Source of the DNA: a virus
Reading direction: 5' to 3' (one strand)
DNA length: 64,000 nucleotides
IMG/VR virus record: IMGVR_UViG_3300025276_000020
Shown: piece by piece, positions 1 to 64,000 of the stretch
Layout: every line of letters begins with the position of its first letter
Numbering within the stretch: position 1 is the stretch's first letter
Position numbers and translations under genes: made by a program
Notes under the pieces: generated by a model
The model's input: the letters and a program-made list of their open reading frames with translations, nothing else
Database searches by the model: none
Told to the model about the DNA's origin: nothing

Positions 1-1077
1 GTTTCGGGCCAATGGTATCAAGCAGAGTTTGACGTATTATCAGGTAATGGACCTCATGTTCAACTTGTAAATAGGCATACTAACGGAGTTATTAAACCTT
101 ATACAAATGCAACTAATGTTGATGTTGCATTCTTTGCAGTCGGTAGTAAATGTTATGCGATATGGCAACAAAATACAAATAATACAAATATCGTTTCACT
201 ATATGCAAGTCAAGCAGTGTCACTAGATAACTTTAAAATATATAAAATCAGTGCTGACGATAGAAGCTATTATAACTGTCCTATGCTTAGAGCGGGTACA
301 GTTACAAAGACTGCTGTAGCAACGGGTGCTGACCTTCTGGGTTATAGTGGCTTCTCTGGCAGTAATGGACTACTTCAGCCATATAAGGCAGAATTAGAGC
401 CAGGTACAGGTGACTATAGTGTTATGATCTGGCTCAAAACAGCCGCAACGGCCGCAGAACAAACTATTTTTAGAAGATTTGGTAATCCCACCGTGACTGG
501 GGGACTACTGTTGCGTATCGTTGGTGGCAGTACTTCAGGAATTCAATGGTATACGAGAGATACGTCATCTAATGTTGGCTCAATAACCACTACCACCGCA
601 TTTGATGACAGTCACTGGCATCATGTAGTAGGTACAAGACAAGGTGCCACAATGAGCCTTTATATTGATGGGAAATTATACAGCTCTGTCGCTACCAGTG
701 CAAGTAGCCATAATGCGGGTACTACTGCAAGAATGCACATAGGAGTAGAAGAGACTACTAATTTAGGCGCTTATTCAAACCCCTGTAACGTAACAAATTT
801 AGCACTAGCTAGATACGCATTGGCAGCCCCTACCCCAGAACAAATTAAAAAGATATACAACGATGAGAAGGTCTTATTCCAAGAGAATGGAAAGGCTACT
901 CTTTATGGTACTAGTGATGCAGTCACAGCACTAGCATACGATGATGATACAGAACTGCTTCATGTTGGTACAAGCGCAGGACGATCAGAGTTTCAAGGAC
1001 TTCGTAGAGTTAATAATACAACAGACGCAGTGGGTACAGCAATCAGTGCAAGCAACGGCTTCATAGTAGAGGATTAA
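1..1077 (+). CDS. Tail fibre/virion protein with LamG (concanavalin A-like) domain, 5'-truncated
   Basis: Frame is open from base 1 (VSGQWYQAEF...) into the tracked ORF; WHHVVGTRQGATMSLYIDG is a LamG signature; lies in the fibre cluster. Confidence 0.7.
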   Translation, partial: VSGQWYQAEFDVLSGNGPHVQLVNRHTNGVIKPYTNATNVDVAFFAVGSKCYAIWQQNTNNTNIVSLYASQAVSLDNFKIYKISADDRSYYNCPMLRAGTVTKTAVATGADLLGYSGFSGSNGLLQPYKAELEPGTGDYSVMIWLKTAATAAEQTIFRRFGNPTVTGGLLLRIVGGSTSGIQWYTRDTSSNVGSITTTTAFDDSHWHHVVGTRQGATMSLYIDGKLYSSVATSASSHNAGTTARMHIGVEETTNLGAYSNPCNVTNLALARYALAAPTPEQIKKIYNDEKVLFQENGKATLYGTSDAVTALAYDDDTELLHVGTSAGRSEFQGLRRVNNTTDAVGTAISASNGFIVED

Positions 1078-1079
1078 AA

Positions 1080-2141
1080 ATGGCAGTTAAATTTACAAAA
1101 CCAGAAATCAATGTTCGTGAGAAACTTGCCGAACTCGACAAACCTTCAGGAGTTGCTGGCGAAGCAATGCTTCGTGCTGAGACCCCTCAGGAACAACAAG
1201 CACTTATTGGTGTAGGTCGTAGAAATATGGTTATTAATGGAGCGATGCTTGTTTGGCAAAGGGGAACGGTACAAACAACTTCACAAAACAACTCTTACCA
1301 TTGTGTAGATAGATGGGTACCTTACAGTTCTGGGAGAACTCAGTATCAACAATCCACCGATGTTCCTGATGGATTTGCATACGCTCTTACAACATCGGGT
1401 ACTCCTGTAGGCGAGTATATAATATCACACGGAATAGAACTTCCAGGAGCAGGAATTGCTGGCGAATTATATGTTGGTCAGAAGTTTACAGTAAGCTACT
1501 ATGCAAAATCCACTGCCGCTGGAGATAGACTTATGGATTGGATGGCTTTTAGAGTTGGACAAACTTCGTCTAGTAGCCAAGTCGAGGCTAAGGTTAATGA
1601 CAGCAGTGAGTACCACTCTCTATCAACTGGGTGGAAAAGATACTCAAGAACATACACTATAACAGGTACTCCAGGATCTACTAATATTTGTGTAGCCCTT
1701 GCTATACGAAACCATTGGAATAATCCTATTGCCGCAGGAAACATAAGCATAACTGGTGTCCAGTTAGAAATTGGTTCCACTGCCACACCCTTCGAGCATC
1801 GTTCATACGGCGAAGAACTGGCGTTGTGTCAGCGGTATTATCAAAATATTTACAACGGGCAGTGTTTTGGATCCGCAAATACTACGACTCGTATGAGAAT
1901 TAACGCCCCTCTTTCTCCTGAGATGAGAACTAATCCTACAGTCGCAAGAGTAGCTGGTACAATAGGTTTTCAAGGCATGGGCGTAGGACTTACTTCAACC
2001 TCTACGGCAGTGGCGCAAGCATCTCCTTCAGGACCTAATTTTTTGGGTTTTGATTTGGCGGGGTTTACAAGTCTTACTTCACGATCATATGCGGGGTCTC
2101 AATCTACAACTTTAGTCTTTACAGCCTCAGCGGAGTTATAA
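1080..2141 (+). CDS. Tail fibre/adhesin-like protein with carbohydrate-binding-type domain
   Basis: RRNMVINGAMLVWQRG ... GVQLEIGSTATPFEHRSYGEELALCQRYY motifs typical of marine phage fibre proteins. Confidence 0.65.
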   Translation: MAVKFTKPEINVREKLAELDKPSGVAGEAMLRAETPQEQQALIGVGRRNMVINGAMLVWQRGTVQTTSQNNSYHCVDRWVPYSSGRTQYQQSTDVPDGFAYALTTSGTPVGEYIISHGIELPGAGIAGELYVGQKFTVSYYAKSTAAGDRLMDWMAFRVGQTSSSSQVEAKVNDSSEYHSLSTGWKRYSRTYTITGTPGSTNICVALAIRNHWNNPIAAGNISITGVQLEIGSTATPFEHRSYGEELALCQRYYQNIYNGQCFGSANTTTRMRINAPLSPEMRTNPTVARVAGTIGFQGMGVGLTSTSTAVAQASPSGPNFLGFDLAGFTSLTSRSYAGSQSTTLVFTASAEL

Positions 2142-2142
2142 T

Positions 2143-2832
2143 ATGAACATCGAAACAGTAAAAACATATGAAGCCGGTCTTGTCATTAACGGCACTATTT
2201 CCGTACCAAATGACCCAGCTAACACCGATTACCAAGCAATCCTCGATTGGATTAACGAAGGTAACACACCTGTTGGCCCAGACGTTATTGAACCAGACTA
2301 TGTAGCACTACGCACAGGTCCCGATGGTTATGCTTCTACGGGAGACCAATTAGGAATGATTGCTGATGGCACACAAGCGGCTCATGTTGCAGATGTTAAA
2401 GCACGTTTCCCTAAAACCAATACTGGTAGTACTACCATCGGTGATGTACCTCAAGACATACTAGATGCCGCAGCCGCTAAACTTGCCGCACAACAACTAT
2501 CAGCATACACTACAGCGATAGCAAGACTATCACAATACGTTCTATCAGTTGGTCGTGCAGAAGTAACAGAAAGTCGAGCTACAGGAGAACAAGTCTTGAA
2601 TGAAGAAACAATGCAGATGGATGACGTGATGGCAGATGTCGTTACCGTCACTGCTATTGATGCACTAGATGCAACTGTAGAAGTCACGACTTATGATTTT
2701 GATACTGACACATCATCTACCGAAACAGTTACGAATCCTCTTATTGTAACAGACGTATCAGAGAGAACAGATGCACAAGCTATCGTAGATGCAACACCTT
2801 CGGCTGTTGTGGACGCATACAACGCTTTATAA
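2143..2832 (+). CDS. Putative tail fibre assembly/chaperone protein
   Basis: VPNDPANTDYQAILDWINEGNTP motif; directly follows a fibre gene. Confidence 0.5.
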   Translation: MNIETVKTYEAGLVINGTISVPNDPANTDYQAILDWINEGNTPVGPDVIEPDYVALRTGPDGYASTGDQLGMIADGTQAAHVADVKARFPKTNTGSTTIGDVPQDILDAAAAKLAAQQLSAYTTAIARLSQYVLSVGRAEVTESRATGEQVLNEETMQMDDVMADVVTVTAIDALDATVEVTTYDFDTDTSSTETVTNPLIVTDVSERTDAQAIVDATPSAVVDAYNAL

Positions 2833-2835
2833 ATA
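2828..2835 (+). promoter_or_regulatory. T4-type late promoter TATAAATA
   Basis: Exact gp55 consensus upstream of the long fibre gene. Confidence 0.8.
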
Positions 2836-2870
2836 AGAGTATACATAAACGCTATTGGGGAGAGTGAACC

Positions 2871-5810
2871 TTGGCAACGAATAAAGATTTCATAGTAAAG
2901 AATGGACTATCAGTAGGTGGCGATGTTGCCATAACTGGTAATGTCACATCAGACTTACATCTAAACGACAACGCCAAGATCAAAGTGGGCACTGCCACTG
3001 ATGGCGATCTTCAGATTTACCACAACGTAAACAACTCTTTCATCGAAGATGTTGGTACTGGTAGCTTATATCTCAGAGCAGACGCATCAGTAAGAATTCA
3101 GTCGTATGGCGATAACAACGACATGATCAAGGCTGATAAAGCCGGTGCAGTAACTCTCTATCACAATAACGGATCACGACTCGACACTACAGCATCTGGC
3201 GTAAACGTCACTGGTACTGTAGATATGGATGGCTTTACCAGTGTTGGCAATGGCACTATTACTGGAGATTTGTTAATACAAGAGGGAAGTGGCTTTCCTA
3301 GAATTACCCTTCAAGATTCTGATGGCACAAACACACGTTCCTTTATAAATCATTCTGCTAGTGACCTTACACTTACATCACAGAATGATACAGCTAACGG
3401 TAGAATACTTTTTAGTAGATATGACGGAACTACGACTGCTACGTCAGGATATTTTGATGCAACTGGTAAATTCTTCGCATCTGGTGATTTAGATGTAGCA
3501 GGCAATACGACTGCTGTCAACACGACACTCACTGGATATCTACGTGGTCCTGCTTCATTCACTATCGACCCTGCGACACACGCTGACGATACAGGTACAG
3601 TTATCATCGCCGGCAACTTGCAAGTAGATGGCACACAAACTACAATCAACTCGACCACATTAACAGTAGATGACTTAAACCTAACTCTCGCTAGTGGTGC
3701 AACCGATTCTGCCGCAGCCAATGGTGCTGGAATAACTATTGATGGTGCAACTGCTTCGTTGACATATGCACATAGTGGTACTAAGTTTGTCTTTAATAAA
3801 CCATTAGATGTTACTAGCTCAGGTGTATCAACTGTCAAAATATCAGGTAACTATCCAAGATTATTTTTTGAAGATACAGCAGGTACAGATTTAGATGCCT
3901 ACATAGTAAATAATGCAAATGGTTTATTTTTTGGAAAAACAAATTCACCAACAGGTACAAATGACGTACTTTCCTTAGACCTTTCAACTAAAAACGCTAC
4001 CTTTGCAGGAACGATTAAGGGTACACAAGTTGACATAGGAAATGGTTCTGCTGGTGGCACAAGCGAAATACTATTTTCCGACAACGTCTCCGCTAGAGGT
4101 AAAATAAAATATAACCACGGCTCCAGTCCAGAAGTTATGACACTAGAGACTACTGGTACAGTAGCATTAACAATTGATAATGCTCAAAATGCTACCTTTG
4201 CAGGCAATCTCAGCGCCAACGGAATTACAGCAAATGGTGGGGCTGTTTACAGTGAGACTGCTCAAGGAGCGGCAAAGGGTACTATTCATCTTGACCCAGA
4301 CTCTGTTACAGACCATGCAGGTACAGCACTTACGTTTGGAGCTAGTGATAGCGGAAGCGGTAATACTGCACAAGCAGGAATATACACCCGATCTGATGGT
4401 TCTTACGGTACTAAAATGTACCTCTCAACTACTGATAACTATTCCGCAGGGTCAAAGACAGCAATTAAAATAGATCATCTTGGACGTGTTGATATTTTGC
4501 GTGGCAATCTTACTGTTGCAGGGACGATAGGAGCAAATGACGGCACTGTTTCTTTACCTTCATTGTCTTTTGCAAATGACCCGAACACAGGGATTTATAG
4601 GTCTGCATCAGACAACTTAGGGTTTGCTATAGGCGGTACTGCTAGAGCATTTATGAGTAATAGTCAGTTTAATATTGATACTAAAGTTGTAGCTACAGAA
4701 TTAGACATAAATGGCGTAGGAGATGTGTCAGGAAATCTTACTGCTGGCGCTCTTTATTCATCCGCTGGTTTAAGAAATGCCGGCGGATCAGATTTTGGTT
4801 CACAACAATCTTTTTGGGCTAGCTCAGGTGGTTCTACTCACCAAGCTGGATACACTATAGGATGGAACACTGGCTTAAACAATTCTCGTACTCAAAAGAT
4901 GCGTCTTAACGATAGCGGAAATCTTCTTATTAATCAATCAGTATCAGTAGGGGGAGTCGTTTCTAGTTTGAAAGGGTATTTTTATGAAGATACTTTTGAT
5001 CAAAATGGAAATGCTAAACCTACCTCTGTTGTAGGAGTAGCCGCTGCCACTAATAGTGTTGGCGAAGGTCCAACGATTGATTTTAGCTCAATATGGTCAC
5101 AGAACTCAGTATATCAACAAGATGCTTGGAACGAAGGTTGGACAATTGGTCGTATTGGAGCAGTGTATGATAATCAAGTAAGTAATGGAGGTGCTTTAGT
5201 ATTCTATACTCATAGTGGTACTACTGCTTCTGGCGGTGCAAACAATGCCCAAGTATCTGAAAAAATGAGGATTCGTCCAAACGGCAACGTTGGTATCGGT
5301 GTAGCACTACCATCGGTAAAACTACAAGTTGCTGGAGAAATTCTAGCAACTAATGTCTCATTCACTGATGGGTCAGGAAGTAGTTGCGGGTTTAGTTTAT
5401 CAGGATCTATGGCAGACATGAACTGTGGAACTAAAGGTTTCCAGATTAGAGGTGATGGCGGGTTTGTTAATAAAAACATGAGTAATAATCCGCGGATAGC
5501 GGCATACGACACGAGCGTTTCATTATATGTAAGCGCACAAGCCAAACTGGTACTTTCAGCCACAGATGCGAAATTTACCAATCATGTTTATCCCGTTAGC
5601 GATGACGCAATTGATTTAGGCTCAGCGACATTACGGTGGAGAAATGTCTATACTGGAGATTTACATCTTTCAAACGAAGGTAAAGAAGAAGGCAATGAAG
5701 TAGATGGAACTACAGGCAATTGGACAATACAAGAAGGTGAAGAACATTTATATATCATCAATAATAAGAGTGGTAAAAAGTTCAAATTTAGTTTGGAGGA
5801 AATAGAATAA
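2871..5810 (+). CDS. Long tail fibre protein
   Basis: 979 aa G/T/N/S-rich; MRIRPNGNVGIG repeat; C-terminal DLGSATLRWRNVYTGDLHLSNE...GNWTIQEGEEHLYIINNKSGKKFKF seen in marine myovirus fibres; TTG start after GGGGAG. Confidence 0.75.
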   Translation: MATNKDFIVKNGLSVGGDVAITGNVTSDLHLNDNAKIKVGTATDGDLQIYHNVNNSFIEDVGTGSLYLRADASVRIQSYGDNNDMIKADKAGAVTLYHNNGSRLDTTASGVNVTGTVDMDGFTSVGNGTITGDLLIQEGSGFPRITLQDSDGTNTRSFINHSASDLTLTSQNDTANGRILFSRYDGTTTATSGYFDATGKFFASGDLDVAGNTTAVNTTLTGYLRGPASFTIDPATHADDTGTVIIAGNLQVDGTQTTINSTTLTVDDLNLTLASGATDSAAANGAGITIDGATASLTYAHSGTKFVFNKPLDVTSSGVSTVKISGNYPRLFFEDTAGTDLDAYIVNNANGLFFGKTNSPTGTNDVLSLDLSTKNATFAGTIKGTQVDIGNGSAGGTSEILFSDNVSARGKIKYNHGSSPEVMTLETTGTVALTIDNAQNATFAGNLSANGITANGGAVYSETAQGAAKGTIHLDPDSVTDHAGTALTFGASDSGSGNTAQAGIYTRSDGSYGTKMYLSTTDNYSAGSKTAIKIDHLGRVDILRGNLTVAGTIGANDGTVSLPSLSFANDPNTGIYRSASDNLGFAIGGTARAFMSNSQFNIDTKVVATELDINGVGDVSGNLTAGALYSSAGLRNAGGSDFGSQQSFWASSGGSTHQAGYTIGWNTGLNNSRTQKMRLNDSGNLLINQSVSVGGVVSSLKGYFYEDTFDQNGNAKPTSVVGVAAATNSVGEGPTIDFSSIWSQNSVYQQDAWNEGWTIGRIGAVYDNQVSNGGALVFYTHSGTTASGGANNAQVSEKMRIRPNGNVGIGVALPSVKLQVAGEILATNVSFTDGSGSSCGFSLSGSMADMNCGTKGFQIRGDGGFVNKNMSNNPRIAAYDTSVSLYVSAQAKLVLSATDAKFTNHVYPVSDDAIDLGSATLRWRNVYTGDLHLSNEGKEEGNEVDGTTGNWTIQEGEEHLYIINNKSGKKFKFSLEEIE

Positions 5811-6316
5811 TGGCATATTTACAAGGAGCTTCGGATCGACCAGGTCTGTATCACACTTCTATTACGGTTGGATCTGAGGGTGATGGTTATCATGATACAT
5901 ACTTCCCAATTTGGTGGACTGGATCTACTTCACATTGGGGACATAGAAGAATGATTATATCGAGAACCTACTCATCAACCGGTCCAAGTGTTCATGGTGG
6001 ACATAAAGCAGGCTTACAGTTTGAGTGTGTATGTGGAAATAATGATTGGGGTGGTCATCCTCATGTATTCACTGTTACTCATCATAGTTATACATACAGA
6101 CAAACTATTGCAGCCGCTGGTGGTACTGCTCACAATATGATGAATTATGTTATGTTAAGAGCTGGTGGATACGTATATAATATAACAACAGAAGGGTTTG
6201 AACCTAATTTTTACATAGGAAACCACACCGCAGACCAAGAAACGTACAGTGCGCCCCACCAGACAACTTTAAGTGCAACTACTACTGCCACTTTAGCAAC
6301 TAAGGTATACCAATAA
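5810..6316 (+). CDS. Hypothetical fibre-associated protein
   Basis: Coupled (TAATG overlap) to the fibre gene; His/Gly/Trp-rich. Confidence 0.5.
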   Translation: MAYLQGASDRPGLYHTSITVGSEGDGYHDTYFPIWWTGSTSHWGHRRMIISRTYSSTGPSVHGGHKAGLQFECVCGNNDWGGHPHVFTVTHHSYTYRQTIAAAGGTAHNMMNYVMLRAGGYVYNITTEGFEPNFYIGNHTADQETYSAPHQTTLSATTTATLATKVYQ

Positions 6317-6648
6317 TGACTGACGAAAACGAAAATGCATATACTGGACTTTTTATAGAAGAAGAATTTATATTAGATTCCGGCGAGAAAATCGGATTTG
6401 CACAGTCAGATTGGTTATTAGAGACGGGTGTACTACAAGCAGACATTGATGCCGCAACCATAAGACAGCAATGGAGACCTGCTAGAAAAGAAAGAGATAA
6501 ACTTCTAGCAGAAACCGATTGGATTGTCACCAAACATGCAGAGGCTGGAACATCAGTTCCTACAGCATGGGTTACATATAGAGAGGCATTAAGAGATATA
6601 ACAGATCAAGCTGATGTTGATAATATTACATGGCCTACAAAGCCATAA
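6316..6648 (+). CDS. Phage tail assembly chaperone
   Basis: RKERDKLLAETDW...WVTYREALRDITDQ...ITWPTKP motif. Confidence 0.8.
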   Translation: MTDENENAYTGLFIEEEFILDSGEKIGFAQSDWLLETGVLQADIDAATIRQQWRPARKERDKLLAETDWIVTKHAEAGTSVPTAWVTYREALRDITDQADVDNITWPTKP

Positions 6649-6692
6649 ACGATAAGCATAAATACTATAGAAACTAACTATGGAAGATAGAA

Positions 6693-7436
6693 ATGGCACA
6701 GCCAACAACAAGACCGCAATTTAAAGAGTGGTGCCTAAGAAAGTTAGGCAAGCCAGTCATAGAGATCAACGTTGATGCTGATCAAGCAGAAGATCGCATT
6801 GATGAGGCTCTATCATACTATTGGGACTACCACTTTGATGGTACTGAGAAAACTTATCTGAAGCACGAGATTACTCAAACGGATATCACGAATCAGTACC
6901 TTACTGTGCCTGAGAATATCATTGGCGTTGTTAACTTGTTTCCTGTCGGATCAAGCATTACTGCTGGTAGCGGAATGTTCAACGTTCAATACCAATTCGT
7001 ACTAAACAACATACATGAGATGGTCAGCTACAATCTCACAAACTACTACATGTCAATGCAGAACTTGCAATTCATGGAAGAGTTACTTGTTGGTCAACAA
7101 CCAATTAGATACAACCGACACATCAATAGACTGTTCATCGATATGGATTGGGCTAAAATGTCTGTTGGAAACTTCGTAGTAGCAGAGTGCTATAAAATAG
7201 TAGATCCCGCAACTTATGCAGACGTATACAAAGACCGTTGGCTTCAGAACTATGCGGCAGCTAAAATTAAGTTTCAATGGGGAAGTAATCTAACTAAATT
7301 TAACGGCATGACTTTGCCTGGTAACATTCAGTTCAGCGGAGAACAAATCTTAAATGATGCTCGGGACGAGATAAGACAATTAGAAGATGAAATGATGTCT
7401 TCTTACTCTCTTCCTGTTGTCGATATGATAGGGTAA
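6693..7436 (+). CDS. gp13: Neck protein gp13
   Basis: CLRKLGKPVIEINV, DYHFDG, QWGSNLTKF motifs; late promoter CATAAATA at 6657. Confidence 0.92.
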   Translation: MAQPTTRPQFKEWCLRKLGKPVIEINVDADQAEDRIDEALSYYWDYHFDGTEKTYLKHEITQTDITNQYLTVPENIIGVVNLFPVGSSITAGSGMFNVQYQFVLNNIHEMVSYNLTNYYMSMQNLQFMEELLVGQQPIRYNRHINRLFIDMDWAKMSVGNFVVAECYKIVDPATYADVYKDRWLQNYAAAKIKFQWGSNLTKFNGMTLPGNIQFSGEQILNDARDEIRQLEDEMMSSYSLPVVDMIG

Positions 7437-7440
7437 TAAA

Positions 7441-8439
7441 GTGGCTAAGAACTTCTATTTCGAAAACTATGAAAATTCGATGGAACAGAATCTCATCGAA
7501 GATTTGGTAGTGGAGTCTATAAAGATTTATGGAGTTGATACTTGGTTTATTCCAAGGACCATCAACGCAAAAGATGATATCTTAAACGAAGATGATTTGT
7601 CTTCGTTCGATGATGCTTATCAGGTTGAGATGTACGTTAAGAACGTGGACTCATTTGAAGGAGAAGGAGATTTCTTATCTAAGTTTGGTCTACAAATACG
7701 GGATTCTATCACGTTAACTATAGCTCAAAGAACATATAACCAAGAAGTTGGTTTGAATAGTGCTATAAATCGACCACGTGAAGGCGATCTCATATATCTT
7801 CCTTTAAACAAAAAATACTTTGTTGTACAGCACGTAGAACATGAAGCAATTTTCTATCAAATGGGATCATTGCAGACATACGATCTTAGGTGTGATCTAT
7901 TCGAATACAGTGGCGAGAGATTTACGACGGGACAAACTGAATTAGATAATCACTTCGATGATGAGAACATATTCAGAGATATGACAGGCACCACATTTAC
8001 AGTAGAAGTCAGAAGTGCAGTATTCTCTCTGAAAGATGTAGAAGATAAGGGCGATCTAATTAATACTCCTAAACTAGAAGCACGTGTGGGAGAAGTCATA
8101 ACATTCGACCAAAGTCATACATCAAACGAAACTCATCCTCTTAGAATATATACTGGAACTACTCCATCAAACGGTGCTCCAGTGCCAGCATCGGAAATAT
8201 CCGTAGTTGGTACACCTGGAAACGCAGGCGCTAAGGTTATTTGGACACCTACGTCCACAGGCACATGGTATTATATTAAGACCACTACTGTTGGAATGGG
8301 CGACACTATAACAATATCTGCTTCTAAAGATACAGTATCGTTAATAGACACTTTTGCAGACAACACAGCAATAGAAACGTTGGGTGATAACATAATCGAC
8401 TTTAGTCAGAACAATCCATTTGGTGAGGACAACTTCTAA
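7441..8439 (+). CDS. gp14: Neck/head-closure protein gp14 with inserted domain
   Basis: EQNLIEDLVVESIKIYG, FLSKFGLQIRD, RPREGDLIY, terminal DFSQNNPFG. Confidence 0.9.
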   Translation: MAKNFYFENYENSMEQNLIEDLVVESIKIYGVDTWFIPRTINAKDDILNEDDLSSFDDAYQVEMYVKNVDSFEGEGDFLSKFGLQIRDSITLTIAQRTYNQEVGLNSAINRPREGDLIYLPLNKKYFVVQHVEHEAIFYQMGSLQTYDLRCDLFEYSGERFTTGQTELDNHFDDENIFRDMTGTTFTVEVRSAVFSLKDVEDKGDLINTPKLEARVGEVITFDQSHTSNETHPLRIYTGTTPSNGAPVPASEISVVGTPGNAGAKVIWTPTSTGTWYYIKTTTVGMGDTITISASKDTVSLIDTFADNTAIETLGDNIIDFSQNNPFGEDNF

Positions 8440-9236
8440 TGTTTGGACAAAGATTTTATAATCAGACAACACGTAGATATGTTGCCGTATTCGGCACACT
8501 ATTTAACGATATTCAAATTGGTAGAAGCGATAATGCAGGCGTAGAGCAACAGCGAATGACTGTGCCTATTAACTATGCTCCTATGCAGAAGCTATTGGCT
8601 AGACTAGAGCAAGACCCTAATTTAGATCAACCAGCTATTACTTTGCCTAGAATGTCATTTGAAATGACTGGCATGACATATAACTCTTCACGAAAACTAC
8701 CATCTTCTACCAGACAAACTAAGTCTATTAGCGACAACGATAGTTCACTTACATCACTATTCACTCCTGCTCCATACGATTTAGAGTTCCAGTTGAATAT
8801 CATGACGAAGTACACAGAAGACGGAACTAAAATTTTAGAACAGATTCTACCATTCTTTAAGCCTGATGTTACAGTCAGCGTTAAAATGATAGACACTATG
8901 GACTTCTATGTCGATATTCCAGTTGTCCTAAATAGCGTTACAACTGAAGATCAATATGAAGGAGATTTTCAGACTAGAAGAGTTCTCATGTGGACACTTA
9001 ACTTCACGATGAAAGCATACTACTTTGGTCCTACCTCAACTAAGAGAGTGATTAAGTTTACAGACGCAAATATATTCACAAGTACGACTGCAACTACTGC
9101 CGAAGAGCAAGTAAACGTACAACCAGGATCAACAGCCGCAAATGTGGCAACGACCAAGATAGCTGAAACAGTAGCTTTCTCGGCGATTAACGTAGATGAC
9201 AATTGGGCAGAGATTGTACAAATATTGGATGCATAA
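8439..9236 (+). CDS. gp15: Tail sheath stabilizer/terminator gp15
   Basis: FGTLFNDIQI, ITLPRMSFE, ILEQILPFF motifs. Confidence 0.92.
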   Translation: MFGQRFYNQTTRRYVAVFGTLFNDIQIGRSDNAGVEQQRMTVPINYAPMQKLLARLEQDPNLDQPAITLPRMSFEMTGMTYNSSRKLPSSTRQTKSISDNDSSLTSLFTPAPYDLEFQLNIMTKYTEDGTKILEQILPFFKPDVTVSVKMIDTMDFYVDIPVVLNSVTTEDQYEGDFQTRRVLMWTLNFTMKAYYFGPTSTKRVIKFTDANIFTSTTATTAEEQVNVQPGSTAANVATTKIAETVAFSAINVDDNWAEIVQILDA

Positions 9237-9649
9237 TGATTGATAAGATTAGTGATAGCCTGGGACTAGCTCCTATGGAAGAAGTGATTGAGGGTAAAGT
9301 TGTAGTAGAAGCAAAATCTCTACCAGAGAAGGTCAAAAAAGATGATGATCGGGCAGAGATTGACTATGACTATGCAAGAACAAACTTCTATAACATAATA
9401 GAGACTGGGACCGAGGCACTTGAACAGATGCTAGATGTTGCTAAAGCCTCAGAGCATCCTCGTGCCTATGAAGTCGTGTCTACTATAATGAAGACGCTCG
9501 TAGATGCTAACAAAGATTTGGTGGGAATGTCTGAGAAAAAGAAGCCCAAAGAAGCGGAAACGTTTGACGGTAAAGTTAATAATAACCTATTCGTCGGATC
9601 GACTGCTGAGTTACAACAGTTATTGAAGGACATGAGAAAAGGTGAGTAG
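9236..9649 (+). CDS. gp16: Terminase small subunit gp16
   Basis: DYDYARTN, SEHPRAYEV, NNNLFVGSTAELQ; start moved to the ATG overlapping the gp15 stop. Confidence 0.9.
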   Translation: MIDKISDSLGLAPMEEVIEGKVVVEAKSLPEKVKKDDDRAEIDYDYARTNFYNIIETGTEALEQMLDVAKASEHPRAYEVVSTIMKTLVDANKDLVGMSEKKKPKEAETFDGKVNNNLFVGSTAELQQLLKDMRKGE

Positions 9650-11258
9650 TTTATCAGAACGTGGTTATAACGGCAACGTAAATCTAAAACGTAAGGGAAC
9701 TCCTATCGAGTTCACTAACGAGATGGTTGCAGAGTTTTTAAAGTGCGCCAAAGATCCTATATACTTCTCTGAGAAATATATTCAAATTGTACACGTGGAT
9801 CACGGATTGATTCCTATAAAGATGTACGATTATCAAAAAGAAATTGCTGAAGCTATTACTTACAATAGACGGGTCACAGTTAACACCTCAAGACAGGCAG
9901 GTAAAACGACTACCGCTGTTGCTATTATACTACACTACGTACTCTTTAACGACTATAAAACATGTGCGCTTTTAGCAAATAAAGGCGATGCGGCTCGTGA
10001 GATTTTAGACAGAATTAAGATAGCATATGAAGCACTTCCATCTTGGTTACAACAGGGTGTGATTGAATGGAACAAAGGATCAGTTGAATTTGAAAACGGT
10101 TGTAAAATTATTGCAGGAAGTACATCAAGTTCTGCTATTCGAGGTAAGTCTATATCGTTCCTTTATATTGATGAGACGGCATTTGTAGACAACTGGGACG
10201 AGTTCTTTGCTTCTGTGTTTCCGACAATATCATCTGGTAATACAACAAAGATTTTGTTCACGTCTACACCTAACGGACTCAATCATTTCTACAAGACATG
10301 TATGGGCGCTAAAGAAGACCGCAACGGATATGTGTATATCGAAGTGCCTTGGGCAAGAGTTCCTGGACGTGACGAAGCATGGAAGAAAGAGACTCTGCAG
10401 GCAATGGACTTTGACACGCAGAAGTTTTCACAGGAATTTGAGTGTAACTTCTTAGGTAGTTCTGGTACACTAATCGAGGGCAGTAAGTTAAAGTCTTTGG
10501 TAGACGTAAAGCCTATCGCAGAGACGCAACATTTAAAAGTGTACGAACAGCCTATCAAGGACCACGTGTACGTGTGTATAGTAGACGTAGCTAGAGGCAA
10601 AGGTTTAGACTATTCCGCTTTTCAGATTATAGATGTATCGGAAATGCCTTATAACCAAGTATGCGTCTACAGAGACAACACAGTTACCCCAATTGACTAC
10701 GCTGAAATCATATATAGAAGTATACAGAGGTACGGCGAAGCATATACGTTAATTGAAGTGAACGACATCGGAGAGCAAGTTTCCGAAATCTTACACTATG
10801 AATTTGAAGTAGAGACCATGATGTTTACGGAATCTGCTGGAAGATCAGGAAAAAGAATCACTACTGGATTCAGTAAAGGTGCAGATAAAGGAGTTAGAAC
10901 AACTAAGTCTGTTAAAGCGGTAGGATGTAACATGTTAAAGATGTTGATAGAACAGGATCAACTGCGTGTACACGACTTTCAAACAATAAATGAGCTATCG
11001 ACATTCTCTAGGAAAGCAAACTCATACGAGGCTGAATCTGGCTGTCATGACGATCTTGTCATGTGTTTAGTCTTATTTGCCTGGATGACGGATCAAGCGT
11101 TTTTCAAGGAAGTCACAGATATAAATACTATCGATAGACTAAGATCACGGAATGAAGAAGAACTCATGGAAAGCCTTCTGCCAATTGGTTTTAATACGTA
11201 TGATGAGGATGTCATCGAAGAACAGAACATAGGAACAAGACAGTGGCTACAGTACTAA
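9642..11258 (+). CDS. gp17: Terminase large subunit gp17
   Basis: Walker A SRQAGKTT, YIDETAF, STPNGLNHF, RNase H-like DVARG...DYS and HDDLVM. Confidence 0.97.
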   Translation: MSSLSERGYNGNVNLKRKGTPIEFTNEMVAEFLKCAKDPIYFSEKYIQIVHVDHGLIPIKMYDYQKEIAEAITYNRRVTVNTSRQAGKTTTAVAIILHYVLFNDYKTCALLANKGDAAREILDRIKIAYEALPSWLQQGVIEWNKGSVEFENGCKIIAGSTSSSAIRGKSISFLYIDETAFVDNWDEFFASVFPTISSGNTTKILFTSTPNGLNHFYKTCMGAKEDRNGYVYIEVPWARVPGRDEAWKKETLQAMDFDTQKFSQEFECNFLGSSGTLIEGSKLKSLVDVKPIAETQHLKVYEQPIKDHVYVCIVDVARGKGLDYSAFQIIDVSEMPYNQVCVYRDNTVTPIDYAEIIYRSIQRYGEAYTLIEVNDIGEQVSEILHYEFEVETMMFTESAGRSGKRITTGFSKGADKGVRTTKSVKAVGCNMLKMLIEQDQLRVHDFQTINELSTFSRKANSYEAESGCHDDLVMCLVLFAWMTDQAFFKEVTDINTIDRLRSRNEEELMESLLPIGFNTYDEDVIEEQNIGTRQWLQY

Positions 11259-11278
11259 TATAGCTGAGTCGCTGTTTT

Positions 11279-11286
11279 TATAAATA
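11279..11286 (+). promoter_or_regulatory. T4-type late promoter TATAAATA
   Basis: Consensus upstream of gp18. Confidence 0.85.
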
Positions 11287-11337
11287 TAGTAATAATAGAA
11301 GTTTATAACTTACAAAATAAACAAGGAGAAATAAGAG

Positions 11338-13152
11338 ATGGCTTTTCAAACAAGTCCAGGCGTGAATGTCAGCGAAATCGATCTAACAAATATCGTTCCT
11401 GCTGTATCGACAACAGAGGGAGCTATTGCGGGCACCTTTCGTTGGGGTCCTGAAAATATACGCACTCTAGTAACATCTGAATCTGATCTTGCTGATCGTT
11501 TCGGCAAACCGGCCACTTACTACACCAATGCAGCCCTAACTACACAGTGGACAAACCATGAAACTTGGTTTTCAGCCGCAAACTTCTTAGCATACAGTGA
11601 CGCACTATTCGTAGTACGTACATGCGATGGAACAGCCGCTGCCGCTACAAGCACAAACATTAATGCAAAATATAAAGGTCTTTTAGGTAATTCAATTAAA
11701 ATATCTCATTGTACTGATGGAAACTTTGAGCCTGCCACTCGTGCTTATACAATAACTATAGAACCTCAAGCAACTACAGGTTCGATTGCTGCCCTCCCCA
11801 CAAGTGCCGGAGCATCTACATTCTTATCAGCTGGAGACAACATAGTACTTTCAGACGGTACTCTACTAGAAGTCGCTTCATTAGCAACTGCTACTGGATC
11901 TGGATCAAGCTGGACACAAGTAATAACATTTAAGACTGCTTATAATAACCACACTCAGTATGCCGCACAGTTCAAGTCTCAATGGGGCGATGCTGATTTA
12001 TTTGACGCAGGTCCAACAGCTGGTGGAATTCACTTAGTTGTTAGGGATTTTGACGGTAAGATTTCTGGCACAGCTGGAACTATTATCGAGCGATGGGAAA
12101 ATATTAACTGCGTATCTACTGCTAAAAACACAGATGGTTCTACGAACTTCATCGTTGACGTATTAGATCAAGGTTCTAATTGGATTGCAGTATCGGTTGC
12201 TCAGAGTGCGCTTTTAGCGGCTGCAGGTATCACATACGGTTCTGCAACATTAACAAGTGGAGCAGAGGGCGCTGATGAAGTCAACGCTACTCTAGCTACG
12301 GTTGCTCCAGGATATGATTTATTCAAAGATCCTGCTGACGTAGACATCTCTTTGATTCTTCAAGGTAGAGGTATAGGTGTAACTCTTGCTAACTACATCA
12401 TTGCTAATATTTGCGATGTTCGTAAAGATTGCGTATTATTTGTAAGCCCAGAGCAAGATGATGCTACAGCACAGAATATTGTAGATTTTGCTAAAACTGT
12501 AACAGCTACAACATTCGCAGTTATCGATAGTGGATATAAGTATCAGTACGACAAGTACTCTGATGTTTATCGTTGGATTCCTCTCAATGGTGACATTGCA
12601 GGTATCTGTGCTAGAACTGACGATGTTAGAGACCCATGGTTCTCACCTGCTGGATACAACAGAGGTCAAGTTAAGAACGTAGTCAAGCTAAAGCTTAATG
12701 CAACCAAAGCCCAGAGAGATTTACTATATAAGCATAACGTTAACCCAGTAATCACTCAGCCAGGTCAAGGAACAGTATTGTTCGGTGACAAGACTAATGC
12801 CGGAGCGGCATCTGCGTTTGATAGAATTAATGTTCGTAGATTGTTTATTGTACTAGAGAAAGCTATCGGTGTAGCCGCTAAGTCAACTCTATTTGAATTC
12901 AACGATGAGTTCACAAGAGCGCAGTTTAAGAACTTGGTCGAGCCATTCTTGCGGGACGTTCAAGGTAGACGTGGTATATACGACTTTAGGGTTGTAGTTG
13001 ATGCGACTAACAATACAGCCGCAGTAGTTGATGCTAACCAATTTATTGGAGACATCTACATTAAACCAGCACGTTCTATCAACTTCATCCAATTGAACTT
13101 CGTTGCGGTTAGATCGGGCGTAGAGTTCACAGAAGTCGTTGGACAGTTCTAA
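11338..13152 (+). CDS. gp18: Tail sheath protein gp18
   Basis: SPGVNVSEIDLT, PWFSPAGYNRG, FDRINVRRLF, YIKPARSINFI. Confidence 0.97.
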   Translation: MAFQTSPGVNVSEIDLTNIVPAVSTTEGAIAGTFRWGPENIRTLVTSESDLADRFGKPATYYTNAALTTQWTNHETWFSAANFLAYSDALFVVRTCDGTAAAATSTNINAKYKGLLGNSIKISHCTDGNFEPATRAYTITIEPQATTGSIAALPTSAGASTFLSAGDNIVLSDGTLLEVASLATATGSGSSWTQVITFKTAYNNHTQYAAQFKSQWGDADLFDAGPTAGGIHLVVRDFDGKISGTAGTIIERWENINCVSTAKNTDGSTNFIVDVLDQGSNWIAVSVAQSALLAAAGITYGSATLTSGAEGADEVNATLATVAPGYDLFKDPADVDISLILQGRGIGVTLANYIIANICDVRKDCVLFVSPEQDDATAQNIVDFAKTVTATTFAVIDSGYKYQYDKYSDVYRWIPLNGDIAGICARTDDVRDPWFSPAGYNRGQVKNVVKLKLNATKAQRDLLYKHNVNPVITQPGQGTVLFGDKTNAGAASAFDRINVRRLFIVLEKAIGVAAKSTLFEFNDEFTRAQFKNLVEPFLRDVQGRRGIYDFRVVVDATNNTAAVVDANQFIGDIYIKPARSINFIQLNFVAVRSGVEFTEVVGQF

Positions 13153-13181
13153 TAAATACTAATTCAAAGGAGAAATGAATA

Positions 13182-13736
13182 ATGGCTTTCAACATTAACG
13201 AAATCAAAAGCCAATTGACCTTTGGAGGCGCTAAAGCGTCACTATTTCAAGTACAGATTACAAACCCTGTAAATGCAATAGCTGATCTTAAGACTCCCTT
13301 CATGGTTCAAGCGGCAGCAATCCCAGAGAGTACACTGGGAACAATCGAGATCCCGTATTTCGGTCGTAAAGTAAAGGTAGCGGGAGACAGAACATTCGCA
13401 GAATGGACTGTTACTATCATGAACGATGAAGACTTCCTAATTCGCAATGCGATGGAAAACTGGATGGCTTCTATTAACGCTCATGAAGGAAACACACGAC
13501 AGTTAGCAACAGCGGCAAGTAATGAGTATAAGTCACAAGCACAGATCACTCAATACTCTAAAACTGGTGTACCTCTCAGAGTCTACAATTTCAATGGCTT
13601 GTTCCCAACTACAGTTGGCGCAATCACTATGGATTGGAACACTACAGACGATATCGAGAGATTTGACGTGACATTCCAATATGATTGGTGGAACGTTGCA
13701 GGTGGTATTACAGGTACTGGCGGCACTAACGCTTAA
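13182..13736 (+). CDS. gp19: Tail tube protein gp19
   Basis: PYFGRKVKVAGDRTFAEWTVTIMNDEDF. Confidence 0.96.
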   Translation: MAFNINEIKSQLTFGGAKASLFQVQITNPVNAIADLKTPFMVQAAAIPESTLGTIEIPYFGRKVKVAGDRTFAEWTVTIMNDEDFLIRNAMENWMASINAHEGNTRQLATAASNEYKSQAQITQYSKTGVPLRVYNFNGLFPTTVGAITMDWNTTDDIERFDVTFQYDWWNVAGGITGTGGTNA

Positions 13737-13753
13737 TTGAGCAACTAGATTGG

Positions 13754-13776
13754 GGGAGTGTTCATGCACTCCCTTT
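13754..13776 (+). terminator. Probable intrinsic terminator after gp19
   Basis: GGGAGTG-ttcatg-CACTCCC then TTT. Confidence 0.55.
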
Positions 13777-13790
13777 ATAAAGGATAAACT

Positions 13791-15335
13791 ATGGAATTAT
13801 TTGGATTTGAAATAAAGAGAAGAGCAGACGATAACGTTAACATACCTTCGTTTGTTACGCCAGAAGATAATGACGGCGCTGTAAATATTGCCGCAACAGG
13901 CACTGGCATCAGCACATTTTTGGATATGGACGGCACTGCTAAGTCAGAAGCCGAACTTGTACAGAAGTATAGAACAATGCTTCAGCAACCAGAAGTGTCT
14001 CAGGCAGTAGATGATATTGTCAATGAGGCTATCTGTGTATCAACTGACAACAAGGTTGTTGAGTGTATTACAGATGATCTTGATTTAGCTGATAATATTA
14101 AGAAAAAAGTTCGTGAAGAATTTGACACGGTACTTAAGTTACTAGACTTCTCTAATAATGGTTATGAGACTTTTCAGAAGTGGTACGTTGATGGAAGAAT
14201 CAACTATCACATAATGATTGATGTTAAGTCACCAAAGAAGGGCATACAAGAATTAAGGTATATCGACCCACGTAAGATCAGAAAGATACGTGAGTATGAT
14301 AATGCAAAAATTGGCAGTAAAGATAATAATGTTACTGGCAAAAAGGTTAAGAATGAGTATTACATTTACAGCGAGAAAGGTTTTAATAACATCGCTGGTA
14401 ATCAATCTCAACAGTTTAATAATGATGGAACACAGTCTGGGCTAAACGGACTGAAGATTGCAAAAGATTCAATCGTTAACGCAAACTCAGGTATGCTTAA
14501 CGAGAGTAGCACATTAGTGTTATCTCACATGCACAAAGCATATAAGCCGCTCAACCAGCTAAGAATGATGGAAGATGCGGTAGTTATCTATAGAATTTCA
14601 CGTGCTCCAGAAAGACGTATCTTCTATATTGATGTAGGTAATCTGCCTAAAATGAAAGCAGAGCAATATCTACGTGATATGATGACTAAGCATAAGAACA
14701 GATTAGTTTATGATATGGCTACAGGTGACGTTAAAGATGATCGTAGACATATGTCTATGACTGACGATTTCTGGTTACCACGAAGAGAAGGTGGTAGAGG
14801 GACAGAGATTACAACATTACCAGGTGGACAGAACTTGGGCGAACTTGACGATGTATTGTACTTTCAAAAGAGATTGTTTAAAGCTCTTAATGTACCTGCA
14901 TCTAGAATGGAATCAGACGCTGGGTTCTCTTTAGGTAGAGCAAGCGAGATTTCACGTGATGAGATCAAGTTTAGTAAGTTTATATCTAGACTACGTGCAA
15001 GATTTTCTACATTATTCGACAAGCTTTTAGAGAAGCAACTAATACTTAAAGGAGTTATTACTCCGGAAGATTGGCCAAAAATTGCGGCTAACATTAGATA
15101 CGACTTTATGAGCGATAACCATTTTGAAGAATTGAAGACAAGTGAAATTTTGAGAGAGCGACTAGGCATTCTCAGAGACATTGATGATTATACAGGAAAG
15201 TACTACTCGCAAGATTGGGTACGTAAGAATGTTTTGTATATGTCTGAAGATGATATTGAGAGCATGGATAAAGAAATTGAAGACGAAGAAGAAAAAGAGT
15301 CAGAAGAAGGCTCTGATAACAACGAATTTAATTAA
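13791..15335 (+). CDS. gp20: Portal protein gp20
   Basis: YRISRAPERRIFYIDVGNLPK, WLPRREGGRGTEITTLPGGQNLG. Confidence 0.97.
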   Translation: MELFGFEIKRRADDNVNIPSFVTPEDNDGAVNIAATGTGISTFLDMDGTAKSEAELVQKYRTMLQQPEVSQAVDDIVNEAICVSTDNKVVECITDDLDLADNIKKKVREEFDTVLKLLDFSNNGYETFQKWYVDGRINYHIMIDVKSPKKGIQELRYIDPRKIRKIREYDNAKIGSKDNNVTGKKVKNEYYIYSEKGFNNIAGNQSQQFNNDGTQSGLNGLKIAKDSIVNANSGMLNESSTLVLSHMHKAYKPLNQLRMMEDAVVIYRISRAPERRIFYIDVGNLPKMKAEQYLRDMMTKHKNRLVYDMATGDVKDDRRHMSMTDDFWLPRREGGRGTEITTLPGGQNLGELDDVLYFQKRLFKALNVPASRMESDAGFSLGRASEISRDEIKFSKFISRLRARFSTLFDKLLEKQLILKGVITPEDWPKIAANIRYDFMSDNHFEELKTSEILRERLGILRDIDDYTGKYYSQDWVRKNVLYMSEDDIESMDKEIEDEEEKESEEGSDNNEFN

Positions 15336-15358
15336 TCCAAGCACTAGTTGTAATAAAA

Positions 15359-15366
15359 TATAAATA
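15359..15366 (+). promoter_or_regulatory. T4-type late promoter TATAAATA
   Basis: Consensus upstream of the prohead core genes. Confidence 0.8.
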
Positions 15367-15391
15367 AGATTATAGAATATAGGAGATAGTA

Positions 15392-15565
15392 ATGAGCGTT
15401 AAAGAATTGATTAAGACAGCGATGAACAAGGATGCTACAGAATTCGAATCCAAGTTCAACGACATTATGGCAGATAAAATGACATCTGCTATCGAAAACA
15501 AATATACTGACATGTTTCAGCCTGAAGCGGCTGAAAACATCGAAGTCGCAACAGACGAAGAGTAA
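15392..15565 (+). CDS. Small prohead core protein, gp67-like (57 aa, not in ORF track)
   Basis: MSVKELIKTAMNKDATEFESKFNDIMADKMTSAIENKY...; AGGAG SD; syntenic position after the portal; acidic tail. Confidence 0.7.
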   Translation: MSVKELIKTAMNKDATEFESKFNDIMADKMTSAIENKYTDMFQPEAAENIEVATDEE

Positions 15566-15574
15566 GGGGCCAAC

Positions 15575-16177
15575 ATGAAAAGCTTTAAGGATATGTTCTC
15601 AGAAGCCAAAGTCGCTAAGGGAGTGAACGATGGATCTAAGGAATCTGGCATAACAAAAGCCAAGTCCGAAGATGAACAGAATTTCGTAAACAAGCATATT
15701 GCAACTAAGCAAGATCATCCCGTTGCACCAGATGACCAGTTCTCTGGAGAAATCAAAGGTAAGAAGCGTAAGCCTCGTATTGCTGATGTATCTAAAGAAG
15801 ACGGCGAAAAGATGTATGAGATGACTGATGCTCAAAAGCTGAAGCGTGATGAAATCGTATCTTCTATGACATCTAAGTTTACTGCTGTAACCGAGTCTGA
15901 GGAAGTAGTTGAAGGAGTTGATGAAATCGAAGAGGAATCTGAAGAGATTTCTGAAGACGTAGTAGCCGACTTACAAGATATCGTGAAGTCAAAGTCTATT
16001 AAGTCTATTAAATTTAAAGACGGTAAGAAGCAGAAAGTCGATCTAACTACAGCATCTATGGTACTCTCCATGCACAAAGCGTTAAATACGCAGAATAAAA
16101 AGAAAGTCGAGTCTATGCTGAACGACAGTAAAAAGTTCATGCAGATCGTACAATTCGCTATGCGGGCGGGCAAGTAG
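15575..16177 (+). CDS. Prohead core/internal protein (gp68 position)
   Basis: Between portal and protease; MKSFKDMFSE N-terminus; Glu-rich linkers. Confidence 0.55.
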   Translation: MKSFKDMFSEAKVAKGVNDGSKESGITKAKSEDEQNFVNKHIATKQDHPVAPDDQFSGEIKGKKRKPRIADVSKEDGEKMYEMTDAQKLKRDEIVSSMTSKFTAVTESEEVVEGVDEIEEESEEISEDVVADLQDIVKSKSIKSIKFKDGKKQKVDLTTASMVLSMHKALNTQNKKKVESMLNDSKKFMQIVQFAMRAGK

Positions 16178-16468
16178 ATGGCACAAGAAATTAAAGGCAC
16201 AGGAGTACTAGTATCTTTGGCAGGAGCCGCTACTAGTGCGGCAAACCATTCGGGAACCACAGCTAGTAGAGTTAGAATTTGTAACGAACTCGCTAGTGGT
16301 TTTAATACAATTGTTATTAATGCTGTTGCCGCAACCGCTGACCGTGAAGCCGGAGTAAGCTATAGTTTTAAAATGCATCCAGCCGAATCTGTAATTATCG
16401 AGAAGCAGGTTGGTCAAACTATCACACCCACTGGCGCTATCTCGTACACACCAGTTGCTTATACGTAA
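16178..16468 (+). CDS. Hypothetical head-module protein
   Basis: 96-aa ORF abutting both neighbours. Confidence 0.55.
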   Translation: MAQEIKGTGVLVSLAGAATSAANHSGTTASRVRICNELASGFNTIVINAVAATADREAGVSYSFKMHPAESVIIEKQVGQTITPTGAISYTPVAYT

Positions 16469-16477
16469 GGAGCATAT

Positions 16478-17173
16478 ATGTCACTATTAATTAAAGAGTT
16501 AGTCGAAGACGTTCAGTATATCCAAGAAGATATACTTGACGAAGAGGGTAACAAAAAAGGTAAAAACTACTTTATCGAAGGTATCATCATGCAGGGTGAT
16601 ATCAAAAACAGAAATGGACGTATGTACCCTGTATCCGTTTTAGAAAAAGAAATGAAAAGGTACAATGAAAATTACGTAGCTAAGAATAGAGCTTACGGTG
16701 AACTAGGACATCCTGCAGGACCAACAATCAATTTGGACCGTGTATCTCACATGTTCACTGAACTAAAAAGAGATGGATCCAATATTGTAGGTCGAGCAAA
16801 GATCATGGAAACTCCCATGGGTAGTATCGTTAAAAATATTATCAATGAGGGAGGTCTCGTAGGGATCTCTTCTCGTGGCATGGGGTCAATTAAACAGAAC
16901 AAGAACGGCATTATGGAAGTTCAGGACGATTTCATGCTTGCAACAGCAGGCGATATCGTAGCTGATCCATCGGCTCCAGACGCATTTGTAAAAGGTGTTA
17001 TGGAAGGCGTTGATTGGATATATGATGTTGCATCTTCTTCATGGGCAATGGCTAATACCTTTGACGAAATTGAAGAAGAGATTAAAGAGATCGCTAAGGT
17101 CTCTACAAGAGAGTTAGAAGTTAAGGCTGCGGCTCTATTTGAAAAATTTGTAAGTTCATTGTCAAAAACATGA
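16478..17173 (+). CDS. gp21: Prohead protease gp21
   Basis: KNRNGRMYP, GELGHP, GISSRGMGS, DIVADPSAPDAFV. Confidence 0.96.
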   Translation: MSLLIKELVEDVQYIQEDILDEEGNKKGKNYFIEGIIMQGDIKNRNGRMYPVSVLEKEMKRYNENYVAKNRAYGELGHPAGPTINLDRVSHMFTELKRDGSNIVGRAKIMETPMGSIVKNIINEGGLVGISSRGMGSIKQNKNGIMEVQDDFMLATAGDIVADPSAPDAFVKGVMEGVDWIYDVASSSWAMANTFDEIEEEIKEIAKVSTRELEVKAAALFEKFVSSLSKT

Positions 17174-17177
17174 ATAA

Positions 17178-17185
17178 TATAAATA
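17178..17185 (+). promoter_or_regulatory. T4-type late promoter TATAAATA
   Basis: Consensus upstream of gp22. Confidence 0.8.
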
Positions 17186-17218
17186 AAAGAACAAACCTAC
17201 TATTAAAGGAGAAACCAA

Positions 17219-18142
17219 ATGAGTGAAGAACTAGAGATGAATCTAGATTTAGACGAAGCGAAAGCAACGGGTGAAGACTCGAATTCTGCTGATGCAGTCT
17301 CAGGTACCGGAGGCGCTGTCAAAAAGCGTAAAGGCGACCTGAAAAAGAAAGCAGACGCTAAGGCTGATAACATCGAAGATGATGTTAAAACCCCACAGGG
17401 CACAAATGACGCAGGCTTGAAAGAGTCTATCGAGCGTATGTTTGAAGGCACTGATCTGTCTGAAGATTTTAAAACACAAACAGTAGCAATCTTCGAAGCC
17501 GCTGTACACGAAAAGGTGTTAGCCGAAACAGCTACACTAGAAGAAAAGTTTGAGAGTGATCTTCAGGAGCAAGTTGATGCTACTGTTGACGAGTTGGTAG
17601 AAAAAGTTGATCAATATCTAGACTACGTTGTAGAAAGCTGGATGGATGACAACAAGGTTCAAATCGAAAGCAACGTAAAAGTTGAAGTCGCTGAGTCACT
17701 ACTGTCTGGTATCAAGGGTCTTGTAACTGAGCATAACATGGAAATCAATGAAGAGCAAGTCGATATCGTTTCTGATTTAGAAGGAAAACTCGAAGAGTCT
17801 ACTACTAAATACAACGAGATTGTCGAGCAAATGATTGAAGTTCGTGAAGCAAAGCAAAAGGCTGATCTTGAAATTGCATTCAAAACTATTTCTGAGGACT
17901 TAACTGACACCCAAGTTGAAAAATTGCGTGTTCTCTCAGAAGGCGTGTCTTACGAATCAACTGATGAGTATAGCACTAAAGTCGAGGCTATTAAAGCCAA
18001 CTACTTTATTGAGTCTGCACCTGTTGTCGAAGATGAAAGTGATCTTCTTCAGGAAGAAGTTGCGGAAGAAGCAAAGCCAGCTGCCATTGATCCAATGATT
18101 GCTCGTTACGCTGATTCGCTTTCCCGTTCTAACGCACAATAA
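17219..18142 (+). CDS. gp22: Prohead scaffold protein gp22
   Basis: LSEDFK...IFEAAV, VDQYLDYVVESW; acidic coiled coil. Confidence 0.93.
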   Translation: MSEELEMNLDLDEAKATGEDSNSADAVSGTGGAVKKRKGDLKKKADAKADNIEDDVKTPQGTNDAGLKESIERMFEGTDLSEDFKTQTVAIFEAAVHEKVLAETATLEEKFESDLQEQVDATVDELVEKVDQYLDYVVESWMDDNKVQIESNVKVEVAESLLSGIKGLVTEHNMEINEEQVDIVSDLEGKLEESTTKYNEIVEQMIEVREAKQKADLEIAFKTISEDLTDTQVEKLRVLSEGVSYESTDEYSTKVEAIKANYFIESAPVVEDESDLLQEEVAEEAKPAAIDPMIARYADSLSRSNAQ

Positions 18143-18147
18143 ATTTT

Positions 18148-18155
18148 TATAAATA
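18148..18155 (+). promoter_or_regulatory. T4-type late promoter TATAAATA
   Basis: Consensus upstream of gp23. Confidence 0.85.
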
Positions 18156-18188
18156 ACACTAAGTAAAATCTCAAAAAGGAGAACCACA

Positions 18189-19454
18189 ATGAGAAATGAA
18201 GAACTAATGAACAAGTGGAAGCCAATCTTAGAGCATACTGCTCTTCCCGGCATCCAAAACTCTCACAGAGCGGCAGTCACTGCTACTTTGCTAGAGAACA
18301 CAGAAACAGCAATGGCACAAGGCGAGATTATGGCGCCTACATCATTGTTAGAAGCCGCACCAGCTAACTCAACTGCTGATATGGCTAAGTATGATCCCGT
18401 ACTGATCTCTCTAGTACGCCGTGCAATGCCAAACTTGGTAGCATATGATATCGCTGGCGTTCAGCCAATGACTGGTCCTACAGGACTTATCTTTGCAATG
18501 CGCTCTAAGTACGAAGACACAGGCGGTAAGCCAGAAGCGTTTTACAGTGAAGCTGATACCGATTACTCTGGTACTGGAACTCATGCTAACGCATTGGGTG
18601 CTGGCTCAGAAACAACTGGTACTGGACTTGCTACTGCTGACGCAGAAGCTCTTGGTGATGGATCGGCTGCTGAGTTCGCTCAAATGTCTTTCGCTATCGA
18701 GAAAGTATCTGTAACTGCTAAGTCACGTGCTTTGAAAGCAGAGTACACAAGTGAACTTGCTCAAGACCTTAAAGCTATCCACGGATTGGATGCTGAGACT
18801 GAGCTTGCTAACATGTTGTCTGCTGAATTGCTTGCTGAAATTAACCGTGAAGTAATTCGTACGGTATACATGACAGCTAAAGCTGGTTCACAAGGCGGAG
18901 TTGCTACTAACGGTACTTTCAACTTAGACGTTGATGCAAATGGTCGTTGGTCAGTAGAGAAGTTTAAAGGCTTAATGTTCCAAATCGAAAAAGAAGCTAA
19001 CCAAATTGCTAAAGACACCCGTCGAGGCAAAGGTAACTTGATCGTATGTTCATCTGATGTTGCATCTGCACTTCAAATGGCTGGCGTTCTAGACTATGCT
19101 CCTGCTTTGAATAGCAACAACTTGCAACCAGATGACACAGGCAATACATTTGCTGGTGTTCTTAACGGTCGCTTTAAAGTATACATCGATCCATATGCCG
19201 GCGCTAACTACATGGTAGTTGGTTATAAGGGTTCTAGCACATTCGATGCTGGTCTCTTCTATTGCCCATACGTGCCATTACAAATGGTTCGTGCAGTTGG
19301 TGAGAATAGCTTCCAGTCGAAGCTTGGCTTCAAGACTCGTTACGGTATGGTATCAAACCCATTCGCTGACGGATCTGCGGCTACTACACAGGGTGCTCTT
19401 ACTGCTAACACTAACGTCTACTACAGACGTACAGCAGTTACCAACTTGCTATAA
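18189..19454 (+). CDS. gp23: Major capsid protein gp23
   Basis: GVQPMTGPTGLIFAMR, ELAQDLKAIHGLDAE, FYCPYVPLQM, GFKTRYG; probable maturation site LLE/A. Confidence 0.98.
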   Translation: MRNEELMNKWKPILEHTALPGIQNSHRAAVTATLLENTETAMAQGEIMAPTSLLEAAPANSTADMAKYDPVLISLVRRAMPNLVAYDIAGVQPMTGPTGLIFAMRSKYEDTGGKPEAFYSEADTDYSGTGTHANALGAGSETTGTGLATADAEALGDGSAAEFAQMSFAIEKVSVTAKSRALKAEYTSELAQDLKAIHGLDAETELANMLSAELLAEINREVIRTVYMTAKAGSQGGVATNGTFNLDVDANGRWSVEKFKGLMFQIEKEANQIAKDTRRGKGNLIVCSSDVASALQMAGVLDYAPALNSNNLQPDDTGNTFAGVLNGRFKVYIDPYAGANYMVVGYKGSSTFDAGLFYCPYVPLQMVRAVGENSFQSKLGFKTRYGMVSNPFADGSAATTQGALTANTNVYYRRTAVTNLL

Positions 19455-19485
19455 AAATAAGATTGGGGTCAACCCAACCTACTTT

Positions 19486-19514
19486 AAAGAGGCTCTTCGG
19501 AGCCTCTTTTTTTT
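19486..19514 (+). terminator. Intrinsic terminator with C(UUCG)G tetraloop after gp23
   Basis: AAAGAGGCTC-TTCG-GAGCCTCTTT followed by T run. Confidence 0.92.
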
Positions 19515-19519
19515 GTCTG

Positions 19520-19527
19520 TATAAATA
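19520..19527 (+). promoter_or_regulatory. T4-type late promoter TATAAATA
   Basis: Consensus upstream of gp3. Confidence 0.8.
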
Positions 19528-19551
19528 GTACATATAACTGGAGAAGACAAC

Positions 19552-20076
19552 ATGGCAACAAACAACTTCTTATCAAACGTAGAGTTTAGGTTCATACTTG
19601 AGAGACTGCCTAACGTAGAGTTTTATGTACAGCAGATAAACATACCTGGAGTAAACTCAGGATACGCAGAGAGAATGACCCCGTTTAAGTCAATCTACAC
19701 ACCTGGTGATACACTAGTGTATGAAGACTTAGCAATGACTATCATAGCAGACGAAAACATGCTATCGTTTAAAGAATCCTTAGATTGGTTAGAGGCTATT
19801 ACTCGACCAGAAAGTTTTACTGGATATGCGGCTTTGAACTCGCCTCAAGTTGCGGGTGCGGCAGGATCTGTTAATCCAAAAGGAACAGGTGTAACATCAT
19901 CTGGCTCCATCATTATAATGGATAGCAATAAGAACCCTAATCTTAGACTAACGTTCAAAGAGATGTTCCCAGTTGCCGTTGGTGGAATACAGCTAAATAC
20001 TACTGAAGCTGATATCAATCCACCTACTTTTGATGTTACATTTAAATACAGTGATTACACTATAGAAATACTGTAA
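19552..20076 (+). CDS. gp3: Tail completion/tube terminator gp3
   Basis: NFLS...F, NIPGV, PGDTLVYEDL, FKEMFPVAVGG; synteny after gp23. Confidence 0.82.
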   Translation: MATNNFLSNVEFRFILERLPNVEFYVQQINIPGVNSGYAERMTPFKSIYTPGDTLVYEDLAMTIIADENMLSFKESLDWLEAITRPESFTGYAALNSPQVAGAAGSVNPKGTGVTSSGSIIIMDSNKNPNLRLTFKEMFPVAVGGIQLNTTEADINPPTFDVTFKYSDYTIEIL

Positions 20077-20124
20077 GCTTGAAAACTCGTGCATTAGCAC
20101 TTGTATTAATTATGGAGATTATGA

Positions 20125-20559
20125 ATGAAATTAGAAGATATTATTGAAGCGTGGGAAAAAGATGGACCAGTTGATACTATAAACATATCAAACGAAGCAT
20201 CACAAACGCCGAAGCTACACAACAAGTACTTCAAAATTTACATGGGTGAAGGTTACATCCTACGTAAGATGAAAGCTGACTATAAGAAGCTTTTCAAACT
20301 CAAGACAGAATACTATAGAGGCGAACTAGACGATACTGAACTAAAGCAGTTTGGTTGGAAACCACAGCCCCTAAAAATTCTACGACAAGATATTCCATCA
20401 TACTTAGAAGCAGACGATGACATCATAGATTCATCTCTGAAGATAGGCGCACAGGCACAAAAGGTAGAATATCTAGAAGCAATCATTAAACAAATTAACA
20501 ATAGAGGATTTCAAATCAAATCTATAATTGATTGGGAACGCTTTAGAACAGGTGCATAA
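20125..20559 (+). CDS. uvsY: Recombination mediator UvsY
   Basis: PKLHNKY, YLEAD, RGFQIKSIIDWERF. Confidence 0.92.
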   Translation: MKLEDIIEAWEKDGPVDTINISNEASQTPKLHNKYFKIYMGEGYILRKMKADYKKLFKLKTEYYRGELDDTELKQFGWKPQPLKILRQDIPSYLEADDDIIDSSLKIGAQAQKVEYLEAIIKQINNRGFQIKSIIDWERFRTGA

Positions 20560-22016
20560 TGGATGAAGTGAGTATCGAGAAGGTAAACGAAGTCTACGTT
20601 AGAGTCAATGCTGACCCTGGCGTGAAGATGGAAATGTCGGAGTACTTCACATTCGAAGTACCTGGTGCTAAGTTTATGCCTTCTGTACGTAACAAAGTTT
20701 GGGACGGTAAGATTCGTCTACTCAATGTTATGACTGGTATGATATATGCTGGACTAGTTCCGTACATACTCAAGTTTTGTAACGTTAGGGAATACCATGT
20801 TACGGTAGATAAGGGAGTTGTACCCAACAATCTCGTACAAGATACTGCTGGACTCGATCTATCAAAAGAGTTTAACTCGCCATTTGTTCCTAGAGATTAT
20901 CAAAACAACGCAGTAGTTCATGCACTCAAAAGTGATAGAGCATTACTGCTATCGCCAACAGCATCGGGTAAGTCTTTTATCATATATCTATTGACACGAT
21001 ATCACGTAGAGTCTTCACAGAGAAAGGTTTTAATTGTTGTACCAACAACGTCACTAGTCGAGCAAATGTCTACAGACTTCATCGAATACAACAATGGCAA
21101 TGAACTGAGCATACACAAGATTAGGGGTGGTGTTGATAAGAATGTAGATGCTGATATAACTATCACTACTTGGCAATCAGTATACAAGCTGAAAAAAGAT
21201 TGGTTTGCTAAGTTTGACGTAGTGATGGGAGATGAAGCGCATCTATTCAAAGCTAAGTCTCTTGTATCAGTATTAGAAAAAATGCCTGACTGTAAGTATC
21301 GTTACGGTTTTACAGGCACGTTAGATGGCACAGAAACACATAAGCTAGTGTTAGAAGGACTATTTGGTTCAGTATTTGAAGTCACTCAGACTAAGAAGCT
21401 AATCGAAGACAACACGCTTGCGGAGTTTGGTATTGTAGCAATTGCTCTCCAATATCCAGACGAAATTAGGAAGCTAAATAAAGGTAAGAGCTATCAAGAA
21501 GAAATTGACTGGATTGTTGGTAATGAATCACGTAATAAATACATTAAAAATTTGGCACATAGCCTCAAGGGCAACACTCTTATTCTATTTCAGTTTGTCG
21601 AAAAACACGGTAAAGTCTTACATCCCATGCTTGAAAAAGAAGGTAAGAACATACACTTCATACATGGCGGAGTTGGTGCAGAAGAGCGTGAGAATGTTAG
21701 GAGATTGTCTGAAACAAATGATGATAATATTATCCTCGCTAGTTATGGTACTTTCAGCACTGGTGTTAATATCAAGCGTTTGGACAATATCATCTTTGCA
21801 AGCCCGTCTAAATCGAAAATCAGAAATCTACAATCGATCGGACGAGTACTAAGAAAGCATGATGGGAACAGTAAAGCTACGCTTTACGATATAGTAGATG
21901 ATCTACAATGGAAACAGACTAAGAACTTCGCTACTAAACACTTCATGGAAAGAGTAAAGATTTACAACGATGAGGGTTTTGAGTATCGTATATATAATGT
22001 TAACGTTAAGGGGTAA
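20559..22016 (+). CDS. uvsW: SF2 DNA helicase UvsW
   Basis: WDGKIRL, SPTASGKS, GDEAH, GFTGTL, LQSIGRVLR. Confidence 0.96.
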   Translation: MDEVSIEKVNEVYVRVNADPGVKMEMSEYFTFEVPGAKFMPSVRNKVWDGKIRLLNVMTGMIYAGLVPYILKFCNVREYHVTVDKGVVPNNLVQDTAGLDLSKEFNSPFVPRDYQNNAVVHALKSDRALLLSPTASGKSFIIYLLTRYHVESSQRKVLIVVPTTSLVEQMSTDFIEYNNGNELSIHKIRGGVDKNVDADITITTWQSVYKLKKDWFAKFDVVMGDEAHLFKAKSLVSVLEKMPDCKYRYGFTGTLDGTETHKLVLEGLFGSVFEVTQTKKLIEDNTLAEFGIVAIALQYPDEIRKLNKGKSYQEEIDWIVGNESRNKYIKNLAHSLKGNTLILFQFVEKHGKVLHPMLEKEGKNIHFIHGGVGAEERENVRRLSETNDDNIILASYGTFSTGVNIKRLDNIIFASPSKSKIRNLQSIGRVLRKHDGNSKATLYDIVDDLQWKQTKNFATKHFMERVKIYNDEGFEYRIYNVNVKG

Positions 22017-22019
22017 GCC

Positions 22020-22364
22020 ATGTTGATACATATTAAAATGAATAATGGTGATGATCTTATAGCTGATCTAATAAAGACTGGCAAAGAGAGTATCGTAGTA
22101 GAGAATCCAATTCAGGTACGCATACACCCAGTACACGGATTCTTTGCTAAGAGTTGGATGCTATTGTCTAAAGCAAATGCTGTCACTCTAGGAAATGACG
22201 ATGTTTTGTTTTGCGGAGAGGCTAACGAAAAAGCAATAGAGTACTACGACACATTCGTATCTAGATTGAAAGACCTACAAGATGATAGAGAGACAAACTT
22301 GACCGAAGAAGTCGAAGACCTACTAGTTGCATACCTCGAATCTAGAGATCAGATCAAACATTAG
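22020..22364 (+). CDS. Conserved hypothetical protein between uvsW and gp55
   Basis: IKMNNGDDLIA...VENPI pattern and synteny. Confidence 0.6.
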   Translation: MLIHIKMNNGDDLIADLIKTGKESIVVENPIQVRIHPVHGFFAKSWMLLSKANAVTLGNDDVLFCGEANEKAIEYYDTFVSRLKDLQDDRETNLTEEVEDLLVAYLESRDQIKH

Positions 22365-22526
22365 TATTATTGTTTACAGCGATAACGCTATTATACACAG
22401 AGATGATCTTGCTGTCAAGCACTTTCGCAGAAAGAGTGAGAATACCATGTACATTACTACTACCCAATCTAGTATTATTCTTAAGAGCGATAACTCTATT
22501 ATACAGTCCGTTTCATGGTTTGTCAA
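22362..22526 (-). repeat. Two 36-bp direct repeats (108-bp period), each under a minus-strand TTGACA-17-TATAAT promoter
   Basis: 22362-22397 vs 22470-22505 match at 32/36; minus-strand promoters at 22390-22418 and 22498-22526. Confidence 0.8.
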
Positions 22527-22578
22527 TACATATCTCGAAAATAATTCAATTAATCTAACAAAATATCTTATATAATGC

Positions 22579-22607
22579 TTGACATGGCATGTTCTTTCAG
22601 CTATAAT
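22579..22607 (+). promoter_or_regulatory. Sigma70 consensus promoter for gp55
   Basis: TTGACA-17-TATAAT. Confidence 0.85.
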
Positions 22608-22632
22608 GATAGTCAAATAAGGAGTGAATCTA

Positions 22633-23238
22633 ATGGCAAAACGTAATTACGTTAATAACCCGGAGTTCTTAGAGGCTATCATAGCCTACAAGAAACTGTG
22701 TATCGAAGCAGAAGACTCGGGTGATAAACGTCCACAAATACCAAACTATATTGGGCACTGTATCTATCAGATATCGACTAGACTAGCGTCCAAGCCCAAC
22801 TTTTCAGGATATTCATATAAAGATGAGATGATCAGCGACGGCTTAGAAAATGCTATTCAAGCACTAGGCAACTTTGATCCAGAGAAGTCTCATAATCCAT
22901 TTGCTTACTTCACTCAAATCATATGGTATGCATTCTTAAGACGTATTGACAAAGAGAAGAAACAGTTGTATATTAAGCACAAGGTAACTGTAAACTCAGT
23001 CATGACGGGTACAGCTACAGATGGAGCTGATGATGCTTCTGGTGAACCTGCGTACATTGATCTTAACAACGATTACATGTCAGACTTTGTTAGGACTTAT
23101 GAGAAGAAGATCGAAGATAAGAAGAAGAAGCAGATAAAAGCTAAGATTGGTTTAGAGAAGTTCATTGCAGAAGACGTAGTTCTTCCCGATGATAAATCAG
23201 ATACTGATGAGACTAAAGTCGAGGAGAAGTCTGAGTGA
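22633..23238 (+). CDS. gp55: Late-transcription sigma factor gp55
   Basis: YVNNPEF, PNFSGYSYKDEMISDG, NPFAYFTQI; ATG at 22633 after AAGGAG. Confidence 0.96.
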   Translation: MAKRNYVNNPEFLEAIIAYKKLCIEAEDSGDKRPQIPNYIGHCIYQISTRLASKPNFSGYSYKDEMISDGLENAIQALGNFDPEKSHNPFAYFTQIIWYAFLRRIDKEKKQLYIKHKVTVNSVMTGTATDGADDASGEPAYIDLNNDYMSDFVRTYEKKIEDKKKKQIKAKIGLEKFIAEDVVLPDDKSDTDETKVEEKSE

Positions 23239-24302
23239 AGATTGCTGTTATTAATGATACGCATTGGGGCGCAAGAAATGACAATGCCGCAATTGCTGAA
23301 CATCAAATAAAGTTTTATCGGGAAGTATTCTTTCCGTATTTACGTGAGCATGGCATTACTACTATTTTTCACTTAGGTGATGTCACAGATAGACGAAAGT
23401 ATATTAACTTCGTTACAGCCAAGAATCTTGAAGATCACTTCATGAGAGTTTGTGCCGATGAGAATATAGAGCTATACATGATAGCTGGTAATCATGATAC
23501 GTACTTCAAGAACACTAATGACGTAAACAGCCTTAACCAGCTGTACGGTAACACTAGTCACGAAAATTTACATCTGTATTGGGAAAGACCTGTCGAGCTA
23601 GAGATGGATGGATGCAAAATAATGCTTGCTCCATGGCTATGTGCTGACAACTATGAAGAGTCTATGAAAGCTATGTCTGAAACTAAGGCACAGATTCTTA
23701 TGGGTCATTTTGAGATTACTGGTTATGAGATGGACAAAGGACATCTATGTGATCACGGTATGGACCGCACTACATTTGCTAAGTTTGATTCTGTGTACTC
23801 TGGTCACTTTCATCAACCTTCATCGATTGGTAACATATCATATCTAGGTGCTCAATATGAGATGACCTGGTCTGATCACGATCAAAAGCGTGGCTTCAGT
23901 GTGTTCGATACTGAGTCTCGTAAGATGGAGCATATTCGTAATCCATTTAGTTTGTTTCATAAGATAATGTACGATGATACTAACATGACTATAGAAGACA
24001 TTGCTAATCTAGATACGTCTAACTTGGCAAACACTTTCATAAAAGTCATTGTATCAGTTAAGAACAATCCTTATATATTCGATCTGTTCTTAGATAAACT
24101 TCAAGCATCTGCTCCGTGCGACATCAAAGTCGTAGAAGACCACATGAACCTTGATGTTATCGATGAGAGCGAGTTGGTCGATGAAGCGCAGGACACTTTA
24201 ACAATTTTGAAGCAATACGTACAGAACTTAGAGATTACTAATGATAAGAGTAAGATCGAAAAAGTTCTTGAGGATCTACACAATGAGGCTATCAATTTAT
24301 GA
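23235..24302 (+). CDS. gp47: Recombination nuclease subunit gp47 (Mre11-like)
   Basis: DTHWG, HLGD, GNHD, SGHFH phosphoesterase motifs. Confidence 0.96.
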   Translation: MKIAVINDTHWGARNDNAAIAEHQIKFYREVFFPYLREHGITTIFHLGDVTDRRKYINFVTAKNLEDHFMRVCADENIELYMIAGNHDTYFKNTNDVNSLNQLYGNTSHENLHLYWERPVELEMDGCKIMLAPWLCADNYEESMKAMSETKAQILMGHFEITGYEMDKGHLCDHGMDRTTFAKFDSVYSGHFHQPSSIGNISYLGAQYEMTWSDHDQKRGFSVFDTESRKMEHIRNPFSLFHKIMYDDTNMTIEDIANLDTSNLANTFIKVIVSVKNNPYIFDLFLDKLQASAPCDIKVVEDHMNLDVIDESELVDEAQDTLTILKQYVQNLEITNDKSKIEKVLEDLHNEAINL

Positions 24303-26011
24303 TATTATTTGAAAAGGTTCGTTATAAGAACATTTTAAGTACTGGTAATGCTTGGACAGAAGTATTTTTAAACCGCAGTAAGTCTACTCTTATTGTTGGA
24401 GACAACGGTGCTGGTAAATCAACCATGCTCGATGCTTTGACATTCGCACTGTACGGTAAGCCATTCAGAAAGATTAACAAGTATCAGCTACTCAATAGTG
24501 TTAATAACAAAGGTTTAGAAGTAGAGGCTTATTTCACTATAAGTGGTAATAAGTATGTGATCAAGCGTGGCATCAAACCAGGCATATTCGAAGTCTGGAA
24601 GAATGATGAGTTGCTTAATCAAGATGCGGCAGCCCGTGATTATCAAACATATCTAGAAGATACTATCTTAAAGCTTAACTACAAGTCTTTTGGTCAAGTA
24701 GTTGTTTTAGGTAGTTCCACGTTTGTCCCTTTCATGCAGTTGAAAGCTGGTGAGAGAAGAGAAGTTATTGAAGACCTTCTAGACATTCAAATCTTCACCA
24801 CAATGAATACATTGCTCAAAGAGCGTGTCACTGCAAACAAGACTGAGATCACTGAGATCAAGTATCAGATAGATTTGCTAGAGAATAAGATTACGTCATC
24901 TAAAGCTCATAATGAATCCATTCGTAAGATGAAGCAAATAGAAGTAGGCAAACTTAAAGAGAAGCTACGTGAACAAGTAGATTTCATCGAGGCAGAACAA
25001 GCCATAGTTGACACTCTATTAGACGAAGTTGCAGATACCACTAAAGGCATCTCTGATAAGTCTACTGTCAAGAAGAAGTTAGAGGAGCTACAGACATTAG
25101 ATGGAGAACTATCAAACCGACTCAAGTCGCTACGGAAAGAAATCGCATTCTATGAACACAACGACAACTGCCCAACTTGCAAGCAGGGCATCGAACACGA
25201 CTTCAAGAGTGGTGCCGTTAATGGTAATACTGAGAAAGCACAAGAGATTGAAACAGCTAGGAAACAACTTGGACATAGAAGTCTAAAAGTTGAAGAGCGG
25301 CTTACTGAGATCAGTAATACTGAAGACGCTATTAATGCTAAGAACCTAGAGGTTAGTGAACATAGAGCTAATCGTAAGATGGCTTTAAATTCGTGTGGAT
25401 ACATTAAGAATGATCTAGATGAAGCAGAGAAAGAAGTTGTTGCTATCGACAGCAGTGAGATTAAAGATCAGGAAGAGAGCTTATTATCATATCACAACAA
25501 GCAGAACCAGTTGTTCGATGATAAAGAAATTCTTTCTGTAGTATCTTCTATGCTGAAAGATGGCGGTATCAAGACTCGTATTATTAAGCAATATGTTCCT
25601 GTGATGAACAAGCTTATCGGTAAGTACCTGTCTGCTATGGACTTCTTTGTACAATTTGAATTAGACGAAAACTTTAATGAGACGATCAAGTCTAGATTTC
25701 GTGATGAGTTCTCGTATGCATCATTCTCCGAAGGTGAGAAGTTGCGAATTGATCTAGCTTTGTTGTTTACATGGAGAGCAGTGTCTAAACTGCGAAATTC
25801 TGTATCTACAAATCTTCTCATTATGGATGAGATTATGGATTCATCATTAGACAGTTCTGGTACTGAGGAGTTTCTGAAGATTATAGAAGAGCTTACTTCA
25901 GATTCCAATATATTTATTATCAGCCACAAAGGTGACCAGTTGTTTGACAAGTTCCACAGTGTGATTAAGTTTGAGAAGGTGAAGAACTTTAGCAGAATAG
26001 CAACAGGATAG
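24299..26011 (+). CDS. gp46: Recombination ATPase subunit gp46 (Rad50-like)
   Basis: GDNGAGKST, zinc hook CPTCKQ, SFSEGEK, LIMDE. Confidence 0.97.
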   Translation: MILFEKVRYKNILSTGNAWTEVFLNRSKSTLIVGDNGAGKSTMLDALTFALYGKPFRKINKYQLLNSVNNKGLEVEAYFTISGNKYVIKRGIKPGIFEVWKNDELLNQDAAARDYQTYLEDTILKLNYKSFGQVVVLGSSTFVPFMQLKAGERREVIEDLLDIQIFTTMNTLLKERVTANKTEITEIKYQIDLLENKITSSKAHNESIRKMKQIEVGKLKEKLREQVDFIEAEQAIVDTLLDEVADTTKGISDKSTVKKKLEELQTLDGELSNRLKSLRKEIAFYEHNDNCPTCKQGIEHDFKSGAVNGNTEKAQEIETARKQLGHRSLKVEERLTEISNTEDAINAKNLEVSEHRANRKMALNSCGYIKNDLDEAEKEVVAIDSSEIKDQEESLLSYHNKQNQLFDDKEILSVVSSMLKDGGIKTRIIKQYVPVMNKLIGKYLSAMDFFVQFELDENFNETIKSRFRDEFSYASFSEGEKLRIDLALLFTWRAVSKLRNSVSTNLLIMDEIMDSSLDSSGTEEFLKIIEELTSDSNIFIISHKGDQLFDKFHSVIKFEKVKNFSRIATG

Positions 26012-26020
26012 GAGACTTAG

Positions 26021-26203
26021 ATGAATGTGTCTGATAGGCTGAGTTGGCTAGAAGATGAACATAAACGAGTGCATAAACTTATAGAATGTGCTGAAGCTGA
26101 AAAAGCACCTGATGGATTTGTGACAAAATTGAAGAAGGATAAACTTATGTTAAAAGATGAAATGAATGTTCTGCGTACTAAAGTAGTGGACATGTATACA
26201 TGA
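26021..26203 (+). CDS. Small coiled-coil protein, DUF465/YdcH-like
   Basis: LEDEHKRVH...LKKDKLMLKDEM pattern; AGGAG SD. Confidence 0.6.
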   Translation: MNVSDRLSWLEDEHKRVHKLIECAEAEKAPDGFVTKLKKDKLMLKDEMNVLRTKVVDMYT

Positions 26204-26910
26204 TTTTCATGTTTGATGTTGATGGTACGCTAACACCTAGTCGTGGCAGAATGGACAAGGACTTCTCATTGTGGTTTGGTTCATTCTGTCATGATCACGA
26301 TGTATACGTAGTTACAGGAAGTGATCGACCTAAAACAGAAGAGCAGTTGGGTAAAGACATCTACTCTAAATTAAAGGGCGCATATCAGTGTAGTGGTAAT
26401 GACCACTGGATTGGTGATAAAAGAATAAGAACTTCAGAATTTGAGGATTTGCCTAATGATGAACTACATAACGCATTGAATGTCGAACTCTCAGTATCTA
26501 AGTTTTACATAAGAACAGGATGTCATATCGAGATACGTCCTGGTTTATTAAACTTCTCTATCGTAGGGCGCAATGCCAACGATCAACAACGCAAAGATTA
26601 TGTTGAGTATGATGAGATTCACAATGAGCGCAATATTATAGCAGAACACCTAAGAAATAAATTTACTGGTTACAATTTTCAAGTGGCAGGTGAGACTGGC
26701 ATAGATATTGTTAAAAAAGGTGAAGGCAAAGAACAGGTCTTGACAGACTTCGATAAAGATGCTATAATACATTTTTACGGTGATAAAACCTTTCCCGGTG
26801 GGAATGATCACGATATTGCTATGGAAGTACGAGCTAGAGGAAATGATGCCGTACAAGTTGATGATTGGAGACACACATGGAAATTACTAAAAGAGAAATG
26901 CAAACAGTAG
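26200..26910 (+). CDS. HAD-IIB phosphomannomutase-like enzyme (eukaryotic PMM type)
   Basis: FDVDGTLT, VTGSD, IEIRPGLLNFSIVGRNA, FYGDKTFPGGNDH. Confidence 0.85.
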   Translation: MIFMFDVDGTLTPSRGRMDKDFSLWFGSFCHDHDVYVVTGSDRPKTEEQLGKDIYSKLKGAYQCSGNDHWIGDKRIRTSEFEDLPNDELHNALNVELSVSKFYIRTGCHIEIRPGLLNFSIVGRNANDQQRKDYVEYDEIHNERNIIAEHLRNKFTGYNFQVAGETGIDIVKKGEGKEQVLTDFDKDAIIHFYGDKTFPGGNDHDIAMEVRARGNDAVQVDDWRHTWKLLKEKCKQ

Positions 26911-27326
26911 GATTCACAGCTAGTACTTTCGACTTGCTTCATGCGGGTCATGTTGCTATGCTACGTGAGGCTAAAGATCAATGTGACTATTTGATCTGTG
27001 GTTTGCAAATTGATCCTAGCGTAGACAGACCAGAAAAGAACAGTCCTATACAAACTATAGTAGAACGTTATTCACAGCTATCAGCTATCAAGTATGTTGA
27101 TGAGATTCTGGTGTATGCCACTGAACAAGACTTACTCGATATCTTAACTATGCACAAAATTGATGTCAGAATTCTTGGAGTAGAGTACAAAGATAAAGAG
27201 TTTACTGGTAGAGATTTGTGTGATACTCTAGGCATGGATTTATACTTTAACAGCAGAGAGCATAGATTTTCAACCAGTGACTTACGTAAGCGAGTTGTGT
27301 CTGCTGAATCGGACTTTAATAAATGA
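26898..27326 (+). CDS. Glycerol-3-phosphate cytidylyltransferase-like (TagD-type) nucleotidyltransferase
   Basis: FDLLHAGH (HIGH motif), CDYLICGL, RFSTSDLR; start moved to ATG 26898. Confidence 0.85.
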   Translation: MQTVGFTASTFDLLHAGHVAMLREAKDQCDYLICGLQIDPSVDRPEKNSPIQTIVERYSQLSAIKYVDEILVYATEQDLLDILTMHKIDVRILGVEYKDKEFTGRDLCDTLGMDLYFNSREHRFSTSDLRKRVVSAESDFNK

Positions 27327-28408
27327 AGATACTCTTACCCTACTCAACTCACTTCGAGGTAGTGAAGACTCAAGACTCGGATAGTCCTGTCATCACTGGC
27401 GGTATTGAAAAGTTCTGCCAAGACCTAGAGCGAAATATTGACGGTATCATACCGTTGTGTATCACTAAAGATGATAAAGATAATCGTAATACCAAGCGCA
27501 AGATTAGAGATGCGATTGCTATGCATAATCCAGATATGATCTTATTCAACAATCCCTGGTGGGGAAACATGATGAGAACATTCGGTGTTCCATTAATTTC
27601 TATTATGCATGAACCACTTGTGCGTGACATACGTATGGTAGAACTAGGCACAATACTGAGAGATTTGAATGACTATGGCGCACATATTTGGTTTGTAAGT
27701 TCCCGCCAGTTAGATTTTCATAGAGATATGTCAAAGAGAATCAAGAATGTTGACTTTGGTGAAATTAAAGGTTTCATAAATCCTTCATATCTACCATACG
27801 ATATGCCCATTTCTTCTGAAACGACATATGATGTATCAACAGTAGGTAGATGTGATAATGAGAAGGCACCATTTCTTATACATGATAAGCTTAAAAATAC
27901 TGACCTAAATAGTCTTGTGATGACAAACGATGGAGTTTACAAAAGCGATACAGTCAACGATTACGTGGCATCTAATCAGCACTGGTCTGAGCCTCAGTAT
28001 ACTATGCGTGGATTGCCACACTCTGACGTTATGAAAATGATATCTAAGTCTAAAGTTTTCTGTTCTACTTGGCCAAAAGAATCTTGGGGAATAACTACAA
28101 TGGAAGCTTTAGGTTGTGGAGTGCCAGTTATTCTGTTTACTGATGATAGCGATGCACATGCAAGTGAAGAGATTGCGGCACACCGCACACATTATATCAA
28201 AGTAAATAGAAAGTGTTCAAGGGCTGAGTTTGAAACAACTGTACGGGAATTCGCTAATGTGATGAAAAACCGTAGAGATGAAATAGCTGAGATGACTAGG
28301 AGAAAGCACAGCCTAGCTAATTGGAAATTAGGTATTGACAAAATGCTTCAGATGAGATATAATGATAAGAATAAAACATATTCAGATTTAACGGAGTTTT
28401 TTACATGA
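27323..28408 (+). CDS. GT-B fold glycosyltransferase (GT4-like)
   Basis: TGGIEKF N-terminal loop, VGRCDNEK, ESWGITTMEALGCGVPVI signature. Confidence 0.85.
   Translation: MKILLPYSTHFEVVKTQDSDSPVITGGIEKFCQDLERNIDGIIPLCITKDDKDNRNTKRKIRDAIAMHNPDMILFNNPWWGNMMRTFGVPLISIMHEPLVRDIRMVELGTILRDLNDYGAHIWFVSSRQLDFHRDMSKRIKNVDFGEIKGFINPSYLPYDMPISSETTYDVSTVGRCDNEKAPFLIHDKLKNTDLNSLVMTNDGVYKSDTVNDYVASNQHWSEPQYTMRGLPHSDVMKMISKSKVFCSTWPKESWGITTMEALGCGVPVILFTDDSDAHASEEIAAHRTHYIKVNRKCSRAEFETTVREFANVMKNRRDEIAEMTRRKHSLANWKLGIDKMLQMRYNDKNKTYSDLTEFFT
28335..28363 (+). promoter_or_regulatory. Sigma70 consensus promoter inside the GT4 gene, driving the next gene
   Basis: TTGACA-17-TATAAT 41 nt upstream of the next start. 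Confidence 0.75.
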
Positions 28409-29919
28409 GCGGACATAAGGTAGAAGAAAGTTCAAATTACGATAACTATATGGAAGCTGATGCACGTAAGAATGATACTTACAGCATTGGCTTGGACAAG
28501 TTTTTCGATGAACCTCTGCCTGTCGTACTTCAAGATATGACTAAGGCAAAGAGTTCTTTAGAGTCTGATGTTTGGAAAGCAGTCAAGGTACACTTTCGCA
28601 ACCTAGAAGATGTTGTAGATTTCTGTACCAAACTCAATCAGATGATGCCAAACAAGTCTGCTTACTATCCTCTTATTGACCCATCTTTAAGTCTATTCGG
28701 ACTAGATGAGGTTGATGATGTACCAGTTACTATAGATGCGTCAAAGCTATCGTCAAAATATAAAAATGCAGATGTTGATATTCCAGAAGATGATAAAATC
28801 TGGAAAGAACATTGGGTTGGAATGCCAGAGTTCGTTCAAGATGAGAATGGTTCTTATAGAACTATTACCGTGAAGTTCAGACGCAAAGAAGACTACGATG
28901 ACTTTTCTACAAAGATCGATCAAGATGTAACTGACAAAACTAAGAGTATGTGGCATCCAAAACTTAACGTGACAAAGAACCTTAAGTTAAGATGGGTACA
29001 AGAAAGTCGTACTAATCCAGAGCATCCGATGTATATCGTCTCTAAGGGTCGTGCTGATACGATGATCACTTCTAGATCATTTGCACGTATGCATATTCCT
29101 CACTATATCGTAATTGAGCCACAAGATGAGGCACTATATGAGGAAGCACTAGACAATTTTGATATTCGCCAATACGTCACACTTTTAGTCGCACCATTTT
29201 CCAATCACGGTGATGGACCTGGTCGTGCTAGAAATTGGGCATGGGATCATTCTCTGACAATTGGTGCGACTAGTCACTGGGTATTTGATGATAACATTTC
29301 AGACTTTTATAGACTACACAATAATGAGCGTATTAGATTTGAGAGTGGTGTTGGCTTTAAAGTTATGGAAGACTTTGTAGATCGTTACGATAACGTCTAC
29401 ATTGCTGGACCACAATACAGATTCTTTATTGCTCCAGATCAGAGTTATCCTGCTTATGTTGCCAACACTAGAATTTATTCTGCCCTTTTGATACGCAATG
29501 ATTGCAAGCACAGATGGCGTGGTCGTTATAATGAAGATACGGATATATGTTTGCGGGTTATGAAAGACGGTGATGTGTGTCTACAGTTCAATGCTTTTCT
29601 ACAAGGTAAATGTGCTACTCAGACTGTTGCCGGAGGTAATACCGCTGAGTTCTATCATGCTGAGAACACTGAGAACGAGGAGTTCAAAGAGAGTGGGTAC
29701 AATACAGAAGGTACTGTTAATAAGTCCCAGATGTTAGTAGATATGCATCCTGATGTGGCTAGACTTGTCTGGCGTTACGGTAGATGGCATCACTGGGTCG
29801 ACTATAGTCCTTTCAAAGTAAACAAGCTGAAGCTACGAGAAAGCGTGGTGTTACCATCTGGTACAAATAACTATAGCATGGAATTGAAGAGAGATTTTGA
29901 TTGGAAAAATGCAAAATAA
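28405..29919 (+). CDS. GREB1/TET-associated (TAGT)-like GT-A glycosyltransferase with duplicated N-terminal domain
   Basis: YIVSKGRAD, GPGRARNWAWDH, WVFDDNI, RIYSALLI, WRGRYNEDTDICLR, TQTVAGGNT. Confidence 0.75.
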   Translation: MSGHKVEESSNYDNYMEADARKNDTYSIGLDKFFDEPLPVVLQDMTKAKSSLESDVWKAVKVHFRNLEDVVDFCTKLNQMMPNKSAYYPLIDPSLSLFGLDEVDDVPVTIDASKLSSKYKNADVDIPEDDKIWKEHWVGMPEFVQDENGSYRTITVKFRRKEDYDDFSTKIDQDVTDKTKSMWHPKLNVTKNLKLRWVQESRTNPEHPMYIVSKGRADTMITSRSFARMHIPHYIVIEPQDEALYEEALDNFDIRQYVTLLVAPFSNHGDGPGRARNWAWDHSLTIGATSHWVFDDNISDFYRLHNNERIRFESGVGFKVMEDFVDRYDNVYIAGPQYRFFIAPDQSYPAYVANTRIYSALLIRNDCKHRWRGRYNEDTDICLRVMKDGDVCLQFNAFLQGKCATQTVAGGNTAEFYHAENTENEEFKESGYNTEGTVNKSQMLVDMHPDVARLVWRYGRWHHWVDYSPFKVNKLKLRESVVLPSGTNNYSMELKRDFDWKNAK

Positions 29920-29920
29920 A

Positions 29921-29950
29921 GGTTGACATACTGGTCCAACCTGCTATAAT
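29921..29950 (+). promoter_or_regulatory. Early promoter repeat copy 1
   Basis: GGTTGACA-tactg-GTCCAACCTGC-TATAAT. Confidence 0.85.
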
Positions 29951-29982
29951 AGTATCTCATTAGACAGAGAAAGAGATGTTTT

Positions 29983-30285
29983 ATGGCTTATGCCCCACAA
30001 GAAACCTACTTCGAAAATAAAGCTACCATTCTCGGTGGCTGGAGACTGAAAGATAATGATAACTTCTTTGAGTTCTCTGTCAACGATGATCCTTTCTATT
30101 TCTGCGAAGACTTTCCACATAAGGTGTGGGTCAGCAACAACCCAATCAACGATTCGGGCTACCGATATGCCATAGTCAAGAAGACTGTAGCGTATATCTG
30201 CGTAGATGAGGATGAGTTTGGTCTACCAGTACTTGAGAAATGGGACATAAAAAATCATAGATTATACCCTAATTATCTCAAATAA
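29983..30285 (+). CDS. Hypothetical early protein
   Basis: Own promoter; AG-rich leader. Confidence 0.7.
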   Translation: MAYAPQETYFENKATILGGWRLKDNDNFFEFSVNDDPFYFCEDFPHKVWVSNNPINDSGYRYAIVKKTVAYICVDEDEFGLPVLEKWDIKNHRLYPNYLK

Positions 30286-30286
30286 C

Positions 30287-30316
30287 GGTTGACATTGCTG
30301 TCCAACCTGCTATAAT
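30287..30316 (+). promoter_or_regulatory. Early promoter repeat copy 2
   Basis: GGTTGACA-ttgct-GTCCAACCTGC-TATAAT. Confidence 0.85.
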
Positions 30317-30347
30317 ACTTGTATTGAATTGATAAAGAGAGACGATT

Positions 30348-30545
30348 ATGACAGAGAATATTGAAGTGCAATACATCGACAACATCCATTTGTTCACTGG
30401 TGTGATTCCAGCTGGTTTCGATCTCATCGAATATGAGCGTGGTACTGACCCAGTTGATGACGGTCTGGTGCTGTATGGTTTCGATGAAGTTGGTTGTCTA
30501 AACGAGTTCGATAGACCAGAACATGCTTTTGTTAAAATTAGTTAA
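30348..30545 (+). CDS. Hypothetical early protein
   Basis: Own promoter; acidic 65 aa. Confidence 0.65.
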   Translation: MTENIEVQYIDNIHLFTGVIPAGFDLIEYERGTDPVDDGLVLYGFDEVGCLNEFDRPEHAFVKIS

Positions 30546-30551
30546 AATAAA

Positions 30552-30581
30552 GGTTGACTTACTAGTCCAACCTGCTATACT
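30552..30581 (+). promoter_or_regulatory. Early promoter repeat copy 3
   Basis: GGTTGACT-tacta-GTCCAACCTGC-TATACT. Confidence 0.85.
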
Positions 30582-30613
30582 AACTAAGTAATCAATTGAG
30601 AGAGAAATAAATT

Positions 30614-30967
30614 ATGGCTTACGTATCACAAGAAGACAAAAAACAACTTGCTCCTGCTATCAAAGCAGTGCTTAAAGAGTTTGGCATGAAGGGCAGTATC
30701 TCTGTCCGTAACCACTCAACATTAGTTGTTAATCTTAAAAAGGGCGAAGTAGACTTTGGCGATGCCCATTATCAAGTAAACACTTACTGGATTGATGATC
30801 ACTTCGCTGAGAAGCCAGTAGCCAAGAAGTTCCTTAACAAGCTTCTTGATGCTATGAAAGGTCCTAGCTACTTCAACGATGATGATGCCATGACCGACTA
30901 CTTTAGCCGTTCGCATTACACTGACATCAACATTGGTCAGTGGAACAAATCTTACGAACTAGTATAA
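30614..30967 (+). CDS. Conserved hypothetical early phage protein
   Basis: MAYVSQEDKKQLAPAIKAVLK...DDAMTDYF; own promoter. Confidence 0.7.
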   Translation: MAYVSQEDKKQLAPAIKAVLKEFGMKGSISVRNHSTLVVNLKKGEVDFGDAHYQVNTYWIDDHFAEKPVAKKFLNKLLDAMKGPSYFNDDDAMTDYFSRSHYTDINIGQWNKSYELV

Positions 30968-31431
30968 TGAGTATCGCTTCCAGACCGGAAATTAGCGGTG
31001 CCTCAGCAACCGCAAAAGAGAAGTTCTTCAATGAGGGATATTCTCTTCCGACATGCATAAACAGTGGATGTATTCGCCCGGTTCAAGTTAGATGTTGGAC
31101 TAACTGGTCATTCAAGACCGAGTGTGGCACATGTTACAAAGCAAGAGCGACTGGTATCAAAGGCAAGGCAATGGAAGGCATTGTTATACACAAGAAGCAA
31201 TTCTGTGAAAACCATGATTCCCATTTAGGCTGGAAATGTCCAGTACCTAAAGCAAGCTGGCTCAAGTTGGGCATGTTACAGTCTTTAGATTTAGAACACG
31301 TTGACGGTAATCACGATAACAATGATCCCGAAAACGTTAAGACGATATGTAAATTGTGTCATGCTAAGAAGTCTATGAAGTACGGCGACTTCAGTAACAG
31401 GAAAGCTTCTGCAAGAAAAATTACACATTAA
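30967..31431 (+). CDS. HNH endonuclease with Cys-rich N-terminus
   Basis: LDLEHVDGNHDNNDPENVKTICKLCH; start at the ATG overlapping the previous stop. Confidence 0.8.
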   Translation: MSIASRPEISGASATAKEKFFNEGYSLPTCINSGCIRPVQVRCWTNWSFKTECGTCYKARATGIKGKAMEGIVIHKKQFCENHDSHLGWKCPVPKASWLKLGMLQSLDLEHVDGNHDNNDPENVKTICKLCHAKKSMKYGDFSNRKASARKITH

Positions 31432-31443
31432 TTAAAAAAAGAG

Positions 31444-31472
31444 TTGACACGGACCCTTTTTTATGCGATAAT
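31444..31472 (+). promoter_or_regulatory. Sigma70-like promoter
   Basis: TTGACA-17-GATAAT with TG extension. Confidence 0.65.
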
Positions 31473-31503
31473 GTGTACATAGATTAAAAAAAGAGAGTAT
31501 ATT

Positions 31504-31818
31504 ATGATAGTAACAGTGATTCACAAAGCGTTCGAGAAAGACCAAGTAACAGTTGCAGAAGTTAATTCTCCTGCCTTAGCCACCATAGATGAAGCATTAG
31601 AGTATGCTTATCGATGGACTAACAACATTATGGGTTCTTGGTCACGAACAGATATCGAAGACAATAATGATGAAAATCCAAACGTTACTGTCTTAGCTCC
31701 ACTTATCGAGAGTGAGGGTAAAACTTACGGACTTCGTTCTACATCAATGAGAGACTTGATGATCGCTAACGGCAGAACTTATGAAGTAGATGCTTGCGGT
31801 TTTAGTGAGGTAGCATAG
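31504..31818 (+). CDS. Hypothetical early protein
   Basis: LEYAYRWTNNI...GLRSTSM pattern; own promoter. Confidence 0.65.
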   Translation: MIVTVIHKAFEKDQVTVAEVNSPALATIDEALEYAYRWTNNIMGSWSRTDIEDNNDENPNVTVLAPLIESEGKTYGLRSTSMRDLMIANGRTYEVDACGFSEVA

Positions 31819-32462
31819 TGAAGAAAGGCAGAAAAGATTTTATTTTTGATTTAGAGACGATAGGGGCAAATGTTTTTCACTGCCCCGTTGTCGATGTCGC
31901 ATATACCACATTTGAGTGGGATAGATTTGCTGAAGAGCCATATACCTTCGAAGAGGTTGCAGGTACCGTTCAGACTTTAAAGGCTGATGTTAACGATCAG
32001 ATGCAGAATTATGGCACTAAGTTTAACAAGGCTGATGTTGAGTGGTGGGAAAGACTTCCTAAACTTGCACGTGATAAGTTGAACAGGACAGAAAATGACT
32101 TGACAGTCGTAGAGTTTTGTGATACAATACTAGCTTATCTTAGAGAACAAAGAAACGTTGATTATTGGTGGTCACGTGGCAATACGTTTGACCCAGTTAT
32201 ACTTAACAGGCTAATGCTTGCGACAGATAACATGCCAACGATGGATCAGTATCTTAAGTTCTATAAGGTTAGGGATGTTCGTAGTCACATCGATGCCAAG
32301 TTTGATTACACTACACGTAATGGTTTCGTACCTGTGAGTGATGAGTCTTATTGGTCGACAGCGTTCATTGCACACGATAGCTCTCATGATGTTGCGGCTG
32401 ATGTTATGAGACTTCAAACAATATACAGAGCCGAGAACGACATGGAGCAAACTGCCCGATGA
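31818..32462 (+). CDS. dexA: DexA-like 3'-5' exonuclease (DEDDh)
   Basis: FDLETIG, WSRGNTFDP, RDVRS, HDSSHDVAAD. Confidence 0.82.
   Translation: MKKGRKDFIFDLETIGANVFHCPVVDVAYTTFEWDRFAEEPYTFEEVAGTVQTLKADVNDQMQNYGTKFNKADVEWWERLPKLARDKLNRTENDLTVVEFCDTILAYLREQRNVDYWWSRGNTFDPVILNRLMLATDNMPTMDQYLKFYKVRDVRSHIDAKFDYTTRNGFVPVSDESYWSTAFIAHDSSHDVAADVMRLQTIYRAENDMEQTAR
32100..32128 (+). promoter_or_regulatory. Internal sigma70-like promoter in dexA
   Basis: TTGACA-17-TACAAT. Confidence 0.55.
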
Positions 32463-32899
32463 ATGACAATTTTGAAGCCGCTAAGAGTGGCGCCCAACGT
32501 GAAGCACTCGGTGTACCTTATATGCGACAGCTCCCTCTTGAGGGTCTTGCCGCAGGTGCCGCCGCACTTGAATACGGTGCAATGAAGTATGCAGATAGAA
32601 ACTGGGAAAAGGGTTTACCTTGGCAACAAATGATTGATAGTCTTAAACGACACATCGATGATTTTGAGCGAAGAAACGACTATGATGATGGACCCAGTGG
32701 TTCGGGACTACATCATGTTTGTATGATAATGGCAGGTGCTCTAATGCTATCCAGTTCGGTTATAAGAGGCATCGGTGAAGATGATCGTATGCCTGAGTTA
32801 GATGGTGGTGCCTTGACTGCTAAAGACTGCGCTAAGTTCATAAGTGACCAATTAAAATTAGCTGAGGATTTAACACAAGCAAGGAGTAAGATGAAATAA
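32459..32899 (+). CDS. dATP/dGTP diphosphohydrolase-domain protein (DUF5664-like)
   Basis: LEYGAMKYADRNWEKG...SLKRH...SGLHH. Confidence 0.75.
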   Translation: MNDNFEAAKSGAQREALGVPYMRQLPLEGLAAGAAALEYGAMKYADRNWEKGLPWQQMIDSLKRHIDDFERRNDYDDGPSGSGLHHVCMIMAGALMLSSSVIRGIGEDDRMPELDGGALTAKDCAKFISDQLKLAEDLTQARSKMK

Positions 32900-32974
32900 G
32901 ATGGAAAACTTTTGGTGTTCTGATATAAATATAACAGAGCGTGACTTTAAAATATTATGGAAGGTGAATAAAAT

Positions 32975-33625
32975 ATGAAATTTAGCAATGATACCTTGAG
33001 TATCCTCAAGAACTTTTCGACTATCAATCCCAGTGTTGTTTTTAAACCTGGATCGACTATTCGAACAATATCCCCACAAAAGACTGTGATGGCAGCGGCT
33101 ACAATTGGTGAAACAGTTGAGCAACAGGCAGGTGTTTATGACTTGTCTCGCTTCTTAAGCACTCTCGCATTATTCGAGAATCCAGAAGTCGTTTTCGGTA
33201 CAGATCGTTTTACTATTAAGGGTGGTAAAAGCGAACTCCGATACACTTACACTTCTGAATCGTTGATTGTAACACCGCCGGAGAAGGACATTGTTGTTCC
33301 TGATCCTGAAGTGTCTGTCAACATTACCTGGCAAGCTATAGATAGCGTACTGCGTGCCGCAGGCGTTCTACAGTTACCAGAAATCGCTTTCATCGGTGAT
33401 GGAAATAGTGTTACTATTTCTGCCGTAGACAGCAAAACATCTACTGCTGACAACTATAATACAGTTGTTGCTGAAGGTGTGAACACTGAGCCCTTTAACA
33501 TGATTATCAAAACAGATAATCTTAAACTAGTACCAACCGACTACGAGGTCACATTGTCTTCTAAAGGTATGGCACACTTTAAATCCGATAAAGTCCAATA
33601 CTGGATTGCAATCGAATCTCGTTAA
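32975..33625 (+). CDS. gp45: Sliding clamp gp45
   Basis: LKNFSTINPS, GVYDLSRFL, YWIAIE; TATAAATA at 32924. Confidence 0.95.
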   Translation: MKFSNDTLSILKNFSTINPSVVFKPGSTIRTISPQKTVMAAATIGETVEQQAGVYDLSRFLSTLALFENPEVVFGTDRFTIKGGKSELRYTYTSESLIVTPPEKDIVVPDPEVSVNITWQAIDSVLRAAGVLQLPEIAFIGDGNSVTISAVDSKTSTADNYNTVVAEGVNTEPFNMIIKTDNLKLVPTDYEVTLSSKGMAHFKSDKVQYWIAIESR

Positions 33626-33649
33626 TCATCATAAATATAGGAGAATATT

Positions 33650-33937
33650 ATGACAGATGAAAACCAAGTAGCTTCAGGTGAAGCACCAGAGCAAGAGCAA
33701 GAACAAGCTCCTGGTCTATCATTGCAGGACATTTCTGCGGCTGTTCAAATCATTGATGTAGTGACGCCTCGTGGAGCATTCCGCGGTGAAGAGCTTGCGT
33801 CAGTGGGCATGGTACGTGAACGCTTTATGGCATTCTTGCGTCACGCTAAAGAGCAGGGTCAAGATGTTCAGTTGCCAGGTGAAGCACCTAGTGCACCACC
33901 AGCTGAAGCACCGGCTGAAGCACCAGCTGAAGCTTAA
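33650..33937 (+). CDS. Conserved hypothetical protein with C-terminal PAEA repeats
   Basis: LSLQDI...IIDVVTPRGAFRGEEL; AGGAG SD; CATAAATA at 33630. Confidence 0.7.
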   Translation: MTDENQVASGEAPEQEQEQAPGLSLQDISAAVQIIDVVTPRGAFRGEELASVGMVRERFMAFLRHAKEQGQDVQLPGEAPSAPPAEAPAEAPAEA

Positions 33938-33967
33938 GTGAGATCGAAGGGAAGAGGTTGAGTTTAC

Positions 33968-33996
33968 TTGACTTCTTCCCTTCAACCCTTTATACT
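33968..33996 (+). promoter_or_regulatory. Sigma70-like promoter for gp44
   Basis: TTGACT-17-TATACT. Confidence 0.65.
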
Positions 33997-34025
33997 GTAC
34001 GGTATAAAGTTTATTATATTATGGA

Positions 34026-34976
34026 GTGATGATGATGCAGAATGATTTTTTATGGGTAGAGAAGTATCGCCCACGCACAGTTAAAGATACAATTCTTCCT
34101 GATGAGATGAAGAAGACCTTTCAACAGTTTGTCGATCAAGACAATGTTCCCAATTTATTACTAGCGGGTCGAGCAGGTGTAGGTAAGACTACAATCGCTA
34201 AAGCTATGCTAGAAGAGATAGGTGCCGATTACATAACCATCAACGGTTCGATGAACGGCAATATCGATACCCTACGTGTAGAAATTTCAAACTTTGCATC
34301 TAGTGTATCATTCACCGGTGGTCGTAAATACGTCATACTAGACGAAGCTGACTACCTTAACGCAAACTCTACACAGCCCGCTCTTCGTAACTTTATGGAA
34401 GAGTTCTCAAAGAACTGTGGTTTCATTATGACGTGTAACTTTAAGAACCGCATCATTGAGCCACTACATTCTAGATGCAGTGTTATCGAGTTTGGTATTA
34501 CTAACAAAGATAAGCCCGTTATTGCCTCACAGTTTTTCAAGAGAGTATGCGGCATTTTAGATGAAGAGGGTATTACGTATGATCAAAAGTCTGTTGCCGA
34601 AATTGTACAGGTTTATTTCCCTGATTGGCGCCGAGTGCTTAATGAATTACAGCGTTATTCTGCTACTGGTCGTATTGATGCTGGCATCCTAGCAAGTAAA
34701 TCGTCTGACAATATTTCTACTCTTATCAATCTTATGAAAGATAAGAACTTCACTGCCACTCGTAAGTGGGTTGCAGATAACCAAGATATCGACTCTGCTG
34801 TTCTATACAGGCAGTTGTACGATATTTTACCAAGTAAAGTTAACAGTACTCAAAGTATTGCTGATTCTATTATCATTCTAGCAGAGTATCAATATAAAGA
34901 GGCATTCGTTGCCAACTCTGAGATCAACCGAGTTGCGGCACTTGCCACACTTATGGCAGAGATCGACTGGAAATGA
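34026..34976 (+). CDS. gp44: Clamp loader large subunit gp44
   Basis: LWVEKYRP, GRAGVGKTT, ILDEAD, PLHSRC; true start may be ATG 34032 or 34035. Confidence 0.96.
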   Translation: MMMMQNDFLWVEKYRPRTVKDTILPDEMKKTFQQFVDQDNVPNLLLAGRAGVGKTTIAKAMLEEIGADYITINGSMNGNIDTLRVEISNFASSVSFTGGRKYVILDEADYLNANSTQPALRNFMEEFSKNCGFIMTCNFKNRIIEPLHSRCSVIEFGITNKDKPVIASQFFKRVCGILDEEGITYDQKSVAEIVQVYFPDWRRVLNELQRYSATGRIDAGILASKSSDNISTLINLMKDKNFTATRKWVADNQDIDSAVLYRQLYDILPSKVNSTQSIADSIIILAEYQYKEAFVANSEINRVAALATLMAEIDWK

Positions 34977-35170
34977 AACTGAATCCATTTAAAAAGAAGG
35001 AACCACAGCATACATGCCTTATTTGCATGAAGACTGCTGGTAGTAATCCTTCTGAGGTACGATACAAGTATCAAGATGGTGAAGGCGTTGCATATCTATG
35101 TGATGTGTGTAGCGAAGAATTTAATAAGGATACAGTAGATAGGAATCGAGAAAATGACATCTCCGTTTGA
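34973..35170 (+). CDS. Small putative zinc-finger protein
   Basis: CLIC...CDVC; overlaps both neighbours. Confidence 0.55.
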   Translation: MKLNPFKKKEPQHTCLICMKTAGSNPSEVRYKYQDGEGVAYLCDVCSEEFNKDTVDRNRENDISV

Positions 35171-35549
35171 GTACGTAAATACAATTACGCTAAGTAAGAA
35201 GAATATGATGCGTGATAGCGAGAACGATGTTCTTGCAGAAAAAGGCTATGAGCCTTGGTTAGTAAACAATGCACTGTCTTACTTTCCTGATACAATTCTT
35301 CATGCAAACCTAATGAATATGAACCACCAGTTGGATAAGCGTCCCCAATACGAGTGTCTTATAAATAGCATTAGACCTAAAAAGCGATGGGCAAAGTGGG
35401 TTAAGAATGCTAGTAATGAAGACCTTGATATGATATGTGAGTTCTATCTTTGTAATAGAACTGTTGGTCAAGAATATCTTTCTTTGTTGTCTAGTGATGA
35501 ATTGAGAATCATGAAAGAACAACAAGAAATAGGTGGTGTGAAGAAATGA
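35154..35549 (+). CDS. gp62: Clamp loader small subunit gp62
   Basis: YEPWLVNNALSYFPDTI, INSIRPKKRW. Confidence 0.9.
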   Translation: MTSPFEYVNTITLSKKNMMRDSENDVLAEKGYEPWLVNNALSYFPDTILHANLMNMNHQLDKRPQYECLINSIRPKKRWAKWVKNASNEDLDMICEFYLCNRTVGQEYLSLLSSDELRIMKEQQEIGGVKK

Positions 35550-35941
35550 ACATTTTAGAGAAACTAGTAGAGGTAACTCTGCCCAACGAGGAAAGCTTTC
35601 TTAAAGTAAAAGAAACACTTACTCGTATAGGTATTGCCTCAAAGAAAGAGCAGAAGTTGTATCAGTCTTGCCATATCCTGCACAAGCAGGGCAAGTACTA
35701 CATTGTACACTTCAAAGAACTTTTCATGTTAGACGGAAAGATTAACGACTTCTCAGAAGAGGACAAGGCACGTAGAAATACTATTGTCAAGTTGCTTGAA
35801 GAATGGTCATTGATTAAGCCTTTGAATGCTGAGATGATTGCAGAGCCAACAGCTCCACTATCACAAATCAAAATTCTTCCTCACAAGGAAAAGGGCGAGT
35901 GGGAACTTATTGCTAAGTACAGCATAGGCAAAAAACGCTAA
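35546..35941 (+). CDS. regA: Translational repressor RegA
   Basis: FLKVKETLTRIGIAS, LYQSCHILHKQGKYYIVHFKELF. Confidence 0.97.
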   Translation: MNILEKLVEVTLPNEESFLKVKETLTRIGIASKKEQKLYQSCHILHKQGKYYIVHFKELFMLDGKINDFSEEDKARRNTIVKLLEEWSLIKPLNAEMIAEPTAPLSQIKILPHKEKGEWELIAKYSIGKKR

Positions 35942-35958
35942 ACTGATTTTACATTTTA

Positions 35959-36534
35959 ATGAAGGATTATACTATGATTAGAGATAATGATATGCTTGCC
36001 GCTATCAACATGATAGAAGACAGCGAGTTGAAGATATTCAAACTTTTTCCAGAAGCCCATATGCCTATATACGGCACAGAATGGTCAGCTTGTTTTGATC
36101 TAAAAGCGTCTATTCGTCCTACAGATACCTTAACAGTTTATGGACAATCCAATGAGAAGCGCAAGTCTGTCATTGATCCTAATAATGGTAAAGGTTGCGT
36201 ACTATACTCAGGAGAAAGAGTATTAGTTCCTACGGGGCTAGTCTTTGATCTCACTGAAGATCAATCCCTACGCATTCATCCACGTTCAGGCTTAGCTTGG
36301 AAATCTGGTATTACAGTAGCAAACTGTGAAGGTGTTGTCGATGCTGACTACGTTCAACAGACCTATGTGATGCTACAGAACATTTCTGATCAACCATTTA
36401 TGATACGTGACGGTGATCGTATTGCTCAGGCAGAGATCGTTAAAAACAATAGAGTGTGGTTTATTGAAACTACTATTGAGCCTAAAGAAAAGACTGATCG
36501 AACAGGTGGTCTTGGCTCTACAGGAGTTCAGTGA
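35959..36534 (+). CDS. dut: Trimeric dUTPase
   Basis: ACFDL, PRSGLA, GVVDADY, GDRIAQ, RTGGLGSTG. Confidence 0.92.
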   Translation: MKDYTMIRDNDMLAAINMIEDSELKIFKLFPEAHMPIYGTEWSACFDLKASIRPTDTLTVYGQSNEKRKSVIDPNNGKGCVLYSGERVLVPTGLVFDLTEDQSLRIHPRSGLAWKSGITVANCEGVVDADYVQQTYVMLQNISDQPFMIRDGDRIAQAEIVKNNRVWFIETTIEPKEKTDRTGGLGSTGVQ

Positions 36535-36719
36535 TGTATCAGACATCTTTTAAGTTTTATGATTTAGATCCTGAGCAGTTAGAGTTGGATTTTAAAACAC
36601 CTGAACATCTAGAACTTGATGTTAACGTGAAAGACTTATCGTACAGTTTCAGTTACAATGTCTCATTTGATGGCACAACTATTACAGATAGTAATATGAC
36701 GTATTACAAAATATCATGA
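36531..36719 (+). CDS. Hypothetical protein
   Basis: 62-aa ORF overlapping the dut stop; PEQLELD/PEHLELD mini-repeat. Confidence 0.45.
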   Translation: MMYQTSFKFYDLDPEQLELDFKTPEHLELDVNVKDLSYSFSYNVSFDGTTITDSNMTYYKIS

Positions 36720-36749
36720 AGTTTTTTCGGAACATTACCATATAACATG

Positions 36750-36814
36750 TATAAATACATGTGAGTTGCCTTCGGGGACTCATAACAATAACCCTTGCTT
36801 AACAGGAGGTCAAT
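36750..36814 (+). promoter_or_regulatory. Late promoter and structured hsp20 leader (UUCG hairpin, ROSE-like SD hairpin)
   Basis: TATAAATA 36750-36757; TGAGTTGCC-TTCG-GGGACTCA; CTTGCT-taac-AGGAG pairing over the SD. Confidence 0.65.
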
Positions 36815-37276
36815 ATGACTTATATGCAAACACAGTACGATCCATTTACAACCGTAGGATTCGATAGAATCTTTGAACGCATCCAAGCGATGCATCAAAC
36901 GCCCAACGATAGAGGTGCCAGTAACTATCCGCCATATAATATCACGAGAGAAAGTGATACAACGTATATCGTTGAAATGGCAGTTGCTGGATTCACTGAG
37001 GAATCTCTTGACATTCAAGTCAAAGAAGGTGTCCTAACAGTCGAAGGTAAGGTTGAGGACTCTGAAGATAAAGAGTACATTCACAAAGGCATTGCCGCTC
37101 GTGCTTTCACGAGAACATTCACACTTGCTGAAACGGTAATTGTGAAAGATGCAGGACTTGAGAATGGTATGCTTCGTATCTTGTTAGAAAACGTCATCCC
37201 AGAGGAGCAGAAGCCTAAGAAAATTAAGATTGGGCAGAAGCTTAATACGGGAGAGAAAGAACTACTACAAGAATAG
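36815..37276 (+). CDS. hsp20: Small heat shock protein (Hsp20/IbpA family)
   Basis: NYPPYNI, EMAVAGF, YIHKGIAARAFTRTFTLAE, LENGML. Confidence 0.95.
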   Translation: MTYMQTQYDPFTTVGFDRIFERIQAMHQTPNDRGASNYPPYNITRESDTTYIVEMAVAGFTEESLDIQVKEGVLTVEGKVEDSEDKEYIHKGIAARAFTRTFTLAETVIVKDAGLENGMLRILLENVIPEEQKPKKIKIGQKLNTGEKELLQE

Positions 37277-37359
37277 TAGGGACATTTGGGTGGGACGTAG
37301 ATCAAAAGTTTATTGTCTCACCCTTTAATCAAATATTTGTATAGGAGCAAATAAAGCTT

Positions 37360-37482
37360 ATGAAAACTGCAATCTCTTTCATTAAGAGTTGCGACGGTGC
37401 ATTCTGCGACACTGTATCTCAAGTACTGTTGTTAGCATTATCCACTTTTGTAATAGCTAGTTGTCTAACACAACTAGCATAA
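37360..37482 (+). CDS. 40-aa putative membrane peptide (not in ORF track)
   Basis: MKTAISFIKSCDGAFCDTVSQVLLLALSTFVIASCLTQLA; AGGAG upstream; followed by a terminator. Confidence 0.5.
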   Translation: MKTAISFIKSCDGAFCDTVSQVLLLALSTFVIASCLTQLA

Positions 37483-37503
37483 GGATATAAGGTAAATAAC
37501 TCC

Positions 37504-37538
37504 AACGGTGAACTTAACGGCTCACCGTTTTCGTTTTT
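37504..37538 (+). terminator. Intrinsic terminator
   Basis: AACGGTGA-loop-TCACCGTT then TTCGTTTTT. Confidence 0.7.
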
Positions 37539-37543
37539 AGTAC

Positions 37544-37572
37544 TTGACAATGGCACTAAACCGTGCTATAAT
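37544..37572 (+). promoter_or_regulatory. Sigma70 consensus promoter for ligase
   Basis: TTGACA-17-TATAAT with TG extension. Confidence 0.85.
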
Positions 37573-37608
37573 GTATACATCAAATGATTAATTGAGAGAG
37601 ACTATATT

Positions 37609-38760
37609 ATGCAAACTGTACAAAGCCTACCCACCCTCTACAAACGTGATAGTAAAGGTAAGATACGAGTACTGACTATAGAAGTCGGTCTAGTTGAACA
37701 TGGTTTTCCTACAAATACTGAAGACCTGTTTGGAACTAGATCGATAGCTGGATTGCAAGAAGGTAAGTTAGTTACCTCTGGATGGAAAATCAGCAAACCT
37801 AAAAATGTCGGTAAAATCAATGGCACGACATCACGTACTCAAGCCGAATCAGAAGCTCAAGCAAATTGGGACAAGAAGGCAGAGAAAGAGTACTTTACAG
37901 ACATTAACTTCGTAGACACTTATGAGAAATTTAAGCCCATGCTTGCTGGTGATTACACTAAGCAAAGGGTTCAAGTAACATCTGGATTTAGTCAGCCTAA
38001 ATTGGACGGCATTAGATGTGTTGCGAATTCTAGTGGATTGTGGACACGTGCCGGTAAAGCCATCACGAGTTGTCCTCATATTTGGTCAGCAGTTAAGCCA
38101 ATCTTAGATGCTAATCCAACTATGACTTTAGACGGCGAACTATATAATCACGAGTTAAAAGATGACTTTAATAAGATCACCTCATTAGTGAGAAAGATGA
38201 AGTCTACTGATGAAGATATAGAAGAGGCTAAGAATTTGGTGCAATACCACGTCTATGATCTACAAGATAGTATGTCGCCTAATGATTCGTTCTCAATACG
38301 ATCTGCTGTTATCGAGCATCTTATCAACAGCAACTGCCTATATCTAAAGAAAGTTCCAACGTCCTTAGCTGTCGATCAAGAAGAGTTAGACGAATTATAC
38401 GCTAATTACACGACGGATGGATACGAAGGACAAATGGTGCGTAACAATACTCCTTATGAAAACAAAAGATCGAATGGTCTACTGAAGCGTAAAGAGTTTA
38501 TAACTGAAGAGTTCAGAGTTGCGTCTATGTTAGAAGGTCAAGGCAACTGGGCAGGACATGTCAAGAAGTTTGTTTTGATTATGCCTAATGGAGACAACTG
38601 TGGAGCTGGAGTTCGAGGTAAGCAAGACAAGCTTAAAGAGCTTTGGGAATCAGGCGATACTCCTAGTTGGGCAACGTTACGATATTTCGGTCTAACTCCG
38701 GATGGTGTGCCTAGATTTCCTGTAGTTATAGACTACGGATACGGTGAACGTGCTGACTAA
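37609..38760 (+). CDS. ATP-dependent DNA ligase
   Basis: PMLA, QPKLDGIR, LDGELY, YEGQMVR, LLKRK, PRFP. Confidence 0.93.
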   Translation: MQTVQSLPTLYKRDSKGKIRVLTIEVGLVEHGFPTNTEDLFGTRSIAGLQEGKLVTSGWKISKPKNVGKINGTTSRTQAESEAQANWDKKAEKEYFTDINFVDTYEKFKPMLAGDYTKQRVQVTSGFSQPKLDGIRCVANSSGLWTRAGKAITSCPHIWSAVKPILDANPTMTLDGELYNHELKDDFNKITSLVRKMKSTDEDIEEAKNLVQYHVYDLQDSMSPNDSFSIRSAVIEHLINSNCLYLKKVPTSLAVDQEELDELYANYTTDGYEGQMVRNNTPYENKRSNGLLKRKEFITEEFRVASMLEGQGNWAGHVKKFVLIMPNGDNCGAGVRGKQDKLKELWESGDTPSWATLRYFGLTPDGVPRFPVVIDYGYGERAD

Positions 38761-38765
38761 TTTAC

Positions 38766-38794
38766 TTGACTTTTTGTTTCTTATAATGTACAAT
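38766..38794 (+). promoter_or_regulatory. Sigma70-like promoter for gp43
   Basis: TTGACT-17-TACAAT. Confidence 0.6.
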
Positions 38795-38826
38795 GTAAAC
38801 TATACCATACAAAATGAGGTTCTATC

Positions 38827-41334
38827 TTGAGTTTTTATACTTGCGTTAATCGCTACGGCAATAACATATTGTTCCGTGGCTACAATGATGATGGCAAACC
38901 CATCATGAAGAAATTCCCATTCAAGCCAACGATGTACGTTCCTTCTACTAAGGGACCTGGTGAATGGAAGGGCTTTGATGGTGCTTCAGTTGAGCCTATT
39001 CAACTTGATTCTATGTCAGAAGCCACAGAGTTCAATAAGAGATACGAGGGCGTTGACAATTTTAAGATATATGGCAACAACAATTATGTAGCTCAGTTCA
39101 TCGCTGATAAGTATCCTGGCATAGTACCCTACGATCTAAAGCGTATCAATGTCGGTAATATAGATATTGAGGTCGCATCTGATGATGGTTTCCCCGAGCC
39201 TGGTGAAGCAAAGCATCCAATTATTTCTATCGCATACAAGAGCAGTACTTCTAAAGTGTATCACGTTTGGGGTTTAGGTGAATGGAGACTAGAAGACTGT
39301 GAGCTTGATCTAGATGGCTACATGGTTCAATATCGCCTATGTACTGATGAGTCCGACCTCATGCTTAAGTTCTTAACTTTCTGGCATGCCAATTGTCCAG
39401 ATATTATCACTGGTTGGAATATTCGACTATTCGATATCCCCTACATGATAAACAGAACTACTCGTATTCTTGGCGATAAGATCGTTAAGCAGTTCTCGCC
39501 TTTCGGTATTACGAAATATCGACAGATCGGCATCAAGGGTAAAGACATGGATGCTTATGAGATATATGGTGTTCAGCAAGTAGATTACTTTGACCTGTTT
39601 CAGAAATTTGGTTTTACATATGGCAATCAAGCATCTTATGCTCTAGATAATATTGCCGCTGTTGTTCTAGGTACCAAGAAGCTGTCTTATTCTGAGTACG
39701 GTTCTTTACACGGTTTGTACAAAGCTAATCACCAGAAGTTCATCGACTATAATATTCGTGATGTTCAGGTAGTAGATCAGATTGACATACAGACTGGTCT
39801 TATGGACTTGGCGTTGATCGTTGCATACAAGGGCGGTGTAAACTATAACGATGCATTCGGTACAACTGGCATATGGGATTCAATCATCTATCGATATCTC
39901 AGTGAGCGAAAGATCGCTGTTCCACCTTCGGTACGCAAACATAAAGAATCGTATCCTGGTGGTTATGTTAAAGAGCCTAAGGTAGGCATGACTGAATGGG
40001 TAACATCATTTGACCTTAACTCACTATATCCCAATCTGATTGTTCAGTACAACATGTCACCCGAGACTTTAGTTTCAGGTGGTGATGACTTTACTGCAAG
40101 TGGTGTTGAGCATTATCTCAATAACCCAATACGTGAAGATGTACGTGAGCGTGATCTATCTGTTGCTGTCAACGGTTCTATGTATCGTAAAGACGTTCGT
40201 GGTGTATTACCTACGATCATTATTGGTCTGTACGATGAGAGACGTGGCATCAAAAACGAGATGCTTTCCCTCAAGTCAGAATACGAGAAGAAGAAGTCTC
40301 CAGAGATGTTGAGAGAAATAAATAGACTTGAGAATACTCAGCAGGCTGTTAAGATTTTGCTTAACTCGCTTTATGGTGCATTAGGCAATCAATACTTCAG
40401 ATACTTCGATATGAGAATTGCAGAGGGCATTACGCTGTCTGGTCAGTTGTCTATCAAGTGGGCTGAGAAAGCCATGAACAAGGCATTGAATACTATTCTC
40501 AAATCTGATGATGAAGACTATGTTATCGCTATGGATACTGACTCTTTATACGTGAACATGGGACCTCTTGTTGATGCAGTCAAACCAACAGATCCCGTAA
40601 AGTTCATCGATCAAGCATGTGAGCAAAAGCTTGTGCCTCTTCTACAGAAGTCGTACAATGATATGTTTACTCAAATGAATGCTTATGAAAATAGAATGGT
40701 TATGGCACGTGAAGCTATCGCAGATAAGGGTATCTGGATGGCAAAGAAACGCTATATACTTAACGTTCATAATAATGAGGGTGTACAGTACGCAGAGCCT
40801 AAGCTTAAAGTTATGGGTATCGAGGCTGTGAAATCATCAACTCCTCAAGTTGTGCGTGATAAGTTTAAAAAGGCTTACAGCATCATGCTAAATTCTACAG
40901 AAGTAGAACTACAGTCATTCGTGGCTGACTTCTATGAAGAGTTCAAATCTTTGCCAGCAGAGGACGTATCGTTTCCTCGTGGTGTCAGCGACATCAATAA
41001 ATGGAATGATAAGCATACGATATACAAGAAAGGTACTCCTATCCACGTCAGAGGTGCTTTACTTTTCAATAAGCTTATGAAAGAAAAGAAGCTGTCTATG
41101 GAAGAGATTAAGAATGGTAGTAAGGTTAAGTTTTGTTACATGAAGATGCCTAATCCTTTAATGGAGAACATCATATCTTTCCCACAGTTCTTGCCAAAAG
41201 AGTTTGACTTAGATAGTCATATTGATTATGATATGCAATTCAACAAAACATTCAAAGACCCATTGAAGATGGTATCTGACGCCATAAACTGGGAACTTGA
41301 ATACATAAACACATTAGAAGGATTTTTCTCATGA
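38827..41334 (+). CDS. gp43: Family B DNA polymerase gp43
   Basis: Exonuclease DIEV and GWNIRLFD; FDLNSLYP, KILLNSLYGALG, MDTDS. Confidence 0.98.
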   Translation: MSFYTCVNRYGNNILFRGYNDDGKPIMKKFPFKPTMYVPSTKGPGEWKGFDGASVEPIQLDSMSEATEFNKRYEGVDNFKIYGNNNYVAQFIADKYPGIVPYDLKRINVGNIDIEVASDDGFPEPGEAKHPIISIAYKSSTSKVYHVWGLGEWRLEDCELDLDGYMVQYRLCTDESDLMLKFLTFWHANCPDIITGWNIRLFDIPYMINRTTRILGDKIVKQFSPFGITKYRQIGIKGKDMDAYEIYGVQQVDYFDLFQKFGFTYGNQASYALDNIAAVVLGTKKLSYSEYGSLHGLYKANHQKFIDYNIRDVQVVDQIDIQTGLMDLALIVAYKGGVNYNDAFGTTGIWDSIIYRYLSERKIAVPPSVRKHKESYPGGYVKEPKVGMTEWVTSFDLNSLYPNLIVQYNMSPETLVSGGDDFTASGVEHYLNNPIREDVRERDLSVAVNGSMYRKDVRGVLPTIIIGLYDERRGIKNEMLSLKSEYEKKKSPEMLREINRLENTQQAVKILLNSLYGALGNQYFRYFDMRIAEGITLSGQLSIKWAEKAMNKALNTILKSDDEDYVIAMDTDSLYVNMGPLVDAVKPTDPVKFIDQACEQKLVPLLQKSYNDMFTQMNAYENRMVMAREAIADKGIWMAKKRYILNVHNNEGVQYAEPKLKVMGIEAVKSSTPQVVRDKFKKAYSIMLNSTEVELQSFVADFYEEFKSLPAEDVSFPRGVSDINKWNDKHTIYKKGTPIHVRGALLFNKLMKEKKLSMEEIKNGSKVKFCYMKMPNPLMENIISFPQFLPKEFDLDSHIDYDMQFNKTFKDPLKMVSDAINWELEYINTLEGFFS

Positions 41335-41594
41335 CAGAAGATATATTTGACTTCGGCTTTACTGCCGTTGATGAAACAGAACTGGAGGTCGTGCAACAAG
41401 CGCAGGCAAAAGTTGCTCAAGAGAGTGGTACAGCAACAGACCTACAAGACAAGCTTGACAGGCTTTACAACTCAATAACACCACTGCTTAATAACCTTAA
41501 GGCAAACCCAGAGAAAGAGTACATTCTTTGGCCAAACCGCACAGCAAAGATCGAACAATTTGAGAAGAAATTGTTTGACATTTACGATGCATGA
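41331..41594 (+). CDS. Conserved hypothetical protein
   Basis: FDFGFTAVDE...PLLNNLKANPEKEYILWPNR. Confidence 0.75.
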   Translation: MTEDIFDFGFTAVDETELEVVQQAQAKVAQESGTATDLQDKLDRLYNSITPLLNNLKANPEKEYILWPNRTAKIEQFEKKLFDIYDA

Positions 41595-41603
41595 TGTTAT
41601 AAT
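41575..41603 (+). promoter_or_regulatory. Sigma70 consensus promoter for uvsX
   Basis: TTGACA-17-TATAAT. Confidence 0.8.
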
Positions 41604-41643
41604 AGTCGCAGTACAACAGAATTTAAACTATGGAGAATTATAA

Positions 41644-42744
41644 ATGTCATCATTGATGGAAAAATTAGCTAGGAACACTACTATTAAGCAGACTGCTCCT
41701 ATTATGGACTCGAAAGTGTTCGGTAAGAAAGATATGTCACCAACATCCGTGCCAATGGTAAACGTTGCTCTGTCTGGCAGAGTTGACGGTGGTATTTCAC
41801 CTGGACTGCTGATGTTAGCGGGTCCATCTAAACACTTCAAATCTGCGTTTGCGTTGCTTATGGCAGCCGCACACCAGAAGAAGCATAAAGACGGTGTCAT
41901 TCTATTTTATGATAGTGAGTTTGGTACACCACCAGAATACTTCAAGTCTTTCGGTATTGATATGAATCGAGTTATTCACACACCGATTACTGATGTTGAA
42001 CAATTGAAGTTTGATATCACTAAGCAGTTGAATGACCTCGATAAGAAAGACAACGTTTGTATTGTTATCGATTCTATTGGTAACTTAGCGTCTAAGAAAG
42101 AAGTAGACGATGCAATGGATGGCAAGTCTGTAGCTGACATGTCACGTGCAAAGCAGATGAAATCTCTGTTTCGTATTGTAACACCTCACTTGAATCTGAA
42201 AGATATTCCAATGATCTGTGTGAACCACACTTATAAAGAGATTGGTTTATATCCTAAAGATGTCGTATCTGGTGGTACTGGTGCGTATTACTCTGCTGAT
42301 GCTATTTGGATTATTGGTCGTCAACAAGATAAAGACGGTACTGAGATTCGTGGATATAACTTCGTCATTAACATCGAGAAGTCAAGACACGTCCGTGAGA
42401 AGTCTAAGATTCCAATCATGGTTACCTTTGAAGGTGGTATCATGAAGTGGTCTGGTCTACTTGAAGTTGCTGAGAAGGGTGGTTATGTAGTCAAGCCTAA
42501 AGTTGGTTGGTACGAAGCACTGAATCCTGCAACTGGTGAAGTTCTCTGTGATAAGATGATGAGAGCCAAAGAAATTGTAGACAATAAAGATTTCTGGCTA
42601 ATGATGTTTCAAAAAACAGACCTAGCTAACTTTATCGAGTCTCGTTATAAAATGGCTTCTAATGGTCTTATGAGTGATGACGATAGTCAGATCCCAGAAC
42701 ACATTGAAGAAGCTCCTGTCGTCAATACTGAGGAGACAGTATAA
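41644..42744 (+). CDS. uvsX: RecA-like recombinase UvsX
   Basis: AGPSKHFKS, FYDSEFG, IDSIGNLASKKE, VVSGGTG. Confidence 0.96.
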   Translation: MSSLMEKLARNTTIKQTAPIMDSKVFGKKDMSPTSVPMVNVALSGRVDGGISPGLLMLAGPSKHFKSAFALLMAAAHQKKHKDGVILFYDSEFGTPPEYFKSFGIDMNRVIHTPITDVEQLKFDITKQLNDLDKKDNVCIVIDSIGNLASKKEVDDAMDGKSVADMSRAKQMKSLFRIVTPHLNLKDIPMICVNHTYKEIGLYPKDVVSGGTGAYYSADAIWIIGRQQDKDGTEIRGYNFVINIEKSRHVREKSKIPIMVTFEGGIMKWSGLLEVAEKGGYVVKPKVGWYEALNPATGEVLCDKMMRAKEIVDNKDFWLMMFQKTDLANFIESRYKMASNGLMSDDDSQIPEHIEEAPVVNTEETV

Positions 42745-42746
42745 CA

Positions 42747-44183
42747 ATGATTGAGAATACCGTACTTGCGGGATTATTACACAATGAAGATTACATGCGG
42801 AGAGTCATACCCTTTCTAACTGAAGAATACTTTGGCGACTTCAGTGACAAAATGGTGTACAGGTCTATTCTGAAGTATATCGAAGATTACAACGGTATTC
42901 CTACTAGAGAAGCCTTACGTATCGCTATCGAAGAGAAAGACAATATCAGCGATGATCAGTATCAACAAATCGTAAGTTTGATTGACGGTTTAGAGTATGA
43001 TCATAAAACTGATCTTGACTGGATTGTAGATAAGACAGAGAAGTTCTGCCAAGATAAAGCAGTCTTTAATGCAGTGCGTGAGTCTATTCTAGTGCTAGAT
43101 GGTAATCACAAAGAACTAGATAAGGGGTCTATTCCTGATCTCCTATCTAAAGCTTTAGGTGTGTCATTCGATCAAGCTATTGGTCATGACTTCCTAGAAG
43201 ACACTGAAAGTCGATATGAGTTTTATCATAGTAAAGAAGATAAGGTACCCTTTGATCTCGATCTACTTAATAAGATCACTAAAGGTGGTTTATCTAGAAA
43301 GTCTTTGAGTATCTGTCTAGCAGGTACTGGTGTTGGTAAGACATTGTTTATGACGCATTGTGCGGCAGCCAATCTTATGGATGGTAAGAATGTTTTGTAT
43401 ATCACTATGGAAATGGCTGAAGAGAAAATATCTGAACGTATCGATGCTAACTTAATGAATGCTACTATGGATAGTCTACAAGATATGCCTAAGGATGTAT
43501 TCATGAAGCGTATCGGTAGAGTCAAAGCAAAGACTACTGGTAAGTTGATCGTTAAAGAGTATCCTACTGCCAGTGCTGGTTCTGCACATTTTAGACACTT
43601 GTTAAATGAGTTAAAGCTAAAGAAGAACTTTGTTCCTGATATTGTGTACATCGATTATCTAAATATATGTACAAGTTCTAGGATGAAAGCTGGTGCTAAT
43701 GTCAACTCTTACACGTTGATCAAAGCGATTGCTGAAGAACTTCGTGGTCTTGCAGTCGAATTCAACGTTCCCATTCTGAGTGCTACTCAAACAACTCGTA
43801 CTGGTTACAGTAGTTCAGACTTAAACCTCGAAGATACTTCTGAGTCTTTTGGTCTACCTGCTACTGCTGACTTTATGTTTGGCTTGATATCTACAGAAGA
43901 ACTTGAGGGTCTTGGACAGTTGATGGTCAAGCAGTTGAAAAATCGATGGGGTGATACCAATTACCTTAAGAGATTTGTCATCGGTGTTGATAGGTCTAAG
44001 ATGAAGTTATTTGATGCGGAAGATAGCGCACAGGATCTAGTTAATGATTCTAGTACACCTGTTGCAGATAAGGGTTCTTTCGGTGATAGAATGAAAGCAG
44101 AGAAGGGCGAGAACAAAGATAATATCTTATCATACCGTCAAAACAAAACAAAAAGTAAGCCAGACTTTGGTGAACTAAAGTAA
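42747..44183 (+). CDS. gp41: Replicative helicase gp41
   Basis: AGTGVGKT, TMEMAEE, IDYLNI, SATQTTR, DTSESFGLPATAD. Confidence 0.97.
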   Translation: MIENTVLAGLLHNEDYMRRVIPFLTEEYFGDFSDKMVYRSILKYIEDYNGIPTREALRIAIEEKDNISDDQYQQIVSLIDGLEYDHKTDLDWIVDKTEKFCQDKAVFNAVRESILVLDGNHKELDKGSIPDLLSKALGVSFDQAIGHDFLEDTESRYEFYHSKEDKVPFDLDLLNKITKGGLSRKSLSICLAGTGVGKTLFMTHCAAANLMDGKNVLYITMEMAEEKISERIDANLMNATMDSLQDMPKDVFMKRIGRVKAKTTGKLIVKEYPTASAGSAHFRHLLNELKLKKNFVPDIVYIDYLNICTSSRMKAGANVNSYTLIKAIAEELRGLAVEFNVPILSATQTTRTGYSSSDLNLEDTSESFGLPATADFMFGLISTEELEGLGQLMVKQLKNRWGDTNYLKRFVIGVDRSKMKLFDAEDSAQDLVNDSSTPVADKGSFGDRMKAEKGENKDNILSYRQNKTKSKPDFGELK

Positions 44184-44194
44184 GGAGACATCAT

Positions 44195-44443
44195 ATGTGG
44201 TTATGGATAGTAAGTAATATAGCAGGAGCACTATTAGGTGCGGCATCAACTGCTTGGTTTAAAGATACCCGAGCAGGAGTTTGGTGCTACAATCAGTTTG
44301 ATTCTATTGCTGATTGGGCAACTGAGAGATATGGTATCGATATTTTGGATAAAGAAGGTATTGCTTGGAAAACTAAGTATCCTAATATCGCTAAGAGAAT
44401 AGATGAATTAGAAGAGAGGCTTTCGAGGCTCGAGGAAAAGTAA
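44195..44443 (+). CDS. Hypothetical protein with hydrophobic N-terminus
   Basis: AAGGAG SD; MWLWIVSNIAGALLG; C-terminal coiled coil. Confidence 0.7.
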   Translation: MWLWIVSNIAGALLGAASTAWFKDTRAGVWCYNQFDSIADWATERYGIDILDKEGIAWKTKYPNIAKRIDELEERLSRLEEK

Positions 44444-44444
44444 A

Positions 44445-44618
44445 ATGCTGACACTAGTGCCGTGTTATGAATATGTGGTGTTAGAAAGAAAGGATATGAC
44501 AGTCTACTATACTGGTACATTAAGTAAAGCTACTGTTCTAGCCAGGAGATTGAACGAAGAAAGTAGTTTGATCGAAGAGTTTGAGGTGCGTAGATTAGAT
44601 GAAGTTGAAGGTATCTAA
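44445..44618 (+). CDS. Hypothetical 57-aa protein (not in ORF track)
   Basis: Open frame MLTLVPCYEYVVLERKD...VEGI filling the gap to the terminator. Confidence 0.45.
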   Translation: MLTLVPCYEYVVLERKDMTVYYTGTLSKATVLARRLNEESSLIEEFEVRRLDEVEGI

Positions 44619-44621
44619 ACC

Positions 44622-44655
44622 AAAAAAAAGGCAGTCGTTAAGATTGCCTTTTTTT
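44622..44655. terminator. Bidirectional intrinsic terminator
   Basis: A8-GGCAGTC-gttaa-GATTGCC-T7. Confidence 0.85.
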
Positions 44656-44784
44656 AGATAGTTTGCGTGGCATACCCGAACCCCACGGACATCAAAGATG
44701 TAACGTATGCTATTCCTTCTGTGAGTTGATTATTACCGATCACACTTGCCTCTTGTGTATTACACATTAACACGCACCCATGCT
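44622..44784 (-). ncRNA. Candidate antisense late structured RNA (alternatively a 37-aa micro-ORF 44767-44654)
   Basis: Minus-strand TATAAATA at 44787-44794, several nested helices, ends in the bidirectional terminator. Confidence 0.5.
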
Positions 44785-44849
44785 GTTATTTATACAAAAG
44801 AAAACCTGAGTCAAGCGTTTCCATAAAAAAATAAAAATAAAAATATTTC

Positions 44850-44878
44850 TTGACAAACTGCATAAAATAGTGCATAAT
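44850..44878 (+). promoter_or_regulatory. Sigma70-like promoter with A-rich UP element
   Basis: TTGACA-17-CATAAT preceded by A tracts. Confidence 0.65.
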
Positions 44879-44907
44879 GGTAACATAGTTTATAGAGGAG
44901 TATACAT

Positions 44908-45327
44908 ATGAGTATGCACATGATAAAAGGCGTGTACGTTCCTACGAGCAAACGCAAGATCAAGAAACTTGATATGTCTAAAGTAGAGATCGAGTGGAGA
45001 AGATATAATAAAGAGATGAGGCGTAAGCATTTACACTCATGTCAGTTTGACACACTGGATAGATATGTTGCATATATATCTGGTAAACTAAAGCCTACTA
45101 AAAGGAAATTTGTACCTTATGAACCGACGCCAACAGTTCCGCAACCGCATTATCCGTCAAACACGCAGAAGAGCCCAGTTCATGGAATCCCGCAATCGGG
45201 AAGAAAACGAGAGAATCCAGTGTACACAGGAAACTACATCGTCGGAATTGCCACCATGCACAAGTCAAATGCAGTACCTATCACCAACCAACAGCAAGCA
45301 ATAGAAATAGCAAGAATGGCTAAATGA
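44908..45327 (+). CDS. Conserved hypothetical T4-like protein
   Basis: YTGNYIVGIATMHKSNAVPI motif; GAGGAG SD. Confidence 0.75.
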   Translation: MSMHMIKGVYVPTSKRKIKKLDMSKVEIEWRRYNKEMRRKHLHSCQFDTLDRYVAYISGKLKPTKRKFVPYEPTPTVPQPHYPSNTQKSPVHGIPQSGRKRENPVYTGNYIVGIATMHKSNAVPITNQQQAIEIARMAK

Positions 45328-45336
45328 GGAAATAAT

Positions 45337-45501
45337 ATGAGTAATGAAGTAGATGTGACGATAGACAGACAAGGAAGGAAGTATCACGAAAGCGATCTGA
45401 AACAAGAAGATCAAAAGTATATGGGATGGTACTGGTGCAGTGAACGAGTGGCTTTCTTCAGATGGGATGGTGTTCAAGATCATAAAGAGGCTACAGTATG
45501 A
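45337..45501 (+). CDS. Hypothetical 54-aa protein (not in ORF track)
   Basis: GAGGA SD; MSNEVDVTIDRQGRKY...YMGWYWC; stop overlaps the next start. Confidence 0.55.
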   Translation: MSNEVDVTIDRQGRKYHESDLKQEDQKYMGWYWCSERVAFFRWDGVQDHKEATV

Positions 45502-45704
45502 CCGATGATCAAATGGTTAGTAAATTAAGGTCAATGGAACAATGGGTAACCAAAGAACCCTGGAAGTCTATAGCAGATAGATTGGAAGAGTTAATCAAGA
45601 TTTATCGACTAGAAGAGCATATCTCCGAAGGACGATTGTCTTTGATTCAAGCTATAGTCGAAGAGCATGTCGAGACTAACCAAAATAACCTGATCGATAA
45701 ATAG
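45498..45704 (+). CDS. Hypothetical protein
   Basis: ATGA overlap; IADRLEEL. Confidence 0.55.
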   Translation: MTDDQMVSKLRSMEQWVTKEPWKSIADRLEELIKIYRLEEHISEGRLSLIQAIVEEHVETNQNNLIDK

Positions 45705-45730
45705 TAGAAACATAAGGATTCTACTGACCC

Positions 45731-46795
45731 ATGAGCGCAGAAGTATATCAAAAACTTGGAGAGAATCTGAACTCTATGGTAAAAAATAAGAACTATGAGC
45801 TTAACGCTCGGTTTCCAAAAGGCAAACCAGGTTCTAATGATAAACGCTATCGAGAGTACAGGTTAAATCTCATAAACAAAGAACTAGATACAAGTAAAGC
45901 GTGTATCGCACATCTGAGTAATAAGCTAAGACAAGACCCTAAGATTACGCAGATCAAGTACAATGAAATATCTCCAAACAGTTCTAAGTTTCCTAGTTAC
46001 TCTTTCATCTTTGATAGGCAAATGTTTGATATAATCATTGCTCGTGGTGCGAATGCTGGCGAAAGGTTTGAAACACGCACAGTGACAAATCTAGACGATT
46101 ACTTTAAGACCAGAGGCAACTCTGAGATAGCTAAAGTAGTTACCATGATGAACGAATCACACGCTCCATTTGCTAGTTCAGAGATAGTGAGTGCTACGCA
46201 GAGACGTGGTGCTACTAAGAAAGAAGGCGTTCCCATTGCAGATTTGGGTGCTATTATTGGAGACATCATTCTCACTGATTCTCAAAGAAATACTTGGTAC
46301 ATCTCACTTAAAGATATTAAAGGCAATACGTTTAGTTCGTACTCTGGTGCCGCATCACTCTTTGATAAAGAAGGAAATCTTCAGCCAGATTCTGAAGGTG
46401 CTACATTCTTAAACACTTTTGGCGTAGACTTGAATAAAGTCCAATCGGGGTTCGATGAACGAGGTAATATAAATACTGCTAGTATAGGTAGACCAAAGCT
46501 TTCAGTCTCTAGAGTTAACGCAAGAGAAATCGAAAAGATTTTCAACAGAGCCTGGGGTATGAACTACTTCTATGTGAGACGATTAACTAGTGGATGGAAA
46601 GTCTTCTGGTTAGGAAAAACGAAGTTGGATAAGCTATCTAAAAATATACGAGTTAATAGCATAAGGTATCCTACAAAAACGTCCAAGCAGATCACTATAT
46701 TGTGTAGCAATGACGTTGAGGATTATGTGATTGAGTTGAGAAATTCTAAAGCTGGTGAATATCCAAACGATACAAAATTTAAGGTTAAAAAATGA
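45731..46795 (+). CDS. Putative PD-(D/E)xK nuclease-like protein
   Basis: GERFE ... IGDIIL ... YISLK; late promoter GATAAATA at 45696. Confidence 0.5.
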   Translation: MSAEVYQKLGENLNSMVKNKNYELNARFPKGKPGSNDKRYREYRLNLINKELDTSKACIAHLSNKLRQDPKITQIKYNEISPNSSKFPSYSFIFDRQMFDIIIARGANAGERFETRTVTNLDDYFKTRGNSEIAKVVTMMNESHAPFASSEIVSATQRRGATKKEGVPIADLGAIIGDIILTDSQRNTWYISLKDIKGNTFSSYSGAASLFDKEGNLQPDSEGATFLNTFGVDLNKVQSGFDERGNINTASIGRPKLSVSRVNAREIEKIFNRAWGMNYFYVRRLTSGWKVFWLGKTKLDKLSKNIRVNSIRYPTKTSKQITILCSNDVEDYVIELRNSKAGEYPNDTKFKVKK

Positions 46796-47595
46796 CTGTC
46801 AGATTTAAAAGTTTTATTACCGAAAGCGTTGGCGCTAAGGGACTAGCATACGAGAAGAAAGTTTTCGATGCGATGAAGTCTGCGGGCATTGAAGGACTAA
46901 ATGTTGGAAGTAAGCCAGGCGCAGGATACAGTAACCAAGGCGCAGGTGATATTGAAGCATTATATAACGGTAAAGAATTCAATATCGAAATCAAGCTGGA
47001 TAAGAACGCTCAAATGGGTGGTACTTCTATTCGCATTGATACGTTAAACAAGACACACACGCTAGTCAAGCCCGATGCGGTAGACGAAGACGCTATTCCC
47101 TTCTTTATAGAAGCGGCTAAGAAGCAAGACAAGGCACTAAAGGATTGGGTCAACTTCGTTCGTAAGCAAGAGCCACTAGCATTACATAAAAAGATTCCGT
47201 ATACTATTCCATTTGGATCAGTAACAAAAGAAGCATGGTCAGCGGCACAGAAAGCTGGATATCTTGCGAAGATGAATACCATTCAGTCTTTTGATTCAGC
47301 AAGAACTATCGCAAAAGCATACAATAGAAAGAATGTGTACTACATTCAGATTGGTAAAGCAGGACTGTTTTATCTAGGCAGTAATCCATTGAAGCTAGAT
47401 GTGCCTGAGTATAAAGGCTCTGTGAATATCGAGTTCAGACTTGGACCATCTGGAAGTAAAGCGAGAAAAGTTGAAGGCGAAGATTATCGTGTTGTCGGTG
47501 CTGGATATAGATGTCAAGGTAGATTAAAAACAAATATCAAATCTAAGTATAGCCTTGATAATCCCGAAGACATAAAAAAGTTATTTGGAGTATAA
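46792..47595 (+). CDS. Putative PD-(D/E)xK restriction-like endonuclease
   Basis: GLAYEKKV ... GAGDIEA ... NIEIK; YYIQIG; FKSFITE N-terminus. Confidence 0.6.
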   Translation: MTVRFKSFITESVGAKGLAYEKKVFDAMKSAGIEGLNVGSKPGAGYSNQGAGDIEALYNGKEFNIEIKLDKNAQMGGTSIRIDTLNKTHTLVKPDAVDEDAIPFFIEAAKKQDKALKDWVNFVRKQEPLALHKKIPYTIPFGSVTKEAWSAAQKAGYLAKMNTIQSFDSARTIAKAYNRKNVYYIQIGKAGLFYLGSNPLKLDVPEYKGSVNIEFRLGPSGSKARKVEGEDYRVVGAGYRCQGRLKTNIKSKYSLDNPEDIKKLFGV

Positions 47596-47596
47596 C

Positions 47597-48829
47597 ATGA
47601 TACGCTTATCGTCATTTTTGACTGAAGACAAGAATACTCATATGGAACACCTCGAAGATAATCTGCTGAACGCAGGTGTCGATGGTGCTAGGGAGTCTAT
47701 CAACTACCTAAGAGCATTGCGAGATATGTTGGCTGGTAAATCTAAAGCTAAGGTCAATGTGACTGTAAAGTGGGATGGAGCACCAGCAGTATTTGCTGGT
47801 ATTGATCCGACTGATGGCAAGTTCTTTGTTGCTAAGAAGGGTATCTTTAATAAGAATCCTAAAGTATACAAGACTAATAAAGATATCGATGATGATATCG
47901 CAAAGGGTGATTTGAATATAAAAATGAAGTTGGCGTTAAAGAACTTGCCAGCATTGAATATTAAGGGGGTGATACAGGGTGATTTCTTATATGCGAAAAA
48001 GGATATCAAAAAGGTTAGTGTTGATGGAGAATCGTATATTACTTTCCATCCTAATACCATTGTTTATGCGATACCAGCGAAAAGCAAGCTTGCTTCACAA
48101 ATCCTCAGATCCGAGATCGGTGTGGTTTGGCACACTGAATACAGAGGTAAATCTTTTGAATCAATGTCAGCAAGTTTTGGAAAAGAGATCGCAAGCAATC
48201 TCAAAAAATCGACAGGCGTCTGGTCGGTAGACGCTATCTACAAAGACATGAGTGGTGATGCCACTATGACACAGAAAGAAACTGATGCAGTAACAAAACT
48301 TCTATCTCAAGCTGGCAAGAAATTCAACACTATTAAAAAGTCTACCTTCGACGGAATCACAGAGAACGAAGAACTTCTCACTAGAGTTAAGACGTTTGTT
48401 AATGTGAAAGTACGAGCTGGTGAAAAGATCAAAGATCCTGCATCATTTGTCAGTGAGCTTATGGACTTCATCTATGCATACTACCAGAAAGAGATTGATA
48501 AGCTTAAGTCTGAAAAGGGTAAAGAAAAGAAGACCGCTAAACGTACAGAGATACTATCATACTTTTCCAATACTGATAAGAGCCAAATCGTTGCGCTATT
48601 CGAGCTATACAATTTGATTGTTGAGGCTAAGTTGACTATCATACGTAAACTTGATAGAGCTAAGAACGTTGGCACATTCTTGAAAACGGCAGACGGATAC
48701 AAAGTGACTGAGCAAGAAGGCTTCGTTGCTATTGATCGTATGGGCAAGAACGCAGTAAAGCTGGTAGATAGATTGCAGTTCAGTAACGCCAACTTCAATT
48801 CAGAGTACATCAAAGGCTGGCAGAAGTAG
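47597..48829 (+). CDS. DUF6267-like protein with RNA-ligase-type nucleotidyltransferase motifs
   Basis: KNTHMEHLED, TVKWDGAP, QGDFL, EGFVA, VKLVDR; ATG 47597 after GGAG. Confidence 0.65.
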   Translation: MIRLSSFLTEDKNTHMEHLEDNLLNAGVDGARESINYLRALRDMLAGKSKAKVNVTVKWDGAPAVFAGIDPTDGKFFVAKKGIFNKNPKVYKTNKDIDDDIAKGDLNIKMKLALKNLPALNIKGVIQGDFLYAKKDIKKVSVDGESYITFHPNTIVYAIPAKSKLASQILRSEIGVVWHTEYRGKSFESMSASFGKEIASNLKKSTGVWSVDAIYKDMSGDATMTQKETDAVTKLLSQAGKKFNTIKKSTFDGITENEELLTRVKTFVNVKVRAGEKIKDPASFVSELMDFIYAYYQKEIDKLKSEKGKEKKTAKRTEILSYFSNTDKSQIVALFELYNLIVEAKLTIIRKLDRAKNVGTFLKTADGYKVTEQEGFVAIDRMGKNAVKLVDRLQFSNANFNSEYIKGWQK

Positions 48830-48941
48830 AATTCACCACGTGCATGGCGAGTATACTATACTTGCAAAGCTAAAATACACATTTCTCTCATAAATAATAG
48901 TGTAGTCAAAGGGCTACAGCACAAATATGAGGAGAAATGTT

Positions 48942-49184
48942 GTGATTGAAAAATTCATTAGAGTTGCTAAAGGCATTAGAGTTAGATTTAACGCACACTG
49001 GGCAGCCAGAGATACTGTAAAAGAATTGTCAAGACTTTCAGATAAAGACTTGAATGACATTGGACTTTGCAGAGGTGATATACATTACATAGCTAATAAG
49101 CATTATGATGATATCATAGAACGCATGAATGGTAAAAAAGTTCCTTTATACGATAAAATGCCAGAAGGAATATTGGACATATGA
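48942..49184 (+). CDS. DUF1127 (YjiS-like) small protein
   Basis: ELSRLSDKDLNDIGLCRGDI; GTG start after GAGGAG; late promoter CATAAATA at 48889. Confidence 0.85.
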   Translation: MIEKFIRVAKGIRVRFNAHWAARDTVKELSRLSDKDLNDIGLCRGDIHYIANKHYDDIIERMNGKKVPLYDKMPEGILDI

Positions 49185-49345
49185 GTACTTTAACAGCCAC
49201 TTATTGTTCAGTCTGTGCGTCTCTACGATCTTTTGGTAGAGCGTGGATCAAGTCTACGGAGCGTGTTGGTCGTGCGAGAGCCGCAGCCCAACTCAGTCAG
49301 ATGGGAATGCATGAAGAAGCCAAGCGAGTTATGATGCAGGACTAA
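49181..49345 (+). CDS. 54-aa small protein coupled to DUF1127 (not in ORF track)
   Basis: MSTLTATYCSVC...VGRARAAAQLSQMGMHEEAKRVMMQD; ATGA overlap. Confidence 0.65.
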   Translation: MSTLTATYCSVCASLRSFGRAWIKSTERVGRARAAAQLSQMGMHEEAKRVMMQD

Positions 49346-49445
49346 TAAATTCACTTGACATCATATTCGTGCTATTATAAATAATAGTACGAGTCAACTA
49401 ATAAAGCGGGCTTAATGCCTGCTTTTGCATTTAAAGGAGATAATT

Positions 49446-49607
49446 ATGAATTGGTTAAAAGAAAGATTTTTAGAAAGAACTAGCTTAGACGCTGGTGTTA
49501 TTGTAGCTGGTTGCATAGCAATCATTCTATTTGGTGGTATCGTGAAGATCGCAGCCTGGGCTGGATTAGCATACGGTATCTGGACATTCATGAAGTCGGA
49601 GAAGTAG
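49446..49607 (+). CDS. Small membrane protein (holin-like topology)
   Basis: Two hydrophobic segments; AAGGAG SD before ATG 49446; TATAAATA at 49376. Confidence 0.6.
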   Translation: MNWLKERFLERTSLDAGVIVAGCIAIILFGGIVKIAAWAGLAYGIWTFMKSEK

Positions 49608-49610
49608 AAT

Positions 49611-50114
49611 ATGGAATTCGAATCAATGAGCAAGTCTGATCTAGAATCATATGGAAGAACGATTGGTATTGAATTGGATAGAAGACTTGTTAAGTCTCAT
49701 CTAATTGCCCAACTTCAAGAATTTATCACTCTCAAGAAGATTGAAGAAGACATGGAAGCTGAAGATGTCGCTTATGAGTTTGAGGTGTCAGAGCATCCAT
49801 TACACCCAGAATTCTCAGAAGAGTTGATTGATATACCAGAGCCTCAGGACGATCCACTTCTATCTGAAGTTTTTGCTGAGATACAGCCTATGGTTGATCC
49901 TGTCGTTGAAGCGGCAAAGATTCAAGAAGCCAAAGATATGGCACGTATGTTGCAACGTATGGAAGAAGATGTTAGAATGGCTGAGGCTAGACTATTGGCA
50001 GCCAATATCGCATTAGAAGAAGCTAAGGCTCACGCTGATGCCGCAGAAGAAGATGCTAGAACGTTGAGAGATGTTTATAATCAGCATATGTCACCGACAA
50101 CTACAGATTCATAG
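49611..50114 (+). CDS. Hypothetical acidic/coiled-coil protein
   Basis: MSKSDLESYGRTIGIELDRR helix-extension-helix-like N-terminus. Confidence 0.65.
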   Translation: MEFESMSKSDLESYGRTIGIELDRRLVKSHLIAQLQEFITLKKIEEDMEAEDVAYEFEVSEHPLHPEFSEELIDIPEPQDDPLLSEVFAEIQPMVDPVVEAAKIQEAKDMARMLQRMEEDVRMAEARLLAANIALEEAKAHADAAEEDARTLRDVYNQHMSPTTTDS

Positions 50115-50218
50115 CAACCATATATTATAAATAAAGATAGTTCACTAGCACTTGTTAGTGGACTATTACAATATCATTTGTAGTTAGACTACGGTAAACC
50201 TACGATAAGAGGATAAAA

Positions 50219-53200
50219 ATGGACGATATAGAAGACACTAAACCTGTTGAGAAGAAGGTTGTCAAGAAAAAGGCTAAAGCTAAGTTAGATAAAGAAAACG
50301 AAGTTTTAGTAAAGAACACTATTGATATCAATCCCACTCTAGACGAAGCGGTCGATAAGACTGTAGTTCTTGGATGGGGCAGAATGAATCCCATCACTGT
50401 TGGACATGAGAAGCTAGTCAACAAGATTAAAGCTGTTGCACGTAAAGCTTCCGCAGTCCCAAAAGTTTACATATCTCATACACAGGATGCTAAAAAGAAT
50501 CCTTTGGCGTATGACGATAAGATCATGCTTGCCAAGAAAGCATTCGGCAACAATGTGATCGAGAAGTCTAAATCCAAGACTATTATCCAAATCATGCAAG
50601 AGCTACAGTCAAAGTACTCTAAAGTCATCTTGGTTGTAGGTTCAGACAGAATCAAGCAATTTGACGAACTACTCAATAAATATAACGGTAAAGACTACAA
50701 GTTTGATAACATTGAAGTTGTATCTGCTGGTGATCGTGATCCAGATGCCGATGACGTTTCGGGCATGTCTGCATCTAAAATGAGATTATTGGCATCTCAA
50801 GGCGACATGAAGAAGTTCACAACTGGACTACCTAAGAAATTACAGAGAGATGCAGAAGACATCTACGATTTGGTTCGTGGTGGATTAAAGATCGCTGAAG
50901 AGATGGAACTAGACGAAGCAGTTCTAACAGTACAGCAACGCCGTAATCGTGGCATTGTAATGCGTAAGTATAAAAACAAGATTGCCGCCGCACGTAAGCG
51001 TCTGTCTAAAAAAGCCGCAACTATGACTATGCTGAAGTCTCGTGCGAGAAAGGCCGCTATCAAGATTATTCGTAAGAAGATCGCTGGTAAGAAAGGCGAA
51101 AAGTATGCATCACTTTCTCCCTCAGAAAAGATGATGATTGACAAGAGAGTTTCTAAGAAGAAGGCAGCTATCGATAAGATTGCTAAGAAGATCCTTCCTA
51201 GTGTGCGTAAAGCAGACCTAGCTAGATTAAACAGCAAGAGCAAGAATGAGGAGTTTAACGAGCAATTCGAAAGACTATTTGAAGCTCCAAGTGTTGGTCA
51301 AGATAAAGATATTGCTGATCGTAAAGGCACACAGCCTGCAGTGTATCACAAAGGTCTTGCTAAGTCAACTAAAGTAAAACGTGACGCACATTTCAAGAAG
51401 GGCGCTGAAATGAATGACGATAATCCTGCCGCATATGAGCCAGCTCCTGGCGATGCACAGGCTAAAACTAAGACATCGAAGCACACTAAAAAATATGATC
51501 AAATGTATGGTGAAGCGTTCGAGCCTCATATGATGTATGACCCAAAGACTGGAAAAAGTTACAAAGCTGATAAAGAAGAAGATCATCTTCGTATGAAGAA
51601 AATGGGATACACTCATGAGAAGCCTGTTGAAGAGCAAAAAAACTGTGGATGTGGTAAAACTCCGTGCGAGACATACGGTAAAGTAAACGAGACTTTTGAA
51701 GAGTTTGTAGTAAATCAACAGTTCGATGAAGAGTTCGAATCTCCTAAAGTGCAAAGATTTCATCAGATGTTTAAGAAAGACGGTAAAATAAAATTAGACG
51801 CTAGATTTCGTGCATTCAAGAAAAAGACTCCAGAAGCTCAAGAATTAGAAGAGATAGCTATCAATACTGATGCAGAAAAGACTCTAAAGAAGCACCACAA
51901 AGATGAACGAAATAATCTGAGTCGAGAGCATGAGCGTGAGATGGACGGTTTACTGACACGTGAATTACGTAAGAAAGTTCGTTCAATAAACAGACCCGAG
52001 ACCAGAAATGAAGAGTTCGATTGTGATGCTGATCTGATATCTTTCATCGAAGAGACCTCTAATGACATCTTTAATCAAGTATTACTAGACGAAGAGAAGG
52101 GTAATGAAGGTTTAAAAAAGAAAGCAGAGAAGTCTGGAATGCCATTGAGTGTTCTAAAGAAAGTTTATGACAGAGGTATTGCCGCATGGAGAACTGGTCA
52201 CAGACCTGGTACTACTCCTCAACAATGGGGCTTTGCACGTGTTAACTCTTTCATTACTAAATCATCTGGTACATGGGGTAAAGCTGACGCAGACCTTGCC
52301 GCTAAAGTACGTAAAGAAGAAGTTGATCTAGAAGAAGGCGCAGTATCTCCTGCACAAAGAGCCGCAATTGCTATCTCTAAGAAAGAGAAAGCTGGCAAGC
52401 CAGGATACGACAGCGAAGGCAAATCAATTAAAGAAGACGACCCTTGTTGGGACTCTCATGAGCAAAAAGGCATGAAGAAGAAAAACGGCAAGCTAGTTCC
52501 TAATTGTGTACCGAAAGAAAGTGTAGATGAATCCTTTGAAAATCTATTTATGGAGAAAAGTCCAACCGAGATGATCAAAGATAAGTTAGGTCTAAAGCTA
52601 TATAAAACACAATACCAACACGCACTTAAAACACTAAAAGATTTAATCTCTAGAAAGAAAAAAGAGACTACTGGACCAAAAGGCAGTATGCGACATGACG
52701 TAGGTTACTACGCCGCACAGATCGCTAGAAGCTACAAAAACGTTGACTCTAAGCTATTAGCGAAGATGGTAACCGAAGAGGGTGGAGCTGGAGACAAAGG
52801 TACTGATAAAGTTACTAAGCGTTACAAGAAAGATACTCCTGGACAAAGTATTAACGAATCATTTGATGAGATGTTCAGTGAAGACGTTACGCAGAAGCAG
52901 TTGCAAGACCTAGAGAAGTTTGGTGATCGACTACTTGCTAAATTCAAAATCGATATCGAATTCACTAGACACTTTGCAGATCGTATGAACGATTCACGTA
53001 ACAAGCCTGCAATCACTGTGGCAGAGTTGCAAAAAGTGTTTAAGAAAATTGCTAAGAGAAAAGCAGTAGAGATCAGACAGAATCCAGATAGTGAAGCTGT
53101 ATTAAAAGACATGCAAGCTGACTTGAATCTGCCTATCGTAATCAACTATAATAAAGATAAAGACGAGTATGAAGTAGTTAACAAGACTATCATGCGTAAG

Positions 53201-53239
53201 AAAAACTTTGGCACATCAGATAAAGTAATTAAAGTATGA
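50219..53239 (+). CDS. Modular 1006-aa protein: N-terminal HIGH-type nucleotidyltransferase plus many small modules
   Basis: GRMNPITVGH, VVGSDR, SAGDRDPD, GMSASKMR; repeated (L/I/V/F)xE linkers; TATAAATA at 50126. Confidence 0.75.
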   Translation: MDDIEDTKPVEKKVVKKKAKAKLDKENEVLVKNTIDINPTLDEAVDKTVVLGWGRMNPITVGHEKLVNKIKAVARKASAVPKVYISHTQDAKKNPLAYDDKIMLAKKAFGNNVIEKSKSKTIIQIMQELQSKYSKVILVVGSDRIKQFDELLNKYNGKDYKFDNIEVVSAGDRDPDADDVSGMSASKMRLLASQGDMKKFTTGLPKKLQRDAEDIYDLVRGGLKIAEEMELDEAVLTVQQRRNRGIVMRKYKNKIAAARKRLSKKAATMTMLKSRARKAAIKIIRKKIAGKKGEKYASLSPSEKMMIDKRVSKKKAAIDKIAKKILPSVRKADLARLNSKSKNEEFNEQFERLFEAPSVGQDKDIADRKGTQPAVYHKGLAKSTKVKRDAHFKKGAEMNDDNPAAYEPAPGDAQAKTKTSKHTKKYDQMYGEAFEPHMMYDPKTGKSYKADKEEDHLRMKKMGYTHEKPVEEQKNCGCGKTPCETYGKVNETFEEFVVNQQFDEEFESPKVQRFHQMFKKDGKIKLDARFRAFKKKTPEAQELEEIAINTDAEKTLKKHHKDERNNLSREHEREMDGLLTRELRKKVRSINRPETRNEEFDCDADLISFIEETSNDIFNQVLLDEEKGNEGLKKKAEKSGMPLSVLKKVYDRGIAAWRTGHRPGTTPQQWGFARVNSFITKSSGTWGKADADLAAKVRKEEVDLEEGAVSPAQRAAIAISKKEKAGKPGYDSEGKSIKEDDPCWDSHEQKGMKKKNGKLVPNCVPKESVDESFENLFMEKSPTEMIKDKLGLKLYKTQYQHALKTLKDLISRKKKETTGPKGSMRHDVGYYAAQIARSYKNVDSKLLAKMVTEEGGAGDKGTDKVTKRYKKDTPGQSINESFDEMFSEDVTQKQLQDLEKFGDRLLAKFKIDIEFTRHFADRMNDSRNKPAITVAELQKVFKKIAKRKAVEIRQNPDSEAVLKDMQADLNLPIVINYNKDKDEYEVVNKTIMRKKNFGTSDKVIKV

Positions 53240-53667
53240 AGAAGTTTAGAACATATATCGCTGAGTTGAAGGTCGAAAGACCTGATGCTAAAGACACTCT
53301 CGGAATAAAGAGAGATAAGATGCCGCAAGTCAGGTCTAAGGACTATGATGAGTTGATAGTGCATCTTAAGAAGAATGGCGTGCGAGTTCAGAAGAAGAGC
53401 GTTAAGGCTACAAAATTAAAAGCCACGCAAAGTGATTTCAATGTAGACAAAATTGTCGATAAGATATCTAACATTAAAACTTTGGGTAAGGCTAAGCCTC
53501 TCATTGTTAGTTCAGACAACTATATAATTGATGGACACCATAGATGGTTAGCGGCTAAGAATGTTGGTGGCAGTATAGATGTTATGCAGTCAAATGTTAA
53601 GGTGAAGGAACTGTTGAAGCACGTCTACAGCTTCAGTAAAACTTTTACAAAAGGGATAAACGAATAA
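53236..53667 (+). CDS. ParB/Sulfiredoxin-fold protein
   Basis: LKATQ, PLIVSSDNYIIDGHHRW; MKKFRTYIAE N-terminus. Confidence 0.75.
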   Translation: MKKFRTYIAELKVERPDAKDTLGIKRDKMPQVRSKDYDELIVHLKKNGVRVQKKSVKATKLKATQSDFNVDKIVDKISNIKTLGKAKPLIVSSDNYIIDGHHRWLAAKNVGGSIDVMQSNVKVKELLKHVYSFSKTFTKGINE

Positions 53668-54557
53668 TGTTTTGGAAAAAGAACAAGAGTGATAGCGCAC
53701 TCACGAAAGAAATGCTAGCCCAGATGATACCTGGTAATGATAAGGTAGACATGTGGTATGATGCTATTGTGGAAATATTTCCCAAGTATGAAATTAACAC
53801 GCCTGAAAGAATAGCAGGATTCATAGCACAGTGTGCCCATGAGTCTAATAATTTTAGATCGTTAGAAGAGAATTTAAACTATAGCGAAGATGCACTCAAG
53901 CGAGTGTTTGGTCGGTATTTTGGTACTGGTGGAACTAAGCGTAATGCAAAAGAGTACGCACGTAACCCAGAGAAGATCGCTAACTACGTATACATGGACG
54001 AGTTCCGTAAGTATAAAATGGGCAACACAAAATCTGGTGACGGTTGGTTGTTCAGAGGTCGTGGACTAAAGCAACTTACTGGTCGTGAGAATTATACCAA
54101 GTTTGGTAAAACAGTTAAGATGACTGCTGAGAAGGCAGCCGCATACGTAGCCACTGAAAAGGGCGCTATCGAGTCGGCTTGCTGGTTTTGGAAAACATCT
54201 AAGTTAAACGCTATCGCAGACCAATGCGATATAGTTAAGATGACTAAAAAGATTAACGGTGGTGATATCGGTCTTGCTGATCGCACTAGTCGCTATGAGA
54301 GTGCAATGGAATTACTAACTGGTAAGAAGCCTGTACTTAAGAAATCATCTAAGAAAACGGGATCTGTTGAATATGTGACAATATCAATAGGTGATAATAA
54401 CGATACAGTCAAAGCAGTTCAAGCAAAACTAGGCTTGACAGCAGATGGAATATTTGGTCCAGGTACCAAAAGAGCTATCAAAGAGTATCAAACAAAAAGT
54501 GGACTGACTCCAGATGGTGTCGCTGGTCCTGCTACACTTCAAAAACTTTTAGGATAA
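53667..54557 (+). CDS. GH19 endolysin with C-terminal peptidoglycan-binding domain
   Basis: FIAQCAHES, FRGRGLKQLTGRENY, TKKINGG; DGIFGPGT and DGVAGPAT. Confidence 0.9.
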   Translation: MFWKKNKSDSALTKEMLAQMIPGNDKVDMWYDAIVEIFPKYEINTPERIAGFIAQCAHESNNFRSLEENLNYSEDALKRVFGRYFGTGGTKRNAKEYARNPEKIANYVYMDEFRKYKMGNTKSGDGWLFRGRGLKQLTGRENYTKFGKTVKMTAEKAAAYVATEKGAIESACWFWKTSKLNAIADQCDIVKMTKKINGGDIGLADRTSRYESAMELLTGKKPVLKKSSKKTGSVEYVTISIGDNNDTVKAVQAKLGLTADGIFGPGTKRAIKEYQTKSGLTPDGVAGPATLQKLLG

Positions 54558-54561
54558 AAAG

Positions 54562-54795
54562 ATGAAAACTTTTGCGACATTCGTATCGGAAGATAAAAAC
54601 TCTAAAGAATACGACAACGAGGGCAAGATGGCTAAGACTCAGCTTAAAGGCATACTTTCAGATGCAGAGCATATGATTGGAATGTTTGAAGATGAAGAGA
54701 ACTTGCCTGAATGGGTTCAAAGTAAGATCACGAAAGCCGCAGATTATTTGAATACTGCTCATCGATATATGATGAATAGTGGAGAAGATGAATGA
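54562..54795 (+). CDS. Small putative internal virion protein
   Basis: MKTFATFVSE; EGKMAKTQL...LPEWVQSKITKAADYL. Confidence 0.65.
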   Translation: MKTFATFVSEDKNSKEYDNEGKMAKTQLKGILSDAEHMIGMFEDEENLPEWVQSKITKAADYLNTAHRYMMNSGEDE

Positions 54796-55121
54796 AGTCT
54801 TTTCAAAAATTCCTAGACGTTTGTAACTGCGAAGAGCTAGTCACAGAAGAAAGTGAGTATCAAGGACGTAAGGTAACACTTAATGATCCTTTTCGATTAC
54901 CTACTGGTTCAAAGGGCAAGTTCGGAGTCTACGTTAAGAACGATAAAGATAATGTAGTTAAGGTAACCTTTGGCGATCCTAATTCAGAGATCAAAAGAGA
55001 CGATCCGGCAAGAAGAAAAAGTTTCAGAGCCAGACACGGATGTGATAGTCCAGGACCCAAGTGGAAAGCGAAGTACTGGAGTTGCTATCAGTGGCGTGCC
55101 GGTTCAAAAGTAGATAACTGA
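54792..55121 (+). CDS. Conserved basic phage protein (DUF6321-like)
   Basis: VKVTFGDP...RRKSFRARHGC...KYWSC. Confidence 0.65.
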   Translation: MKSFQKFLDVCNCEELVTEESEYQGRKVTLNDPFRLPTGSKGKFGVYVKNDKDNVVKVTFGDPNSEIKRDDPARRKSFRARHGCDSPGPKWKAKYWSCYQWRAGSKVDN

Positions 55122-55170
55122 TAAAGATAAATAGTATTAATATAAATTCAAAAATTAGGAGAACATTATA

Positions 55171-56028
55171 ATGTTTAAGAAAGCCAAAGATATTAACCCA
55201 TTACCCGCAGGCATGGCAGATGCATTCGATGCTGCCCTTTCTCAGCAAGGTTTTAAATCGCCTGTTGTAGAAGAACCTGCTGTAGACCTTGCACCTGCTG
55301 TAGAAGCAGACGCAGAACTATCCGAATCTGCTGGTAAGCGCAAAGCAGACCAAGCTGATGGAGACGTAGCAGTGCCTAAAGCAGGAGATGTTACTCCTGA
55401 AATCGGTGAAATTAAAACAAAAGCGAAGCGCAAGTTAGACAAAGACGTTTCAGATAAGCCTACTGCATTAAAAGCGAGCTATAGTGAAGACAAAGCAGTA
55501 AAAGAAGACTGTGAACCCGACAGTGCTGAAGTAGAAGAGGGTACTTTACCACCTGCTCTTCAGAAAGCAATCGATAAGAAAAATGCTAAGAAAGATGGCA
55601 AAAAAGTCGAAGACGAAGACGAAGACGAGGAATTGTCAGAAGGTACTATCACTGTAAAATCTTTCACTGGTAAAGCACCAGCTGGTATCAAGATGAAGAA
55701 GCTTGGCTCTTCAAGCTTTGGCGGTGATGACGTAGAGATGTCTGGTCCAGATGCAAAGATTATTGCATACGCAAAGAGAAGTCTTGGATGTGATGCAAAG
55801 TGTAAAACAATCGCAGACGTTCAAAAGTCGATAAGCGAAGTGTACGAAGGCAAGTGCGCCAGTCATGAAGAAGTTAAAGAAGGTTTGGATGATGTAGATC
55901 AGAAAGCTGTCAAGAAGAAGTTTACAGATCGTAAAGATAAAGACCTCGACAACGATGGCGATGAAGATGAGTCAGACAAGTATCTACATAGACGCAGAAA
56001 AGCAATCGCTAAAGCTTTGGAGGACTAG
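55171..56028 (+). CDS. Acidic/lysine-rich modular protein, probable head-internal
   Basis: LSES, VEEG, LSEG, VKEG linkers; DKDLDNDGD motif; GATAAATA at 55126. Confidence 0.6.
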   Translation: MFKKAKDINPLPAGMADAFDAALSQQGFKSPVVEEPAVDLAPAVEADAELSESAGKRKADQADGDVAVPKAGDVTPEIGEIKTKAKRKLDKDVSDKPTALKASYSEDKAVKEDCEPDSAEVEEGTLPPALQKAIDKKNAKKDGKKVEDEDEDEELSEGTITVKSFTGKAPAGIKMKKLGSSSFGGDDVEMSGPDAKIIAYAKRSLGCDAKCKTIADVQKSISEVYEGKCASHEEVKEGLDDVDQKAVKKKFTDRKDKDLDNDGDEDESDKYLHRRRKAIAKALED

Positions 56029-56030
56029 AC

Positions 56031-57209
56031 GTGACTGATGTAATAGACGAAGCTAAATTTGATCCAGCTGATTTCGATCTAGTTGCAACAGACAAAGATA
56101 AAGCCTCCGCTAAGATGAATATCGTCATGCAGTTGAGAAAGTCTATGGATGTTCGTGGTAATCTAGCTATCAAATTTGGTGACGGTAAGTCTCAGAAGGT
56201 GCCTATGAATATCATGAAGATCGCTTTAGACAAGTTTGCTAAGGTACGTAAGCCAGATTCTAAAATGAAGATGCAAGATGCTATGGGCAAATCATACAAA
56301 GATATGATTACGACACTCAAAACTTTCAAAGAGGAAACTCAGATGGACGAAGGCTTTTCACCTAAAGAAATAAAAATGGCAATTGGTGTTGCTACAGACA
56401 AACGCTACAAAGGTGGCGATATGACTGGCGCAACTCAAGCTATTGACAAGATCAAAAAGGGTCTGTCTAATCATCCTCAAGTGAAAGCGGTACTCAAAAG
56501 AGTAAACGAAGACCTTGACGAATCCTATGGATCAATGAATGCCTCTGTAGATAAAGTTAAGATTCAAAAGCAGATAGATCAAACTGAGAAGCACATGAAG
56601 ACGTTCTTCGGTAATACCTCTTCAGTTAAGATGAAGAAGCTTGCTATGCAGAAGAAGCTTGATAAACTTAAAGCTCAACTCAAGGAAGAAGTATTACTAG
56701 ACGAAGCTTTTGATCTTGTAGAAGCTATGGGTAACTGGACAATTAGTGTAGTTAAGCCTGTTAATAAGCTAAAGAAGGGTCAGAACGTAACTGTCAAGGC
56801 ACGTAGTGCATTCGAAGCAATCAACAAAGCTATGAAGCATTGGAAAGATCCTGCTTTAAAGGCTGTACCAGCTACTCACTTCAAGATTGTTAAGGAAGAA
56901 GTTGAATTAGAGCTTGACGAGGGCAAAGATTTAACGTATACTGTAGAAGCTTCAGCCTATAAAGTACTTCATAACACATTTTCTGCCGCAGTGCAAGAAG
57001 CTATTGCAGTTGCTAAGAAGCAGGGATATGACGTTGATGAGGACGATTGGTCTAATAAAGTCGCTACTGGTCCTAAAAAACCTAGTAAAGATAAGACAAA
57101 CAGATATTCTATCAAACTAGAGAAGGGCGGCAAGCCAACAAGAAAGTTCTTACAAATCCAAGTATATAACATGGGTTCGAAGTACGAGTTGAACTGCTAC
57201 GTTCAATAA
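56031..57209 (+). CDS. Modular basic protein, probable head-internal polyprotein
   Basis: Basic modules separated by IDEA, MDEG, LDES, LDEA, LVEA, LDEG. Confidence 0.6.
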   Translation: MTDVIDEAKFDPADFDLVATDKDKASAKMNIVMQLRKSMDVRGNLAIKFGDGKSQKVPMNIMKIALDKFAKVRKPDSKMKMQDAMGKSYKDMITTLKTFKEETQMDEGFSPKEIKMAIGVATDKRYKGGDMTGATQAIDKIKKGLSNHPQVKAVLKRVNEDLDESYGSMNASVDKVKIQKQIDQTEKHMKTFFGNTSSVKMKKLAMQKKLDKLKAQLKEEVLLDEAFDLVEAMGNWTISVVKPVNKLKKGQNVTVKARSAFEAINKAMKHWKDPALKAVPATHFKIVKEEVELELDEGKDLTYTVEASAYKVLHNTFSAAVQEAIAVAKKQGYDVDEDDWSNKVATGPKKPSKDKTNRYSIKLEKGGKPTRKFLQIQVYNMGSKYELNCYVQ

Positions 57210-57214
57210 ATAGT

Positions 57215-57382
57215 ATGAAAGAGTGGATAAAAAGATTTTGTGCGGATGTAGTCGAGAATTGGCCAAACCACGCAACAATGTATGAAGCACAGATGTTTAT
57301 AGATAGCGTATACCACGCTACTGGGCATCAGTCAGAAGAAATTCAAAATGAAGAAACGAACCATTTAAACAAGGAGAAATGA
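57215..57382 (+). CDS. Possible 55-aa protein (not in ORF track)
   Basis: Open frame MKEWIKRFCAD... fills the gap; no SD. Confidence 0.35.
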   Translation: MKEWIKRFCADVVENWPNHATMYEAQMFIDSVYHATGHQSEEIQNEETNHLNKEK

Positions 57383-57383
57383 A

Positions 57384-58535
57384 ATGGCATTATGGGGAAC
57401 AGTAGACACTTTGGCAGCAACGCCAAAAGTTAATACAAAAACAACAACATTTGACGCAACCAACGCCGCAGTGGTCGTTCTAGCATCAAATACAATTAAA
57501 CTACCAGGTCATAGCTATGTCACCGGCGACGGTGTACAGTACAATGATGCAGGTGGTACTGTTATCACTGGTTTGACCGATGCGACTACCGTATTTGTTA
57601 ATCGAGTTGACGCAGACACTATCAAGCTATATGGCACTAAAGCACAGGCTATCACTGGTCACGCATCAACAGGTCTTAAAGGACTTACTGGTGTTGGAGT
57701 TGGTGCAGGTCATAACTTTGTTAGAGTACCTGATGACACATACTTCATCGATACTACTGAAGCAAGCTTATCGACTAACCGTGTTAAAGGATTTAAAACT
57801 CCAGGTTGGAACGAGTACTCTACTAAAGCAGTACCAGCAACAGTATTATCTTTTAATGCTACTGCTGTGGGAGTCGATCTGGCTAACAATATCGTCAGAG
57901 TTGATAATCAACCTGTATTGATTAACGGTAGCGCAGTAACTTACTCTAGAGGCGGTCAAACAATCGTAACGGGTCTAACAGACGGTGCTGTAGTTTACGT
58001 ACATAACGTAGGCGCTGGCATGATTAAGTTATACACTACAGCCGCTCAAGCAATTGCTGGTGGAGCAACTGGTCTTAAAGCACTTACAGTTGTAGGCGTA
58101 GGAACTCAAACTTTTACAGCCGCAGACAGTGTAACACGAAACGTTATTGAAAATATCGTACCAATGAAAGTTGCCGCAGGAACTGCTGGTGATGTTGGTG
58201 TTGACGGAACTGATGATGTCTTGTTGTTCGATAGAGAAGTAGCAATCACTACTCAGCCTACGCAAGCTTCAGCAACAGTTAACTTAGCTGGCGATGCTAA
58301 CATCGTTCTAGCTGTAGTTGCTACAGCACTACCTGGAAATACAGGTCTAGCATATCAGTGGCAAGAAGATGGATCTAACATCTCTGCATCTGGTATCTAC
58401 ACCAACGTAACAACTGCAACAATGACTATTACTGGAACCACTAATAACTTAGCTGGTAAGAAGTATCGTTGTGTTGTAAGTGCTACAGCGGCGAAAGACT
58501 TGACTTCAAGCGAAGTAGTGGCTACTCAGTCTTAA
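57384..58535 (+). CDS. Virion surface protein with two internal repeats and a C-terminal Ig-like domain
   Basis: MALWG start; duplicated G.TV/I.TGLTD...V.V...IKLY.T.AQAI.G unit; ITTQP...YQWQ...YRCVVS. Confidence 0.7.
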   Translation: MALWGTVDTLAATPKVNTKTTTFDATNAAVVVLASNTIKLPGHSYVTGDGVQYNDAGGTVITGLTDATTVFVNRVDADTIKLYGTKAQAITGHASTGLKGLTGVGVGAGHNFVRVPDDTYFIDTTEASLSTNRVKGFKTPGWNEYSTKAVPATVLSFNATAVGVDLANNIVRVDNQPVLINGSAVTYSRGGQTIVTGLTDGAVVYVHNVGAGMIKLYTTAAQAIAGGATGLKALTVVGVGTQTFTAADSVTRNVIENIVPMKVAAGTAGDVGVDGTDDVLLFDREVAITTQPTQASATVNLAGDANIVLAVVATALPGNTGLAYQWQEDGSNISASGIYTNVTTATMTITGTTNNLAGKKYRCVVSATAAKDLTSSEVVATQS

Positions 58536-58561
58536 ACTGATTATAAATGAAGTTATAAATA

Positions 58562-58593
58562 ATACTGAAGAGCAGAACATCGCTCTTCAGTAT
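58562..58593 (+). other. 12-bp perfect hairpin immediately after a late promoter
   Basis: ATACTGAAGAGC-agaacatc-GCTCTTCAGTAT; TATAAATA at 58554. Confidence 0.7.
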
Positions 58594-58617
58594 AATTTAA
58601 CTAAAGGTGAATAAACT

Positions 58618-58992
58618 ATGAAGCTAGACGAAGACAGCTTTTTGCTGTATGCCGCAAAGTACTATGATATTAGAATGGCAGCATCGGCAGATGAATTTTA
58701 TGACGATCTTAAACGCTTTCAGCATTTAAAGAGATTGTTTAAGAGATATGAAGATGATGATGATTTAAAGGTCAGATTGATTCTTAATCATTTGACAGTT
58801 TTGTATAACTGTTTTGGTTCAGCCGCTACGACTATGCTGTTCTTTAAGCTTAGAGACTATCACAAGTATTTAAAACCTTTTGTGGTATTTTTAGCTTTTA
58901 TGCCTGAACTAGTAGAGTATAGCGAAGAGAAAATTATAAGTTCAGAAATACCTCTGGACGCAAGAATTATTAAAGAGTTGAGAGAGCTATGA
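58618..58992 (+). CDS. Conserved T4-like hypothetical protein
   Basis: FLLYAAKYY...EFYDDLKRF...RLILNHL. Confidence 0.75.
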   Translation: MKLDEDSFLLYAAKYYDIRMAASADEFYDDLKRFQHLKRLFKRYEDDDDLKVRLILNHLTVLYNCFGSAATTMLFFKLRDYHKYLKPFVVFLAFMPELVEYSEEKIISSEIPLDARIIKELREL

Positions 58993-59552
58993 TTGTTGAT
59001 CTATTTTTAGTCTACCAGTTTATACGAAGGTTGGCAACACCCTTCAATGAATGGTCGGCATTCAAATTAGGAATCATTGACGAAACTGGCAAACAACTTA
59101 TAAAAAGAAAAAACTTTACAACACGTGAGCAAAAAGATTCATTTCAAATTTTTGATATTATGATCGCAAAGCTCAAGCGTTTGTTAGAGAAAGTACCTGG
59201 CGGTAAGAGTCGAATTGGATCTTATGCCGCTGCCCTATATTTGATTAAAGAAAACAATCAAATTGAATCGGACTGCAACACGCTCACGGAAGAGCAACTT
59301 ACAGAAAAACTAGAGCAATATATGAATCTAGTTGAATCTACTATTGATATCGATAAAATCTTCGAAAGTGCCTTTGACGAAGACGCTCCTGCTAATAGTG
59401 CAGGTAGCGGTAACATTGCAGGTATTGGTGTAGGATCAGATGGTGAGCCAGGCGTTAGTAAGTCACAGCAAAAGAAGAAGAAGAAACAACCGCTGAAACG
59501 CTTTAGAGATGCTACGATAGAGATCGATAGCACTCCTAATCAAACAAAATAG
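58989..59552 (+). CDS. Conserved T4-like hypothetical protein
   Basis: YQFIRRLATPFNEWSAFKLGIIDETG...YAAALYLIKE. Confidence 0.75.
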   Translation: MIVDLFLVYQFIRRLATPFNEWSAFKLGIIDETGKQLIKRKNFTTREQKDSFQIFDIMIAKLKRLLEKVPGGKSRIGSYAAALYLIKENNQIESDCNTLTEEQLTEKLEQYMNLVESTIDIDKIFESAFDEDAPANSAGSGNIAGIGVGSDGEPGVSKSQQKKKKKQPLKRFRDATIEIDSTPNQTK

Positions 59553-59560
59553 GTAAATCA

Positions 59561-60016
59561 GTGGAAACAGATTTGAATAGCGTCCGTACGGATGTTGAAA
59601 TACTCAAAAATGATGTGTCTAATATACAGGGTTTATTAGGCAGATTAGACATGGCTATAGATAAGATAGCGGATGCTAGTAATGGCATATCCCGAATACT
59701 CGCTGTACACGATACACAACTTGATAAAGCTTCTACGGATAATATAGAGTCCAATAGACTTAGGGAGACGGCAAACGAATTGTTACATAAGCGTATATCT
59801 GAGAAAGAAGCTGAACACAGGCTTCAAGCCGAAAAGAATCATGAAAGCCTCATGACATTCCTCAAAGAACACGATGAAAGAAGTGAGCAATACATCACAA
59901 AAATGAATGACCGTATTACTCAACTAGAGCGATGGAAATGGGTCATGCTAGGCGGTGCTACTGTTGTAGGATTCCTATTAGCTGAATTAGAAGGATTCTT
60001 ACATATCCTTCGATAA
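59561..60016 (+). CDS. Coiled-coil protein with C-terminal transmembrane segment
   Basis: ILAVHD...LERWKWVMLGGATVVGFLL. Confidence 0.65.
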   Translation: METDLNSVRTDVEILKNDVSNIQGLLGRLDMAIDKIADASNGISRILAVHDTQLDKASTDNIESNRLRETANELLHKRISEKEAEHRLQAEKNHESLMTFLKEHDERSEQYITKMNDRITQLERWKWVMLGGATVVGFLLAELEGFLHILR

Positions 60017-60022
60017 TATGTC

Positions 60023-60050
60023 TTGACACCACGTACCAATAGTGTATAAT
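60023..60050 (+). promoter_or_regulatory. Sigma70 promoter for primase
   Basis: TTGACA-16-TATAAT. Confidence 0.7.
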
Positions 60051-60074
60051 AGACTTATTGGTTGAATTGTATAC

Positions 60075-61136
60075 GTGGAGTTTATATTGAATATTACTGA
60101 TCTAAAATATGCTGGTATCCTCTCTGTAAGATTAGAGAGATTTACTGTCAAGGCACATAATCCTTACAGGGCTAACTTCAGATGTCCTATCTGTGGTGAC
60201 TCTCAAAAGAACAAAACTAAGGCACGTGGATGGATTCTTGAGAAAGAAAACACCGCAATCATCTATTGCCATAATTGTAACGCATCACACAATATGCGTA
60301 GTTTTCTTAGATTCATCGACAACAATCTATTCAATGAATATGTGATCGACTCTGCTTTAGAGAAAGGTCAGAGACGTGAAATCTTTCAGAATAGACATCA
60401 AGAACCAATAAAGCCGTTAGACAAGCTAAGAATGAAAGCACCAAACTTTCGTAAGAAAGGCTCACCTCTACTAAAAATTAAAAAGATTTCTCAGCTAAAT
60501 TATGATCATAAAGCTAAGATTTATTTGCAAAAACGACTGATCCCGGCATCGGTACAATATAAATTATACTATGCGCCAAAGTTTAATGAGTGGGTAAACT
60601 CTATCGTACCTGGGAAGCTCCCTACAATAGAGAGAGATCGTCCTAGACTGATCATGCCATTCATAGACAAGGGCGGCAATTTGTTCGGATTTAATGCTAG
60701 AGCTTTTGGTGATGACGAACTAAGATATATAACTATAATGCTAGACGATACTATGCCTAAGATGTTTAATCTAGACAAGGTTGACTTTAACAAGAAGTAC
60801 TATGTTACAGAAGGTCCTATCGATAGTCTCTTCTTGAGTAACGCTGTCGCTATGGCAGGTGCTGATGGTAATGCTAGAGGTTTAGAGAACACAGAGAATG
60901 CTGTTTTCGTGTTTGATAACGAACCAAGAAATAAAGAGATAGTCCAGCGTATGGAAAGATGTCTAGACAAAGGCTTCAAAGTCTGCATCTTCCCTAAGAA
61001 GGAGATAGTCAAAGATATCAATGATATGGTTCTTAATGGTACCAATCCTATAGATATAGAGATGATTATAGATATGAACACCTATCAGGGACTCTCTGGA
61101 AAATTAGAGATGGCTGAATGGAAAAAAGTAACTTAA
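60075..61136 (+). CDS. gp61: DNA primase gp61
   Basis: NFRCPICGDS, CHNC, TEGPIDSLF, FDNEPRN, KDINDM; start may be TTG 60087. Confidence 0.96.
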   Translation: MEFILNITDLKYAGILSVRLERFTVKAHNPYRANFRCPICGDSQKNKTKARGWILEKENTAIIYCHNCNASHNMRSFLRFIDNNLFNEYVIDSALEKGQRREIFQNRHQEPIKPLDKLRMKAPNFRKKGSPLLKIKKISQLNYDHKAKIYLQKRLIPASVQYKLYYAPKFNEWVNSIVPGKLPTIERDRPRLIMPFIDKGGNLFGFNARAFGDDELRYITIMLDDTMPKMFNLDKVDFNKKYYVTEGPIDSLFLSNAVAMAGADGNARGLENTENAVFVFDNEPRNKEIVQRMERCLDKGFKVCIFPKKEIVKDINDMVLNGTNPIDIEMIIDMNTYQGLSGKLEMAEWKKVT

Positions 61137-61196
61137 GATAGCATTGCGTATTGACACCCTCTCAATACTATGTTATTATAACTAAATATTGGAGAG

Positions 61197-61622
61197 ATGT
61201 TTATGAGTAAAGAAGACCTAGCCAAATCACTTGGCAAGAAGTTTAAATACAGGTATGATAGTGAGCAGTACAGTAAAAGAGATGCATGGTACATCATGCG
61301 AGAAGAGACTGCTAAGGGTAAACTAGAGGGTGACTGCGAAGACTTCGCTTTAACTCTTTTATGGCACATATCTGATCATAGTTATGTGAAGTTTTGGTGG
61401 AACCTCATTTCACGCAAAGCTAAAATCTGTTATTGTTACGTAGAAACTCCAGATCGTGGACACGCTGTATTACGATACGATGGAGAATTCGCTGATAATA
61501 TTCAGAAGAAATTCGTCACTAAAGAAAAGATGGAATCAAAGGGCTATGTGTTTTCAAAATGGATGTTCATTCCAAGTACTGTAGCCATCAAGATGCTTAT
61601 AGGTAAGTTCTACAAGATATAA
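61197..61622 (+). CDS. Transglutaminase-like cysteine peptidase
   Basis: GDCEDFAL ... GHAVL ... DN triad pattern; promoter TTGACA-17-TATTAT at 61151. Confidence 0.65.
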   Translation: MFMSKEDLAKSLGKKFKYRYDSEQYSKRDAWYIMREETAKGKLEGDCEDFALTLLWHISDHSYVKFWWNLISRKAKICYCYVETPDRGHAVLRYDGEFADNIQKKFVTKEKMESKGYVFSKWMFIPSTVAIKMLIGKFYKI

Positions 61623-61643
61623 AACTTAACATGGAGAAGTGAG

Positions 61644-62135
61644 TTGATTAGAGGTATATTTGCGTGTGATCGTGAGAATGGCATTGGAAAAAATGGCACT
61701 CTACCATGGCCGCACAACAGTGAAGATTTAAAATGGTTTAAGAGAAGTACCAAAAATTGTGTAGTAGTGATGGGAAGGAGAACTTGGAATGATCCACTTA
61801 TGCCAGCTCCTCTTCCTGATCGCTACAACATAGTATTAACAACTAAAGACCTTAGTACTGGACCTAAAATGTTGTCTGGACCTAATATGATCTTTCAAGA
61901 AGTTGATAGTCTGACTCATACGATGACGCTATTTCAACAAGACGTTTGGGTAATAGGTGGTTCGACTACATTTAAGGCACTAATGCATGTGTGCGAAGAG
62001 TTATGGATAAGCCGTATTAACGGAGTTTACGACTGTGATACACATCTCAGCGATATGTGCGACTATGAATTGTTTCATAAAGAGTATGATGTCGATAAAA
62101 ATTTACGAATCGAAAAGTATAGAAGGTCAATATAG
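61644..62135 (+). CDS. frd: Dihydrofolate reductase
   Basis: GIGKNGTLPW, DLKWFK, VMGRRTW, PLPDRYN, VIGG. Confidence 0.94.
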   Translation: MIRGIFACDRENGIGKNGTLPWPHNSEDLKWFKRSTKNCVVVMGRRTWNDPLMPAPLPDRYNIVLTTKDLSTGPKMLSGPNMIFQEVDSLTHTMTLFQQDVWVIGGSTTFKALMHVCEELWISRINGVYDCDTHLSDMCDYELFHKEYDVDKNLRIEKYRRSI

Positions 62136-63022
62136 TGAAGCAATACTTAGAAGCTATGCAAGACATTATGGACAACGGTGATGAGCGTATGGACCGAACG
62201 GGAACTGGTACTAAAAGTATTTTTGGTTATCAGATGAGGTATGACCTGAGACGAGGGTTTCCAGCTGTTACAACTAAGAAGTTGGCTTGGAAGTCTGTAG
62301 TAGGTGAACTACTGTGGTTCTTAGAAGGCAGTACCGATGAGCGTAGACTAGCAGAGATTACGTTCGGAGAAGATAGGAAAGAGTTATATGACCGTAGTAC
62401 TATATGGACAGCTAATGCTGATAATCAAGGTGTAGCTTTAGGCTATCACAATGACTACATGCACAAAGGGCTTGGTCCAGTTTACGGCTTTCAATGGAGA
62501 AATTTCAACGGCTCAATGTACAATAGTGCGCCGCATCTTCAAGGGACAGACCAGATCACGTGGCTCATCAATGAGATAAAAACAAATCCGGACAGTCGTA
62601 GATTAATTCTAAGTGCATGGAATCCTAATCAGATCGACCAGATGGCTTTACCTCCTTGTCACACTATGTCGCAGTTCTACGTCAACAATGGAAAACTGAG
62701 TTGTCAAATGTATCAGAGAAGCGCAGATATGTTTTTAGGTGTACCCTTTAACATCGCAAGCTATGCTTTATTGACACACATTATAGCGAAAATAACTGGT
62801 CTACAAGTCGGTGATTTCGTCCATACGGTTGGCGATGTACATATATACAATACACACTATGAAGCAGTGAGCGAACAACTAAAGCGCATTCCGCAAAACC
62901 TACCTTCACTACGTATGCCAAAGTTTACTTCACTAGATGAAGTACTAGATTTGGACGTCTCTGACTTCCAGTTAGAGGGATATAAACCAATGAGTGCTAT
63001 CAAAGCAATGATGGCAGTCTAA
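62135..63022 (+). CDS. td: Thymidylate synthase (ThyA type)
   Basis: DRTGTGT, LGPVYG.QWR, LPPCH, YQRSADMFLGVPFNIASY. Confidence 0.97.
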   Translation: MKQYLEAMQDIMDNGDERMDRTGTGTKSIFGYQMRYDLRRGFPAVTTKKLAWKSVVGELLWFLEGSTDERRLAEITFGEDRKELYDRSTIWTANADNQGVALGYHNDYMHKGLGPVYGFQWRNFNGSMYNSAPHLQGTDQITWLINEIKTNPDSRRLILSAWNPNQIDQMALPPCHTMSQFYVNNGKLSCQMYQRSADMFLGVPFNIASYALLTHIIAKITGLQVGDFVHTVGDVHIYNTHYEAVSEQLKRIPQNLPSLRMPKFTSLDEVLDLDVSDFQLEGYKPMSAIKAMMAV

Positions 63023-63043
63023 TAACAAATAAATGGAAATGAG

Positions 63044-64000
63044 ATGACAATAAAGATAGATAAAACAAAAGATAGTCTACTAGAGTCCTACGCTGTAGGA
63101 ATGCTAAAAGACTTTTACTTAACAGAGTATGAGAAATCGCCACAAGAGGCTTTCAAACGTGCATCAACTGCATGGTCGAAATACCGAGAAGATATGAATG
63201 AAGACATGGCACAACGATTGTATAACTATGTCTCTAACAAGTGGTTCATGTTCGCATCACCAGTATTGTCTAATGCTCCTAATGGTGCTAAACAAGGTAA
63301 AGGAATGCCCATCTCATGTTTCTTGACTTATGTTCCAGACACTCTTGAGGGTCTTATTGGTCACACTTCTGAGTTACGTTGGCTATCTGTTTACGGTGGT
63401 GGAGTTGGTGGTCACTGGTCTGATGTGCGTACTGTATCTGATGTAGCACCTGGTCCTATGCCTTTTCTCCACACAGTAGATGCTGACATGATTGCATATC
63501 GTCAAGGTAAAACTCGTAAGGGCTCTTATGCGGCATACATGGACATCTCTCACCCAGACATCATCGAATTTCTTAACATGCGTATACCTACAGGTGACGT
63601 ACAACGTAAAGCTCTGAACTTGCACAACGCTGTAAACATTACTGATGAGTTTATGAATGCCGCGGCAGAAGGGAAATCTTTTGACCTCCGTGATCCAAAA
63701 GATGGAAGTGTTAAAGATAGTGTAGATGCTCGTAAACTGTGGGAGCGTATTATAGAGACACGCTTTAGAACTGGTGAGCCTTACATGAATTTCATCGACA
63801 CTGCTAATCGTGATCTGCCTCAACCTCTGAAAGATTTGGGTCTCAAGATCAATGGATCTAATCTCTGTAATGAAATTCATTTACCAACTAGCGAAGATCG
63901 CACCGCTGTGTGTTGCTTATCATCCTTGAATCTAGAATACTATGATGAGTGGAAAGATACGAGTATTGTTGCTGATCTTATCTGTATGTTAGATAACGTT
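63044..64000 (+). CDS. nrdA: Ribonucleotide reductase class I alpha subunit, 3'-truncated (not in ORF track)
   Basis: MTIKIDK... open to the window end; ASPVLSN, PISCF, GGGVG, TGEPY, GSNLCNEI, VCCLSSLNL. Confidence 0.92.
   Translation, partial: MTIKIDKTKDSLLESYAVGMLKDFYLTEYEKSPQEAFKRASTAWSKYREDMNEDMAQRLYNYVSNKWFMFASPVLSNAPNGAKQGKGMPISCFLTYVPDTLEGLIGHTSELRWLSVYGGGVGGHWSDVRTVSDVAPGPMPFLHTVDADMIAYRQGKTRKGSYAAYMDISHPDIIEFLNMRIPTGDVQRKALNLHNAVNITDEFMNAAAEGKSFDLRDPKDGSVKDSVDARKLWERIIETRFRTGEPYMNFIDTANRDLPQPLKDLGLKINGSNLCNEIHLPTSEDRTAVCCLSSLNLEYYDEWKDTSIVADLICMLDNV

Follow-up and report, generated by a model that had tools for sequence, protein, structure and literature searches.

Restriction-type palindromes in an uncultured marine T4-like phage persist only where a GG/CC step spans the site edge

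Why should a five-base palindrome survive in a phage genome only where one particular base stands beside it? The DNA analysed here (hereafter the window) comprises 64,000 nt from an uncultured marine T4-like phage whose genome contains at least 140 kb more, and all window-based counts cover these 64,000 nt. A preliminary description had claimed that GCWGC occurs in the window only as GGCWGC or GCWGCC, leaving HGCWGCD as the missing word. An exact scan bears this out without exception: there are 28 GCWGC sites, of which 9 have a 5′ G only, 12 a 3′ C only and 7 have both, and the positions reported earlier were correct to within one base. Expectations were derived from synonymous-codon shuffles within genes, such that protein sequence and codon usage are preserved. 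HGCWGCD was observed 0 times versus 76.9 ± 5.8 expected (minimum 58 in 1000 shuffles), and the flanked forms 28 times versus about 28 expected (27.8 ± 4.3). Thus, unflanked GCWGC is completely purged from the window and there is no detectable selection on the flanked form. A small departure is seen in frames 1 and 2, where flanked GCWGC is found 0 times versus 6.3 expected; all 28 sites lie in frame 0 and encode Ala-Ala. As had also been noted, alanine is encoded mainly by GCT (614) and GCA (570), with fewer GCC (178) and GCG (133), and the first codon of Ala-Ala pairs is usually GCC or GCG. The latter holds strictly for the 84 of 116 pairs with H and D flanks, whose first codon is GCC (52) or GCG (32) and never GCW, whilst GCW is used in 28 of the 32 pairs with a G or C flank.

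The rule is general over sites. In addition to GCWGC, it extends in the window to roughly 13–15 other restriction-type palindromes ending in G or C, which persist only with the terminal base repeated outside, so that a GG/CC step crosses the site edge. Pooled over 14 site types, unflanked copies number 0 versus about 217 expected from codon-preserving shuffles (GCWGC 0/76, CGWCG 0/43, CGCG 0/28, CTGCAG 0/14.6, CAGCTG 0/13.6, GCTAGC 0/7.3, CGATCG 0/5.6, GTCGAC 0/5.3, GACGTC 0/5.3, CGTACG 0/4.5, GAGCTC 0/3.8, CTCGAG 0/3.7, GCATGC 0/3.0 and GTGCAC 0/2.4). Flank-extended copies of the same types total 67 versus about 100 expected; for CAGCTG they number 11 versus 9.5. Counted with and without flanks together, sites are also deeply depleted (observed/expected: CGCG 3/46, GGCC 12/73, GCWGC 28/105, CGWCG 10/61, AGATCT 0/25). 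All 10 remaining CGWCG are CCGWCG or CGWCGG. At CGCG one flank alone is not tolerated, the three copies left being flanked on both sides (Table 1).

The limits of the rule are equally sharp. Rescue requires that the flank equal the terminal base; a C before GCWGC or a G before CGWCG fails to rescue, and bases further out than +1 have no effect. Palindromes ending in A or T (AGATCT, AGCGCT, TGCGCA) are purged and flanks give no rescue. Hexamers that begin and end with an internal CC/GG (CCATGG, GGATCC, GGTACC, GGCGCC, CCGCGG and CCTAGG) are tolerated, with 19 observed versus 28 expected. GGCC and CCGG (29 versus 57), which contain CC on both strands, are depleted in the window with no flank rescue, and in phages Kuja, GD1 and PTm1 a third identical base is required at CCWGG, GGCC and CCGG. 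Therefore, a simple model in which a neighbouring C is enough to block any C fails. Under a single-base rule (the 5′ C or the 3′ C of CC), the mark falls just outside the site in half of the site types.

Table 1. Remaining copies of three avoided sites, and genes discussed in the text, in the 64,000-nt window.
Feature	Position	Strand	Details
GCWGC, 28 sites	823–59233		Starts: 823, 2470, 3714, 5043, 6110, 7257, 11530, 11638, 11788, 12220, 13314, 17126, 18080, 18666, 24629, 33092, 41863, 43365, 49002, 49283, 49551, 49998, 51164, 54135, 55231, 57414, 58678, 59229
CGWCG, 10 sites	7925–57531		Starts: 7925, 9592, 19020, 22836, 37392, 38411, 45125, 45240, 48349, 57527
CGCG, 3 sites	5491–63664		Starts: 5491, 33782, 63661; all CCGCGG
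PMM-type HAD phosphomutase, sugar activation (predicted)	26200–26910	+	PF03332, E = 3e-28
Cytidylyltransferase-like nucleotidyltransferase, heptose-1-phosphate adenylyltransferase type	26865–27326	+	PF01467, phrog_7878
GT-B (GT1/GT4-like) glycosyltransferase	27323–28408	+	PF00534
TAGT-family GT-A glycosyltransferase	28405–29919	+	PF20691, E = 1e-38, 134 bits, residues 208–411; phrog_842
dUTPase/dCTP-deaminase-like enzyme	35959–36534	+	PF00692, PF22769
Small ParB/Srx-like protein	53236–53667	+	phrog_2859, ParB-like families
frd (DHFR) and td pair	61644–63022	+	PF00186; PF00303 at 351 bits

The rule is also conserved. It is followed by 73 polymerase-linked metagenomic relatives (684 kb), among which unflanked copies are limited to six loci where the sites concerned are not avoided. 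The avoided subsets vary by lineage (for example L062/L124: GCWGC 7/0, CGWCG 0/11, CGCG 4/21), which fits many enzymes and one rescue, and across relatives and other phages the avoided sites form a mosaic, changing from one lineage or host to another. Among cultured phages, complete genomes obey the rule as well: the Pelagibacter phage HTVC008M (GATC 83 flanked, 0/208 unflanked; GAWTC 28 flanked, 0/141 unflanked; GTATAC 14 flanked, 0/35 unflanked), KVP40 (GTCGAC 11 flanked, 0/30 unflanked) and Aeh1 (CAGCTG 10 flanked, 0/24 unflanked). HTVC008M and the contig G011 jointly place GATC, GAWTC, CASTG, CGCG, GTATAC and CACGTG under it. Further rule-positive phages and contigs are Kuja, PTm1, GD1 and G012; in GD1 and PTm1 rescue is confined to GGCC, kept as GGSCC, and CCGG, kept as CCCGGG or CCSGG. 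RB43, RB49, SPO1, ICP1, T7 and T5 are strong site avoiders in which the rule is absent and flanked copies are purged as well. Kuja and ICP1 share Vibrio cholerae as host, yet CCWGG is present as 30 flanked and 2 unflanked copies in Kuja and as 1 flanked and 0 unflanked copies in ICP1. The rule is thus a property of the phage and not of the enzymes.

These data bear directly on the proposal, made for GCWGC in the preliminary description, of a host enzyme that recognises HGCWGCD. Generalised, it holds that host enzymes need a flank unlike the terminal base (HGCWGCD, DCGWCGH and so on) and that phage DNA plays no part. A symmetric 7-bp word is formally possible as a recognition sequence, and degenerate positions such as those of GDGCHC are known. 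However, this odd property would have to be common to more than 12 unrelated specificities spread over hosts ranging from Pelagibacter to Vibrio and Aeromonas, whereas the prototypes MboI, PvuII, SalI and TseI cut whatever such flanks. Moreover, flanked copies are purged in phages that infect other hosts and in ICP1, which shares its host species with Kuja. We regard this explanation as very improbable. Because the same rule holds at no fewer than 13 other unrelated site types in the window and at different sites in other phages, the cause must be common to all sites and does not lie in one enzyme.

We propose instead that restriction targets have been removed from the phage lineage, which in addition carries its own shield at GG/CC steps, most probably a covalent modification of the C:G pair, and we give this combination roughly even chances. 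Many different Type II-like enzymes in the host population would drive the purge, since the purged set differs between close relatives. Some feature of the phage DNA would go with GG/CC dinucleotide steps; we infer that its most probable nature is a covalent modification, dependent on the nearest neighbour and made by a writing enzyme. A site would become invisible or uncuttable when its outermost G:C pair and the adjacent outer pair form a GG/CC step; one flank would suffice at most sites and two would be required at CGCG. Shielded sites would then be neutral and remain at expected frequency, with selection removing unshielded sites only. Mu Mom and preQ0 in CAjan are precedents for context-limited marks that shield overlapping sites. 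Phage methyl/TET/glycosyl systems acting at GC[C/T] are a further one (PMC8256090). Counting against a shield, the DNA of T4 relatives that have no hydroxymethylcytosine genes has been portrayed as probably unmodified and open to cleavage by certain Type II enzymes (PMC2993671). The broader form of the proposal is that the GG/CC-step shield is a new covalent base or backbone modification, laid down by non-homologous writers (TAGT-type, DruA-like GNATs and at least one more) and widespread in marine and aquatic T4-like phages including HTVC008M, KVP40 and Aeh1; this we hold to be plausible, at somewhat less than even chances.

We searched for genes that could write such a mark. TGT/DpdA (PF01702) was not found in 20 genomes and contigs including HTVC008M, KVP40 and Aeh1 (control positive in 14/14), nor among the window ORFs, and a general Pfam scan of these ORFs matched none of the preQ0 genes folE, queD, queE and queC. 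No C5-methyltransferase (PF00145) was identified in the clade contigs, the complete genomes tested or the window. Tet_JBP (PF12851) gave no match in relatives or complete rule-obeying genomes, a weak negative as control genomes were also blank and phage 5mYOX enzymes are divergent. The earlier suggestion that sites are tolerated where the phage marks GGC therefore survives in its logic, which extends to any terminal G or C that makes a GG/CC step, but the precedents named for it (preQ0/DpdA and C5-methyltransferases) have no counterpart among the genes of relatives or complete rule-obeying genomes. Mom (PF25680) is absent from the window and relatives, matching only ICP1, which is rule-negative, and PTm1 (weak). 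DruA-like (PF14236) GNAT genes are confined to HTVC008M (with two copies), G011 and G012, and a local hmmsearch found no DruA or Mom homologue among the window ORFs or clade contigs. There is no BLAST-detectable gene present in all rule-obeying genomes yet missing from others.

Conventional methyltransferases of phage or host, with overlapping specificities of the GGNCC, CCSGG, CCCGGG or GGATC type, might also protect flanked forms. The limited rescue in GD1 and PTm1 would suit this, the forms GGSCC, CCCGGG and CCSGG match known methylase specificities, and GD1, Kuja and PTm1 encode D12- or N4/N6-type enzymes. Such enzymes cannot, however, cover 14 site types in the window, nor the six obeyed together in G011 and HTVC008M. 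Moreover, N4/N6- and Dam/D12-type methyltransferases are not found in the window, and searches for the three main DNA methyltransferase families detected no member in HTVC008M, KVP40 or Aeh1. We see scant prospect for this alternative.

Within the window, the sole candidate for a tailoring system is the sugar cluster at 26.2–29.9 kb, of which the preliminary description had taken the GCWGC pattern to be a possible footprint. Here the phosphomutase, nucleotidyltransferase, GT-B and TAGT enzymes would glycosylate a hydroxymethyl-pyrimidine in GGC/GCC and the sugar would block host enzymes. The TAGT protein, which has an N-terminal extension of about 130–200 residues, is a candidate DNA-tailoring enzyme and belongs to a family (PF20691) of DNA hydroxymethyl-base glycosyltransferases. 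Its gene adjoins gp46/47, as does T4 alpha-gt, and homologues are found in all five large clade contigs and in rule-positive Aeh1, Kuja, PTm1, GD1, G011 and G012; Henriette 12B8, in which TAGT is split over two ORFs, lacks the rule. Either TAGT or a DruA-like gene is present in every rule-positive genome but KVP40. However, HTVC008M shows 63–65% protein identity to TAGT-bearing G011 and G012 and obeys the same rule at the same sites with no TAGT homologue, even by jackhmmer, and KVP40 likewise has none. The cluster is thus not necessary; although TAGT is clade-wide, its link to the pattern is unproven, and TAGT/GT-B glycosylation cannot be the universal cause. The GT-B enzyme has a homologue in G011 only, the phosphomutase is not common to other rule-obeying phages, and phosphomutase and nucleotidyltransferase also occur in G006, a contig that lacks TAGT and does not avoid the sites. 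Nor was a source of hydroxymethyl-C or -U found. The td product carries PPCH and PFNIASY motifs, whose Asn specifies dUMP, indicating a true dUMP thymidylate synthase; it is the only ThyA-like gene in the window, with no gp42-type dCMP hydroxymethylase there, and searches of related contigs and of GD1 likewise turned up no second ThyA-like gene. Taken together, we consider it unlikely that the sugar cluster explains the rule.

Elsewhere in the window, the ParB/Srx-like protein has homologues in GD1, Kuja and PTm1 and no link here to the flank rule; ParB-like activators are known for phage base dioxygenases (PMC13229309). The dUTPase/dCTP-deaminase-like enzyme has homologues in Aeh1 and KVP40, and a MazZ-like nucleotide enzyme is also present.

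Lastly, the shield might not be post-replicative: the replisome could insert a C or G analogue after an identical base, or the phage could be avoiding the targets of its own nucleases. There is no common writer gene, the modules for replication and nucleotide metabolism are of T4 type in all clearly rule-positive genomes, a polymerase would naturally depend on the preceding base, and the dUTPase-like and MazZ-like enzymes would be in keeping with it. Dozens of restriction systems would be surprising in the streamlined genome of the HTVC008M host. Against this, RB43 and RB49 share the replisome type and show no rescue, no modified-dNTP pathway was found, and the purged sets differ among close relatives as host defences would; self-avoidance also leaves the flank effect unexplained. 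We judge an origin of either kind to be a minor prospect.

How T4 relatives that lack hydroxymethylcytosine escape restriction has been flagged as an open question (PMC2993671). A shield at GG/CC steps would answer it in part, in that such phages would purge only those sites not already covered by the feature, and long-cultured, supposedly unmodified phages (HTVC008M, KVP40 and Aeh1) would be included. The strictness of the rule (0 of about 217 in the window and 0/208 for GATC in HTVC008M) predicts which sites in virion DNA should resist which commercial enzymes and, as three rule-obeying phages are cultured, a test would take no more than a day. Any modification so discovered would represent a new epigenetic mark at the dinucleotide level, and its presence could be screened in any phage genome by sequence alone.

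Several known systems resemble this one in part. T-even phages glucosylate hydroxymethylcytosine and rely on a dCMP hydroxymethylase (gp42) with a dCTPase, whereas in the window gp42 was not found and the td beside frd is dUMP-specific; that sites containing C are strongly avoided speaks against replacement of C throughout the genome. The chlorella virus enzymes M.CviPI (GpC) and M.CviPII (CCD, a CC-type motif) likewise use viral modification motifs of 2–3 bases, but these are methyltransferases, and here there is no methyltransferase gene of known families. Systems of C5-methyltransferase, TET (5mYOX) and glycosyltransferase acting at GpC[C/T] are alike in placing motif-limited sugars post-replicatively with TAGT-like GT-A enzymes (PMC8256090; bioRxiv 10.1101/2023.12.21.572611); their motif contains GCC, and a TAGT/GT-A-like DNA glycosyltransferase is present here. 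However, GCWGC followed by T is not rescued, and the absence of H-GCWGC-T fits neither GpC-wide nor GC[C/T] marking (PMC8256090); at sites starting with C, a CC step rescues whatever base comes next, as a GC-anchored motif could not, and neither a C5-methylase nor TET was found. A guanine mark in GG(C) context, as made by CAjan DpdA (preQ0 at GA and GGC), would reproduce the rescue of sites starting with G. Here GA is not protective (CGACG, GACGTC and GAGCTC are purged), CGWCGG is rescued regardless of the base after GG, and no TGT/DpdA was found. Mu Mom offers a partial, context-dependent mark that guards overlapping sites only, against many enzymes at once, but its target is adenine and the window and relatives hold no Mom homologue. 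Finally, classical restriction-site avoidance in lytic dsDNA phages shares the under-representation of Type II-like palindromes against codon-preserving expectation and the lineage-specific sets. There, avoidance is independent of flank (RB43, RB49, SPO1, ICP1), whereas here it is all-or-none by one flanking base, with flanked copies at expectation.

An exact scan of the window returned 28 copies of GCWGC, all of which (28/28) carry a 5′ G or a 3′ C and encode Ala-Ala in frame. The claim of the preliminary description that the word occurs only as GGCWGC or GCWGCC is therefore exact for the window. Moreover, the pattern holds against 1000 synonymous-codon shuffles: the unflanked form HGCWGCD was observed 0 times against 76.9 ± 5.8 expected, and the flanked form 28 times against 27.8 ± 4.3. 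Therefore, flanked GCWGC is neutral and HGCWGCD is lethal or strongly deleterious. The same holds at the codon level, where the first codon of Ala-Ala pairs had been described as usually GCC or GCG. GCA and GCT make up 79% of Ala codons in the window, and the 116 Ala-Ala pairs comprise 84 flanked by H and D, with GCA or GCT first in 0/84, and 32 with a G or C flank, with GCA or GCT first in 28/32. GCSGC in the unflanked context is 3.3-fold over-represented in these pairs (89 vs 26.6), a result of recoding as GCWGC was purged; GGCSGC and GCSGCC are rare, in part because GGCC would be created.

GCWGC is one of many words under the same constraint, in which palindromes ending in G or C survive only where the flanking base repeats the terminal one, giving a GG/CC step at the edge of the site (hereafter the flank rule). 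Ten CGWCG remain against 61 expected, all as CCGWCG or CGWCGG, and three CGCG against 46, all as CCGCGG. CTGCAG (4), CAGCTG (11) and GCTAGC (2), as well as GCATGC, CTCGAG, CGATCG, CGTACG, GACGTC, GTCGAC and GTGCAC, are likewise left only with a repeating flank. Summed over 14 site types, unflanked copies number 0 against ~217 expected and flanked copies 67 against ~100. If the flank is the other of the two bases G and C, the site is not rescued, and positions past +1 have no influence. Palindromes with A/T ends (AGATCT, 0/25; AGCGCT; TGCGCA) are purged and no context rescues them. Hexamers that already have CC/GG at their ends are tolerated (19 vs 28 expected), and those with two G/C, such as GAATTC and GATATC, show no avoidance. 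Two exceptions to the flank rule were found in the window: GGCC is depleted whatever its flank (12 vs 73) and CCGG mildly so (29 vs 57). CACGTG, the sole unpurged palindromic hexamer with four G/C and G/C ends, is over-represented (18 copies vs ~7.6 expected). Separately, Shine-Dalgarno-like words are depleted within genes relative to codon shuffles (GGAGG/CCTCC, 13 vs 52; AGGA, 351 vs 522), and CC/GG dinucleotides overall stand at 0.88 of expectation in coding regions.

The 64 kb of the window (39.7% G+C, all genes on the + strand) encode both a virion and a replication module of T4 type, the latter with gp55, gp47/46, gp45, gp44/62, RegA, gp43, UvsX, gp41, primase, ligase, frd-td and nrdA. 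The nearest named phage is C48C1 (Kyanoviridae), with a DNA polymerase identity of 53%, compared with ~47% for cyanomyoviruses; no GenBank phage matched 24-34 kb by megablast. DNA near-identical to the window is present in marine metagenomes of eight studies. Among 73 polymerase-gene loci from IMG/VR (684 kb; polymerase identity 69-100% to the window), unflanked copies are confined to 6 loci, all from lineages in which the sites concerned are not avoided. Eighty loci linked to the glycosyltransferase family TAGT (PF20691) form a mosaic, in that the avoided subset differs from lineage to lineage, and the avoided sites persist only in flanked form. On the TAGT-bearing 88-kb contig G011, all 120 GATC are GGATC or GATCC (unflanked 0 of 205), and CASTG, CGCG, GAWTC, GTATAC and CACGTG behave likewise.

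The flank rule extends to cultured phages. The complete genome of Pelagibacter phage HTVC008M (NC_020484), 63-65% identical in protein to the contigs G011 and G012, shares their avoided sites and their rule. GATC survives there in 83 flanked copies, all GGATC or GATCC (unflanked 0 of 208 expected), GTATAC in 14 (0 of 35), GAWTC in 28 (0 of 141) and GASTC in 15 (0 of 91). GANTC, the CcrM site of the alphaproteobacterial host, thus likewise survives only next to a flank that repeats its terminal G or C. HTVC008M also lacks many other palindromes and the non-palindromic TCAAGA (0 vs ~108), and the non-palindromic words CCGA, AGCC and CACGTA are avoided as well. The complete genome of Aeh1 contains flanked CAGCTG (10), GAGCTC (7) and GTGCAC (6) and no unflanked copy of any. 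In the complete genome of Vibrio phage KVP40 the rule applies to G-start/C-end sites only (GTCGAC, for example, 11 flanked and 0 of 30 unflanked), with a 5′ G in 48/50 survivors, whereas C-start hexamers are purged outright (5 vs 386 expected). From this contrast it may be possible to tell which member of the GG/CC step is the important one. The rule is visible for a few sites in Kuja, PTm1 and Paraglaciecola GD virus 1 (GD1), where some cases could reflect classical overlapping methylases. In GD1, CCGG occurs only as CCCGGG (16/16) and GGCC as GGGCC or GGCCC in 100/103, with GGGCCC absent, which fits either a run-extension rule or classical CCCGGG/GGNCC methylases.

The absence of HGCWGCD from the window had been read as possible recognition of that word by one host enzyme. 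RB43, RB49, SPO1, ICP1, T7, T5, S-PM2 and Syn9 also avoid many sites, with flanked copies purged too, and two phages of one host species differ at CCWGG, with 30 flanked and 2 unflanked copies in Kuja against 1 and 0 in ICP1. The occurrence of the rule across many sites, relatives and cultured phages, together with the Kuja/ICP1 contrast, therefore excludes a single HGCWGCD enzyme. It is very unlikely that the flank effect is an intrinsic property of restriction enzymes; the rule is conserved and is a property of the phage.

A mark on one strand of the GG/CC step would block an enzyme when the step straddles the edge of its recognition sequence. Such a mark would give the three features of the pattern: either flank suffices, only the identical G/C base serves, and no site with A/T ends is rescued. 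Single-base models (5′ C only, 3′ C only or all C of CC) each conflict with the behaviour of GGCC, CCGG or CCWGG. Were CpC marked at a single C, whether 5′ or 3′, the mark would lie immediately beyond the site in half of the site types, and marking of all C in runs would predict protected GGCC, CCGG and CCWGG, which is not seen in the window, Kuja, GD1 or PTm1; in the last three a third identical base is needed at these sites. Since no single-base model fits, we commit only to a shield that depends on the GG/CC step and assign the mark to no particular atom. That this shield is phage-borne, and most probably covalent, we hold with moderate confidence.

The preliminary description tentatively linked the signature to a cluster at 26-30 kb. 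Beside gp46 lie four sugar genes, whose products are a PMM-like mutase, a nucleotidyltransferase and two glycosyltransferases, one of GT-B type and one TAGT (GT-A). TAGT is conserved in the clade of the window and present in Aeh1, Kuja, PTm1, GD1, G011 and G012. In Vibrio phage henriette 12B8, which shows no flank rescue, the TAGT homologue (20978-22158) falls into two ORFs and lacks annotation in the record, and is therefore probably a pseudogene. Our first reading of TAGT as a necessary determinant was rejected, given that the rule is followed by HTVC008M and by KVP40, in neither of which TAGT was found. Thus the cluster stands as a candidate local tailoring system and falls as a universal cause. 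The td gene adjoining frd encodes a genuine dUMP thymidylate synthase and therefore no source of hydroxymethyl-pyrimidine is visible in the window.

The slot after gp46 is variable. G011 (26442-29053), like the window, has GT-B and TAGT genes there; in HTVC008M (84548-87258) the slot is occupied by an unassigned gene of 335 aa together with JmjC/cupin and DruA-like (PF14236) genes. Directly 3′ of the DNA polymerase gene, HTVC008M has its second DruA-like gene, and G011 has one at that place too; none was detectable in the window, KVP40, Aeh1, GD1, Kuja or PTm1. Searches of HTVC008M, KVP40 and Aeh1 found no TGT/DpdA and no C5-, N4/N6- or D12-type methyltransferase. Hence two precedents invoked earlier, 7-deazaguanine (preQ0) and C5-methylation, lack their enzymes in the genomes searched, and we rejected both 7-deazaguanine and conventional methylation. 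Tet_JBP searches, which were weakly controlled, gave no match. At BLAST level, no gene family is present in all genomes that obey the rule and in none that do not.

Two further genes of the window are listed below. Neither PurZ nor DatZ was seen to accompany the first. The GD1 homologue of the second sits 4 kb from the GD1 TAGT gene; ParB-like activators of phage thymine dioxygenases have recently been described (PMC13229309). A T-dioxygenase/ParB system was rejected, as its motifs, NTC/NTG (PMC13229309), do not match the G/C flank rule.

Additional genes in the window
Feature	Position	Strand	Remarks
MazZ-like dATP/dGTP diphosphohydrolase domain (PF18909)	32459-32899	+	between exonuclease gene and gp45
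Small ParB/Srx-like protein	53236-53667	+	homologues in GD1, Kuja, PTm1

Among the closest known phenomena is classical palindrome avoidance, which is flank-independent, whereas avoidance in the window is flank-conditional. The others are context-limited protective marks, namely Mom, preQ0 at GA/GGC in CAjan and the GC[C/T] methyl/TET/sugar systems (PMC8256090); their defining genes were searched for and not found, the TET search being weakly controlled. The literature searched contained no prior description of the flank rule. The new elements are that the pattern generalises to a rule on GG/CC steps and that this rule is shown to operate in cultured phages whose DNA is presumed to be unmodified; in addition, TAGT, DruA-like genes, DpdA and the known methylases are each excluded as a universal writer of the shield.

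Follow-up and report, generated by a model that had tools for sequence, protein, structure and literature searches.

Candidate DNA glycosylation cassette in the replication module of an uncultured marine T4-like phage

Four overlapping genes between gp46 and gp45

The window, a 64,000-nucleotide stretch of DNA, derives from an uncultured marine T4-like myophage. The cluster under study sits between gp46 and gp45. The ORF list confirmed four overlapping plus-strand ORFs at 26200-26910, 26865-27326, 27323-28408 and 28405-29919, which encode a PMM-type mutase (236 aa), a nucleotidyltransferase (153 aa), a GT-B glycosyltransferase (361 aa) and a TAGT-family GT-A glycosyltransferase (504 aa), respectively. 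These identities, proposed in a sequence-only reading of the same DNA, were borne out by profile searches, as was the placement of the genes inside the replication module: uvsW, gp55, gp47 and gp46 flank the cluster upstream, and gp45 (32975-33625, plus strand; phrog_223, 5e-70), gp44, gp62 and regA downstream. The last two junctions (nucleotidyltransferase/GT-B and GT-B/TAGT) are 4-nt overlaps. A small ORF of 60 aa (26021-26203, plus strand; ORF list) bridges gp46 and the cluster, with its 3' end overlapping the PMM start; its homologues come after gp46 in loci L015-L017, L019 and L020. All four cluster proteins are soluble and have no membrane segments. The same four-gene order was found in contigs of three other studies.

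The TAGT (28405-29919, plus strand; PF20691, 9.6e-39; phrog_842, 8.9e-41) is the constant core across 79 related IMG/VR loci, around which donor and partner genes vary. Residues 208-411 match profile positions 2-205 of 205 in PF20691 with 133.9 bits (cut-off 27.5), and the AlphaFold model (pLDDT 83) shows a GT-A fold at Z 12-14. R274/R276, D295-D296-N297 and E377-D378-T379-D380 are invariant among 38 homologues. The window enzyme is a TAGT member by profile, with the GT-A fold and the acidic metal/donor motifs; compared with the R...DDD...EDY/F motif of tested phage members, it has N in place of the third D and T in place of Y/F. The protein is acidic (pI 5.6), and fused to its N-terminus is a duplicated accessory module of ~75 aa (28417-29004, plus strand; residues ~5-96 and ~125-200). 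The module matched no Pfam family, and a structure search with it gave nothing above Z 4; module 2 also exists as free-standing proteins of 85-130 aa in most of 1449 cluster representatives. TAGT homologues number more than 6700 and occur in 502 IMG/VR loci, with near-identical DNA in 9 independent studies, and are present in the replication modules of the unrelated phages GD virus 1 (GD1), henriette, PTm1 and Kuja.

The first gene (26200-26910, plus strand) encodes a PMM-type HAD-IIB phosphosugar mutase, predicted to convert a sugar-6/7-P into a sugar-1-P (PF03332, 3.3e-28; 99.5 bits, cut-off 22.4). It aligns full-length with human PMM2 (residues 3-230) and keeps the FDVDGTLT and GDKT..GGNDHEI motifs. 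Judged by its PF03332 match, DxDGT nucleophile and cap-domain phosphate-binding residues, the predicted protein belongs to the eukaryotic-type phosphomannomutase family. Of 80 related loci, only about 6 have the gene, and its stretch has diverged by 13-16% between strains that are otherwise ~98.5% identical.

The adjacent gene (26865-27326, plus strand) encodes a small nucleotidyltransferase of the cytidylyltransferase fold, a putative maker of an NDP-sugar (or CDP-alcohol) donor, with an HxGH motif and a C-terminal RFSTS (CTP_transf_like PF01467, 1.5e-13; phrog_7878, 4.8e-33). Its top NCBIfam match is rfaE_dom_II (2.3e-22), followed by TagD (8.5e-16), and ECT and TagD are its nearest solved relatives. 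Both equivalog scores fall under their cut-offs (TIGR01518 for TagD, 58 bits versus 165; TIGR02199 for RfaE domain II, 79 bits versus 181), and we therefore assign the protein to the superfamily only (PF01467, HxGH). The earlier label 'TagD-type' was too specific, as rfaE_dom_II, a heptose-1-phosphate adenylyltransferase domain, scores best. The TTG at 26865 is merely the longest possible start; since homologues align from about residue 15, ATG 26877 or 26898 is likelier. Nucleotidyltransferase and PMM genes are also neighbours in an unrelated Acinetobacter phage.

The GT-B (27323-28408, plus strand) had been described as GT4-like. It matches Glycos_transf_1 (PF00534, 2.4e-7) above the gathering score (30.9 bits, cut-off 26.4), but the match to GT4 families is weak and spans residues 229-272 only; the best PDB sequence match has an E of 0.02. 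Its homologues number 29 in related loci and are absent from the cultured-phage collection. The enzyme probably adds a variable outer sugar. Its place is taken in relatives by c14, an unrelated short GT-A, and in some by an FkbM/RfbT-type sugar methyltransferase.

Early promoters and polymerase-like tails

Perfect sigma-70 promoter matches occur ten times in the window, against a chance expectation of 0.06, and such early promoters also precede gp55, ligase, uvsX and primase. Two lie in the cluster: one (TTGACA-17-TATAAT; 26740-26768, plus strand) within PMM and 5' of the nucleotidyltransferase and GT-B genes, the other (28335-28363, plus strand) 42 nt 5' of the TAGT start codon. A perfect promoter is found at most 200 nt 5' of TAGT in 18 of the 79 related loci. 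No late promoter motif was found across 19527-32924.

The GT-B ends in SDLTEFFT (28382-28405, plus strand), a PIP-like tail and putative clamp-binding motif that resembles the C-terminal NTLEGFFS (41308-41331, plus strand) of the window's gp43 DNA polymerase (phrog_262, 7.5e-302). Within the window the strict form of the tail is limited to these two genes. The motif is present in 29 of 29 GT-B homologues, 24 of 24 c14 copies and all six full-length gp43 proteins, against a background of 20 of 1277 other ORFs (1.6%; Fisher 1e-46 and 1e-21). The cultured GD1 provides an independent replicate of a polymerase-like tail: its TAGT ends in ...DIEDFMC and its polymerase in ...SIDDFM. The C-terminal PIP box of T4/RB69 gp43 binds gp45 (PMC3012046), and gp45 is also bound by T4 alpha-GT (PMC13216743). 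By this resemblance, the GT-B tail may dock on the gp45 clamp. Polymerase-like tails would offer a simple mechanism for coupling glycosylation with replication, and a sequence signature that separates DNA-directed from surface-glycan glycosyltransferases.

Proposed function and the acceptor

DNA glycosylation by the cluster is likely, and we consider it rather probable that the four genes form an early-expressed system coupled to replication. The PMM-type mutase would convert hexose-6-P or heptose-7-P into a sugar-1-phosphate, from which the nucleotidyltransferase would make an NDP-sugar. The TAGT with its two fused modules would place a first sugar, probably from a common host NDP-sugar, onto a base with a hydroxyl group in freshly synthesised phage DNA. 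The GT-B, kept at the fork by its polymerase-like tail on gp45, would then lengthen the glycan using the phage-made donor. The glycan might shield phage DNA against host nucleases, and its make-up would change as donor and partner genes are swapped. The earlier proposal, in which the phage makes its own donor and DNA is the target of one or two transferases, is strengthened by the clamp-type tails, the sigma-70 early promoters and a tested heptosyl-5hmC cassette described below; against it, the acceptor-making enzyme was not found, and the acidity of the TAGT also counts against a DNA target.

The window's thymidylate synthase (td; 62135-63022, plus strand; PF00303, 5e-105), given here for context, is a canonical ThyA, as had been read from the sequence: ALPPCH and YQRSADMFLGVPFN retain the equivalents of L143, C146, D169 and N177, whereas D169N and/or N177D are diagnostic of 5-hydroxy-dCMP/5-hydroxymethyl-dCMP synthases (PMC13326640). 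No second ThyA-like ORF is present in six frames of the window, and besides the canonical ThyA only a dUTPase and a DHFR turned up there. Likewise, the reported absence of hydroxymethylase, TET and MTase held, with no TET/JBP or methylase in the scanned ORFs; it applies to the window, about 40% of the genome. In the closest relative, the 10 kb past td encode NrdAB and dCMP deaminase and no hydroxymethylase, and five partial relatives gave no ThyA or Tet_JBP matches. The association of the TAGT family with a hydroxylated-pyrimidine enzyme was thus seen in none of these three places. Aeh1 and GD1, cultured TAGT phages with complete genomes, have canonical ThyA only and no Tet_JBP match. In PTm1, whose TAGT is 42% identical, the ThyA homologue carries both D169N and N177D and is encoded beside a nucleotidyltransferase and a phosphatase. 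A bolder reading, which we hold to be less likely than not, is that an abundant lineage of marine T4-like phages, together with cultured ones such as Aeh1 and GD1, glycosylates its DNA at the fork without a known acceptor-making enzyme; the sugar would be attached either to some site in canonical DNA or to a base made by an enzyme not yet recognised. If true, DNA hypermodification would gain a new acceptor chemistry.

Missing base-hydroxylating enzymes would also be accounted for if the cluster O-glycosylated a protein of phage or host, be it a replisome, clamp-associated or virion protein. The animal TAGT-family homologue GREB1 O-GlcNAcylates a protein, a transcription factor (PMC7968844), a clamp tail could equally bring an enzyme to a replisome protein, and in the 48-kb siphophage Vibrio 1.076.O, where nucleotide-metabolism genes are not annotated, the TAGT lies between portal and head-morphogenesis genes. 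We nevertheless regard a protein target as unlikely: the promoters are early, not late, contrary to a virion target, no protein that could serve as acceptor was seen to co-vary with the cassette, and the tested phage TAGT-family members all act on DNA, such as that of T6, which puts a second glucose on glucosyl-hmC (PMC13390438).

It is similarly improbable that these are auxiliary 'LPS-type' genes that remodel the host surface glycan (O-chain or capsule) during infection and block superinfection. Pelagimyophage rfaE-like genes, UDP-glucose dehydrogenase and glycosyltransferases were published as surface-modifying (PMC7029224), and enzymes of the PMM and nucleotidyltransferase families classically make LPS precursors. 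Cyanophage PMM homologues are found among AMGs, without TAGT; the sugar methyltransferase that replaces the partner in some relatives also fits, and early expression is compatible with host takeover. However, surface glycan synthesis would have no use for the polymerase-like tails that both the GT-B and its substitute c14 carry, the lack of membrane segments is matched by an absence of flippase/polymerase genes, and the TAGT family, for which no LPS member is known, turns up repeatedly in the replication modules of phages unrelated to one another. That accessory genes with no common pathway came together by chance in a hyperplastic T4-like gap is very unlikely: the gp46-gp45 gap is variable, in relatives also housing HNH endonucleases and AMGs of no relation, and PMM is in few loci, but the 4-nt overlaps and shared promoters, the co-occurrence of nucleotidyltransferase and/or partner transferase with TAGT in most related loci, the Acinetobacter phage gene pair and the recurrence of the full four-gene order argue against it.

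The ocean abounds in T4-like phages with a TAGT. Should these phages prove to glycosylate their DNA, virome methods based on restriction or nanopores would need rethinking, as would the ecology of host defence in streamlined marine bacteria and the 'LPS AMG' interpretation published for these genes. The missing acceptor enzyme is now addressable in the cultured carriers Aeh1, GD1 and PTm1.

Comparison with known systems

The nearest tested analogue is the metavirome cassette of HAD/kinase, cytidylyltransferase and GT-B that heptosylates 5hmC. In metavirome clusters associated with 5mYOX/C5-MT, GT-A enzymes add sugars directly to 5hmC, and the tested subclass III 'contig 53' (HAD-kinase, cytidylyltransferase and GT-B) yields heptosyl- and di-heptosyl-5hmC (Burke et al., 2021, PMC8256090; Pyle et al., 2023, bioRxiv 10.1101/2023.12.21.572611). 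These clusters, especially contig 53 and subclass I, share with the window a GT-A with R...DD(D/N)...ED motifs and a GT-B; there, GT-A and GT-B act on DNA, and two successive transferases give di- and trisaccharides. In contrast, neither a methyltransferase nor a 5mYOX or ThyA-like hydroxylase adjoins the cluster in the window, although ~65% of 25,000 metavirome GT contigs also carry no base-modifying enzyme nearby (PMC8256090; bioRxiv 10.1101/2023.12.21.572611). Contig 53 has a HAD-kinase fusion where the window has a PMM-type mutase. Particular to the window, in a comparison of its genes only, are the two modules fused to the TAGT, the clamp tails of the partner and the T4-like position between gp46 and gp45.

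In T-even glucosylation, a GT-B that associates with the clamp (T4 alpha-GT), as the window's GT-B may do, is paired with a GT-A of the TAGT family, which attaches a further sugar; the T2/T6 beta-glucosyl-HMC-alpha-glucosyltransferase is a TAGT (PF20691), as in the window. The T-even glucosyltransferases map near genes 46, 47 and 55 in T4, and both they and the window transferases are early genes in this neighbourhood. In the T-evens gp42 makes the acceptor while gp56 keeps out dCTP, and neither protein was found in the window; these phages also use host UDP-glucose with no encoded donor synthesis, whereas the window has donor genes. T-even phages were absent among the 23 records returned by tblastn at E 1e-5.

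The arabinosyl-5-hydroxycytosine systems of RB69, DLP3 and HY126 (PMC13326640) resemble the window in having a phage-encoded NDP-sugar pathway. Theirs comprises an isomerase, a kinase/nucleotidyltransferase and a HAD phosphatase, with several GT-B enzymes building mono- to trisaccharides on DNA, and lies beside a D169N ThyA homologue, the nucleotidyltransferase and kinase being a MurU-type fusion. The window instead has the canonical ThyA (D169, N177), a small HxGH cytidylyltransferase fold and a GT-A core transferase. The 'LPS-related' genes of pelagimyophages (Zaragoza-Solas et al., 2020, PMC7029224) come from the same kind of phage and include rfaE-like genes and glycosyltransferases. Host O-chain modification was deduced there from family names alone, whereas in the window the clamp-type tails, together with a location inside the replication module, point to DNA.

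A sugar-activation and glycosyltransferase cassette in the replication module

The window comes from an uncultured marine T4-like myophage whose major capsid gene shares 75% DNA identity with that of Methylophilales phage Melnitz. Marine metagenomes of nine studies contain DNA near-identical to the window, in each case as contigs; no RNA data set and no native nanopore run was among those listed. The ORF list contains the four genes precisely as stated in the sequence-only reading; they lie on the plus strand, flanked by uvsW-gp55-gp47-gp46 on one side and gp45-gp44-gp62-regA on the other. Gene 1 (26200-26910; PF03332, 3e-28) is predicted to be a eukaryotic-type phosphomannomutase (PMM); its product aligns with human PMM2 over the full length, with the catalytic motifs intact. 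Gene 2 (26865-27326) encodes a 150-aa HxGH nucleotidyltransferase (PF01467). It had been labelled TagD-type, of which the nucleotidyltransferase part stood; the RfaE/HldE heptose-1-phosphate adenylyltransferase domain scored best and TagD second. Both scores were far below the equivalog cut-offs and support assignment to the superfamily only. Gene 3 (27323-28408) encodes a GT-B enzyme with a weak GT4-type match, and gene 4 (28405-29919) a 504-aa TAGT with a strong domain match (PF20691, 9.6e-39). Membrane segments are absent from all four proteins; acidic isoelectric points, shared by most proteins of the cassette, are uninformative.

In contigs of the same gene order from three other studies, the PMM-nucleotidyltransferase stretch is 13-16% diverged and the flanks ~1.5%, so that the stretch looks like a local hot spot of recombination or diversification. 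Comparison of window positions 26026-27437 with contigs of sequencing runs X2, X6 and X9 showed one 391-nt piece swapped for 385 other letters; in the same strains gp46, GT-B and TAGT differ from the window by only ~1.5%. An HNH endonuclease ORF (30940-31431) lies in the variable stretch that directly follows the cassette; since only some of the relatives have it, it may be mobile and aid cassette exchange.

Two further observations concern sugar-activation genes. In Acinetobacter phage Ab1-TPeters (PP763253.1, 67964-69182; comparison locus L137), a 60%-identical nucleotidyltransferase adjoins a PMM homologue. The DNA polymerase lies upstream of the pair, and a ParB-like protein, an exonuclease and a dCTP deaminase are encoded close by; this phage has no TAGT. 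The window itself encodes a second nucleotidyltransferase-fold protein, of 1006 aa (50219-53239), with an N-terminal cytidylyltransferase-like domain (PF01467, 24.6 bits), a DUF5824 domain and a match to phrog_3041 'cytidyltransferase' (3e-97). A 414-aa DUF6267 protein (47585-48829) is encoded upstream of it, both in a block with late promoters.

A constant TAGT with exchangeable partners

TAGT homologues number more than 6700 in metagenomes, with 502 loci in IMG/VR, and a 146-kb contig bears one 88% identical to that of the window. Replication modules of unrelated cultured phages also contain them. TAGT is the constant element of 79 related loci, mostly directly after gp46, and the intervening genes vary. 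The gp46-TAGT interval is occupied by a short second TAGT paralogue (c14) in 15 loci, nucleotidyltransferase plus GT-B in 8, GT-B alone in 5, nucleotidyltransferase plus c14 in 4, and the window's form, PMM plus nucleotidyltransferase plus GT-B, in 3. Among further forms are loci with an FkbM/RfbT-type sugar methyltransferase, with a fusion of kinase and nucleotidyltransferase, or with an uncharacterised 355-aa protein (c51). The last was considered as a GT-B relative and rejected, hhalign showing no detectable relation; it has no Pfam family either. The window's exact four-gene order recurs in contigs of three other studies. A constant transferase combined with swappable donor and decorating genes is expected for a glycan on a fixed acceptor that is diversified under selection.

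TAGT was modelled with AlphaFold from 38 homologues (pLDDT 83); residues ~125-474 adopt a GT-A fold, and the structural matches are generic GT-A enzymes (Z 12-14). The invariant residues, R274/R276, DDN 295-297 and EDTD 377-380, match the R...DDD...EDY/F motifs in those phage GT-A enzymes for which direct glycosylation of 5hmC has been shown. The N-terminal 200 residues contain a ~75-aa module in two copies, of which the second exists as a free-standing protein of 85-130 aa in most of 1449 cluster representatives; in the window's TAGT the module is fused and duplicated. Searches with the N-terminal modules gave no Pfam family, no structural match above Z 4, no BFVD match and no informative match in the ESM Atlas.

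Nucleotide genes and the acceptor base

The td gene of the window had been judged canonical, and its product agrees with this: ThyA retains D169, N177 and L143, the diagnostic residues of PMC13326640, and is therefore an ordinary dTMP synthase. The window contains no second ThyA-like ORF, and its dUTPase, DHFR and NrdA are ordinary. The dUTPase-like gene (35959-36534) was considered as a dCTPase and rejected as an ordinary trimeric dUTPase; it carries an extra ~70-residue N-terminal extension that is unmatched in solved dUTPases. Beyond td, the closest relative encodes NrdA-Grx, NrdB and dCMP deaminase. The partial relatives gave no ThyA or Tet_JBP matches, the sensitivity of the Tet_JBP search not having been validated by its controls. 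Two scans of IMG/VR, one using P0073 and the other ThyA, turned up no contig of more than 88 kb with a TAGT, and TAGT was absent from ten long ThyA-bearing contigs. A MazG-like pyrophosphohydrolase gene (32459-32899; PF18909 'dATP/dGTP diphosphohydrolase N-terminal', 7.5e-20) is kept beside the cassette in most related loci. The enzyme has no solved relative; should its role be to clear a canonical dNTP, it would be relevant to the acceptor question.

Complete cultured TAGT carriers give a mixed picture of the acceptor. Cultured Tenacibaculum phage PTm1 encodes a candidate acceptor synthase, gp167, a divergent ThyA homologue bearing D169N and N177D, the signature published for 5-hydroxy-dCMP synthases. 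It is encoded beside a nucleotidyltransferase (gp165, 'guanylyltransferase') and a histidine phosphatase (gp166), in a cluster at NC_049340.1 120913-123851 (locus L139) that lies 29 kb from TAGT in this phage and resembles a unit for base hydroxylation and sugar activation. In Kuja (Ackermannviridae), the only ThyA is divergent and is found beside two TAGTs. Aeh1 and Paraglaciecola Antarctic GD virus 1 have only canonical ThyA; neither gave a Tet_JBP match, in a search whose sensitivity the controls likewise left unvalidated. A weak second ThyA match in Aeh1 was spurious, lying antisense inside gene 47. The Aeh1 enzyme is already listed as 'presumably modifies DNA, unknown base' (PMC8056088). 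In Vibrio phage 1.076.O, TAGT lies between portal and head-morphogenesis genes. The canonical ThyA of PTm1 (loci L093/L096) is a single 527-aa ORF with a ~260-residue insert and the ThyA of Pectobacterium phage POP12 (loci L094/L095) is in two pieces ~260 nt apart; these interruptions may be intein, intron or homing-endonuclease insertions.

C-terminal tails, promoters and the cassette's target

The strongest new observation on the cassette's target is the C-terminal tails. GT-B ends in ...SDLTEFFT and the gp43 DNA polymerase of the same phage in ...NTLEGFFS; in T4 and RB69, the polymerase docks on the gp45 clamp through a C-terminal PIP-type tail (PMC3012046). Across the window and 80 loci, the pattern L-x-x-aromatic/hydrophobic pair was found in 29/29 GT-B homologues and 6/6 full-length gp43, and in just 20 of 1277 other ORFs. 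Of c14 proteins, 16/24 carry it by the strict pattern; allowing also for a terminal Ile (7 members) and for the single variant IDGFFED brings this to 24/24. The folds of GT-B and c14 are unrelated, and the tail has therefore been gained independently by whichever enzyme occupies the partner slot. In cultured GD virus 1 (MW805361.1; locus L086), the polymerase-like tail is carried by TAGT itself: GD1_80, the TAGT, finishes with ...DIEDFMC and GD1_75, the C-terminal piece of the split DNA polymerase, with ...SIDDFM. The tail follows that of the cognate polymerase. T4 alpha-glucosyltransferase binds gp45 (Sommer 2004; confirmed in PMC13216743). Complex prediction for the gp45 trimer with the C-terminal half of GT-B scored 0.58, and the control 0.54; the prediction carries no weight for or against docking. 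The conserved TAGT C-terminus of the window, GM.L..DFDWKN, is folded as a strand in the model and is not claimed as a clamp tail.

Promoters, replication-module position and the lack of membrane segments point in the same direction as the tails. The window has 10 perfect TTGACA-N16-18-TATAAT promoters versus 0.06 expected; those on the plus strand precede gp55, the nucleotidyltransferase, TAGT, two small ORFs, ligase, uvsX and primase. No late motif TATAAATA occurs between 19527 and 32924. Two perfect sigma-70 consensus promoters on the minus strand (22390-22418 and 22498-22526) sit between a 114-aa ORF and gp55, opposite the perfect plus-strand promoter at 22579, and may give rise to an early transcript that is antisense or divergent.

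Glycosylation of a protein, for which GREB1 is the precedent, would account for the missing acceptor enzyme; the TAGT family offers no tested phage precedent for it, and early expression fits poorly if the virion is the target. Remodelling of the host O-chain, the published reading for pelagimyophages (PMC7029224), leaves both the clamp-type tails and the recurrent replication-module position unexplained. We consider glycosylation of DNA by the cassette likely, with reasonable though not high confidence.

The closest tested analogue of the window's donor genes is the metavirome cassette reconstituted by Pyle et al. (bioRxiv 10.1101/2023.12.21.572611), in which a HAD-kinase fusion and a cytidylyltransferase together with a GT-B yielded heptosyl-5hmC and di-heptosyl-5hmC. 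In two-GT metavirome clusters, the first sugar is installed by the downstream enzyme (bioRxiv 10.1101/2023.12.21.572611). We infer transferase order and sugar identity by analogy: TAGT would install the first sugar and GT-B would extend it with a phage-made donor. This order is favoured because TAGT is downstream and conserved, and because the sugar methyltransferase that is its partner in some loci needs a sugar already attached. The PMM, RfaE-II-like nucleotidyltransferase and GT-B of the window follow the same logic as the reconstituted cassette, with a mutase in place of its kinase/phosphatase route.
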